64,000 nt of DNA. Origin: Thalia democratica. Taxonomy: Eukaryota. The position numbers and the translations under genes are program-made. The stretch covers positions 70,804,001-70,868,000 of the forward strand of contig OZ241830.1 of the NCBI GenBank assembly GCA_965202585.1, read 5' to 3'. Shown one piece after another: positions 1 through 64,000 of this stretch; the first letter of the stretch is position 1, and the number at the start of each line of letters is the position of its first letter. The notes beneath the pieces were generated by a model, which had not been told where the DNA came from, ran no database searches, and saw only the letters and a program-made list of their open reading frames with translations.

Positions 1-3000
1 AATGTGCAGTTACTTTTGTTCTTACCTTTGTTTTATTTTTATTTGCATTCATTATTATTTTTATATCTTTCTCAGGTTTTATTGTATGTTTTTAAAAACT
101 TTGTTTCTTGTGTTAACAATATATCAATTGTTGTCGGAGATACGTTGTAAATTAAGTTTTGTTTTTATTTGTACATCTTAAAGCCATTTTTTTTTTTTTT
201 TTTTGTACCAGTCCATGATTTTAGATACTCTAAAGTTTGAATTTAAATTCTGAAACTAATTAATATTCTGAAATTTTGAGGTTTTCAATCTCATTAAATA
301 TTGAGGTCATACCTGTGATAATTCAGTGATTAGTTTGTTGTGCTTTCTAAAGATTTTTTGGTGTTAAATTGTTTTCTAAGTTTTTAATATATTTAATTTC
401 TACCATCATATAATGAGCAGATGTTAAAAGTACAAAAGTAACATACAAAGTTTCATATTTATACTGTGGTTTCTAGTATTATAAGCTGGATATTTATTAC
501 AAATTATGAATATTTGTATTAATTAATCCATATATTATACTCTAAATCAAGTTCAACAATTTTATGGAACTGACTCAGAATAACAATGTTGTTTTATGTC
601 GTTGCTATGGTTTTCTTGAACTAATCTTGTTTGTTCGTTGTATCGTCGCCTGTTAAAATTCCCTGTCTAAAACATTTTTTTTGTGTTATTTAGTTGTTGC
701 ATTGGTTTTTTTCCTAAAGTATACCAAGTTTAAATACACTGTTAAAGAGAGTTTGTAACCGTTTAGATTTCAGTTTACTTTGTGTTTGCTAAAAAGTTTA
801 ATTGAACCACTGACATCAGCTGAGTAACTTTTTAAAGTAAGTATAAACGTTGTAATTGTTCAAACTGTTACTTTTTAATCTTTCAAAAATACGTAGAATA
901 TCTCATTTGATTGAGGCTAATACTCAATACGCTCGATATACTTTTTACAATGTGTTGTGAATATTAGTAAATAATTGTGAATATTAGCCAATGGACCATA
1001 ACTTTTTATTTTTTTTATTTACAATAAAAGTTTCTTTAAACTAATTTTTATAAACTTGCCTTAGCTTTATTTTCAGTGCTTCGAAAATAATTATTTTATC
1101 ATTAAAATTAAACTTAGATCTTAATTTGAATTCATTGTATATACCACTTTTTTGTGCAATTTTTTTAATAAATCCAAAAAAGAGAATTTCTTGTAAACCG
1201 TGTCCAGTATACAAAATTAAGAAAACATAGATACTATCAATAGTATCTAGCTAGTATTAATACTAAAAAAATACAAGTTTTCCAACATTTGTAGATATAG
1301 TTGACATATGTATAGCCTGAAAACTGTGCTACAAACTATAAAAATACGACAGTTAATAAAAACCTCATTTAGACTGTTAAGTACTGTTAAGTAAGGTTGC
1401 CATATTAAAAAAAAATCTTTTTGTATGTACTTTGAGTACGTTTGCTTTTAGATGAGTTAAAAGTTTATACTTAAAAGAATACTTAAAAGTTTTGACTTGT
1501 TGCCTATGTAAAGCTTTATATAAAAATAATAGTCGAGCTTTAGTCTCGACTATTATTTTAATTATTTTAATAGTCTATTTATTCTTGTTAAAAGTTACTT
1601 TCTTTTTTGTTGAAACTTTTTTTGTTTGAACCTTTAGCAAAATTGTACTTATTTCCGATAGGAAGAGCTAGTTCTTACGAATTTTAGGACTTCGTGAAAC
1701 AATGTGAACAGTCTAAAAGCCATTCAGTTTTCTATAACTGCAATTGTACTACACCTGATGAGTTTGTAATTCAACAGTTTCTGTTTATATAATATACTCC
1801 TATTAGTTTTTATAAGGTTAAGAGTCACTTATAAGTTTTAAATGATAGTTTTTATGAGTAACTAACAAGTAAATGTTTTTACATTTAAGCAAACTATAAA
1901 TATAGCTGTTAAAAATAGTTTTTAAATTATGAATTATAGTTCAAAATATTTTTACATCAACAGCTGACTTAAAATAGCAGTTTTTAAATGATTACAATAT
2001 ACTTTAAGAGGCTTACCCTGTTTTCCATTTGATTTAATTCTTATTTTAAATCAGTATTTAGTTTATATTTGTTTAAAGTTTAAATTTTCAATATTATAAG
2101 TGTTCACACCGGCACGATTTTTGATAGAGATTAACTGTTTTTTGAATTTATATTCTGTAAGCTATTATAAAAATAAGCTTATAAACAATAAAACAACTTT
2201 GTTATTATGTTAAATATCATGTAAAGGTTAAAACATTGTAAATAAATATTGTAGTTTAACAAATTTTATCAAATTCAACTCGTGATCTCGGATTATATTC
2301 AGTATATTGATTTGCTTTTTTTCTTTTAGGCATATGTATCAACTTAGCTTGATGTACTCCGGGCTACTTGGGTCTATAGCTTTATTTGAAACCACCTCTG
2401 TAACAGGTTCGGCAGTTTCGGCAGGAGCAAGACTCGCAACAGCTTCGGGGCTATCTTTAGTTGCTACCTCGATCTAAAACCGCGTGCGAGAGGGTTTAAG
2501 AGCTAATAGCCTCTTCATTTTACTTATAAGATAAATTTAAGTATAGACTAAGAAGTAGCTATATGATTTAGTATACAATAAAATAAAAGAAATATTAAGA
2601 AATGTTTACTACTTTAGAAGGCTTCTTGCAGTTCGCGATTCTAGTTGTGCTGTAACAAATGGTTGCTAGTACAGTTTACTGGTTCAGAACCTAAGGACTT
2701 ATACTTCCTCGTTGACACCGGATGAAGAGCGCGCGAGGTAAAAAGATACAATATTGAAATAAAGTAAAGAAATATAGATGTAATAAGTTTAAGCCACCGA
2801 ATGTGGGGGTTATACGTAGAGTTCAATGTTCAAATCGACCCAATCTGGAATTTGTTTCTGGAGGACAGCTTGTCTGCTACAGTATGCGTAAACTTATGAG
2901 AATGGCACGCTAACAACTCAAATCGCCCTGTCGACGTTGCTAAAGTAGGTATACAAAATGTGTATAGAACATTATATAAAAACTACGAAGTTATGAAGTA

Positions 3001-6000
3001 AAATACAAAGTAAATGTTTTAAACAAACAAGTACTTGAATAAGAAGGTTTTGCCGGAGATCATCTAGATTTTTCAAAATGGCAGCTTACGCTCAAAGCGT
3101 CAAGAGAGGTTTTGCTGGGGATCAGCTAGATTTTCCAAGATGCCAAATGATGTGAAGTTGCTTTCTTCTTGACATGAAGTAGGTGAGACTTGCTATCTCA
3201 TTCATTCGGCTGCTTATGTACACCTCGATTGCATAACAGTTCCGCATGATCAAGGCATGGTACTAACTATAACATGCTGGTTGAAGCAGGTTGAATGAAC
3301 ATGCTGGTTGAATAAGATTTTCAGGTCGATGTCCAACATCGACTTAATTAAAATTATTATTTTTGTTTTTTAATGAGTAAGTTTTTGAAAGCAAACAAGT
3401 AGTATCCTACCTTTCAAAAATTCGTTCTATTCTATCTATAGAATTTAAAATTTAAAGTTAATTTCGATATTAATAGAAGAGTATTATTTATGGTTAAAAA
3501 ATTCAGAAAATAAACTTATAATTATAAATATAATGTTTAATAAAAACCTTAAGTTAAACGAAATATGAGATGCCCCATAATCAAGTATCACGAAGTATAC
3601 TTGAAATTTAATTTAAATTACAAACGAGATTCATTAATATCGCTCGTTTAAGCACATTTTTTTTATAAATATAAACTAATCATTACAAATACAAAGTTTA
3701 ATTTAGACCTCAAGTTAAACATATTATGAGAAGCTCAACAATCAAACATCACAAAATATGTTTAAAATTTGAATTAAATTACAAACGAGATTCATTAAAT
3801 TGCTTTAAGAAAATGCTTCATAATTCTTCATAATTCTCAATCATAATTTATACAATTTATGTTGATGCTTACTATTGTTTGTAGTACACCATGGAAGCAC
3901 ACTTAATGTTATTAATTATAAGTTTTTCAGAACTCAATATTCACTTGCACATGTTTATACAATATTAACTTAATGAAATATTATTTAAAATATTTGTATA
4001 TACATAATATTAGTGACTTACTTTAAATTATAAGCAGTAATTCTTGAGTCACATAGCACTATTTTTCATTGGGCTTTTATCTAGAGGATGTTTACAAATG
4101 AAAAAAACATTTGGTACAGTTTAGCACAAAGTAATTTTTTTTAATGAAACTTCAGCAAAAAACAGGGTCAAGTTTTACCAATTTTCATTTTCAGCTTGTT
4201 AAGTTAGTAAAGCTTTGTTAAAATATTTTTAGTAATAGATAAAAGTTCAGTTCGAATCATAATAAAAAAAAACAACTAACAAGTAATAATTTCAGTTGTA
4301 TTACAAATGCTTGTAGACCAAAGAGGTTTTAGACCTAAATTTTCTTTTTTTTTGCGATCGTTTTGAGATCGTTTTTGCGATTATATTTTTTCGAAAATAA
4401 GTGGTACTCAGTACATTTAGTTTAAAGCTTCTGTTAAAATTTCGTTATAATTTAAGTTACACATGTAGAACCTTTTCGTTTTAATACTTAGCATTAATTC
4501 CTTACACTATTATTTGTTTCTGCAAAAAAGTACAATTTTTAAACTAAGCAAATTTTATTGTTGCTTATGATTTAACACTTAGTTACTAGTTTGCTCATTT
4601 TTGTAATATACGACAATTAAACAGATTTGTTTTTTATTTTTAGGATTAACAAAAACGATTTGAAAATTCACTTAACATCACTTTTTGAAAACCATCCAGA
4701 TATTTTGTATACATGTAACGAAATTTTACCTCCAGATTGCTATATTGAGGTTAGTGAAAATTATAGATATATTAGAGTAAAACGTTAAACAAAAATTATT
4801 ATACAGTTCAAACTTAACTTACCTTATAGAGAAAGTTTTTTTGTACTATGAGCTGATTAAAATAAATTAATACAACTTTGTCAAACTATGTTTTTAAAAT
4901 TAGTAACTATTAAAGTGTATCATGAGATTACATATTGTACTTGAAATATTTTAATGCTTTTACTGAAACTGTTTTATGTTAGCATTGTTTATATATTTTG
5001 TACTCTTACATTATAACATAATTTTAATTAACAGTATAAGAGAAGAAGAAGAAAACTGCACTTTTTAACAAAGTCGTCAGAAAATTTCAGTTTCCTTTTT
5101 ATTTTGCTTGTGATTTCAACTTTTAGTCATATAACTTTTTTTTATAGTAGTAACACTTATGTGTTTAACTTATTAGTTATTTTTTACACTATAAATATTT
5201 TAAGTGCTAATTTTTGTACAAAATTTGCATAGTTTTGTACGTTTGTAGTAAACTTCATAAGTTTTACTAAAATATTAGGTACAACAACTATAAATTTTTT
5301 TGAGCATTTTTTAAACATAAGATTACATTGTTTATGAATTAGAATTTTATTTAATAGTACACTTTGTATTTTTAAATGAAATGATTGTTCTACATTTCAT
5401 TAGTTATGCATTTTAATTAAGAAATGGCTTTATTTGATTGTTTTTTAACTCACAAAATGTATTAAGCAACATTTTTACACATATAAATACTAGTAAAACA
5501 AACGGCTGCGTCACCTTGACATAATAATGAAGTACTAGTTTCTTTTATAGAATAACATATAGTTTTTCTTGAAACATTACTTTTGTTGGCGTCTGTTTGC
5601 CGGTTTGTTTTAAAATATTAGGGGGCAAACAGCGATACTACTTCACGCTGTGATTAAACCGTATTTATACGTTATTAGAATACTTCTATTTGCTTCTATT
5701 GAATATGTTAGCTTTTGTATAACTTTGTTTGTTGTTGTTAAGTAACTTTTTTTCATACTGCCCATACATCGTTAATTAACTACTTCCGAAAGTAAAAATT
5801 TTTCTATTTATGTATAACCGCATATATGAGAGTTAATTTAAAATACAAGTTAAAAAAAAAGCAACAATATAAAATAATACCTACTGTGCTAACTGTAGTA
5901 AATAACTAATTAAATTGAGCAACCGCATTAAGTTACTTAAGAATTTCAAGTTTATCAAAGTGTTGTCTGCAACATAACGGTGTCCACAACTAACACATAA

Positions 6001-6568
6001 AAGTTGTCCTCTACACTAGAAATCTATAACTATCACATCATAGTAGATCGCAGAATCTATGAATAGGCTTCTAGTTTATTTAGTGCTTGGCATACCAATT
6101 GTTGTACTACAAAACCCACTATATTTCTAAAATAATTAAAGACTTTCGTAAAAGATATGGATATTGAAGTAAAAAGGTAATTTTTAGACTGCATTTCCAA
6201 TTGTATTTGAACTTCTGTATAAAAACTACTAAGTTTTGTTATAAAAAAAAAGTTAGAAGTTTGTAAGTTTGTAAGTTAAGAAAAAAAAATATTAAAATTA
6301 AACATATTTAATATAACGAAAAGTTTATAGACAATGTTTAAAAGTAACAAATAAAGCTTGCTTAATTTACCTTCACTACTTATAACGACCTGATAACTAA
6401 TTGTAACAAAGAAAGTTCAAATAAAGTTTTAATAAAAAGGTTTAATTCTTGCTTTTATAACTAACCTAAGGAATGTTAACGACTTGAAAGAGATGCTTGA
6501 TCTCAGTTGTCCATAACATTGTAAAGTCTCAAACTATCACTTAAAAGTTGTCTGCAACATTAAGTATC

Positions 6569-6718
6569 TACAACTACCACATTACAGTAGATCGCAACAA
6601 TACAACTATCACATAGCTTAAAGATCGTAGTAGTACAACTTTTACATCATAGGAGATCGCAATGAGACAATTACGACATCAGTAGATTGCAATGATACAA
6701 TTACTTTACACAGTAGAA
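6569..6718. repeat. Degenerate 30-33-bp minisatellite (related copy about 6025-6055)
   Basis: About five units of TACAACTA.CACAT..AG(T)AGATCGCAA. Confidence 0.65.
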
Positions 6719-6953
6719 ATGACTAGCACTTCTTTGAGTATTTTTACTTTTATATATGTGTCTGCTAAATACAGTCGATCTTAGCCATTATTAAGGCACC
6801 TTTGGAAAACCAAGACTCTTAGTAATTCTTTTTAGCGATTTTATATTAAAACTCTAAAAAATAACAATGTTATTTCTTAAAGTTTTCGTCTAATAATCTG
6901 AATCAACACTTAAATAATGTACTTACAATCTCAAAATAAAATTTGAAGTAAAT

Positions 6954-7808
6954 TTAGTAGCTCCAGTGGCCCTTCATCTCCCATTCGTTTGCGCCGCAAG
7001 AAACAACGCCGTGCACAACATCGTACCGATTATCCGCTGGAAGTCGCTTCTCGCAAGCCACCGGGCCTCCCGAGTCGCCCGAAGTGTTGCCACTGCACTC
7101 ACCCGGATTTTCAACTTCAATACTGCAGTGAGCGAACATGTTATCAAATGTCCTTTGAACAGTCAAACGATCTTTAACTTGTAAAATGTCTGGAGTCTCC
7201 CCTCTTTCGTTTATATCACCCCAGCCGGAAATTTTGCAAGACCACCCGACCTGCGGCTCGTTTCTGAAAATCAGTATGGCGGGCCGTATATTTTCTATAG
7301 GTTCATCGTAAAGTTTATTTCTGAGAAGCACCAAGCCGATATCGTACCTGTTAGCACTTAACTTTACAGGCTCCGAGTGGTGGTTTTCGTGCAAGTAAAA
7401 ATTTTCCGAGACGACAGTTCTGCGGGTGGGATCCTGTTGATTCACTTCATTGTATATGGTGCCTGCAGTAACTGCAATTCTCAGTATTTCAACTTTGTAG
7501 CTGGCTGAGTCTCTATTGAAACAGTGCGCCGCTGTCATAACCCACCGACTGTTCAGCAGAGATCCACCGCAGAAATGTCGAAACTTGTTAGCATCTAAAC
7601 GATTAGGCGAGCGAATGACGTCTTCTTGATAATAATAATATTCAGGGTCATCATTTAGGTTGAGTGTTTCTGCGTATTCGAGAAACTTCAAGGACACTTG
7701 GTAAGGAACTTCTCCCACATTTGCGTTGCGCCCGTTCTTTACTTGCCCGTTTACAAGGCACGAGCAAGTTAATAAAAACAAAAAACTCAATCTGATCTTC
7801 CAATCCAT
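6954..7808 (-). pseudogene. 3'-truncated paralog of the S1A serine protease
   Basis: About 98% identical to 35665-36520 with an intact His/Asp/Ser triad. Homology ends abruptly at 6960 (KGHWSY* versus KGHWSRPCKAVKSVDYVGWMEEKM), removing the C-terminal helix and domain 2. Confidence 0.8.
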
Positions 7809-8560
7809 AAGTAATGAGTGCCAGGTAAATTTTATCAAATCAAACAAAAATGTTTTTTTATGTTTTAAAATATCTTGTGCTACGTGATAATTGGTTTATT
7901 TAGATTAGAGCTACAAAAAGTTATAAAAATTGTAGTCAATGTTGATTTTTAAGTAAACGATAAAAGAGAAATCTAAAGCTTATACTTTTTAGTCCTTTGG
8001 TAAGTAGACTCTACTAGCTTTTACATTTTAAACTGGCATAAACTCACACGTCATTTCACCATTTCGATCATGACATCTGTATAGTGACATTTCATTGTTT
8101 TTAACTTAGCGTCTAACAAAAATTTTGAATAAATTTTGTTTTATTATTTAAATATACAATGATGTTGCCTGAGCTAAAATCAATCAGCTGTTTTACAGTG
8201 AAATTTCAATTTTTATAGATCATTATAAAATTAAACATAAAGCTTTTATAAGTTTATCAAATAAGTTCATCAAAATGTACTAAAAAAAAAAAAATCTTAT
8301 ACTAAAGATTAAGTCGAAATATCAGTTAAGTATTTTATAAGTCTTTTATGCTTATATTGTTTTCTGAGCTACTTGGGTTTTATGTGAAAACGCCTCTGTA
8401 ACAGGTTCGGCAGTCTCGTCAGGAGCCAGATTTGTTTTAGCTTCGGAACAATCTTGATTTTTAGTTGATCCCTCGGTTTGCGACTGACTGCGAGATGGTT
8501 TAAGAGTTAAAACCATTTTCATTTTGTTTGAAAATTAAAATAAAACATGTACTAACAAGT

Positions 8561-9954
8561 TAGTTTTAAAACGTTTTTTATTTCCAGTGTCCAAGATAAT
8601 GAGAACTTGTTTGTTCAGATAGTAAATAATAATAAATAAGTATAACAAAATTATTGAAAAAAATACAATATTGCTTCTACTGTCTTGAAAATGAACAAAT
8701 AACACGCTTTCGATTCACAAGTACTTTCATTAAAACATTATCAAGCGATAAACGGCTGAAATTATAAAAACACAACTATTAGTAACTAATTTATAAAGTA
8801 AACAAAATTTAAATAAAAGTTCATAGTTAAACTTTTAAGCTATATAAATTTATAAACATTTCATATTATCAAACAATTAATTATCATATAAAATTTTAAA
8901 AACTAGGATTCTACTAACTAGCTTTTAAGTCTTCCAAGTAGCTCTTAGAATCTTTACAATATTCATTAGGTCTAAATTGGCAGTATTTTCTACTTACAGG
9001 ATCTAAAAGTAAATTTAACATAGCAGTTATTTTGCAAAGGTAGGAATTTCCATCTGCCTGGACTATTCTGACAGGAATATCATTGATAGCACATGCTTTC
9101 AGCTGCTCTCGTGACAGCTTATGTGTTTTCCAGAGCGGATACATATAGCCGCAGTTCATGTTTGAAAAAAACTTTGCTTTACTGCCTGTGGCTTTTCTAA
9201 AAATACCAAGTTTTGTTCTTGTTATTACTGTGGTTTTATATAGCATATTTTCATCAATGATGTTGTTTTCACACAGACTCATTACAATTTCGTTCTTTTT
9301 TTTATTCTTATTTATTATTTCCCTAACCTTTGGTTTATTTTGTGTAGTTCTGTTCTAGACCACCAGTTATCATCTTTATGTAATCATCGTAATCAGTTAT
9401 AATAGTTTTACCTTCTTTATCAGAATAGCCTACCACTATATCTTTATTTTGTGATTTTAATTTTTTCATAGATGTTAGTTGGTTTTTATTCAGGTTATTC
9501 CTCCTTATGTACTTTAGTATCACATTATTTTTTAAGTTTCTAAACTTATTTAATCACAACTTATAAATATTTTATATTTTAGAACTTAGTATTTTAGGAT
9601 TTTTAGGAAAAGAGCATTTTGGTAAATTGTTTTTTGGCATTTACTTGTATGCATTTATGAGTTGTTAGTTAATAGAATCTTAGTTTTTAAAATTTTGTAT
9701 GGTAAATAAATTTTTGATAATATGAAGTGTTTATAAATTTATATAGCCTAAAAGCTTAAGTTTTAACTTTTATTTAAATTTTGTTTACTTTTTAAACTAG
9801 TTACTATTAATTGTGTTTTTATAATTTCAGCCGTTTATCGCTTGATAATGTTTTAATGAAAGTACTAGTGAATCAAAAGCGTGTTATTTGTTCATTTTCA
9901 AGACAGTAGAAGCAATATTGTATTTTTTACAATAATTTTGTTGTACTAACAAGT
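8561..9954 (-). mobile_element. Penelope-like retroelement fragment with inverted terminal duplication and 13-bp flanking direct repeat
   Basis: ORFs 9335-9523 (NLNKNQLTSMKKLKSQNKDIVVGYSDKEGKTIITDYDDY) and 8914-9282 (YPLWKTHK..IPVRIV..CKDSKSYLEDL) resemble the PLE RT N-terminus. Inverted repeats lie at about 8641-8918 and 9664-9941. TGTACTAACAAGT occurs at 8548-8560 and 9942-9954. The empty site is at 37288-37300. Confidence 0.75.
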
Positions 9955-12900
9955 ACTAATACACTTTGTTTAACAGTAAAATAAAATAAAAACTGAAATC
10001 GTTTGGCAATTTTAAATTTATCTACTTTAAGAGGTTTCTCTCAGTTCACCAGTTGTGTTGCAACGGATGGAAGATACAACTTACTGATTCAGGACGTGGT
10101 GGCCACTCATGCTTCCTCGTTGGTACCGGATGTGGAGCGCGCGATATAAGTATTCAAATGTTTGTTATAAGTATTGTTCATCTCCTTTTATAAGTTGATT
10201 TAAAGTTAAAAACATTTTTGAAACAAACATTTAAACTCCAGTGTACTCAAATTTGTTAACAGTTTTAACAACTATAATTTAACTATTTTATCTCATTTAA
10301 ATGGGTAGCTGTCAATTTTGCAAGAGCGTACAAAATTGCATGACGGGGCAAAATTGCACGAAGATACTTTTGCCCGAAGACACTTTTGCATGAGGGTGTA
10401 ACCTATGGATATAGGTATCTTTAATATTCTTAACCTATACTAAATAATGATACTAATAATACTTAGGGTTACTCTATATAAAACTAGGCATGACAATTAA
10501 TGAACATGTTGTATTAAAGAACAATTGCGAACTCTTAGAAAAATATAAATAATATCATACTTAAGAACTATTGTTTATTGAACGACAAAAAAAAAACGCT
10601 CAAAAGGTTTGGTCCGAGCACCTGGTGTATAAAAAGACTTTCAGTTATCGAATCATATACCAGAACAGTTTAACGTCATGCCCAGGACAATGTTTAACGT
10701 CATGCTCTAACTTTCAACTGTAGTCCTCCAGGGGCTGTGGTAGGAACTACCTTTAATTGGGGAAAGTCCCCTTTTTTGTGCTAAACGCTTAGCGCGTTTA
10801 GCTCTTAAGGGTTTTACTGAATTTACCTTACTCATTAGGTTTAACTTAGTAATTAATAAGTATGTAATAACGTTAATATAAATAATTTCTTTAATGAAGT
10901 GAGTTTATTGAATATGTGATATTAATGTGAATAAAAGTAGAATTAGAAGTGATAAAGCAGCTAGTAAATCAGTTGAATAAAACTGCAAATATAAACACAA
11001 CAAGTAAACACAAAGTTCTATAAACAGAAATGTTCTTAAAGTGTTTTAGGTCTTAAATACAAAAATAGTTCTTACTAATAAAAGTACTAATAATACAGAG
11101 AGATATATCAGTTTTATAAACCCATGTAAAAACTATTTACAACTATACGTACTTGTTTGTAACTGTAGTTACTGTTTTTACCTTTATAACTCAAAAGTTG
11201 ATTAAGATTCCCTGTAACAACAAAATATCAATAGCTATTTATTTTCAGTGTGAACAAAAGAGTAGCGTTTGAAACGATTGCTGGTATTTTGAAAGGTTGT
11301 GTTGCTCTTACCCATCGACTCTACAGATTGCTTACACCTCTGGTTGGTTTTAATATGTAATAAGAGTGTAACTATTCTCATAAATGATTTGTTTAAAAAC
11401 AATTGCAACAAAAAAAACATTCTGTATTGTTTATAAGATAACATAATTATTAAAGCTGTATAAGTGAAGCAGTGTTTGAGTATTAAAAATCTCAAATTTA
11501 AACAAATATAAGCTTAATACTGTGCAATGTAACTGTACTTTACAGTTATGTATACTGAATTTAACTGTATTTTGTTTTTATTCACTAAAATTAGTGTTAT
11601 TATAACAGTTGAAGAAATATTCAGACGATAAAAAAAGTTAATCGAACAATACAGCTATTTTTTTATGTAAATATATTAATAATAAAATATATTTTAACAT
11701 GTAGTTAAATAAATACTTAAAAACAAAATTATCATAGTCAATGTAATTTCTTCAAAGTTGTTTTTTTTTATAAATTGATAATATATTACTGAATGTTTAA
11801 ACATTAAAATGAAAACATTATAAAGAAAAAAAATGTAAATGATCAAAACACGCTTATGTAATTTCAAAATATTTAACCAAAAAACATTAACAAATTTCAG
11901 CAAAAATAAATGTTTTTAACGAAACAAGTGAAGATAAAGTTTAAGGAGAACCCTGTAATATCCAGAATTTTCATAAATACTATGCAGGCTTATCTAATAC
12001 TCAGGTACTTATGTTGTATGATGAAGTTTATACAAGCTGTTGAAAGAATTAAATAACATTGACTTATATATTATTTGTTTGATAAATACTCAAAATTCGT
12101 TTTCGGCAGAACAATTAGTTTGCAGGCCTTTTAAGTTTTTAAATGTAAACAACAGAAATGCAACTTTAATCTTAACTTTAATTATATCCTCATCAAAAAA
12201 TTACTTTAAATTCAGTTCGCATTATAATTAAAAAACAACTAACATTTAATAATTTCAGTTGTTTAACAAACGCTTGTGGGTTGAAGTAGTATTTTTTAAG
12301 AAATAGGAGTTTTATTTATTTTCTTGCGATCGTTTGTGACTTTAATTTTTCAATTTTAATTGTTACTCAGTATTTTTAGTTTTAAGTTTCAATTCTTTAT
12401 AATTTTGGTTACACATGTAGAACCTTTTCTTTTAAATACTTGCATTAATTCTTCACATTATTATTTGTTTCTGCAAACAATTTTTATGGTTATGTAGGGC
12501 TTATATATTAACTTTAACTTAGTTTAAAAAAAATAATATTTTATGAAAAACAATGAGAAAGAAACTGCGGACCTCTAGTTTGTAACACAGAAATAACAAA
12601 AATGCAAGTTTATTGTAAATGTAGCTACCTATCAAATCAAGTAATTTTAACTCAGGTATCATGTACCTTAAAGTTTTTCTTCTTAGTAAGACGTTTATTT
12701 TTGTTCATGTTTAGAATAAACTATTTTGATAATAATAATGGACCTATTTTTTAACACGTAAAAAAAATATTAACTCTTTGTCATTAAAATATTAATAATA
12801 CAATCTATAAATCTATTATTTTACTTTAAAACAACTTGAAGTCTAAAGAATCCTGTAGATCACTAGTTTATATTTCAATTTTTGTATCAAGCAATCGTGC

Positions 12901-13941
12901 TGACTTTACCTGCTGATTTTCTTTTAACGATGATCCACGAAAATAGGTACAAATAAAAAGTTTGCATATTTGTGTTAATAATCAGCTCTTTACGACTGGT
13001 GAGTTGAGCAATATTTTAGTGTCACTTTAAACAAATTTAAGTTTTAAAAAACTTTAAAACTAAAAAATTAATTGCCATATTTTTATATGCTATATTTCAG
13101 GTCAAAATATTTATTTTTATTCGGTGAAAAATGCGTACTCAACTCAAAGTGCGTACGTGAGCGGAAGATGGCTTGTTCGAATGCTCAGTGTTAGGAAATT
13201 TCTGAACTTTAACCAGGTAAAAATATTATTGAATGTTTATATTATCAGTGCTTTGGACTTTACGAGTTTTAATAAAATTTTAATTTGTTTTAATATTTAA
13301 ATCTCAAGAACTTTCTGAACTTTAAGAAAATTCATATATGTTTCAATGTTTAAATACTTAATATAAATATTCTAAACTTATTTAAAATATAAACATGTTT
13401 AAACGTTTAATATTTTGAACTTTCTAAACTTTAATCATTAAAAAACTGTCGTTGTGTGTACGTTAAATATTTTCATAATAAAAATTCTGACTAAACAAGT
13501 ACAATTAGATTATTAACAACAATGATTTATGTGAAAGAAAAGTTATCAAATTATATAAACAACAATTTTTTTTTATGTTATAGTTTCATGAATAAATATA
13601 CTAGCTTTAATATTCAGACATCTGTAAGGAAAAGTATAAAAATCTAAAAAGTTATGCTTTCTCAAAGGGTACATTATTTATAAAACAAAATTCTAAATCT
13701 CTAAATTAAGTAACTGAAATTTATCAAATGTTTTCATTCAAAATATAGCTTAAAAATAAGTTATTACAGACATCTAACTTTTAACTCTGATACTTTCGTT
13801 TGTAACTTGATATAAAAACATTTTTATTGTTATTCAAATGGCGTCTTTAAACATATACCACAAAGTTAACACTAGTTGACTTTATTATTTGGTAGTTAAT
13901 TTATTTACTCTGAAAAGTTTTCTTTCAAGTCTGCATAGGAA

Positions 13942-14288
13942 CTATTCTTCGTCATAATCGCTCATAATTTCATCGATCCACTCACTGCTCGCTTCCGAAC
14001 CAAAAGCTTCATCCGCGAGGTTAGTGAAAACTTTCGGTCCCGCGCCTCCCGCCACGCGTTCCCAGNNNNNNNNNNNNNNNNNNNNNNNNNNNNNNNNNNN
14101 NNNNNNNNNNNNNNNNNNNNNNNNNNNNNNNNNNNNNNNNNNNNNNNNNNNNNNNNNNNNNNNNNGCCCCGACGCTGAACGTCGGCTTGTCGCCTTGCTG
14201 CCTGGCGCAAATGTGCGCTCGCAGTCGCAACATTTTCCTCGTGCCTCGGCTTGATCATCGGAAACGTGCATTCTGCGTACATGTTCAT
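13942..14288 (-). pseudogene. C-terminal exon of the inactive trypsin-like domain, copy 1 (interrupted by N gap)
   Basis: Near-identical to 42653-42969 on both sides of the gap. Confidence 0.65.
14066..14165. other. Assembly gap (100 N) inside the C-terminal protease exon
   Basis: Run of N; the collinear sequence in copy 2 is 70 bp (42777-42846). Confidence 0.98.
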
Positions 14289-14902
14289 CTATTGTACATG
14301 AAATTTGTGTAAAAAAGTTTGTAATATGATTTTAAACTAAACAATAACTTTCGAAAAAAAAACTATTATTACGGGTACAAAAATTATTTACAAACAAATT
14401 ATGTTTTCAATTTACTACAAAAATATACATCAATCTAGTTATTTTATTTCCGAAGTTATACATTCATTTCTAAAAAACTCAGAATTTAATTACCTATAAA
14501 AAAAACTTAAAAAGTTTAAATAAAAAACTATAAGTTCTGTTTCTAATAAAATTGTTTTAAAATTTTCTCAACTGACTTACTTTACATACAAAGGTTTTTA
14601 ATAACTAAACTAACTTTGAACATGAAAAGTATGTAATCTTTGGTAGTACTATTACGTCATAATAATGAACATCATTGTAGAGCTTATAAAACATCTAAAA
14701 TTTTCTTACAGCATGAAAGCTTAAATACTTGTATCATACATAAATGTTAATATTTAATATTGAAAATTTTTTGAATTTTCTTCTGACCGAAACTGTCCAG
14801 ATAAGTGAATAAGCACTGTACTGTAAAAACAAATCTTTCATACCACTAATGCAAAACAACTAAACACCATGTCAGCTTTCAAAAGTATACAAGTTAACAA
14901 AC

Positions 14903-15128
14903 CTGTTTCTTTTCGCTTTCAACGGCAACAAGTTTTGAAACGGCAGGGTCTATGGTGGAGCTGTCAATGAGGAGGGAGTTTTCCTTCACCTCTCTCAGTA
15001 TTCCCTCATCTCCACAATAAACTTCTTTTACGTGGGTGGAGTTGGGCAGCATGGTGACTATCTTGTCGCACTTCATTGCCACTTGCCTGGGCGATGAAGC
15101 TATCACCCCGCCTGCATCTTCGATTTTC
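14903..15128 (-). pseudogene. HIBADH: Orphan internal exon of 3-hydroxyisobutyrate dehydrogenase
   Basis: 226-nt exon with acceptor caacAG and donor CAG/GTTTGT. Encodes KIEDAGGVIASSPRQVAMKCDKIVTMLPNSTHVKEVYCGDEGIL..LLIDSSTIDPAVSK, which matches the HIBADH NAD-binding domain. No neighbouring HIBADH exons were seen. Confidence 0.8.
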
Positions 15129-15182
15129 CTGTTGAGTGCAATTGTTGTAAACACATATTTCTGTATTTAAATTGATATTTAA

Positions 15183-15793
15183 GGGCATAGGGGGGCCCAC
15201 CTTGATGTTTACAAGATGATCTTATTTTATTGAGGTTTATCTGAGCTATCAGACATTTTTAACCGCTTGAAAAGATTCAAAGTAATTTTTGAGATATGAG
15301 CGATCAAAGTCAGTGACCTCAATAGGTTCCTAATGAAAGGCACAAACTAAAAAGACCATTTCACTAAAAACATATCTTCTCCTTCATTTTTTAAGCAATC
15401 TTCTTCAAATTTTCACAGAAAGTGTATTATTAAACTTTAAAAAGATTGAATAAAGGAGTTTTTTTAACTCTAAAAAATAATTTTTTTGTTAAAAAAACAC
15501 CTTTTTTTTTCTTTAATCTAAAATTTTTATTTTTAATATTTTTAAAAATCCAACATCTTTTAAAGTATAAAATGAACGTTTCGTGAAAGTTTGAGGTCTC
15601 TAGCTCAAAAAGTGCAAAAAAATTGCGCTCCATACATTTGTATTGGAAGATTTTTATAAAAACTACAATATCTCAAAAGTTAAATAAGATTTTTTAATTC
15701 TTTTCAAACTTGCTTAAAGTTTTCACTTCAAGCTTTCATATAAGATCCAATGTTATTTTTAGTAAAAAAAAATGTCGGATCTCCCCTATGCCC
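15183..15793. mobile_element. Non-autonomous Kolobok-like DNA transposon (about 610 bp)
   Basis: TTAA on both sides and TIR GGGCATAGGGG..CCCCTATGCCC. RR..YY termini with a TTAA target are Kolobok hallmarks. Confidence 0.7.
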
Positions 15794-18700
15794 TTAAAAT
15801 GCATATTAAAAAAAATTTAGATCCACATGATTAAATCTTACTTAAAACTAAATCAGTTTTGTTTAATGGTTTATCAAAATATTAGCATAAAAACATATTT
15901 AAGAAAGTTGTGCAAAAACCACAATTAGACACTTAATTTTAACAAAATGTTAAAGTAAATAAAAACAAAAGTAAATAAGCAAACATTTAAGTCCATTAAA
16001 TTAAAAAAACAAATAAATATGATTACATTTTTTACTTTTTTGCTTCAGAGAAGCAAATATTTTTTCAAAGGTTACATGACAATTCAAATTCGGACAACTC
16101 AAATTCTTAAAAAATATTTAAAAGACTATATCTCAAAAAGTATTATAAGTATGAAAAATATAAAAAATGCGTATGTAGATCTTATAAATATCTACAAACC
16201 ACTTTTATCTTCTTTGAAAATCTGTAATATTTTTAAAGATATGTCAAAAATACAAAAAATAACAGTATTTTTTACTTTAATAAAGCCATATTTCAAAAAA
16301 TATTTAATTTTTTGAAAATTAAAATAACCGCCCGTAGATAATATTATGATTTACATTTTAATTTTTATTTTAGATAAATATACATGATTTTTTTATTTTT
16401 AGCTGATTCAATTTTTTATTAAGTATTTGAACTGTCTGAATATAAATAGTCGTGCACCCAGAAAAAAATATTCACTTTTTTAAGGGTACTGATTAAGTGT
16501 AGTTTAAAATTAGAATCTTACTTTTGGTAAATTTATTGCACATAAGTTTATAAAAATTTATATACTATTGAACACTTATATTCTAACATTTTTTTATTTA
16601 CAGTTAACCCATTCAGTAACTATGTCATAAAAAATATTAACTTAATAAAGAACTATATTATTTCTAAAATTACTGCACATATAGATGTAAAAATCTGCAT
16701 TGTACTTGAAAAACATTATTTAAATTTTTATAAAATCAAGTTGATCAATAAAAAATGTCTCTAGAATTTTTGCAATTAATAATTATTTGAACAATACCAT
16801 ATTTACTGAATAGATAAAGTTGAAGTTTTTAAAAAAATTACATAATGATTTTAAATAGATTTTAAAATCTGCATTTGAAGTAACTTTGACAAAAGTATGG
16901 ATCTGGTTTTCAATCTAATAAAAAAAGAAGTGTATAAATAATATCTGTATTTCGGTGAAAAAATACATCTGAAACAAACAAACTTATTGGTAATCAATCA
17001 CACTAACTAGTAAAAAATACAATGTTACTTATCTAGAATTCATGTTTAAAAGATTATGAGCCTCTAAAAGACTACAAACCTTTGTGAAGGACTTAAAATT
17101 TACAGAGACTAGCTAAATACTTTTCCTAAATGGTTGTTTGCGAAAGGCTTTCTCTGGACAATCTAGAACATTACTTGTAAAAGGTTGCTAACCCCTGGTT
17201 TAGAGTCTGAACTGCAGCTTTTGCTAGTCAAATATGGTCCCTAAGCAAAAATCTGTTGTCTCAAAATTACTCTTCAACAAAGAAGTTTGAAGAAAATTAT
17301 CATTTTTAAACAGCAATAGAAAAAATTATTGCGGTATAAATATCAATTAGGCCTATTTATAAGCTATGTGACTATTGTACAATACTGAACTTATATTAAG
17401 ACTTAATTTGTAGAGATGGTGAAAAAAGATCATCTGCTGAATTTGCAATAAAAAATGTATACATTTATATCATTTAAAACAGTTTTTTTTTACTTGTCAC
17501 CTGCATTTTTTAATACACTTATTTTGGTAAAAAAATATAAGTACTTTCTCTCTTTTTTTTAAAGTAGCCTGATGGTGTAAAGGTCTTAATATGGGTCTGA
17601 AAACTTTTGGATGATTGTTGCAAAAAAAAAACATAAATGTATGCTAAAAGATTTTGTACATTAGAATACACCAGAGAGTTAAATTAAATATCATACTAAA
17701 AAATAATCCAAATAAAAGTGTGCATTTTTATGTCTCTAGTAATTGTTTTGTGAAGCTTGAATTATTTATTTTTCTCATAATAATTTTTAATTGTAAAATA
17801 AATTTTTCGTGTGTGGGGTTTTCAGATTCTCTTAATGATAATATTTAAATTCTATTTGTTAAAATGTTGCCAGATCAAACCTGCTAATTGTAACATAACT
17901 ATATATAAAAAATTAACAAAATTTTATAAAGTAAATATTTAAACGCAAAAAAACAACAAACACTGTACCAACTGACAGATGTTCTAACTTGTGATAATAA
18001 GTAACAAAAATAGATTTAAAAATATCACTTACAAAACTTATTGTATGATCTTGGGTCCCCCACTCCTATACCTCAACTCAGTTTCAGAAGGAATTCCATC
18101 TTCAAAACTAGATGTTTTCTTCAGATCAGCCTTCTCCTAATACCAAATAGGCTTGCTCAGTTCATTTGTTCTTTGGTGATGACATTAAGTTGGTTTTAAT
18201 ATATTTTCTGTTAGAAGTTTAACAATTTGTCAATATTAAGCTTTTATTTGTGTTGGGTATCTTGATAATTTTTTTTTCTGTTTACATAAATTAATTTGTC
18301 TGTTTGTACTTTAAAGTATTTGTATAAATATGTATAAATATTGTATAAATTTGTATGGTTTGAAAGTTTCAATGACTTGAAAGATTTATTTAAGTTAATA
18401 TAAATGAAAAACTTTAGACTTTTACAGCTCACAAGTAGTTAATGTTCATAACTTTCCAAAAACAGACTAAGTTCTAAGACATAATTAGTCTAGCAACATA
18501 AGAAGTTTTTACAGCAGTATTATGTCAGCACTTATTTAATTAAATAAACCAAATAAATGAATTAAGAAAAATTTAAACTGATAATATTTGTGGCTTAAAA
18601 CTGAGCTTGAATAGTTTCAGAAATATCTTAACATAATGATGGCACAATCATTCATGAATATTTTGATAATTGTGTCTTTATTTAGCATTCACTCACTATG

Positions 18701-19520
18701 AACAATGTGGCTTTTTATTTTCTACCTGCTTCAAAAAGTTGTTATATCAGTGACTACGAAAACTCAGTAGTTTTGGCAAATATGGCAAAACGATTGAAAC
18801 TAAATTATAACTAAAATGAGTTTGCAAAAGTTAAACGTAATGATATTACCAGATGAAAATAAAGTCATTAAGTTAAATGTAATTAATCTTATGCAAATTG
18901 TTAAGTAATAAACATCTTTAAAACAAACAGAAAAAAAAAGTAAAATTTAGAGTTGAAAACTCAGTCTATACTTTTTTATAAAGTTGTCAATGTAGTTTAT
19001 ATGAGCACAATGAATTACTGTAGCTTAAATATTAAACAATACGTTCAACCAATTATCTTTAATGTAGTAAAAAAGGTAGAAATTAAGAAAAACTTCAAAA
19101 GAATAAACTGAAATGATAATAAGATATAAACAATTTATTTTTTACCAAAAAAAAAAAGTATCTAAGGTTTAAGATTATGTAAAATAAAAAGTATTTTGTG
19201 TTCGAAAAAGCTAAAAACCACCCTGCTGTGCTAAGATAGTGTTTCAATTTGTAGTTTTTATGAATTCTCTAAAGTCTTACATTTTAATGTGACATCACAA
19301 TAAAATAGTACTTTGCAAAATATTTTTTTCAATGAATATTCTTTTGAGAAAAGCACTTGTAGTAAAAACACCTTAGATGCTGTAGGTGTAAAGTAACTCT
19401 AAAACTTTTTTTTTTCTTTTTTATACTGTTTATGTGAGCTTTGTACAATACTTAAGCAAACTCTATTTGATTGTAAGTATTTTTGAATTTAAAACTTGAT
19501 GATTGTTGCTCATTTTATCT

Positions 19521-20420
19521 TCTAACATTGTGTGAGTAAGTTTAAGAAAGCATTTGACCTAGTTTGGCATTCAACAGTCTTGGAAATTTATGTTGATAAT
19601 TTATATTCTTTTTCTCATGCAATACCTTTGAAAAATTTCTTTATTTAATCTTCTAGTTCATCACAGAACCATATATCTTTATTCATAAAAATTGTGATAA
19701 GTTTTTATACTTACAAGTATGGCATGTTCAGACAAGATCAATTGGCTTGAATGCACTTACTTAATGCAAAAAAAATCATCAAGAGGCTTTAAAAACTTGC
19801 ATATCAGCCTCTGAAATCTTTGAAACATTATTGTAAAGTGAAATAAGTAGAGAAAAATTCAAAAGAATTCTTATATTTCTACATTGTGTGAGTAAGTTTA
19901 AGAAAGCATTTGACCTAGTTTGGCATTCAACAGTTTTGAAAGTTTATGTTGATAATTTGTATTGTTTTTCTCATGCAAAACTTTTGAAAAATCTTTATAT
20001 TATCTTCTAGTTCATCACATAATGCATACATCTTTATTCATAAAAATTATGACAAGTTTTATACTACAAGCATGACATGTTCAGACAAGATCAATTAGTT
20101 TGAATGCACTTACATGATGCAAAAAAAACCATCAAGAGGCTTCAAAAACTTGCATCTCAGTCTTTGAAATCTTTGAAACATCATTGTAAAGTGAACTGAG
20201 CAGAGAAAAATCCAAAAGAATTCTTATGAAAAATCTTTTGAACCTCTGTAAAATTTTTAAACTCCTAGCTTTTTTCAAAAGTCTTTATAAGTTGTAACTT
20301 TGGATTTCTCCTACATCTTTAGATTAGGCAATGGATCACACTTTTTTGGATTCATATTAAAAGATGAGTACCTACTACAGCAGCTGTTGAGGTTAGTTTG
20401 TTTAATAGTTAATTAGATTG
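19521..20420 (+). mobile_element. Decayed CR1/L2-type LINE RT fragment with a tandem internal duplication of about 350 bp
   Basis: KFKKAFDLVWH (D.SKAFD.V.H motif) in both repeats (19521-19874, 19878-20227). A C-terminal relic W..(V)..A.V..LF.S*LD follows. Confidence 0.65.
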
Positions 20421-22319
20421 TTTAAATTTGTGCAAAACTTAGTATTTATTGCTAGGGTTACCAGTAATACTAGTTGAATATTCAGTAACAAAGTTAAGGT
20501 TTTTTGGATATTTACAGTAAATCTTGATATTTTGTCTTAAAGTTTTAGATTTTCTATTTATTAATTGTTGAGTCCTTTTGTTACTATTAAATTTTTTGAG
20601 TTCTCATGCTTGAATAACAATAAGCTTTAGATGTTAATTAAGTTTTGCACAAATTCATATTAGCTATTCATAGAGTTGTATCCTTGGTTTATAAACATAT
20701 ATTTGCTTTGTTGGGCTTAATTCTCCTAACATTACTAGGCTATCTTAAATTAAGAGAAAACTTAAATAAGACTCAAAAATAAAAAAAATCACTTAAAATT
20801 AGCAACATTTGTGCTAAGCTTAATATGCTTGTATAAAGAAGTTTTGTATTCATGAATGAAGCCCAAAGAGACAGCAAGCTAATCTAAGTGTAGAAGTTTA
20901 TTTACAACAAAAAATTAAGTTGGTTAGTTCTGATTGTATTAATGTAGTTTATATATATGTAAATTAATAATTTGTAATAAGAGTTACTTAAAGTGTGCAT
21001 AAAAGATAAGTAGGAAGAGTAGTTATAAAACCAAGTTGTTATTAGTTTCAAAACTGTTTTAATTGTTATAAAGTTTTAATTTTTTATTCATTTTTTTACA
21101 AAAGAAAACAGTTAAACCACATCAGGATTAGGTTTGCTAGTAAACAAAATGTTCCAAAATTTTAAGTTTACACTCATATATTTACAAAGCAATTCACAGC
21201 AAGCAAAATTTAAAAGTTGTTAGTGTATATTTGTATGAGGTTTATTCTCACCTTTTTTTAATTTTTCTCTTCTTCTATCACTAACTTCTTTTTGTTCTTT
21301 TATCTATCAACAATTTCTTTTGTTCATATGTTTGCACTAATAAGCATTTATCAACAACTTGCTGTATTGTTTTTATGTATATGACAAATGTAAAGACTCA
21401 ATTTTGGTAATAGTATAAATATACAGCCATAAAGATTTCAAATGATGCAATTATTTGACAAGCTTTGAAATGAACTACAGGCTAATAAACATATGTTATT
21501 GACACAAAGTAGTATGGTTTAACTGTTTTGGTTTGTAACAATGTATTAAAATGATAAGTTCAAAACATCAAACACCTTTAATTTGTATGCACACTTTAAG
21601 AAACACACAATAAGTTGTCTGAGATCAGTGATTAAACAAAGCAATTAAGTAAGCATTCAAAGTCTATTAGTGAATATATAAAGTAAATTAAAGTATACTA
21701 GTTAATAAGTAGTGATGGTAGTAACAGCGCAAACCTTTGTATTTATTAGATTGCTAAATAATTAATTTACAATGAGACCGATTTAACTATCATGGATAAA
21801 CTTTAGCTTGATAAGTTACATGACGAGTAAAGTGATATTCTTTAGTAGGAACAGTATAAAACTGAAGTTACCAAGAATATAAACAATTTTTTACAATTTT
21901 AAAGATTTATTTGACAAAAATATAGTTACTACTTGAATCAAAGTAATTTTAACTGTTTAGATGAATCTCAAGTGGTGTTTTATTTTTGATTAATTTAAGT
22001 TTTATACTGTTTTTAAAAGGTTATCTAAATAAAATCAGTTTACATAAGCAAGTTAACTGACTATTGTTTAAATATATACATAGAATACAGTTCAATCATA
22101 TAAATAGATTTGTCAATGTACACATTTAAAAGGTCTGTAGTTTCTTTCTTTTTTTATTTGCTTTATTTTCTGTAAATTAAAAAGTACACCTATCTATGAG
22201 GTTGATGAACTGTTTTCCATGTATATGTAAAACATTAGGTACTTAACCAGGATGATGTAGTATCTGTATTCATTTGTTTTTGGGTTTTAACCCTAACTTA
22301 AACATGTAGTTTTAACAAA

Positions 22320-22770
22320 ATAAAGGCATCTATAAGGTACGCCTTCTAAGAATTACGCACTCGCATAAGGTACGCACTAGTTTTTTAGTAACACTTTCTC
22401 TGTTGTAAGTAAAGGTTTTTTTTAAGTACTACGCACCCGCATAAGGTACGCATTAAATTTTAATAACACATTATTTGCATTAATTAAACAGGCTTCTAAA
22501 ATAAGGTACGCACTAAATTTTTCAGGCCCCCCACCCATATTTTCAAAAATGGGGAATTCCCCAAACCGAAAATTGATGGGAAATTTTTGATGAAGATTAT
22601 TTAAAATATTTTTTTTTTAAGACATTTCGCCGGCTCCGCCGGCGAAAAATTTTTCACATTTTTCCTTTTCTCTTTTTCTTCACGGCCTTTTTTCTTGAAG
22701 GCCACCTTTTTCTGTCAAAAGGACCGTGAGTAGCGTAACTGTCAAACAAATATGCGTTGTATTTGTACGG
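22320..22770. repeat. DNA-transposon-like end with four ATAAGGTACGC subterminal repeats and a GC hairpin (copy 52120-52560)
   Basis: ATAAGGTACGC at about 22332, 22365, 22441 and 22501. Hairpin TTTCGCCGGC-TCC-GCCGGCGAAA at 22625-22647. Confidence 0.5.
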
Positions 22771-22925
22771 TCTTTATCTGTTATCTTTTACTAACCTTGA
22801 GCTTATGTGATCTAACTTATTGATGTGAAACCATTAAAGGCCTGACGGTAATATCAGTTATAATTTTTTAGTTATTGACTGAGTGGTTTTATGTTTATGA
22901 GTTTGAAAAGTAAGTTTAGGGTAGC

Positions 22926-23030
22926 GGACAAGAATTAAAAAAAAACAAAGGGCTACGGCCGGTCGATGACACGGTGCTCCGCACCTGTCATCTCCCCGGC
23001 CTGCCCTTAGTTTTTTTTTAATTCTTGTCC
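22926..23030. repeat. 105-nt imperfect palindrome (copy 52715-52820; partial right arm near 23155-23188)
   Basis: GGACAAGAATTAAAAAAAAAC..GGCCGG..GATGACA.GGTGC-TCC-GCACC.TGTCATC..CCGGCC..GTTTTTTTTTAATTCTTGTCC. Confidence 0.85.
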
Positions 23031-24672
23031 TTTAGGCCCGGTTACTATGCTGGTCGGCACCTAATTAGTTTTTTGTTTGATGTACGAGTAGTTACGCACG
23101 TTCTTATAGCATGTTATTTTTCTCTTAACATATAGTTTTATATAGATGTAAGTGGCCTGACCTTAGTTTTTTTTTAATTCTTGTCCTTGGCTACTACGCT
23201 GGTCGGCACCTTTATTAGCTATGACTTGGATGTACAAGTAAATGTGCTCGTACTTCTAAGTGCAACTAAATTGATTTATCTAGAAGTTAAGTTATAAGAT
23301 ATGAAAGACTAACTTGACAGCTGTAATTTACTCATGGGCAGTTTGTTTTGATTTTACGGTACTTCTACATAAACTATTTTCTTCTTAATTTGTCCACATA
23401 TGATTAGAGATTTTTACAAATCATTTGCGTTTATTATACCTTTTCTGCTTTTTTCCACATTAAATCCGTGAATTTTGTTAAATTTCATTTATTTCAAGTT
23501 TTTATATTGTTGCGTCATAATGCGGTAGTTTAACTTTTTTAAATGTATTGGTTTTTTGCTAACGCTTATGTAAAATATGAAAGTCATATTAATAAAATGT
23601 AGTTTTAAGCAATTAACTTTCTATTAATAGAAGAATAGCATCAATTATATTAAGATTTCTAGTTTTTTTAATGAATGATCGATTTAACTCATTCTTTCTC
23701 GTCCCTTAACTATATCAAATAAACAAACTTTAGTTTACTTGTACTTTACACTTCCAAACACAGATTCAGTAGATCAAACTTTGTGTATATTCTTTTTTCT
23801 AAAGTGTTAGTCCATAAACACAACTTGTTTAATGCTTTATTTTTTTGTGTTTTATTATGCTTCTTTAGTTTTAATCTGTTGTAGTTGCCTTGTTTGATAG
23901 GTTGTTTCTGCTTGCAAATATAACTTTAAAACCTTATTTTGAGTTTTATATCTATGCTTTTACTTTTCGGCTAATTTATACATTTGATCTACATGTGACT
24001 CAGTTTTAATTTCTGAACAATCTTTGTGGCTATTCCTTTACGTTTATTAAAAAAGTCATTTCCTAACTGTTATATAGTTTATTGTTCATTTTTTGATGTT
24101 AGGGTTAATTACACATTAGTGTTAGTTAACTTCACATTAAATTCTTAATTTTTTATTTAGCATATTGTTGCGTCATAATGAGGTAGTCTCTTTTTTTTAA
24201 TAACTTATTAGGTTTTTGCTTCTTATGTAAAATACATGCAAGTTATATTTATAAATTTATTTTAAAGCAAACTTTCTAATAATGGAAGAATATCATCAAT
24301 TATATCAAGCTTTACTAGTTTTTTTTATGTTTTAGTCTGTTGTAGTTGCTTTGTTTGTTATTTATTGGTTGTTAATGCTTGCAGGGACCACTTACATATG
24401 CATAATAAGTAGTGGATAATATGTTTTTTTAATAAATTCTTGTATCTAAGCATATATGGTAAGCAACTAGTAACATTTAATTGCCTGGTCTCGTTTGATT
24501 TAGTTCAAACGAGAGAAACATTGTTTCGTTATTAAAGTTTAAAATATTGAATTGATTATTCTCCTTATTATTTAGTCAAAAACTTTCATTGTGATCTATA
24601 AAGTAAAAAGTACACAATACTTCAATGATACTAATAACTACTTTTTATGTTTATTGTAAAATTTAGATCATT

Positions 24673-24963
24673 CAGGGTTGCCAAAAAACCTAGAACTTGT
24701 GAAATTTTGAAAAAACTTTGAATTTTTAACAACTTTTACATGTTAAGTAGTAGAATCTTGGTTTGACGCGAATAATCTATCAAATGTATAAATACTTTTT
24801 GTCATCATATTTTTTTTATTTAAAAATACATTTAAAGTAGCTTCATAGTAATGTTGTTATGCTGTTTAACACAGTTTTTTTACCTTAAACTTAACTTTTA
24901 ACTAAATATAGAACAATGAACGTGTAATTTGAAAAACCTAGAAGAAACCCAGGGGCAACCCTG
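24673..24963. mobile_element. MITE with CAGGGTTGCC termini (copy at 57928-58208)
   Basis: 10-bp TIR CAGGGTTGCC..GGCAACCCTG; flanks ATCATT/ATCATA. Superfamily not assigned. Confidence 0.7.
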
Positions 24964-27900
24964 ATCATAAATCTTGTTTTTATCAATTTCGATATCAAAC
25001 AATCATTGTTGTTTGTTTTCCTACTATTTTATTTTGATAGAGCAGTGTTTCTTACTTAAACAGTTTTATTCATGTAATACTAAACTTAAATTAAACAAAT
25101 ATTCAAACTACAACCAACTCTTATGATTTTATCATTAATTATCATCTTGTTGCGCTAGTTTATACTGTTGTATTTATTGCATTGAAAAATATTTATTTCA
25201 CTCGAAATTCAATGAGATTAAAAGTAAAGTTACCATTTTTTAAGTATATGTATTTTTGAGTTGAATCCAAAAATCCGTGAATTTTTTTCAACTAGATATG
25301 TGACAACCCTGTATATATTTACACTATAAAACTGGCGAATTGATAAACTGGTTACCAGCTTTAGGTAATATTTTTAAACCGAACAGAGTTACACCAATTA
25401 AGTAACTGTTTTATTTTTGAGGTCTTGTTTATAATTTTTTAAGAATAGTTTTTGAAGTAGCAAAGTCTTTGTATACAAGAATGAAAATATCATACATACT
25501 TGTCTTGTCTAAATTATATTTTTTCTTATAAGAATTTGGTATCTTCAAATTTGAATGTTTGTAATGCGTGAACATTTAATTTAAAGATTTTGTATTTTCT
25601 TACTGATTTAATCTATGTAAACACAAGGGTACCATTGTCTCAAAACTGTAGATTACGCTTGGGCTTTATGTAGCCCAACTAACTCGTTTCTACTATTTCT
25701 TTAGTTAGTTTACTAATATTATTCTCATTTTTTATTGAACTTTTAAGTCGTTTTAAAAGGTTAATTTTGGTAGAATTTTTCAAGGTAAGTAGTGTATATT
25801 TATCTATATATTTAAAAGATTAAACTGTTTCCTTTAAGTAATAATTACAGTTCAAATATACATCCCACTTAGAGGCTTTAAAAGTTTAAAGTTTTTGTTT
25901 AAAGTTGTTTTTCAGCTGTATTTTATGTTGTGCAATTTAAGCCAAACTTTTGGTCTACAAGGTTGTGTATACCATACATAATGTTTGCTAATGTCTTATC
26001 TAAGCACAAACTTGCTGTTTAGTAATTTAAAAGAATTTAATTCCCTAGTTCGTATATTTTAAAGCGCATCTACTTAATATAAGTATTTTCTTGCTAAGCC
26101 ATAACACTGTTCTTATTTTAAATAACAAAGGCATTTTACTTACGTAAAATGAATAATACAGGTACGCTTGGGCCTTATGTTATATACGTAAAAATGTGTG
26201 ATATTTGTTTCTCAAGTATTGTATTACTAATAATAAATACTTAAGACCTTAATCTTTAAATTTAGATCATCAGTTTGGTTTTAATTGTCTAGTTAAGCAC
26301 TTAATAATTTGCTAATTATCACTAGTTCACCCTTTTATTAACTTATATTTCTACATTAATTTTGTTTATTTTATACTTATCACTTTGTTGATCAGTATTT
26401 CTTAAGTAAACAATTAAGTATGCATCCAGTTTTAATCAATACCTTACTGGGCTTAAAATAAATTTATACTAAAATTACTTTCAATTCTTTTTACTTGATC
26501 TTTATTTGTCATCTTGTTGCGCTGTTTAATGTGGTTATTTCCAATTTTATGTCCAATTTTATTTCCAATTATTAAAATAAACGGTCCTAAACAAAAAAAT
26601 CAATTAAAATATAATGAGTCTGAAATAAATACTGGCAAAGTTATAAAACTAAGCCAATCAAGTAACCATTTCAATTTCGAGGTCGTATTTTTTTAGCTGT
26701 TTTAAGTGTCATTTGATTCTATAAGATTGCATAAATAATGGTCTTATTTTCTGTCAACTAATTTGCAAATTTCCTTAGTTTAACATGTTTTAAAGCTCGT
26801 CTACGTGGTTTAAACTTTTTTGAACATTTATTTTTTTCAAATCTGTATATAAAGAAAGGTTAGAAAACGGTGAAGTGGATTTATTTAGCCTTATATTAAT
26901 TAGTTTTAATTTATTTATGGGTCAATCTAAGTCTTACCAAACAAAAACGGATCATGTTTTAGTTAATGTTTTATTGTTATTACTGTAGAATTACTTGAAA
27001 GTTTGTTTAAAAATAAATGGTTTTTCATGAGTTTGTTCTAAAGTTGGTTTATAAGTCTAATTCGTTATTATATTCTAAATTTATTTTTTCTTGATTTAGT
27101 TCTACTTCGATAAATTTTGGTTTAAAAAAGAGTTTTGTGTTATAAAGTTTGTTTTACTCATGGTTTAGATGTATTTTTAGTTTAGTAATACCTCATTGTT
27201 TTGTTGATGTTACTGTAAAATAACTTAACAATTTAAATACCAAGGTTTACTTAAAAAATTTTCCACGGGTTCTCTTTAGTTAATAATGTTCGTAAATAGT
27301 TTTAGTTCTTTTAATTGCAAGTATATAAGCATTTTCTATTAAGCCAAAATAGTTTTCAATCAAGTTCAATAATAAACGTCTTAGTTTGTCCACATAAAAT
27401 TGTTTGCATTGTTTAAGCAACGAAGTATCTTTTTTTATCCATTAAGGTTAGGTGTTTTAGTTGAAATTAATTTAGTCTTATCACACACTATTATTACGTC
27501 ATCATATAGCCTCATTAAGTATGGTATTTTTCTCTAAATTTTAATAACATATGCTTTAAAATGTCAAGATGTATTGATGAAGAGCTTCTTTTAATGTTTT
27601 ATCATTCACGTTCTAGTTTTTTTCTTAGTTATTGCATTGTTATTCGTTTGTTAATTATTACACTTATTTTGTTTATTATTAATAATCTGTAGAACTACTT
27701 GGTCGGTTTGATTTTGGATGCAATTAAACGTTAGGTTATTAGAAATCTATACATGTATTTATACTTAAGTGAAGCAGTTGTTTACGGTTTTAATACTGTT
27801 TTCCTTTAATTTCACTTCATAACTACAAATAATCCTGCTTTGAACTACCTTATTTACTCAGACTATTTACTCTACATATAATTTTACTAAAAAAGTCTGT

Positions 27901-30900
27901 TTATTACCGATATAAAATTCAAATGAATCCCTAAATCTAGTTTTTAAATGTATGCAACATACTTGTTGTAACGAATTGCTTACCTTACAAATTCATTAGA
28001 GATTTTAGTTTTAAATGACCCAACTTTTAATAAGCATTCTGCGTTCAATTGACAATGGTCTTACGGCAACTCTAGTTCCTAAATTTGTCAATCTTTACGT
28101 TATTCAATTATTTCAATTTAAATAAATATTGGTTTAGCATAGAGATTTGAATTAAGATTCATTAAATATATTTATTCTCAACAAAACTAAATTTAGATAC
28201 AATTTCGTATTTTTAGTTGTTATAACATTGTTTTGTTCGTATTATTGTGATGTTAACTAAAATTTTCTTTCTATGGTTTCTTTTTAATCAATCTAATATA
28301 TATATCTATATATTTTGTTTTATTCTCCTATTATTCTCAGAACATACTGATTTTTAAATTAAAATTTGCTCTTAGTATTTTATCATTAACTGTCATCTTG
28401 TCGCGCTGGTTTATATAAATATTTCCAGATTAATTCTTTAAACAACATTTAACTTAAACTTACAGATAATAATTACAGCTCGAATATACTTCTTACATAA
28501 AAGCTTTGTGATTTTTTAGTCTTAGTTTCACGACCTGTAAAACTTATTAAGTCTTCTACCTCCAAACATTATATGTGTCTCTAAATTTAAAAATTAAACA
28601 ACAGACAACTTAACTTATGTTTTTATTATAATCAAGGCCAGTTCAAAAACCATTTTAATTTTGGGGTCTCGTTTAGTTATTGTTTACAGTAATTTTGATA
28701 ACTCCATATAGAGCCATTTTTTTTTGTATTTCATACATAGTGGTCTTGTCTGAGTTGTATTTTTGGAAAATTTTCAATAAAATGAAAAACATTAAAAATA
28801 AGTACTACATTTTGAGTCTTATTAAATCTAAACTGTTTGGTTTAACAATGCCTCAATATTTCATACATGTTTCAATAACTAAAACATTTAACCAAATACT
28901 ATGTTATAACTTATTGCCCATCTTTTCTTAACGATTCTGATCATTTATACTTCTTCTCCATATATCACCAAAATAAAACTCAATGAAATAAGGCAAATTA
29001 ATTCTCGTTTCAAATGTCTGCGAGTTTTCCGAATGTAACTACTTCGTTGTAGCATTCATTGTACTCAATGTAGTTTTTTCTAATGTTATGGGATCGTTTT
29101 CCATTGGATAAGTATTGGCTTAAAGTTCAACAAAACTTGAAATTAGTTGAAAAATGTGTACTAATGATTTCTTTCCTCTTAACAAAATTACATCATATTT
29201 TAGTTAATAATTCATTGATGCTACTGTAGAATTTTTTAAAATTGTAAAAGTGTAAAAACATGTTTGTATGGTTTTTTATGAAATTATTCTAATGTCTTAA
29301 TTTATAAGTCTAATTTGTTATTATGCTTCAAATTTCTTATTTCATAAATTAATTCTATTAATAACTAAAGTTAGATCCAGTTTTATACTTTTAGTTAACA
29401 CTTTATTGTTTTTTTGATATTAAAGTAAAGTTATTTTAAGGTTTACTTAAAAATAATCTATGTGTTCTTTTTAATAAATGTTATTTGTGTATAAGTCTAT
29501 TTTGTTGTTATATTCTGTTTTTTTTTGTTTGTCTGTTTAGTTCTATTTCTTACCCAATAAGTAAAGACTAAATATAGTTGTATATATTTATATTTAAAGT
29601 GTACTTTGCATGTTTTGGAAATCTTATAGGGTCGTTAAAGGTAGCATATTTATTTATAAGTGAATAAAACTCTTGGATTAACTTAAATACATGTTTCAAT
29701 CTTAACGACATTAAATTGTATCCAGTTTCGTATTGTTAGGTAACTTATGATTTCTTATGACTGTCAAGTTATTTTATTTTTTGTTAAACCTTAACTTTGA
29801 GCGTTTGTTATTGAGAGTTAATGCTGTTTCGTATTTAGTTCTACTAGCAGCCCAAAACTAAGCATAATTTTTTTTTTAACATATAGGTTTAAACTAAAAG
29901 TAAAGCTTAATGTTTTATAGTATATATCCATGGTGTTGTACTATGAATGATGTAGTTTTATAGTAGACAACCTTGGTATTATTCTATAAGTAACACAACA
30001 GTTTTGCATTGTAGTTTAGTTTATCAGTATTTATTGTAATTCAAATAGTTAAACTATTTTATGGTATTTATTTTATTTATTTAATTAGTAGTTATGGTAC
30101 TAAGTCTCATAAGTATCAAATAAAATTTTTGTTTAGTATTTAACTATCTTGTAGAATGTTTGTTTATAAAAGTCAGTTAAAAGATGTTCACGTCACTATT
30201 TCAGTTTAATTTCAATTAAACATACTACGTGTTATTTATTTTCCTTAAAATTTATAAACAACCACATGGATTTATTTGACAATAAAAGCAAAGTTTCAAC
30301 GATTCAACAGTTTTAAATAGTTGTTGTAATTAAATTTGTTATAATTATTCTTTTGTAATCGACTTTAGATGCTATTTTTTTTAAGTACGATAATATGTCG
30401 TATAAGTAGCAAATGATAAGACAAAAGAAAATAACTAAAGTAACTGCTATTACAACTATATCGTCTATTTATAAAAGTTTAAGTACACTTATAATACTCC
30501 TCTTAATTGTTCTTAGTTTTCATAAGATTAAGAGTCATTTTTGAGTTTTAAACTCAACCTATAGTTTTATAAGTTTTTATATATTTGAGCTATCAAAAAC
30601 TTTAGCTGTAAAAAAAGCGTTCTAAAATTACGGATAATCAAAAATAGATTGACTTAAATTAATAGTTTATCAATGATAATAGAATACTTTATGAATTTGT
30701 TTAATAGACTGACCCTGTTTTCAATTTATTTCAATTCTTATTTTAAATCAATATTTTTTGATAATTATATAAGTTTTCAATAATATAAGTGTTTAAGGTC
30801 TAATTGATATTATTTAAAGATAGGCCTCACATTAAACTATTGAATAAATTTAATTAAATATAATGAGTATAACAAAAATAGCAAGCTATACATACAAACT

Positions 30901-31023
30901 ATACTAAGTACTGTTTATTGTAAATTGAAGTTATTGAAACCTGTGGTAAACAACAAAAAAGAACGTACTCTTTTAATTATTTTGGTATTTATCTAAGAAC
31001 AAAGTAGTTTTATAGTCTTATAA

Positions 31024-31322
31024 CAGGGGTCAGCACTCATATGTAACTCGCGGGCCTAGGAAAAATTGCTAACGGACCGCACTACTTAGAAACAAACCTT
31101 TGATGGCCGCATCTATTTAAATAAAGTTCTGGTAATATTAGAAAAATATTATTAAAATCAAAAATATGATAAATTGACCAATATTAAAGCATAAATAAAG
31201 AAATAAGAGCCTAACTGTAAGTTTTTACTTCAAAATATTGTTTTTTAAAAATATACTTTGGTTGAAAAGAAGCTCGCGGGCCGCATATTTTGACTTCGAG
31301 GGCCGCAGTTTGCCGACCCTTC
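31024..31322. mobile_element. hAT-family MITE
   Basis: Termini CAGGGGTCAGCA..TTTGCCGACCCTTC with a perfect 8-bp TSD TCTTATAA (31016-31023, 31323-31330). Confidence 0.85.
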
Positions 31323-31640
31323 TCTTATAAAATTATCTTATAGCTTAATGGATATTAAACTTAGTATTCTCAAGTGTTTAACGTTTTAGATCACATCCTC
31401 GAAAAAAGTTATTACTATATTGATAGCTTTACCTTGTTTCATTTGTGATAGCAGTTTAGACTTATACTTTTAAATTTTTACTTTAACTATTAGAACTTTA
31501 GATAACTCATACTTTCATATGATTCAATAATACTTGCTTAGAAATACATAATTCAAAATTGTTTTTAAAAAAAGTAAAATTTAACTCAATTTAACCTTTT
31601 TAACATTTATATAGTAGATATATTCATAACTATCAAAAGA

Positions 31641-31709
31641 GCAATGGCGTAGAGGTGAGTGTCGGGGCACGCGCAACAAATAACCTGAGTTCAAGTCCGC
31701 GCAGTGGCA
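31641..31709 (+). ncRNA. tRNA-like Pol III cassette type 1 (copies 33960-34027, 60826-60894, 63157-63225)
   Basis: A box TGGCGTAGRGG, B box GAGTTCAAGTCC at tRNA spacing, T-run within about 10 nt downstream. Acceptor and T stems do not pair, so it is not a canonical tRNA. Confidence 0.5.
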
Positions 31710-32492
31710 TTTTATTCTACATAGAGATTCACTGTTTTTTTTTTAATTGATATTCTATTAGCTATTATAAAATGAGGTTATAAGCAATGCAATAATTTTG
31801 TTTTATTGATTTAAGATTATGTAAATGTAAACAAATATTGTATTTCAACAAACTATAGCGAATTAAACTCGTGATTTCGGAGTATATCCAGTGTATTTAC
31901 TTGCTTATTTCCTTTAGGCATTTGTCTTAGCTGAGCTGGCTTATACGAATGAATATAATTCAAACAAAATATTATTATCAAGCTATAAAAATTCATCTAA
32001 TAGCAGTCAAACGGTCTAAATCAATATTTATTTTACCTAAAAATAGAATCTAAAGCTTAAGGTAGTAGTGAAAAAATAAGTTTTAATTTTTAAAACACAA
32101 CATGCATTTTAATATTAAGATACTTTATAAGAAATACAAAAATTTTACATAGACAACCTTTTTCATTTTATAATATTGTATACTTATTTGTCTATTAGAT
32201 TAGTTTATAAAATATCCCAGCGCATGTAACTCTTTAGTTTTTAATTAAAAAACTCTGTTACAAATTTGTTTTTACTTTCAATGTTAATTTGAACATTAAA
32301 CAAACATATTAGCGTGAACACATCTCTAATGTTGGATTTCTAACATTAAAATTAAAGTATAAGTTATATTTTAAAAACTGAAAGTCCTCCAATTAATTGG
32401 ACACGCTTTGTTCTGACCCTAGCACATTAATTCCAACTTTGTACTCCTTTCTCATAAGAAAATATATGTTTCAAATCAAGTTTAACCGACAA

Positions 32493-32564
32493 GCAGTGAT
32501 GGCCCGGTGGTCAAGGCGGTGGAATGGAAATCAAGACTTTGCGTTTTCGAACCCGACATGTGCC
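32493..32564 (+). pseudogene. tRNA-Ser-derived cassette (copies 34778-34847, 61696-61767, 63979-64000 partial)
   Basis: GCAGTGATGGCCCGGTGGTCAAGGCGGTGGA-ATGGAAA-TC(C/A)AG resembles eukaryotic tRNA-Ser(TGA). Loop reads GGA, variable arm is lost, TTCGAACC T-loop is present, acceptor stem only 3/7 paired, poly-T follows. Confidence 0.6.
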
Positions 32565-34900
32565 AGTTTTTTTGTTTCTAACCTGTCAGTTCAAAATTAT
32601 TTGCAAGATGCTCTACTATGTTTATGTATAAATAGCACTTTCGAAAATTTAAAAATAATTGTTCAATGGCTAATTATAATAAACAAAATAAAAAACTAAT
32701 AAAATCTAAACGTGCCTTTTAGGCTAGTTGCTTATTTTTGAAGTTTTTGTTTTATACTCTATTGTTTTTACTTTAATTTACAAGTTATATATAAATAAAG
32801 TTAAACTTTTTATGGTAGTCAGTTTTTTTTTTCCCAAAGTAACATGTTCACTCTTTTTTCTTTTCAAAAAACTTAAATAATATATATTTCTTTAGTCAGC
32901 CTATAGCCAGAAAAAAAAATAGCGTTAAAATTTTCACGAGTTTAACAATTCCTAGTTTTATTTTAATAATCTTTATTAATAATTAAACACCTAATTAAGC
33001 ACCCTTTTGAGAAAAAATTAGAGATTTATGATGATTTTGTAACTGTTTATCTTATTTATAACAAGACAAACTAAATAAACTAATAAAAATTGTTTTTGAA
33101 ACTAATACTTTATAAATAGACAATATTTTGTTTTTGTGCGTTATTGAGTTTAATTAATACAAGTATTGCATCAAATATGTGTTTATATTTTAATTTAGAG
33201 ATTTAAGACGACATTTGCTACTTTTAAAATATCTGAGATTTCTTTTTTTGTAAAATAATACCAAAATTTTTAGAGTACATACTTTCCTTGAGGAGCACTT
33301 TAAAATTTTGTTCAACGTGCGTTTTCAAGGGGAATACTTCTCTGCATAGTAAGTTTTGTTTGATAAAATATAATTTGAACGTCTGGAAAATATCTAACAT
33401 ATTTTAAGTAAATATAATAAGTACTAAAAATAATAAAACTATAAAACTAGTTAAAATAAATTGAATAAATGTTATTATTCTGTACCTTAATTTAAATCAA
33501 ATAAAACTAGATCAATACTTATTTTTTTTAAATCTAGCCAATATTTGTTTATTAAAAAAATATACTACCTACAGTTATCATAAAAAAGCTACTTTCGAAT
33601 AAATTTTTCATTGCGTTGCTGTTGACTGCCGTAAAATTCAATGAAAGCTAATTATCAGTATTAAGATCCTTCAACAGCTCAATAGTTTCCTGGTCGTATA
33701 TATTTTGTTCATCAAGTTAAAGTTATTACTTTATTGATAGCAGAATTTTATTTCATTTGTAACAGCAGTTTAGACTTATACTTTTTAGTTTTTACTTAAG
33801 CTATTAGAACTTTAAATACATACTTTCATATGATTCAATAATGTTAGCTTACAAATACATAGTTGAAAAATATTATTGAAACTTAGAATAAAGTAAAATT
33901 TAACTCAAGTAACTTGTTTAGTATTTTATATAGTATATATACTCGATTTACCCAAACGAGCAATGGCGTAGGGGTGGGTGTCGGCGGGCGCGCAGCGAAA
34001 AACCTGAGTTCAAGTCCGCGCAGTGGCTTGTTTTTCTAGAAAGAGGTTCACTACTTTTTTAATTGATATTCTATTAGCTTATTAAAAATTTTTTTATGAT
34101 TTAAGATTATTTAAATGTAAACAAACATTGTAGTTTAATATACTATACCGAATTAAACCCGTTATTTCGTCTCGGAGTATATCCAGTATAATGAATTGCT
34201 TATTTTCTTTAGGCATTTATCTTAGCTTAGCTGGCTTATACGAATGATTATAATTAAAAAAAAATATTATTATCAAGCTATAAAAATTCATATAACAGCA
34301 GTCTAAATCAATATTTATTTTACCTAAAAACAGAATCTAAAAATCAAAGTATTAGTAAAAAGATAAGTTTTAATTTTAAAAGTAAACAACATGCATATTG
34401 ATATTAAGATACTTTATAAAAAATACAAAAATATTACATAGATAACCTTTTTTATTTTATAATATTATATACTTATTTGTCTATTAGGTTGGTGTTTAAA
34501 ATATCTCAGCGCATGTAACCCTTTAGTTTTTAACAAAAAACTCTGTTAAAAATTTGTTTTTACTTTCAATGTTAATTTGAACCTTAAACTAACATATTAG
34601 CGTGAATCATCTCTAATGTTGTATTTGTAACATTAAAATTATAGTATAAATAATACTTTAAAAACAGAAAGTCCTCAAATTAAATGTACACGCTTTGTTC
34701 TGACCCTAGCACATAAATTCCGACTTTGTACTCCTTTTTCATAACAATATATATTTCAAATCAAGTTTAACCGACAAGCAGTGATGGCCCAGTGGTCAAG
34801 GCGGTGGAATGGAAATCCAGACCTTGAGTGTTCGAACCTGACATGTGTTTTTTTTTTGTTTCTAACCTGTCAGTTCAAAATTATTTGCGAGATTCTACTA

Positions 34901-35195
34901 CAGGGTTTCCCAAACTTTTTTGCTAATGGCCCCCTTTAAAGAGTTTGAAAAAGTAATGGCCCCCTTCAACATATAGATTGCTCATAAACTACAATAAAAT
35001 ACACATAAGACCTTTTTTTTTTGCTCTTCATCTGCAACTCAAGAATATCTAGTGTAAGTTTCAAGTTATGGTCTCATGGCCCCCCTGTGGCTCCTTTACT
35101 GCTCATGGCCCCCCTCTTCCCCTTTGCTGCTCATGGCCCCCTGAGTATCTGTCATGGCCCCTAGGGGGCCACTTGGCCCACTTTGGGAAACCCTG
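34901..35195. mobile_element. hAT-family (Charlie-like) MITE at the junction between AT-rich backbone and protease exon
   Basis: Perfect 14-bp TIR CAGGGTTTCCCAAA..TTTGGGAAACCCTG with internal ATGGCCCC repeats. The flanks TTCTACTA and GTCTATGC do not match. Confidence 0.8.
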
Positions 35196-35347
35196 GTCTA
35201 TGCTGTCATCATTCGGCCTATTCAGTTCGTACTTATAATGTTGAAAAGTTGTTGTGAACCTATTACTTTTGTTGCTCTCAGTTGGTTTCGATCGTTATAA
35301 CGGCCACCGGCCTTGACAACTAAACCTTCCATGAGTAACGGTCGCTC
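35196..35347 (-). pseudogene. Disabled continuation of the second (pseudo-protease) domain beyond the TAA
   Basis: Reading through the TAA gives ERPLLMEGLVVKAGGRYNDRNQLRATKVI, which parallels domain-1 IAVTAGTIYNE..RRTVV. Two 1-nt shifts then give VHNNF and QHYKYELNRPNDDSID before the hAT MITE at 35195. Confidence 0.6.
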
Positions 35348-36520
35348 TTATTCTTCTTCTGGTTCCAACCATTCTATATCCAATATATCAACTGGATTGT
35401 TACGATGGGGTCCTTTTGTGTGCTCCAAGGGATATTTATCAAAACAGCTAGCGGCAGTTAAAACCCACCTTTTGCCAATTATAGCTCCTTGGCAAACGAT
35501 GATCTCGTGATCTCTGTTCCGGTACTTCACCGATATTGAAACGTGGTAAGGCGCATCGTGGTCATCCGCATCCGATCCCCGCTGCTTGAAAATCATGTTC
35601 GGAGTTTGCGATCGCATTTTCTCCTCCATCCAGCCGACGTAATCGACTGATTTCACCGCTTTGCAAGGCCTGCTCCAGTGGCCCTTCATCTCCCATTCAT
35701 TTGCGCCGCAAGAAACAACGCCGTGCACAACATCGTACCGATTATCTGCTGGAAGTCGCCGCTCGCAAGCCACCGGGCCTCCCGAGTCGCCCGAAGTGCT
35801 GCCACTGCACTCACCCGGATTTTCAACTTCAATACTGCAGTGAGCGAACATGTTATCAAATGTCCTTTGAACAGTCAAACGATCTTTAACTTGTAAAATG
35901 TCTGGAGTCTTCCCTCTTTCGTTTATATCACCCCAGCCGGAAATTTTGCAAGACCACCCGACCCGCGGCTCGTTTCTGAAAGGCAATATGGCGGGCCGTA
36001 TATTTTCTATAGGTTCATCGTAAAGTTTATTTCTGAGAAGCACCAAGCCGATGTCGTACCTGTTAGCACTTAACTTTACAGGCTCCGAGTGGAAGTTTTC
36101 GTGCAAGTAAAATTTTTCCGAGACGACAGTTCTGCGGGTGGGATCCTGTTGATTCAATTCATTGTATATGGTGCCTGCAGTAACTGCAATTCTCAGTATT
36201 TCAACTTTGTAGCTGGCTGAGTCTCTATTGAAACAGTGCGCCGCTGTCATAACCCACCGACTGTTCAGCAGAGATCCACCGCAGAAATGTCGAAACTTGT
36301 TAGCATCTAAACGATTAGGCGACCGAATGACGTCTTCTTGATAATAATAATATTCAGGGTCATCATTTAGGTTGAGTGTTTTTGCGTATTCGAGAAACTT
36401 CAAGGACACTTGGTACGGAACTTCTCCCACATCTGCGTTGCGCCCGTTCTTTACTTGCCCGTTTACAAGGCACGAGCAAGTTAATAAAAACAAAAAACTC
36501 AATCTGATCTTCCAATCCAT
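35348..36520 (-). CDS. Secreted trypsin-family (S1A) serine protease followed by the N-terminal part of a catalytically inactive second S1 domain (single-exon ORF)
   Basis: 403-aa ORF. Likely start is MDWKIRLSFLFLLTCSCLVNG (signal-peptide-like; ATG at 36520). Domain 1 has HFCGGSLL, TAAHC (His57), YDIGLV (Asp102), SGWG and GDSGGP (Ser195). Domain 2 begins APYHVSI..VCQGAIIGKRWVLTAASC (His to Ser) and stops at a TAA at 35348-35350. Confidence 0.85.
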   Translation of the reverse strand: MDWKIRLSFLFLLTCSCLVNGQVKNGRNADVGEVPYQVSLKFLEYAKTLNLNDDPEYYYYQEDVIRSPNRLDANKFRHFCGGSLLNSRWVMTAAHCFNRDSASYKVEILRIAVTAGTIYNELNQQDPTRRTVVSEKFYLHENFHSEPVKLSANRYDIGLVLLRNKLYDEPIENIRPAILPFRNEPRVGWSCKISGWGDINERGKTPDILQVKDRLTVQRTFDNMFAHCSIEVENPGECSGSTSGDSGGPVACERRLPADNRYDVVHGVVSCGANEWEMKGHWSRPCKAVKSVDYVGWMEEKMRSQTPNMIFKQRGSDADDHDAPYHVSISVKYRNRDHEIIVCQGAIIGKRWVLTAASCFDKYPLEHTKGPHRNNPVDILDIEWLEPEEE

Positions 36521-38769
36521 AAGTAATGAGTGCCAGGTTAATTTTATCAAATCAAACAAAAATGTTTGTTATGTTTTAAAATATCTTGTGCTACGTAATA
36601 ACTGGTTTATTTAGATTTAGATTATCGCTACAAAAAGTTATAAATTTTCAATGTCGATTTTTCAGTAAGCGATAAAAGAGAAATATGAAGCTAATAATTT
36701 TTAACTATACTTTTTAGTCTTTCAGCATGGAAACAATATTGAGCTTAGTACATTATTCTACTAATTTTTACATTTTAAACTGGAATAAACGCACACATCA
36801 TTTCACCATTTCAATCATGACATCTGTATAGTGACATTTCATTGTTTTTAACATAGCGTCTAACAAAAAATAAGTTTTGTTTTATTATTTAAATATACAA
36901 TGATGTTGCCTGGGCTAAAATCACTCAGCTGTTTTACAGTGAAATTTAAATTTTTATAAATCATTTTAAAAATTAAACTTAAAGCTTTTATAAGTTTATC
37001 TTATAAGTTCATCAAAATGTACAAAAAAGTGTAAGTTCTTTTTCTAATAATTAGGTCAAAATTTCAATTAAGTAATTTTTAAGTCGTAAATGCTTACATT
37101 GTTTTCTGAGTTACTTGGGTTTTATGTGAAAACGCTTCTGTAACAGGTACGGTAGTCTCGTCAGGAGCCAGATTATTATTAGCTTTGGAGCAATCTGATC
37201 TTAAATTAATCCCTCGGTTTGCGACTGACTGCTAAATGGTTTAAGAGCTAAAACCATTTTTATTTTGTTTAGAAATAAAAATAAACATGTACTGCAAAGT
37301 ACTAATATACTTTCTTCCACAGTAAAATAAGAATCACAACTGAAATCGTTTGGCAATTATTTCAAATTTATCTACTTTAAGAGGTTTCACTCAGTTCACG
37401 ACTCCAGTTGTGTTGCAACGGATGGAAGATACAACTTACTGGTTCAGGACGTGGTGGCCACTCATGCTTCCTCGTTGGTACCGGATGTGGAGCGCGCGAT
37501 ATAAGTATTCAAATGTTTGCTGTAAGTATTGTTCATCTCCTTTTATAAGTTGATTTAAAGTTAAAAACATTTTTGAGATTTTATGTTACTTACAAGTTTT
37601 TAAGTACATTTTTATACACAGAATTGAGTTATTTTTCATTAAGTTTTTTTTTTTTATTTCGTTTAACTAATTTTTTTATCACTAAAGTTTAAAATATTTA
37701 AATGATAAAAATTAAAATATAATAGCTCGTAAGAAACTTTAGTAGCATGTGGTGCACGACTCGATAACCGAAAGGTTCCTTTGTACACCAGACCCTTTGA
37801 CCAAACTTTTTGATCGCTTTTGTTTATCGTTCAACAAAAATATATAAGTAGTTGAAATTCACAAATGATAGCTAGAAACGTTAAGTTTGTACCACCAAAT
37901 GCGTGGGCTTATTCTGCAGAAGTAAATGTTCAAATTAACTTGATCAAGTAGTTGTCGCAGGAGATTCAGCTGAGTTGGTGCCACCGTACACGTTGGCTTA
38001 TGATGCAAAGGTCAATGTTTAAGTTGATACAGATGAACATTAAAATTTGTATAGAATGAGATACAAAAACTGCAAAGTTAAAAAGAAAAGTATAAAGGAA
38101 AAAGTAAATGTTTGAAACAAAGCAAAGGAAAAATTGAATAAGAATTTTTTGCCGGAGAATCAGCTAGCTTTGCAAAATGACGGCTTACGTTTAAAGCGCT
38201 ATATTCTTTTCGTGTGTCATAAAAGTTAAATAGTTTTTATGCAACGATCAGCTCTAATTAATATTATTTGCTCGATGCAACATTTTTGAAATCGAGATTT
38301 TTATGTTTAAAGAGTTTTTGATCTAATACTGTTTTGAAACGATATTATGTAGATACTTTACATTTTGACAATCTAAGCTTGGAAAGACTATTTTTGTCTA
38401 TGTTTAAGTTTGGAAAGACTTTTTTTCTGCAATCACCTTCATCTGGTTGTATATTCTTTTATTATTGTGTTTAAATATTTAATATATAAAAAACAGTCAA
38501 GCGAAATAGACTTGTTTAAGTTTTGGTAACTCAACTATTTGTTGTAAACATACTGGTACATACATCAACTAGGACAAAAATAGTGATTTTGTAATTTAAA
38601 GTACCTTGAACATTAGATTCTTCTACTAATTCTATAACTTAGTTCTATTTATAAACTTAAATTATTTTTTTTGTTAACTTAGAAAATATACTTAAATTTT
38701 GATGTATTTCAATTTAATTAAAGTCTTTACAGTTTTAGTATAACTATTTTATTCTCATTTAGTTATATA

Positions 38770-39845
38770 AATTAAGTGAAAACTATTTAAATACGGCTCA
38801 TTTAATATTTGGTTACTAAAACTTCAAGAAACAGCAATTGTTCAACAAGTTTTCTGCGCAACAATGCATTTTACGTGAAGGCTGGTATGTTTTTCTTAGA
38901 ATTCTCTTAGCACCCTGTTTCATTTATAAGCTTCAACTGATAATTAGAAATTAACTGTTTTTCAAAAAATTACAGAAACGTGTTAATAGCCAAGGCCCTT
39001 CTAGCTGTTGGCCACTTTGATCATTCTTCTACAGCTTGCGAGAAACTAAAATAATCCAGGTCACTTTAGGTTCATCAGTGTCAGTGCAAAAACTTGCTAC
39101 TTGTGAAAGATGTTAAGGATTGTTAAACTCAACCTACTTTATGCTGAAAAGACTAGAAAAACAAAAACGAGTGTTCAGAACTACGTGACTAACAAATATA
39201 AACCCGAAATTTTCTTACAGCTGATGATTGGAACTTGTTAGCCTCCTTAATGAGCTGCTTTTTACATAGTAACACAGCAGTGTAGTAAAAACAACGCATT
39301 CATGATAGCAAATTGTTTTTACCCATAACAGCTTTTGATCAACGTTATCAACTTTACTATTTTCCTGCTAATCTCAAACAGAAAGCTGTAAGGCTACTTT
39401 TCAGAAGTAAAAAATCATAGTTATCGTGAGATTAGTCAAAGTGGTCAAGTTCCTTTAGTGCCATTGAATAAACCTAAAGCTCGACTACCTAAAAATTATG
39501 TTTTCAAAAATATTGTTTGTGTTCTATTCCACATTTAAATTGCAAACACTCGCGGAAGTGTACAAAAAGGTTCAGTTGATCATAAGATTGAGTCAAAAAA
39601 TAAGTTTCATTGGCAGAAAAAATTTATCTGCTGAAGAAGTGAAAGAAGCTGAAGTCTTGGTGGAACTGATATAAGGAAAAATATAGACATCTTGCCAGGT
39701 TTGCAAGAAGATATCTTTCAATACTACCATAATCTGTTTATTCTGAAAGGTCATTTTCAAAAGCTGGACACTTTTACAAACAAAAGCGAAATCGATTGCT
39801 ACCAAAAACTGGCGAAAAACTTTTATTTTTTCATATCAACTTAAA
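38770..39845 (+). pseudogene. Decayed hAT (Ac/ZBED-type) transposase
   Basis: Fragmentary frames: AKALLAVGHFDHS, KDV..LNSTYFMLKRLEKQKRV (TRWNST motif), TADDWNLL, AFDQRY, and the dimerisation domain WWN*YKEKYRHLARFARRYLSILP*SVYSERSFSKAG..KRNRL. Multiple stops and shifts. Possible right TIR ending about 40259. Confidence 0.85.
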
Positions 39846-41169
39846 AAAAACAGAATAGGTTTGTTTGTAGCTTAAAGGCCTTGATAACAGTAAACGTTTT
39901 TTACTAAATTACTTAGTTTTATGTATGTAAACATAAGCAGTCGCTAAAGAAGTTATTGTTAATTTTGTAGTTCAAATATAAGGTCGTTATTTCTTAAAGC
40001 CTCTTAAACTTAACTTCGTTTTCTATGCGTCATACAAGGTACAAAATTTAAATTCAGTCCTGTAAGTAACTTGAAATTTAACGTTTAAACTGAGATTTTA
40101 TACAAGTAGTTTTTATTTTTAAACAAAACATAAGTATCAAACAATTTTAACTTATAATTGGTATTATAATAATTAAGTTTTATAAGTTTTTTCGTAACTG
40201 CATAAAACTAAAAAAATAGGATCCGAATTCTAAATAGTGGATTGGGTGGACCATTACTAGCAACTAGTATTTAAAAAAATATTTTTTAAGCAAATAAAAT
40301 ATTCAAAATTAAGCATATTAACGGAAACTTTCAATATTTAAACTTTATCATGGAAATATATCTATAATTACATAAATAAGTTGTTGGGATATTAAATACG
40401 TGTATAAATGCAGATTAATCATAATACAAGCCAGATTTTGACTGTGTAGATGCAAATCTTAAAAACAAAACAAGGTTGCTAAAAAAAGTTTAAAAAGTTA
40501 AAAACAGAAATAGCTACATTAAACAACAATAAGAAACTAAGCCGAAGTGTTATTTTCAAATATGAAAAATAAAACATGAACGGAATTCTAAAACTTAACA
40601 TTAATATTGACTACTGTTCTTAAAAACTGCGACAAAAAAAATATTAGTAACACACTTGAGTAAAAATATACTTAGATATTTTTTGGCACCCATTCTTTGT
40701 ATTTATTTGAAACAAGGCACTTTTGCGCAAGAGTAAGAATTGATGCCTCTTGCTACTACATAGCAACTTCTGTCAACTTCAATGTTTTACCGTCAAAAAA
40801 CAAAATATCTCCTTTATCAATAATATCACTTTTGCAAGAGCAGAAAACTTTTCACGAAGACATTTTTCCACAAGCTGAATTTTTTTTTTTTATTTATCTT
40901 AATTTTTTCTCAATTTTAACTGTATCCCCTAACCCTTACCCTCGGTCAGTAGCTTTTTTTTAATTAATTTGTCTTTATTTATTTGTTTGTTGTTATAATT
41001 TCTACTAATTGTTTATTTATTTTATCATCACTGTTACCTCTTACCCTTACTCTCGGTCAGTATTTTTTTGTTTTTTTATTAGTTTATCTTTAATTTTTAA
41101 TTTTTGTGTTTCATATTATTTTATATTTCTGTTTTTAACTTTTTCTCTATTTTTCTGTTTTTGTATAGT

Positions 41170-41345
41170 TTGACTCTCGTGCAAAGTTGTAACTCGTGCG
41201 AAATTGACCCATGGTGAAATTGTCTTTGTGCAATTTTTTTGCTTCGTGCAAGTTTGTCGTCGTGCAAAAGTATCTTCGTGCAATTTAGTCCCCTCGTACA
41301 ATTTAGTCACCTGTTGCAATTTTGGCTATTTTCAATTCGACCCGT
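41170..41345. repeat. Dispersed repeat built from TTGCACGA-type motifs (partial reverse-orientation copy about 10300-10400)
   Basis: Repeated TCGTGCAA/TTGCACGA words; AAAGTATCTTCGTGCAATTT at 41266-41285 is the reverse complement of AAATTGCACGAAGATACTTT at 10351-10370. Confidence 0.55.
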
Positions 41346-41872
41346 TTACCATTTAAATTTACTAAATAATGTGATAGCTCTAAAAATACAGCTCACTCAA
41401 TAGTTGTTTATTATAAGGATAAGAGGTAGCAATTGTTCAACATTATTATTTTTTTTTATTATTTCATTAATTTTTTCCAGCCCTGGTTTAGATGAAATAG
41501 TATATAATAGTATAAAATATTTTTGAGAAAACTTCATAATTTTGTTAGACAACTGCTCCCTCTTAAAGTTAAATTAATTATATACTTTAAATACTTTATT
41601 CTATACACATACATATATATTTACACATTATGCGTGTAAAGTATTTTCTTAAGGATAATTTATGTAAAAAAAAAAATGGCACATAAAAAATTAATTTACT
41701 AAATACATTTAGGATAACTCTTGATGTTTTTTTAAGTTTGTTAAATATTTTAGATAACTCAAGACACTAATGCCAAGTGAAACACTTTTTATAAACAAAT
41801 GCTAACTGATTCAAAAAAAACTCTTGGTAGTTATAAGATTTTTTTTAAATTCAAAACTGTTTTTTTTGCATG

Positions 41873-42245
41873 CAGGGTTGTAAAAAATAAAACTAGAATC
41901 CTTGAAAAATATGGAATTTGATAAGTAATAAAATAAACTGGAATTTTGAACAAAGGTTTTGTAAACCTTAAAAATCCTGGAATTTTAAACATTTTTACAT
42001 ACTAAGTAGTAAAATTTTAGTTTGACACGAAAAATTTACCATTTAGTAATAATCTTTTTTTAAACAACAAAAATGTATTTTATCATTTACAGAAGCTTTA
42101 AAGTATCTTTTCTATTGTTATACTACCTAACACAGTTAACCTCAAATTAGCTTTAAATTAAAAATAGACCCATAAACGTGTACTTAAGCCTGGAAGAAAT
42201 TCAGAAAACCTTGAAAAGTTTTCTCAAAAAAACTTGGTAACTCTG
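41873..42245. mobile_element. Diverged member of the CAGGGTTGCC MITE family
   Basis: CAGGGTTG..GGTAACTCTG ends; internal sequence similar to 24673-24963. Confidence 0.55.
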
Positions 42246-42652
42246 TAAATGAGAATAAAATAAAGCAGTAACAATACTTTTTAAACACATATACATCAAA
42301 ACACATATTAACAAATAGCTTTAATATTCAGAATTCTGTAAGGAAAAGTATAAATATCTAAAAAATTATGCTTTCTATAGGGTACATTGTTTATAAAACA
42401 AAATTCTAAATCTCTAAATTAAGTACTGAAATTTATCAAATGTATCATTCGAAATAAAGCTTAAAAATAAGTTATTACAGACACAACACTTTTAACTCTG
42501 ATACTTTCGTTTGTAACTTGATATAAAAACATTTTTATTGTTATTAAAATGGCGTCTTTAAACAAAAACCACAAAGTTAACATTAGTTGACTTTATTATT
42601 TGGTAGTTAATTTATTTACTCTGAAAAGTTTTCTTTCAATTCTGCATAAGAA

Positions 42653-42969
42653 CTATTCTTCGTCATAATCGCTCATAATTTCATCGATCCACTCACTGCT
42701 CGCTTCCGAAGCGAAACCTTCATCCGCGAGGTTCGTGAAAACTTTCGGTCCCGCGCCTCCCGCCACGCGTTCCCAGTACCCTGCGTACGACGCGACTCCG
42801 ACCACCTCTCCTTCCGTTGTTGTTCCCGCAAACCAGCGCCGTCCCCGCCCCGACGCTGAACGTGGGCTTGTCGCCTTGCTGCCTGGCGCAAATGTGCGCT
42901 CGCAGTCGCAACATTTTCCTCGTGCCTCGGCTTGATCATCGGAGACGTGCATTCTGCGTACATGTTCAT
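42653..42969 (-). pseudogene. C-terminal exon of an inactive trypsin-like domain, frameshifted
   Basis: GC-rich island after a putative acceptor (tttcatgtacaatAG). One frame gives AHICARQQGDKPTFSVGAGTALVCG (ICA..GDSGGPLVC-like, Ser to Ala). Another gives EGEVVGVASY..GPKVFTNL..EWIDEIM* (typical S1 C-terminus). Confidence 0.7.
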
Positions 42970-43586
42970 CTATTGTACATGAAATTTGTGTAAAAAAGTT
43001 TGTAATATGATTTTAAACTAAACAATAACTTTTGAAAAAAAACTATTATTACGGGTACAAAAACTATTTACAAACAAGTTATGTTTTCAATTTACTACAA
43101 AAATATACATCAATCTAGTTATTTTATTTCCAAAGTTATACATTCATTTTCTAAAAAACTTAGAATTTAATTACCTATAAAAAAAAACTTAAAAAATTTA
43201 AATAAAAAACTAAAAGTTCTGTTTCTAATAAAACTGTTTTAAAATTTTCTCAACTGACTTACTTTACATACAAAGGTTTTTAATAACTAAACTAGTTTTG
43301 AACATGAAAAGTATGTAATCTTTGGTAGTACTATTACGTCATAATAATGAACAACATTGTAGAGTTGTAGAGAAACATCTAAAATTTTCTTACAGCATGA
43401 AAGCTTAAATACTTGTATCATACATAAATGTTAATATTTAATATTGAAAATTTTTTGAATTTTCTTCTGACCGAAACTGTCCAGATAAGTGAATAAGCAC
43501 TGTACTGTAAAAACAAATCTTTCATACCACTAATGCAAAACAACTAAACACCATGTCAGCTTTCAAAAGTATACAAGTTAACAAAC

Positions 43587-43812
43587 CTGTTTCTTTTCGC
43601 TTTCAACAGCAACAAGTTTTGAAACGGTAGGGTCTATGGTGGAGCTGTCAATGAGGAGGGAGTTTTCCTTTACCTCTCTCAATATTCCCTCATCTCCACA
43701 ATAAACTTCTTTTACGTGGGTGGAGTTGGGTAGCATGGTGACTATCTTGTCGCACTTCATTGCCACTTGCCTGGGCGATGAAGCTATCACCCCGCCTGCA
43801 TCTTCGATTTTC
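43587..43812 (-). pseudogene. HIBADH: Orphan HIBADH exon, copy 2
   Basis: Same exon, open frame and both splice sites intact; PTVSK variant. Confidence 0.8.
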
Positions 43813-43916
43813 CTGTTGAGTGCAATTGTTGTAAACACATATTTCTGTATTTAAATTGATATTTAAGGGCATAAGGGCATTAGATCTTATTTTATTGAGT
43901 TTTATCTGAGCTATCA

Positions 43917-44016
43917 NNNNNNNNNNNNNNNNNNNNNNNNNNNNNNNNNNNNNNNNNNNNNNNNNNNNNNNNNNNNNNNNNNNNNNNNNNNNNNNNNNNN
44001 NNNNNNNNNNNNNNNN
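43917..44016. other. Assembly gap (100 N) with overlapping, non-identical flanks
   Basis: Sequence after the gap restarts at the equivalent of 42897, so about 1 kb is repeated with SNPs. Confidence 0.98.
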
Positions 44017-44089
44017 CGCTCGCAGTCGCAACATTTTCCTCGTGCCTCGGCTTGATCATCGGAGACGTGCATTCTGCGTACATGTTCAT
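44017..44089 (-). pseudogene. Third, partial copy of the C-terminal protease exon; splice acceptor lost
   Basis: Matches 42897-42969. The acceptor aatAG is changed to aatAT (plus strand 44090 is a, not c). Confidence 0.6.
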
Positions 44090-44705
44090 ATATTGTACAT
44101 GAAATTTGTGTAAAAAAGTTTGTAATATGATTTTAAACTAAACAATAACTTTTGAAAAAAAACTATTATTACGGGTACAAAAATTATTTACAAACAAATT
44201 ATGTTTTCAATTTACTACAAAAATATACATCAATCTAGTTATTTTATTTCCAAAGTTATACATTCATTTTCTAAAAAACTCAGAATTTAATTACCTATAA
44301 AAAAAACTTAAAAAATTTAAAAAAAAAACTATAAGTTCTGTTTCTAATAAAATTGTTTTAAAATTTTCTCAACTGACTTACTTTACATACAAAGGTTTTT
44401 AATAACTAAACTAGTTTTGAACATGAAAAGTATGTAATCTTTGGTAGTACTATTACGTCATAATAATGAACAACATTGTAGAGTTGTAGAGAAACATCTA
44501 AAATTTTCTTACAGCATGAAAGCTTAAATACTTGTATCATACATATATATTAATATTTAATATTGAAAATTTTTTGAATTTTCTTCTGACCGAAACTGTC
44601 CAGATAAGTGAATAAGCACTGTACTGTAAAAACAAATCTTTCATACCACTAATGCAAAACAACTAAACACCATGTCAGCTTTCAAAAGTATACAAGTTAA
44701 CAAAC

Positions 44706-44931
44706 CTGTTTCTTTTCGCTTTCAACGGCAACAAGTTTTGAAACGGCAGGGTCTATGGTGGAGCTGTCAATGAGGAGGGAGTTTTCCTTCACCTCTCTCA
44801 ATATTCCCTCATCTCCCCAATAAACTTCTTTTACGTGGGTGGAGTTGGGTAGCATGGTGACTATCTTGTCGCACTTCATTGCCACTTGCCTGGGCGATGA
44901 AGCTATCACCCCGCCTGCATCTTCGATTTTC
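44706..44931 (-). pseudogene. HIBADH: Orphan HIBADH exon, copy 3
   Basis: Same exon, open frame and splice sites intact; VYWG variant. Confidence 0.78.
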
Positions 44932-44985
44932 CTGTTGAGTGCAATTGTTGTAAACTTATATTTCTGTATTTAAATTGATATTTAA

Positions 44986-45600
44986 GGGCATAGGGGGTCC
45001 ACCTTGATGTTTACAAGATGATCTTATTTTATTGAGTTTTATCTGAGCTATCAGACATTTTTAACCGCTTGAAAAGATTCAAAGTAATTTTTGAGATATG
45101 AGCGATCAAAGTCAGTGATCTCAATAGGTTCCTAATGAAAGGCACAAACTAAAAAGACCATTTCACTAAAAATATATCTTCTCCTTCATTTTTAAGCAAT
45201 CTTCTTCAAATTTTCACAGAAAGTGTATTATTAAACTTTAAAAAGATTGAATAAAGGAGTTATTTTAACTCTAAAAAATAATTTTTTTGTTAAAAAAACA
45301 CCTTTTTTTTTCTTTAATCTAAAATTTTTATTTTTAATATTTTTAAAAATCCAACATTCAAAGTCTTTTAAAGTATAAAATGAACGTTTCGTGAAAGTTT
45401 GAGGTCTCTAGCTCAAAAAGTGCAAAAAAATTGCGCTCCATACATTTGTATTGGAAGATTTTTATAAAAGCTACAATATCTCAAAAGTTAAATAAGATTT
45501 TTTAATTCTTTAAAAACTTGCTTAAAGTTTTCACTTCAAACTTTCATATAAGATCCAATGTTATTTTTAGTAAAAAAAATGTCAGATCTCCCCTATGCCT
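44986..45600. mobile_element. Kolobok-like element, duplicated copy (a deleted variant start at 43867-43916 abuts the gap)
   Basis: Same TIRs and TTAA flanks; near-identical to 15183-15793. Confidence 0.7.
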
Positions 45601-48600
45601 TTAAAATGCAAATAAAAAAAAATTTAGATCCACATGATTAAATTTTACTTAAGACTAAATCAGTTTTGTTTGCTGTTTTAACAAAATATTAGCATAAAAA
45701 CATATTTTAGAAAGTTGTGCAAAAACCACAATTAGACACTTAATTTTAACAAAATGTTAAAGTAAATAAAAACAAAAGTAAATAAGCAACATTTAAGTCC
45801 ATTAAATTAAAAAAACAAATAAATATGATTACATTTTTTACTTTTTTGCTTCAGAGAAGCAAATAGTTTTTTAAAGGTTACATGACAATTCAAATTCGGA
45901 CAACTAAAATTCTTAAAAAATATTTAAAAGACTATATCTCAAAAAGTATTATAAGTATGAAAAAAATAAAAAATGCGTATGTAGATCTTATTAATATCTA
46001 CAAACCACTTTTATCTTCTTTGAAAATCTGTAATATTTTTAAAGATATGTCAAAAATACAAAAAATAACAACATTTTTTACTTTAATAAAGCCATATTTC
46101 AAAAACTATCTAATTTTTTGCAAATTAAAATAACCGCCCCTAGATAATATTATGATTTACATATTAATTTTTTATTTTAGATAAATATACATGATTTTTT
46201 TATTTTTAGCTGATTCAATTTTTTATTATGTATTTGAACTGTCTGAATATAAATAGTCGTGCACCCAGATAAAATTATTCACTTTTTTAAGGGTACTGAT
46301 TAAGTGTAGTTTAAAATTAGAATCTTACTTTTGGTAAATTTATTGCACATAAGTTTATAAAAATTTATATACTATTGAACACTTATATTCTAACATTTTT
46401 TTATTTACAGTTAACCCATTCAGTAACTATGGCATAAAAAATATTAACTTAATAAAGAACTATATTATTTCTAAAATTACTGCACATATAGATGTAAAAA
46501 TCTGCATTGTACTTGAAAAACATTATTTAAATTTTTATAAAATCAAGCTGATCAATAAAAAATGTCTCTAGAATTTTTGCAATAAATAATTATTTGAACA
46601 ATACCATATTTACTGAACAGATAAAGTAGAAGTTTTGAAAAAAATTACATAATGGTTTTCAATAGATTTTAAAATCTGCATTTGAAGTAACTTTGACAAA
46701 AGTATGGATCTGGTATTCAATCTAATAAAAAAAGAAGTGTATAAATAATATCTGTATTTCGGTGAAAAAATACATCTGAAACAAACAAACTTATTGGTAA
46801 TCAATCACACTAACTAGTAAAAAATACATTGTTACTTATCTAGATTTCATGTTTAAAAGATTATGAGCCTCTAAAAGACTACAAACCTTTGTGAAGGACT
46901 TAAAATTTACAGAGACTAGCTAAATACTTTTCTTAAATGGTTGTTTGCAAAAGGCTTTCTCTGGACAATCTAGAACATTACTTGTAAAAGGTTGCTAACC
47001 CCTGGTTTAGAGTCTGAACTGCAGCTTTTGCTAGTCAAATATGGTCTCTAAGCAAAAATCTGTTGTCTTAAAATTACTCTTCAACAAAGAAGTTTGAAGA
47101 AAATTATCATTTTTAAACAGCAATAGAAAAAATTATTGCGGTATAAATATCAATAAGGCCTATTTATAAGCTATGTGACTATTGTAGAATACTGAACTTA
47201 TATTAAGACTTAATTTGTAGAGATGGTGAAAAAAGATCATCTGCTGAATTTGCAATAAAAAATGTATACATCTATATCATTTAAAACAGTTTTTTTTTTA
47301 CTTGTCACTTGCATTTTTTAATACACTTATTTTGGTAAAAAAATATCAGTACTTTCTCTATTTTTTTTAAAGTAGCCTGATGGTGTAAAGGTCTTAATAT
47401 AGGGCTGAAACTTTTGGATGATTGTTGCAAAAAAAAACATAAATGTATGCTAAAAGATTTTGTATATTAGAATATACCAGAGAGTGAAATTAAATATCAT
47501 ACTAAAAAAAGAATCCAAATAAAAGTGTGCATTTTTATGTCTCTAGTAATTGTTTTGTGAAGCTTGAATCATTTATTTTTCTCATAATACTTTTTAGTTG
47601 TAAAATAAATTTTTTGAGTGTGGAGTTTTCAGATTCTCTTAATGATAATACTTAAATTCTATTTGTTAAAATGTTGCCAGATCAAACCTGCTAATTGTAA
47701 CATAACTGTATATAAAAAATAAACAAAATTTTATAAAGTAAATATTTAAACGCAAAAAAAACAACAAACACTGTACCAACTGACAGATGTTCTAACTTGT
47801 GATAATAAGCAACAAAAATAGATTTAAAAAAATCACTTACAAAACTTCTTGTATGATCTTGGGTCCCCCACTCCTATACCTCAACTCAGTTCCAGAGGGA
47901 ATTCCATCTTCAAAACTAGATGTTTTCTTCAGATCATCCTTCTCATAATACCATATAGGCTTGCTCAGTTCATATAAGGTTCTTTGGTGATGACATTAAG
48001 TTGGTTTTAATATATTTTCTGTTAGAAGTTTAACAATTTGTCAATATTAAGCTTTTATTTGTGTTGGGTATCTTGATAATTTTTTTTATGTTTACATAAA
48101 TTAATTTGTCTGTTTGTACTTTAAAGTATTTGTATAAATATTTGGTTTGAAAGTTTCAATGACTTGAAAGATTTATTTAAGTTAATATAAATGAAAAATT
48201 TTAGACTTTTACAGCTCACAAGTAGTTAATGTTCATAACTTTCCAAAAACAGACTAAGTTCTAAGACATAATTAGTCTAGCAACATAAGAAGTTTTTACA
48301 GCAGTATTATGTCAGCACTTATTTAATTAAATAAACCAAATAAATGAATTTAGTTGGAAAAATTTAAACTGATAATATTTGTGGCTTAAAACTGAACTTG
48401 AATAGTTTCAGAAATATCTTAACATAATGATGGCACAATCATTCATGAATATTTTGATAATTGTGTCTTTATTTAGCATTCACTCACTATGAACAATGTG
48501 GCTTTTTATTTTCTACATGCTTCAAAAAGTTGTTTTATCAGTGACTACGAAAACTCAGTAGTTTTGGCAAATATGGCAAAACGATTGAAACTAAATTATA

Positions 48601-49304
48601 ACTAAAATGAGTTTGCAAAAGTTAAACGTAATGATATAACCAGATGAAAATAAAGGCATTAAGCTAAATGTAATTAATCTTATGCAAATTGTTAAGTAAT
48701 AAACATCTTTAAAACAAACAGAAAAAAAAAGTAAAATTTAGAGTTGAAAACTCAGTCTATACTTTTTTATAAAGTTTTCAATGTAGTTTATATGAGCACA
48801 ATGAATTACTGTAGCTTAAATATTAAACAGTATGTTAAACCAGTTATCGCCATTGTAGTAAAAAAGGTAGAAACTACAAAAAACTTTAAAAAGAATGAAT
48901 AATAAGAATGAAATTAAAACAGCTTATTTTTTACAAAAAAAAAGTTTAAGGTTTAACATTATGTAAAATAAAAAGCATTTTATGTTCGAAAAAGCTAAAA
49001 ACCACCCTGCCATGCTAAGATAGTGTTTCAATTTGTAGTTTTTATGAATTCTCTAAAGTCTTACATTTTAATGTGACATCACAATAAAATAGTACTTTGC
49101 AAAATATTTTTTTCAATGAATATTCTTTTGAGAAAAGCACTTGTAGTAAAAACACCTTAGATGCTGTAGGTGTAAAGTAACTCTAAAACTTTTTTTTTTC
49201 TTTTTTATACTGCTTATGTGAGCTTTGTACAATACTTAAGCAAACTCTATTTGATTGTGAGTATTTTTGAATTTAAAACTTGATGATTGTTGCTCATTTT
49301 ATCT

Positions 49305-50200
49305 TCTAACATTGTGTGAGTAAGTTTAAGAAAGCATTTGACCTAGTTTGGCATTCAACAGTCTTGAAAATTTATGTTGATAATTTATATTCTTTTTCTC
49401 ATGCAATACCTTTGAAAAATTTCTTTATTTAATCTTCTAGTTCATCACAGAACCATATATCTTTATTCATAAAAATTGTGATAAGTTTTTATACTTACAA
49501 GTATGGCATGTTCAGACAAGATCAATTGGCTTGAATGCACTTACTTAATGCAAAAAAAATCATCAAGAGGCTTTAAAAACTTGCATATCAGCCTCTGAAA
49601 TCTTTGAAACATTATTGTAAAGTGAAATAAGTAGAGAAAAATTCAAAAGAATTCTTATATTTCTACATTGTGTGAGTAAGTTTAAGAAAGCATTTGACCT
49701 AGTTTGGCATTCAACAGTCTTGAAAGTTTATGTTGATAATTTGTATTGTTTTTCTCATGCAAAACTTTTGAAAAAATCTTTATTTTATCTTCTAGTTCAT
49801 CACATAATGCATACATCTTTATTCATAAAAATTATGACAAGTTTTATACTACAAGCATGACATGTTCAGACAAGATCAATTAGTTTGAATGCACTTACAT
49901 GATGCATTAAAAAAACCATCAAGAGGCTTTAAAAACTTGCATCTCAGTCTTTGAAATCTTTGAAACATCATTGTAAAGTGAACTGAGCAGAGAAAAATTC
50001 AAAAGAGTTCTTATGAAAAATCTTTTGAACCTCTGTAAAATTTTTAAACTCCTAGCTTTTTTCAAAGGTCTTTATAAGTTGTAACTTTGGATTTCTCCTA
50101 AATCTTTGGATTAGGCAATGGATCACACTTTTTTGGATTCATATTAAAAGATGAGTACCTACTACAGCAGCTGTTGAGGTTAGTTTGTTTAATAGTTAAT
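49305..50200 (+). mobile_element. CR1/L2-type RT relic, duplicated copy
   Basis: Near-identical to 19521-20420; includes ORF 49672-49860. Confidence 0.65.
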
Positions 50201-53200
50201 TAGATTGTTTAAATTTGTGCAAAACTTAGTATTTATTGCTAGGGTTACCAGTAATACTAGTTGAATATTCAGTAACAAAGTTAAGGTTTTTTGGATATTT
50301 ACAATAAATCTTGATATTTTGTCTTAAAGTTTTAGATTTTCTATTTATTAATTGTTGAGTCCTTTTGTTACTAATAAATTTTTTGAGTTCTCATACTTGA
50401 ATAACATTAAGCTTTAGATGTTAATTAAGTTTTGCACAAATTCATATTAGCTATTCATAGAGTTGTATCCTTGGTTTATAAACATATATTTGCTTTGTTG
50501 GGCTTCATTCTCCTAACACTACTAGGCTATCTTAAATTAAGAGAAAACTTAAATAAGACTCAAAAATAAATAAAATCACTTAAAAGTAGCAACATTTGTG
50601 CTAAGCTTTATATGCTTGTATAAAGAAGTTTTGTATTCATGAATGAAGCCCAAAGAGACAGCAAGCTAATCTAAGTGTAGAAGTTTATTTACAACAAAAA
50701 ATTAAGTTGGTTAGTTCTGATTGTATTAATGTAGTTTATATATCTGTAAATTAATGATTTGTAATAAGAGTTACTTAAAGTGTGCATAAAAGATAAGTAG
50801 GAAGAGTAGTTATAAAACCAAATTGTTATTAGTTTCAAAACTGTTTTAATTGTTATAAAGTTTTAATTTTTTATTCATTTTTTTACAAAAGAAAACAGTT
50901 AAACCATATCAGGATTAGGTTTGCTAGTAAACAAAATGTTCCAAAATTTTAAGTTCACACTCATATATTTACAAAGCAATTCACAGCAAGCAAAATTTAA
51001 AAGTTGTTAGTGTATATTTGTATGAGGTTTATTCTCACCTTTTTTTTTAATTTTTCTCTTCTTCTATCACTAACTTCTTTCTGTTCTTTTATCTATCAAC
51101 AATTTCTTTTGTTCATATGTTTGCACTAATAAGCATTTATCAACAAATTGCTGTATTGTTTTTATGTATATGACAAATGTAAAGACTCAATTTTGGTAAT
51201 AGTATAAATATACAGCCATAAAGATTTCAAATGATGCAAGTATTGGACAAGCTTTGAAATGAACTACAGGCTAATAAACATATGTTATTGACACAAAGTA
51301 GTATGGTTTAACTGTTTTGGTTTGTAACAATGAATTAAAATGATAAGTTCAAAACATCAAGCACCTTTAATTTGTATGCACACTTTAAGAAACACACAAT
51401 AAGTTGTCTGAGATCAGTGATTAAACAAAGCAATTAAGTAAGCATTCAAAGTCTATTAGTGAATATATAAAGTAAATTAAAGTATACTAGTTGATAAGTA
51501 GTGATGGTAGTAACAGCGCAAACCTTTGTATTTATTAGATTGCTAAATAATTACTTTACAATGAGACCAATTTAACTATCATGGATAAACTTTAGCTTGA
51601 TAAGTTACATGACGAGTAAAGTGATATTCTTTAGTAGGAACAGTATAAAACTGAAGTTACCAAGAATATAAACAATTTTTTACAATTTTAAAGTTTTATT
51701 TGACAAAAATATAGTTACTACTTGAATCAAAGTAATTTTAAGTGTTTAGATGAATCTCAAGTGGCTTTTTATTTTTGATTAATTTAAGTTTTATACTGTT
51801 TTTAAAAGGTTATCTAAATAAAATCAGTTTACATAAGCAAGTTAACTGACTATTGTTTAAATATATACATAGAATACAGTTCAATCATATAAATAGATTT
51901 GTCAATGTACACATTTAAAAGGTCTGTAGTTTCTTTCTTTTTTTATTTGCTTTATTTTCTGTAATTAAAAAGTACACCTATCTATGAGGTTGATGAACTG
52001 TTTTCCATGTATATGTAAAACATTGGGTACTTAACCAGGATGATGTAGTATCTGAAACTATATTCATTTATTTTTGGGTTTTAACCCTAACTTAAACATG
52101 TAATTTTAACAAAATAAAGGCATCTATAAAGTACGCCTTCTAAGAATTACGCACTCGCATAAGGTACGCACTAGTTTTTTAGTAACACTTTCTCTGTTGT
52201 AAGTAAAGGTTTTTTTAAGTACTATGCACCCGCATAAGGTACGCATTAAATTTTAATAACACATTATTTGCATTAATTAAACAGGCTTCTAAAAAAAGGT
52301 ACGCACTAAATTTTTCAGGCCCCCCACCCATATTTTCAAAAATGGGGAATTCCCCAAACCGAAAATTGATGGGAAATTTTTGATGAAGATTATTTAAAAT
52401 ATTTTTTTAAGGCATTTCGCCGGCTCCGCCGGCGAAAAATTTTTCACATTTTTCCTTTTCTCTTTTTCTTCACGGCCTTTTTTCTTGAAGGCCACCTTTT
52501 TCTGTCAAATGGACCGTGAGTAGCGTAACTGTCAAACAAATATGCGTTGTATTTGTACGGTCTTTATCTGTTATCTTTTACTAACCTTGAGCTTATATGA
52601 TCTAACTTATTTGTGTTTAACCATTAAAGGCCTGACGGTAATATCAGTTATAGTTTTTCAATTATGACTGAGTGGTTTTATGTTTATGAGTTTGAAAGTT
52701 AAGTTTAAGGTAGCGGACAAGAATTAAAAAAAAAACAAAGGGCTACGGCCGGTCGATGACACGGTGCTCCGCACCTGTCATCTCCCCGGCCTGCCCTTAG
52801 TTTTTTTTTAATTCTTGTCCTTTAGGCCCGGTTACTATGCTGGTCGGCACCTTTTTGAGTTATGACTTGGATGTACGAGTTAATGTGCTAGTACTTCTAA
52901 ATCATAACTTAATTTAAAGTGCTAGTACTTCTAAGTCATGACTGAATTTGATGTGCTCGTAGGTTCAAGTCATAACTAGTAATAATTTTAACACATTTGA
53001 CCCACATAATTGTATGTAGAAGATTTAATTCATTCAGTTAGATGCTAATCTTTTTTTTTATATACCTTTCCATAATCAAGTATTTTACTCTTTAAGTTGT
53101 ATGAAAGATAACAGATCTAAATTACTCATGAGCAACTTGTTTTTAATTTATGCTACTTCTACATAAAACATTTTATTCTTAATTTGTCCACATAAAGTTA

Positions 53201-56200
53201 GGGAATTCAAAAGTCCATTTGCATCAATTATACTGACTTTTCTTTTTCTGCTATTTTTCCACATTAAATCCTAAAAAATTTTTATTTTACCATATTGTTG
53301 CGTCATAATGAAGTAGTCTCTCTTTTTTTTTATAATTTATTAGGTTTATGATACTTATGTTAAGTACATGCAAGTTATATTTATAAACTATCTTTTGAAG
53401 CAAATAACTTTCTAATAATGAAAGAATAACATCCATTATATTAAGCTTTACTAGGTTTTTTTTAAACAGTTATGAGTTAATGTTAATGTGCTAGTACTTC
53501 TAAGTCATAACTAAAGTTTATTTTCACTAGAAGCTATTAAATAGAACAGACTAATTTCACTCTTTAGTTGTATGAAAGATAACAGATATAAGTTACTCAT
53601 GAGCCACTTGTTTAAATACTTCTACTAAATATTTACGTCTTAACTTGTCCACATGAAATTAGGTAAATTTACAAATCTACACTTTACTATGTTCTTGCGT
53701 CATAATCCGGTAGTCTCATTGATTATAAGTTTATTAACAATTATGTATAATATTTATCATGTAAGTATATGCAAGTTATCTTAAAAAACTATCTTTTGCA
53801 AGTAGTTAAAATTGCTTAAGTAGCAATGGTAAACGTTAACACAAAATTTTCTATATAAAAATTATTTACTTATAACAAGTAACAGCTTAATTATATGTGT
53901 GTATGTACTACTTGTTACTGCATATTTTTATAAAGATTATACTTAATCTAGACAGAACCTTATAGTTTAATATGCAAAGTATATAAAAACATATTAAGTA
54001 CACTAATAAATAGATTATATCTGTGCCAAACTATTAAGTCATAAAAGGTTAACAATATTCCAACTGAAATGTTTAAATCTCTAAGTTGCAACTTTACATA
54101 TTAAATTCAAACAAACTAATTGTTTTTTTCTAGTACATATATGATTTTTAAGTTTTTTACGATTGCTATGTCCAGCAGTTAGTTAATTCCATTTAGTTTT
54201 CTATTTTAGGTAATTTTCTTGTTTTGATAAAAATATTATAAATTTAATTTTATCAAAACTATTTTACATACTAACTATAGACCTTAACGTATTACCAATA
54301 AATATTTCAGGTTTTAGTCATACTTGATTTTTTATTTATATGTATTTGTTTTTAATTTGATAACTAAACCGTTCATTTCGTAAAAATATTTACTATTGCC
54401 TAATTACTATTGTTAAACAAATACAGTTTATGTTTACGTTTTCTGTAGCTACGTTAATTGTATTTAGTATATACAATCAGTGGTTACTTTCTTAATTATT
54501 GAGTCTTTAAACAAACATATTTTGTTTAGCAATTTAAAGTGTTTTTTTATGTGGAAAGTAATCACTAATGTTCTTTTATTTTTGATATATTTAAACTTGT
54601 TAGTGAACTTATTTGTTTTTTATACTTAGCACTCTCAGGTTAGTCCTCGGTTGAATTAAAAATGTCACATTTCATGTCGGCATACTGCATTATTTTTGTT
54701 ATATTTTTGTTTTTTGATGGTCAAAAATAAAGTTAATGTTTCGTATACTTTATTCATTCAAAGTCATGACCCTTTCAGTCAAACTACTTTCTTAACTAAT
54801 TCAATAAACAAAGTCATATTCCAGATTAAGCTCGATTTTTAGACATTAAATCAAATAGGGTTGATTCTTATACACTTTGATTAGTTTAAATATGTTAAAG
54901 TAGCTACGATTCTAATTTTATGATCAAATTTTTATCCAGCTCTTAGTTCCGAGGTTTCACAAACTAATTTTTTAAATGTCCCTTAGGTACAAGTAACAAA
55001 AACTCCTTACTGTTGATAACACATTTACTTTTTCGCTTCCTCACTTTTATTATTTATTGTTGCCCCTATAAAGAGCGATGTTGTCTATTTTTTGGAACCT
55101 AGAATCCTGGAAAACCCCAGAACTTCGAACCAAAATTAATAAAAACGTTAATTTTTATTTTATGTAAAGTAACGAATTTTTGTACCACCAAAATACAACT
55201 TCATTTTATAACACACTAAGAGTACCTTTACTATTAAAATGCTATTAAAGACAATTTTATTTTACTTATATTTAACTTTAAAGGACCAACTAAAAATGGA
55301 CCAAAAAGCTTGTTTTTTAAAACTTAAAAGAAATTTACAATCATCATTTAGTATTTTCACAATTAAGATTGTTAATTAAATGTACACTATTGCCAATCTC
55401 TTCATAGCATTTCTTACTGCTAAGCTCTTAGTATTTTTTTTGTCATCCATAAAAGATTCATTAGACAACCTTCTCTTAATATTTTCAAAATATGCTAATC
55501 TTCGATCTACAGTCAGTCATTAGTGTTTTGTTATTAACTATTATGTTGTTGTGCTTGCTTTTATGAACATTTAAACCTTGTGTCTCAAACAATACTTGTT
55601 TAAAGTTCATTCTAGTTTCAAGATTTGTATAAGTCTTCTCAGTTTTGTATGCTTTTAATATGCGTATGTTTAATTATTTTCTTTAATAAAAATAAGATAT
55701 AAGTTTCGTTCTTGTTTGGCATTTATATGTTTAAAAACAGTAAAGAAACCTTGTTTTATCTATGTAAAATTTTTAGGGTATCTAAAAAATGTAAGTTACG
55801 CATTTAAAGTAAGATACACCTCTGGGCTTTATGTATTTCAGTACGATCACAGGTTTTGTTTTAGCTATCAAATTAATCAGTTGATTCATTAGTTCACTAT
55901 TCAATCATTTTGTTTTTCTACATAAACTTGTTTTTTTGAAACTATTACAGTAATACAGTTCAAAAATACAAACTTTGGTATGTGTAGATTTTTAAAATTA
56001 ACTAATTTTCAAAATAGAATCAGCTTGTAGTATTTTATCATTGTTGCGCTGGTTTGTATGATTATTTTCAATTTTATTTCTTGAAAAATATTCGTACAAC
56101 TTAAATTTTCACACTATAACTACAGTCCGAAAATACTTTTAGAGTTTTTCAGTCTAGTTTTACGGTTTGTATAAGTCTCCTTAGTTTTTATTTTGCTTTT

Positions 56201-59200
56201 GATTATGAACTGACTATTCTATATTTGAAGGTCTATTTATAAAAAATTCTAATTGTTGTGCTTGTTTGGCGTTTCTATATATAAAATTAATGAAGACATC
56301 TTATTTTGTCTATGTGAAAATATGATAGGATATCTTAAAACTGTAAAGTACGCATTTCAATTAAGGTACACCTCTGGGCCTTATGTAATTCTGCCTTATG
56401 TTATCTTAATTTTGTTACATCCATCTATTTATTTATATGTTAAATCTTACCAACTGAAATTAAGTTTAAATGAAAAAATATATACTAATTCAACTAAATT
56501 TTATGCATCACAGTTTTAGTAAAAATATGAGTTCAGGACTCAAAAAATGCCTCAAAGTTTTATAATATTGACAAATATGTTTATATCGTTCTGTTAGCTT
56601 CTCGACTGTTAATAAGTCTTCTGTTTATCACTAATATGAAATACAATAGAATTAAGTAAATGTTATCATTTATAAATGTCTGTATGTATTCCCTATGTAA
56701 TCATTTACGTCAGCATTCATGGTAAGCAAGGTAATTTACTATAATTAGAAACTTTATGTGGACGTTTTCCGTTAAATAAGTATTGGTTTAAAAACTAACT
56801 AAGCTCTGGGATAAATTGAAACATAGTGTTAACTAATGATTTGTTTTACAAGAGTTCAAGAAAGTTGAAACTGGATTCATTGTCATAATTTAAGTTTTGT
56901 TTAATTGTTTTCTTCTAATGGCTGTTTAAAAATTTTTTCTATGGTTTCTCTTAAAGTAATTCTATTGTTTACATATATGTCTAGTTCGTAACTATATTTT
57001 AGTTTTGTTGTTTCGTAATTGTGTATGTAGAACAAAGTTAAGTAAAGACTAATTTCACTCTGACGTGGTTTTAAAGAGACGTACAAGTTACTCATATTTT
57101 TTTTCTAGTTTTTTGCAACCGGTATCTAAGCCACAAAATATTTAAGTTGTTCACTGTAGTCGTTATTATCAAGCATAATGTATCGTTGGAAACTTTAATT
57201 GTTACTTAAATAGACACTGAGCTAAACTTTTCCATATAGCTATTTTGCTCTCCTTCATAAAAATGTATATTTACACCTTAATTTGTACTCATAAAACGTG
57301 GCTATTTTCAAAAATCTAACAAACAAATTACTGTCTTTTTCATGAAATTTTGGTATTTTTATTTATTCATGATTATTACGTCATCATTTTGGGTAGTGTC
57401 ATTTAGTATTAATTAGAATTTTAAGTTACCACAAGTTATGGACACATAGTAAATATCAGATATTGTTTAGTGTTAAAATGTTTTGTACTTTGTTAGCGAA
57501 GTCTATAAGTATCATACAATATCATATAACATAACAATAGCATATAATATAATAGCATATAACATAACAAAAACATATAAGTTTTTGTTAGCGAAGTATC
57601 ATATAATGCAGGCATTACTAACATATGCATAATAAATAATGAATAACATGTTTTTTTAACACTTTTTTTTTAATTTAATTTTTTTAATAAAATTCTTGTA
57701 TTAAAACATATATGGTAATCAACTAGTAATATTTTATTGCCTGATCTCGTTTGATTTAGTTCAAACAAGTGAAACATTGTTTTGTTAATAAAATTAAGAC
57801 ATTTGAATTGATTATTCTTCATATCATTTAGTCAAAAACTTTCATTGTGTTCTATAAAGTAAAATGGCACAATACTTTATTGATACTAATAACTACTTTT
57901 TATGTTTATCGTAAAATTTAGATCATTCAGGGTTGCCAAAAAACCTGGAACTTGTGAAAACCTTGAATTTTAAACAACTTTTACATGTTAAGTAGTAAAA
58001 TCTTGGTTTGACGCGAATAATCTATCAAATGTATAAATACTTTTTGTCATTATAATTTTTTTATTAAAAAATACATTTAAAGTAGCTTCACAGTAATGTT
58101 GTTATACTGTTCAACACAGTTTTTTTACCTTAAACTTAACTTTTAATTGAATATAGACCAATGAACGTGTAATTTGAAAAACCTAGAAGAAATCCTGTGG
58201 CAACCCTGATCATAAGTCTTGATTTATTTAAATTAGTTTCGAAATTAAACAAACACTGTTGTTTTTTTTGCTACTATTTTAATTTCATAAAGCAGTGTTT
58301 CTTAATTAAAAAGGTTTTATTAATGTAATGTGGTACATTCGTAATTAAATATACTTATTCTCGACGAGATTAAAATCATATCTAGTTTCCTATGTTTTGT
58401 TGGTAGTACACTTTTTTGTTCGTAGTACTGTAACATTAAGAAAATTCTTGTTTAAATTTCTTGTATATTATTCTCAGTTTAAAATTACTCTTAAATCAAT
58501 CTAATATATACATCTATATTTTTTCTTACATTCTTCTATCATTTTCAAAGTATACTGATTTTAAAATATAAATATAAACTTAGTATTTGTCACTAATTAT
58601 CAACTTGTTGCGCTGGTTTATATGATTATTTCCAATATTACTCTTTAAACAACATTTATTTAACTTAAATATAATAATTACTATTACTAATAAATATAAT
58701 TTGTTGTTTTGCTATGTTTTTTGTTTCCTAATTTAGTTCTATTTCTTGCCCAATGTTAAGTAAAAACAGAATATAATTATATATACTTATTTTTAAAATG
58801 TGTTTTGTATGCTTTGAAAATCTTATAGGTCGTTAAAGGTAGGATAATTATTGATTTATAAGTGAATAAAACTCTTGGGTTGTAATATATGTTTCACTCT
58901 TAGCGACATTAAAGTGTATCAATTTTTAGATATCTTTATGTTTTCTTATGACTGTCAAGTTGTTAAAAGTTTTGTTAAACCTGAACTTTGAGCGTTTGTT
59001 ATTGAGAGTTAATGCTGTTTCGTATTTAGTTCTACTAGCAGCCCAAAACTAAGCATAATTTTTTTTTAACATATAGGTTTAAACTAAAAGTAAAGCTTAA
59101 TGTTTTATAGTATATATCCATGGTGTTGTACTATGAATGATGTAGTTTTATAGTAGACAACCTTGGTATTATTCTATAAGTTACACAACAGTTTTGCATT

Positions 59201-60206
59201 GTAGTTTAGTTTATCAGTATTTATTCTAATTCAAATAGTTAAACTATTTTATGGTATTTATTTTTTTATTTAATTAGTATTTATGGTACTAAGTCTCATA
59301 AGTATCAAATAAAATTTTTCTTTAGTATTTAACTATCTTGTAGACTGTTTGTTTATAAAAGTCAGTTGAAAGTTGTTCATATCACTATTTCAGTTTAATT
59401 TCAATTAGACATACTACGTGTTATTTGTTTTCCTTAAAATTTATAAACATCCACATGGATTTATTTGACAATAAAAGCAAAGTTTCAACGATTCAACAGT
59501 TTTAAATAGTTATTGTAGTTAAATTTGTTATAATTATTCATTTGTAATCGACTTTAGATACTATTTTTTTAAGTACGATAATATGTCGTATAAGTAGCAA
59601 ATGATTAGACAAAAGTTAATAACTAAAGTAACTGCTATTACAAATATATCGTCTATTTATAAAAGTTTAAGTACACCTATAATACTCCTCTTAATTGTTC
59701 TTAGTTTTCATAAGATTATGAGTCATTTTTGAGTTTTAAACTCAAACTATAGTTTTATAAGTTTTTCTATACTTAAGCTAACAATAACTTTAGCAGTAAA
59801 AAAGCGTTCTAAAATTACGGATAATCAAAAATAGATTGACTTAAGTTAATAGTTTATCAATGATAACAGAATACTTTATGAATTTGTATAATAGACTGAC
59901 CCTGTTTTCAATTTATTTCAATTCTAATTTAAAATCAATATTTTTTAATAATTATATAAGTTTTCAGTAATATAAGTGTTTAAGGTCTAATTGATATTTT
60001 TAAAAGATAAGCCTCACATTAAACTATTGAATAAATTCAATTAAATATGATGAGTATAACAAAAATAGCAAGCTATACATACAAACTATACTAAGTACTG
60101 TTTATTGTAAATTGAGGTTATTGAAACCTGTGGCAAACAACAAAAAAGTACTCTTTCAATTATTTTCGTATTTATCTAAGTACAAAGTAGTTTTATAGTC
60201 TTATAA

Positions 60207-60506
60207 CAGGGGTCAGCAGTCATATGTAACTCGCGGGCCTAGGAAAAGTTGCTAACGGACCGCACTACTTAGAAACAAACCTTTGATGGCCGCATCTATT
60301 TAAATAAAGTTCTGGTATTATTATAAAAATATTATTAAAAATCAAAAATATGATAAATTGACCAATATTAAAGCATAAATAAAGAAATAAGAGCCTAACT
60401 GTAAGTTTTTACTTCAAAATATTGTTTTTTAAAAGTATACTTTGGTTGAAAAGAAGCTCGCGGGCCGCATATTTTGACTTCGAGGGCCGCAGTTTGCCGA
60501 CCCTTC
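60207..60506. mobile_element. hAT-family MITE, duplicated copy
   Basis: Same termini and TCTTATAA TSD. Confidence 0.85.
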
Positions 60507-63500
60507 TCTTATAAAATTATCTTATAGCTTAATGGATATTAAACTTAGTATTCTCGAGTGTTTAACGTTTTAGATCACATCCTCGAAAAAAGTTATTACT
60601 ATATTGATAACTTTACCTTGTTTCATTTGTGATAGCAGTTTAGACTTATACTTATAAATTTTTACTTTAACTATTAGAACTTTAGATAACTCATACTTTC
60701 ATATGATTCAATAATACTAGCTTAGAAATACATAATTCAAAATTGTTTTTAAAAAAAGTAAAATTTAACTCAATTTAACCTTTTTAACATTTTATATAGT
60801 AGATATATTCGTTACTATCAAAAGAGCAATGGCGTAGGGGTGAGTGTCGGCGCACGCGCAACAAATAACCTGAGTTCAAGTCCGCGCAGTGGCATGTTAT
60901 TCTACATAGAGATTCACTGTTTTTTTTTTAATTGATATTCTATTAGCTGTTATAAAATGAGGTTATAAGCAATGCAATAATTTTGTTTTATTGATTTAAG
61001 ATTATGTAAATGTAAAAAAATATTGTATTTTAACAAACTATACCGAATTAAACTCGTGATTTCGGAGTATATCCAGTGTATTTACTTGCTTATTTCCTTT
61101 AGGAAATATTTACTTGCTTATTTTATGTCTTAGCTGAGCTGGCTTATACGAATGAATATAATTCAAACAAAATATTATTATCAAGCTATAAAAATTCATC
61201 TAATAGCAGTCAAACGGTCTAAATCAATATTTATTTTACCTAAAAATAGAATCTAAAGCTTAAGGTAGTAGTGAAAAAATAAGTTTTAATTTTTAAAACA
61301 AAACATGCATTTTAATATTAAGATACTTTATAAGAAATACAAAAATTTTACATAGACAACCTTTTTCATTTTATAATATTGTATACTTATTTGTCTATTA
61401 GATTAGTTTATAAAATATCCCAGCGCATGTAACTCTTTAGTTTTTAATTAAAAAACTCTGTTACAAATTTGTTTTTACTTTCAATGTTAATTTGAACATT
61501 AAACAAACATATTAGCGTGAACACATCTCTAATGTTGGATTTCTAACATTAAAATTAAAGTATAAGTAATATTTTAAAAACTGAAAGTCCTCCAATTAAT
61601 TGGACACGCTTTGTTCTGACCCTAGCACATTAATTCCAACTTTGTACTCCTTTCTCATAAGAAAATATATGTTTCAAATCAAGTTTAACCGACAAGCAGT
61701 GATGGCCCGGTGGTCAAGGCGGTGGAATGGAAATCAAGACTTTGCGTTTTCGAACCCGACATGTGCCAGTTTTTTTGTTTCTAACCTGTCAGTTCAAAAT
61801 TATTTGCAAGATGCTCTACTATGTTTATGTATAAATAGCACTTTCGAAAATTTAAAAATAATTGTTTAATGGCTAATTATAATAAACAAAATAAAAAACT
61901 AATAAAATCTAAACGTGCCTTTTAGGCTAGTTGCTTATTTTTGAAGTTTTTGTTTTATACTCTATTGTTTTTACTTTAATTTACAAGTTATATATAAACA
62001 AAGTTAAACTTTTTATGGTAGTCAGTTTTTTTTTTTCCCAAAGTAACATGTTCACTCTTTTTTCTTTTCAAAAAACTTAAATAATATATATTTCTTTAGT
62101 CAGCCTATAGTCAGAAAAAAAAATAGCGTTAAAATTTTCACGAGTTTAACAATTCCTAGTTTTCTTTTAATAATCTTTATTAATAATTAAACACCTAATT
62201 AAGCACCCTTTTGAGAAAAAATTAGAGATTTATTTTGAATTTGTAACTGTTTATCTTATTTATAACAAGACAAACTAAATAAACTAATAAAAATTGTTTT
62301 TGAAACTAATACTTTATAAATAGACAATATTTTGTTTTTGTGCGTTATTGAGTTTAATTAATACAAGTATTGCATCAAATATGTGTTTATATTTTAATTT
62401 AGAGATTTAAGACGACATTTGCTACTTTTAAAATATCTGAGATTTCTTTTTTTGTAAAATAATACCAAAATTTTTAGAGTACATACTTTCCTTGAGGAGC
62501 ACTTTAAAATTTTGTTCAACGTGCGTTTTCAAGGGGAATACTTCTCTGCATAGTAAGTTTTGTTTGATAAAATATAATTTGAACGTCTGGAAAATATCTA
62601 ACATAATTTAAGTAAATATAATAAGTAAAAAAAATAATAAAACTAGTTAAAATAAATTGAATAAATGTTATTATTCTGTACCTTAATTTAAATCAAATAA
62701 AACTAGATCAATACGTTTTTTTTTTTAAATCTAGCCAATATTTGTTTATTAAAGAAATATACTACCTACAGTTATCATAAAAAAGCTACTTTCGAATAAA
62801 TTTTTCATTGCGTTGCTGTTGACTGCCGTAAAACTCAATGAAAGCTAATTATCAGTATTAAGATCCTTCAACAGCTCAATAGTTTCCTGGTCGTATATAT
62901 TTTGTTCATCAAGTTAAAGTTATTACTTTATTGATAGCAGAATTTTATTTCATTTGTAACAGCAGTTTAGACTTATACTTTTTAGTTTTTACTTAAGCTA
63001 TTAGAACTTTAAATACATACTTTCATATGATTCAATAATGTTAGCTTACAAATACATAGTTGAAAAATATTATTGAAACTTAGAATAAAGTAAAATTTAA
63101 CTCAAGTAACTTGTTTAGTATGTTATATAGTATATATATTCGATTTACCCAAACGAGCAATGGCGTAGGGGTGAGTGTCGGCGGGCGCGCAGCGAAAAAC
63201 CTGAGTTCAAGTCCGCGCAGTGGCTTGTTTTTCTAGAAAGAGGTTCACTATTTTTTTAATTGATATTCTATTAGCTTATTAAAATTTTTTTTTATGATTT
63301 AAGATTATGTAAATGTAAACAAACATTGTAGTTTAATATACTATACCGAATTAAACCCGTTATCTCGTCTCGGAGTATATCCAGTATAATGAATTGCTTA
63401 TTTTCTTTAGGCATTTATCTTAGCTTAGCTGGCTTATACGAATGATTATAATTAAAACAAAATATTATTATCAAGCTATAAAAATTCATATAACAGCAGT

Positions 63501-64000
63501 CTAAATCAATATTTATTTTACCTAAAAACAGAATCTAAAAATCAAGGTATTAGTAAAAAGATAAGTTTTAATTTTAAAAGTAAACAACATGCATATTGAT
63601 ATTAAGATAATTTATAAAAAATACAAAAATATTACATAGATAACCTTTTTTATTTTATAATATTATATACTTATTTGTCTATTAGGTTGGTGTTTAAAAT
63701 ATCTCAGCGCATGTAACCCTTTAGTTTTTAACAAAAAACTCTGTTACAAATTTGTTTTTACTTTCAATGTTAATTTGAACATTAAACAAACATATTAGCG
63801 TGAACACATCTCTAATGTTGGATTTCTAACATTAAAATTAAAGTATAAGTAATATTTTAAAAACTGAAAGTCCTCCAATTAATTGGACACGCTTTGTTCT
63901 GACCCTAGCACATTAATTCCAACTTTGTACTCCTTTCTCATAAGAAAATATATGTTTCAAATCAAGTTTAACCGACAATCAGTGATGGCCCGGTGGTCAA

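Follow-up and report, generated by a model that had tools for sequence, protein, structure and literature searches.

An element of 13-21 kb in Thalia democratica that likely drives flanking host genes into ~29-kb tandem arrays and matches no transposon class tested

The genome of the marine animal Thalia democratica carries a backbone element of 13-21 kb, without a recognised enzyme gene, that has a hairpin-rich, 4.5-kb conserved core and lies mostly in head-to-tail arrays. This element likely drives flanking host genes into tandem arrays of ~29 kb, a mode of gene multiplication that matches no transposon class tested here. In the reading that we favour, with a probability of roughly 0.6, replicative template switching likely brings in the non-coding element, after which element and host DNA are likely amplified jointly into the ~29-kb arrays. 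The stretch analysed, referred to below as the window, comprises 64,000 nt (GCA_965202585.1, OZ241830.1:70,804,001-70,868,000, forward strand). Of the 182 core sites in the genome, the analysis listed 100, and it read about 19 loci; the reading of junctions left out the ends of C5:6, C5:69.7, C1:13.1 and C6:77.1 and the right ends of the C4 and C8 arrays.

The element is present in ~200 copies at no fewer than 17 loci. Among the matches listed, the median spacing between copies was 28.8 kb, with 66 of 83 gaps falling between 18 and 36 kb. One core is common to many duplication blocks whose flanks are block-specific, as is characteristic of a core duplicon. In a tree, array copies were sisters or formed one clade in 5 arrays among those sampled more than once, and the long branches stemmed from truncated or interrupted left arms. 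Candidate conserved left ends at 18648 or 17990 and right ends at 34796 or 3809 proved to be merely subfamily breaks. The core hairpins are internal; in single copies the distances to the ends are 5-7 kb and 9-16 kb. The most conserved block has an extra ~52-bp hairpin in most copies. Pairing in the core hairpins was kept at 94%, and in 12 pairs both partners had changed (matched by 0 of 500 shuffles, a covariation control that is inflated by related rows). Flipped hairpins were single events in single lineages and may represent ordinary quasi-palindrome conversion.

Table 1. Features of the window, module pairs within it and host duplications around the element
Feature	Position or locus	Strand	Remarks
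Element copy (backbone) right arm, up to LTR insertion edge	1..2349	+	collinear with arrays C6:67.5, C9:48, C5:6
Gypsy-type LTR retroelement passenger: 3' LTR (2350-3338) and ~180 bp of 3' internal region	2350..3516	-	solo/full-length copies
~160-bp minisatellite at or near the element's right end	3507..3809	+	common to ~9 other loci
Local host segment, copy 1, rearranged	3821..17800		other-locus matches (at least 300 bp, at least 80%): MITE only
Truncated trypsin-like ORF, host copy 1	6954-7895	-	Pfam Trypsin
TTAA-ended MITE, host copy 1	15179-15798		MITE ends
Captured first coding exon of cyclin gene, decayed	18032..18223	-	second copy 47840-48034
4.5-kb conserved non-coding core	18648..23100	+	common to 15-17 of 17 other locus groups
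Most conserved block	22347..23100	+	exact motif matches 182 and 246
Short direct repeats in most conserved block	22347-22515
23-bp GC hairpin in most conserved block	22625-22647
105-bp imperfect palindrome in most conserved block	22926-23030
T-rich right arm	23101..34900	+	84-94% to C4:84-85 Mb arrays
Duplicated cassette with tRNA-like remnants, within right arm	31405-34900
Dispersed MITE at element-host junction	34901..35196		inverted ends; matches at many unrelated loci
Local host segment, copy 2	35196..47600
Truncated trypsin-like ORF, host copy 2	35348-36568	-
Older LTR, host copy 2	37093-38200		68% identical
Next array copy of element	47794..64000	+	extends to about C6:70872700
Module pair	1803-2104 ~ 30513-30793		66% identity
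Module pair	2124-2349 ~ 31721-31937		76% identity
Module pair	2363-2556 ~ 8368-8560		72% identity
Module pair	2381-2736 ~ 37121-37499		67% identity
Module pair	2605-2736 ~ 10017-10144		71% identity
Module pair	2955-3099 ~ 38042-38198		75% identity
Host duplication	C6:60.7		8.6 kb, IFT140-like exons, 94%
Host duplication	C6:78.0		13.5 kb, 98%
Host duplication	C9 array		starts 47914207, ends 48244891, both in 10.3-kb calpain segment, 98%
Host duplication	C6:66.2-66.35		at least 13 kb, 94%
Host duplication	C6:67.5-67.95		~12 kb
Host duplication	C6:63.5		at least 8.7 kb, 97%
Host duplication	C6:13.45		~4 kb, 92-95%
Host duplication	C7:59.79		~2.9 kb, 85-90%
Host duplication	C1:26.4		patchy, 80-94%

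Of the 11 loci whose two sides were both read, 10 have the element flanked by direct copies of a 3-14-kb stretch of local host DNA in which introns are kept (Table 1). The arrays have the structure host-(element-host)n and begin and end in host DNA, and each locus has its own, unshared DNA separating the element copies. The window's own locus has a host duplication as well, in rearranged form, and its first host copy also contains pieces of an older LTR; at C7:59.78, host DNA begins at the edge of the minisatellite. Genes found between backbone copies belong to the host DNA of that locus, which has been duplicated in situ. Against the general pattern, only a 0.84-kb direct repeat was found at C6:22.24, in a rearranged region, and at the left end of the C8:6.0 array the host copy did not exceed 203 bp. 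Also weighing against the favoured reading, the genome has tandem duplications that lack the core (2.2-kb and 2.25-kb arrays).

A preliminary description of the window had proposed that positions 1-3300 are an older relative of the backbone, 75-80% identical by eye and sharing five module pairs with a ~29-kb repeat, and that about 5 kb of cargo, including a tRNA-Ser cassette and a protease, had been picked up between modules adjoining at ~2345. Its observations are partly confirmed. All five pairs are present at roughly the positions proposed (E-values 7e-9 to 3e-38) and the head-to-tail repeat is real (offsets 28.7-29.8 kb, identity 91-97%), but the measured identity of the modules is 66-76%. 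Nor is a greater age of 1-3300 confirmed, its LTR being 83% identical to that of an intact element versus 68% for the 37.1-kb copy. ARAGORN and Rfam (at gathering) returned no tRNA-Ser gene, only A/B-box-like remnants being visible by eye, and tRNA genes were absent from the window and from 25 of 25 loci. The interpretation likewise stands in part: the backbone is indeed an element of several kb that is dispersed, has been amplified head-to-tail and lies beside different genes at different loci. The cargo does not hold up. The supposed tRNA cassette falls within 30800-34900, which is backbone common to the chromosome-4 arrays, while the junction at ~2345 is the edge of a gypsy-type LTR, with 31937 representing the empty-site (LTR-free) form. 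The right-hand modules (2350-3338) are not backbone and prove to be an independent transposable element, as the preliminary description had itself named as the outcome that would count against it. The protease is local host DNA and not transported cargo, its copies of at least 93% identity occurring only at C6:70.69-70.87 Mb or on unplaced contigs. Because the protease family is single-ORF across the whole genome, the absence of introns in it is no sign of capture.

The LTR of the 2350-3516 passenger, found solo and on intact elements of 7.6 kb, has TG..CA ends, is flanked by a 4-bp TSD in 5 of 5 full-length copies and occurs as clean solos at 4 of 9 non-array loci. Its 4-bp TSD, LTRs and CHCC-like gag motif resemble the CsRn1 clade of Ty3/gypsy elements, a likeness that concerns the passenger only (PMC2582038). 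The passenger differs from that clade in the last cysteine spacing (CX2HX9C is present, versus CX2HX9CX3C in CsRn1), and in the one copy read no reverse transcriptase or integrase was found (no RT ORF of at least 55 aa), with only a sub-threshold protease match. Genome-wide there were 37 backbone-LTR junctions versus 182 cores, the LTR being confined to one backbone lineage. The backbone was rejected as a giant LTR element or LARD (two LTRs, PBS, PPT), given this single lineage, the passenger's own internal region of 5.3 kb and the retention of host introns. The LTR and the MITEs are passengers of the backbone.

At the junctions aligned (six loci, at which the junctions differ), no TIRs, conserved ends or short target duplications were found. 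Element ends vary by locus and carry locus-unique scraps, and the outer ends are locus-unique. Short templated repeats were seen at the C6:70741550 junction, pieces of ~170-200 bp resembling nearby DNA at both ends of C6:78, and overlaps of a few bases (microhomology) at other junctions. No information came from flank L188 of the C6:77.3 array. In two runs of one sample, a short-read contig of 152 nt spans the C6:78 junction exactly, the host side being ~2.7 times deeper, and in run X5 a 9.8-kb contig begins on the host segment exactly at this junction, without the element side. The insertion at C6:78.0 is perhaps heterozygous; with a depth of 5, the run X5 contig was too weak to call an empty allele.

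In the favoured sequence of events, a broken or stalled fork at a new site would use a donor copy as template for ~20 kb surrounding the core and rejoin upstream of its departure point, so that the host segment would be re-replicated, and the joints would be sealed by microhomology-type end joining. Recombination between the two host copies would then generate arrays by unequal exchange and could also pop out circles of element plus host, which may serve as insertion donors. More speculatively, the core may act in cis as an origin or as a fork-pausing or nicking site, making circles and arrays preferred donors, and the element might thereby spread without an enzyme of its own, sometimes taking along flanking host pieces such as the cyclin exon. 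We put forward only tentatively, as a proposal that more probably fails than holds, that this is selfish DNA of a new class, its enzyme-free replicon core spreading via circles and host repair, with a multi-kb target duplication at nearly every insertion leading to a self-expanding ~29-kb array.

The closest systems are primate core duplicons, cancer 'cycles of templated insertion' and kochia EPSPS arrays. The cancer cycles likewise insert a distant template, return upstream and re-replicate a host segment (PMC7025897), and in these and in complex insertions with flanking gains the joints show microhomology and templated scraps, as here (PMC7025897, PMC5120786). Those cases are isolated somatic or clinical events whose templates are arbitrary, whereas the element described here uses a single core again and again, in the germ line and at many loci. 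The ~25-kb tandem duplications attributed to polymerase theta and BIR are close in size to the 28.8-kb median and bear end-joining scars, but they are simple duplications in repair mutants, without an inserted element (PMC13031629).

An unlikely alternative is a non-autonomous DNA transposon with an enzyme encoded elsewhere, whose ends were missed and whose duplications arose by alternative transposition or Helitron-like read-through. In P hybrid element insertion, the element ends up where the copies of a tandem direct duplication meet. The same holds for Ac reversed-ends transposition, and a ~15-kb Mutator-type mobile element, Muntjac, lies within the tandem EPSPS gene array of kochia (PMC3744419 and 10.1101/2023.05.26.542497). 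One left end is common to C6:60.7 and C1:26.5, and many right ends lie near the minisatellite. However, such systems keep TIRs and short TSDs, and here the aligned junctions lack them and the outer ends are locus-unique. Ac acts through transposase-bound ends with 8-bp TSDs and yields the duplication as a minority outcome, which is the rule here (PMC3744419), and Muntjac has TIRs, TSDs and a Mutator transposase at one locus, none of which was found for our element (10.1101/2023.05.26.542497). Pfam scans of 79 + 23 ORFs, which may overlook genes that are spliced or decayed, revealed no family of transposases, helicases or recombinases, the sole exception being one FLYWCH finger in the C4 unit only. 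The same junctions speak against a TIR (DDE) transposon, including Mutator, hAT and CACTA, although a transposase partner may lie elsewhere in the genome. Helitrons and Helentrons have fixed 5' and 3' ends and a hairpin near the 3' end; the element was not assigned to them, its hairpins being internal, its ends variable and Rep/helicase families absent from these ORFs.

We also doubt, to much the same degree, that the core is passive or selected, the genome duplicating readily and copies being kept for a promoter or non-coding RNA gene that boosts or expresses its neighbours. At 10 of 10 loci measured, AT skew is ~0 on the left side of the core and lies between -0.07 and -0.15 on the right, as for a transcribed strand; the hairpins are conserved, and the amplified genes often belong to expanding families (kelch, calpain, kinase, protease). 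The primate LCR16a/NPIP duplicon is a ~20-kb core that moved recurrently as DNA, other chromosomes included, and accreted flanks, with no known transposase (PMC7419210). It differs in encoding a gene family within interspersed mosaics (PMC7419210); our element has a non-coding core, a duplicated acceptor site, tandem arrays and ~200 copies. Against selection, what many host segments contain is only a piece of a gene (part of IFT140, Utp14, truncated proteases), which would be hard to select for, the same host-element-host geometry arises repeatedly and independently, and Rfam gave no match above threshold, a single sub-threshold histone stem-loop match (E 0.79) being rejected.

Very improbable, and largely refuted, is the preliminary view of a giant transposon or decayed DNA virus moving captured coding cargo between sites. 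The element is dispersed, large and head-to-tail with a fairly narrow unit size, and the capture of a cyclin exon is real. The parent, presumably Cyclin K-like, is a multi-exon gene at C8:11994596-12005277. It has only ~390 bp in common with the window; the backbone as a spliced gene was rejected on this and on the exon being its sole coding piece, and beyond it no shared open frame of at least 45 aa was found on the minus strand of 10 copies (left arm). Yet the genes between copies are local, intron-retaining and found on both sides of the arrays, the protease is single-ORF throughout, and no evidence was found for a giant transposon of known class or a virus. Polintons/Mavericks and endogenous DNA viruses carry PolB, integrase, capsid and ATPase genes, long TIRs and a 6-bp TSD; no such genes were present in the ORFs scanned, and the core motif had 0 matches in viral and 0 in metagenome contigs. 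In the window, as first described, no transposase, helicase, integrase or capsid ORF was found among the 6 of 9 ORFs scanned, and none was recognisable in the other 3, which span N runs. False duplication in the assembly is hardly credible, since the divergence between duplicated host copies is 2-15%, short-read contigs contain one junction and reads cover all 30 bins of the backbone in 4 of 4 runs; copy numbers may nevertheless be off, given that identity between some adjacent units is 99.9-100% and that unplaced contigs hold many of the copies.

How core duplicons move is a long-open question, and the primate events are few, old and tangled. Because T. democratica offers ~200 copies at 17 or more loci, with young, clean single events (C6:78.0, flanks 98% identical) alongside arrays of every age, the mechanism is directly testable here. 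The element also offers a single cis cause for the expansion of several unrelated gene families, namely kelch, calpain, kinase and protease, and for several megabases of one genome. If the enzyme-free replicon core is true, it would be a built-in gene amplifier across an animal germ line.

The preliminary description had proposed that an AT-rich backbone exists with and without a segment of about 5 kb carrying protease and tRNA-Ser cargo. Self-BLAST recovered the ~29-kb repeat and all five pairs of repeat modules, at 66-76% identity as against the about 75-80% estimated, and neither ARAGORN nor Rfam found any tRNA in the window. The window lies at C6:70804001-70868000, and the sequencing runs containing it come from two or three organisms and from marine metagenomes. 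When positions 1750-3150 were compared with the genome (802 Mb, ~26% GC), 40 of the 764 candidates were scored and yielded 42 matches. Of these, 12 begin at about 2350, and aligning such copies revealed a sharply bounded element of 1.1-1.2 kb. A motif from one of its ends has 99 exact matches in the genome, several of them paired 6.3-6.6 kb apart. The five pairs examined were all full elements, each with 4-bp target duplications and a single 872-aa or broken ORF, and the LTRs were 99.5-100% identical in the three pairs measured. The ORF has a CHCC-like motif (as outlined in PMC2582038) and a weak protease match; no reverse transcriptase frame was found in it. Given the sharp-ended copies and the target duplications of the full elements, we conclude that 2350-3516 is a 3' LTR plus a short internal stretch, inserted in one backbone lineage. 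The backbone-LTR junction has 37 genome matches, and the insertion site without the LTR is visible at 31937 and 34232. A 7.6-kb gypsy-type family (loci L071-L075, for example C2:55077787-55085376), with an 872-aa ORF beginning inside the LTR, LTRs 99.5-100% identical and no reverse transcriptase frame in the copy read, is young and apparently recently active and non-autonomous.

The LTR at 37093-38200 is a distinct older copy (68% identity). The apparent 5-kb cargo is hence a coincidence of two separate LTRs: the left portion (30800-34900) belongs to the backbone, with 84-94% identity to the C4 arrays, and the right portion is local DNA. The protease does not travel, as its near copies are confined to C6:70.69-70.87 Mb or unplaced contigs, all of them shorter than the single-ORF paralogues elsewhere in the genome. 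The earlier observation is thus partly confirmed and its interpretation partly supported: the backbone is dispersed as claimed, the modules at 2350-3516 are not part of it, and the underlying element is real and unusual.

Comparison of 18 locus groups showed that a block matching window 18648-23100, the core, is common to 15-17 of the 17 other groups and the right arm to about 5-14, whereas the DNA between element copies is common to none. A core 20-mer and 28-mer gave 182 and 246 exact matches, reversed controls 0. The first 100 core sites listed (C1-C8) form 17 clusters. The 83 gaps below 150 kb have a median of 28.8 kb; 66 of them measure 18-36 kb, 6 fall below that range and 11 exceed it. 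The core contains short direct repeats and three hairpins. Of the hairpin pairs, 94% are conserved and 12 have changed on both sides, figures to be read with the relatedness of the copies in mind. Among the 100 copies listed, four, from a single array, have the long hairpin inverted; the short hairpin is inverted in one copy. Sub-arrays of hairpin or core alone, with periods of 5.5 and 4.4 kb, lie inside larger arrays at C4:84446640-84468755 and C8:6047902-6056695. At C1:13130400-13134300 (L115), a ~157-bp terminal minisatellite in two head-to-head blocks joins inverted element copies. TTAA-ended MITEs (window 15179-15798; loci L030, L049, L081, L111, L122) occur close to the left end of the element, no more than a few kb away, in several arrays whose flanks differ, which suggests repeated insertion there.

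At 10 of the 11 loci read on both sides, the element lies between direct copies of local DNA, C6:22.24 being unclear, and at none of the 11 was a clean insertion with a short target site duplication found.

Loci with the element between copies of local (host) DNA; chromosome and position in Mb unless given in full
Locus	Host copy	Element	Arrangement
C6:60.7	8.6 kb	20.1 kb	
C6:78.0	13.5 kb	17.8 kb	
C9:47.91-48.24	10.3 kb	21.0 kb	
C6:66.2-66.35			direct host copies
C6:67.5-67.95			direct host copies
C6:63.5			direct host copies
C6:13.45			direct host copies
C7:59.79			direct host copies
C1:26.4			flanking host copies, patchy
Window's own locus	C6:70683132-70692783		recurs at C6:70741578-70753752; remainder inverted and rearranged

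Among arrays read on one side, the left edge begins in inter-element DNA on C4 and not on C8. Junctions with host DNA are sharp and differ from locus to locus, with one left end common to two loci; no terminal repeats were found at the junctions compared, and one junction carries serial short templated repeats. At C6:78, two runs from a single sample contain contigs that cross the junction with no mismatch. Their depths are 37 and 47, compared with 99 and 124 for the host segment, a difference expected of a heterozygous insertion, contig depth not being copy number. The host segments retain separate exons, which indicates a DNA-based process. In the tree, the window's copies group with other C6 arrays and most array mates stay together. 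At the window's locus, a 40-kb array of a 2217-bp unit, >99% identical (C6:70696873-70736775; L191-L193, L011-L012), has a host copy on either side, and inverted blocks of a 201-bp satellite (C6:70777606-70792139; L016-L017) occupy the centre of the inversion splitting the window's array into two arms. At C6:67.49 and 67.96 Mb (L031, L045), >10-kb inverted repeats with a single-ORF protein kinase bracket a kelch array.

The units contain 178 ORFs of at least 85 aa, 133 of which passed a GC filter. Among those scanned (70 of the 133 and nine others, with longer ORFs separately), no mobility gene common to the units was found. Matches were to host genes (BACK-kelch, calpain, kinase, PARP, RING, TPR, Utp14, RRM, IFT140), one FLYWCH finger and one sub-threshold GIY-YIG, every one at a single locus. 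To the left of the core, a cyclin first coding exon is present in many copies (81 matches); we take the gene to be Cyclin K-like. The multi-exon parent on C8 overlaps the element in that exon piece only; this is a true capture, but a small one. The intact gene sits in a cluster of ~7 Cyclin K-like paralogues (L149-L162; C8:11.74-12.04 Mb and C8:33.32 Mb), with a diverged (78-80%) core copy 21 kb upstream of the gene; the same element may have amplified this cluster long ago. A large family of single-ORF, two-domain trypsin-like proteases (570-670 aa; C2:75.2-75.5, C6:8.3-8.5, C6:19.4-20.0 Mb) has no named relative that is more than about 31-34% identical; the kelch, calpain, kinase, PARP and Deltex families are likewise single-ORF in the genome.

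At the junctions aligned and among the ORFs scanned, the element failed the end and enzyme tests for every transposon class tried; what it displays is its geometry between host copies, variable ends, a conserved non-coding core and local amplification. We infer that it would be inserted when a replication fork switches template and copies the host segment a second time. Recombination between direct copies can expand arrays and release circles, and between the host copies it would account for array growth and circle pop-out. The core's repeats and hairpins resemble replicon origins and on this ground the core may act in cis as an origin or pause site. Comparable events are the cycles of templated insertions summarized in PMC7025897, which re-replicate a host segment, and complex insertions (PMC5120786). 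The element works like a core duplicon (PMC7419210), and its arrays look similar to the kochia EPSPS array (10.1101/2023.05.26.542497) and to Ac reversed-ends products (PMC3744419). Titles and abstract openings of the open-access literature showed no report of this architecture, which is not proof of absence. Reintegration of circles in animal germ lines is described as documented, yet rare (PMC12722694), and the ~25-kb class of polymerase-theta duplications outlined in PMC13031629 may account for the unit size.
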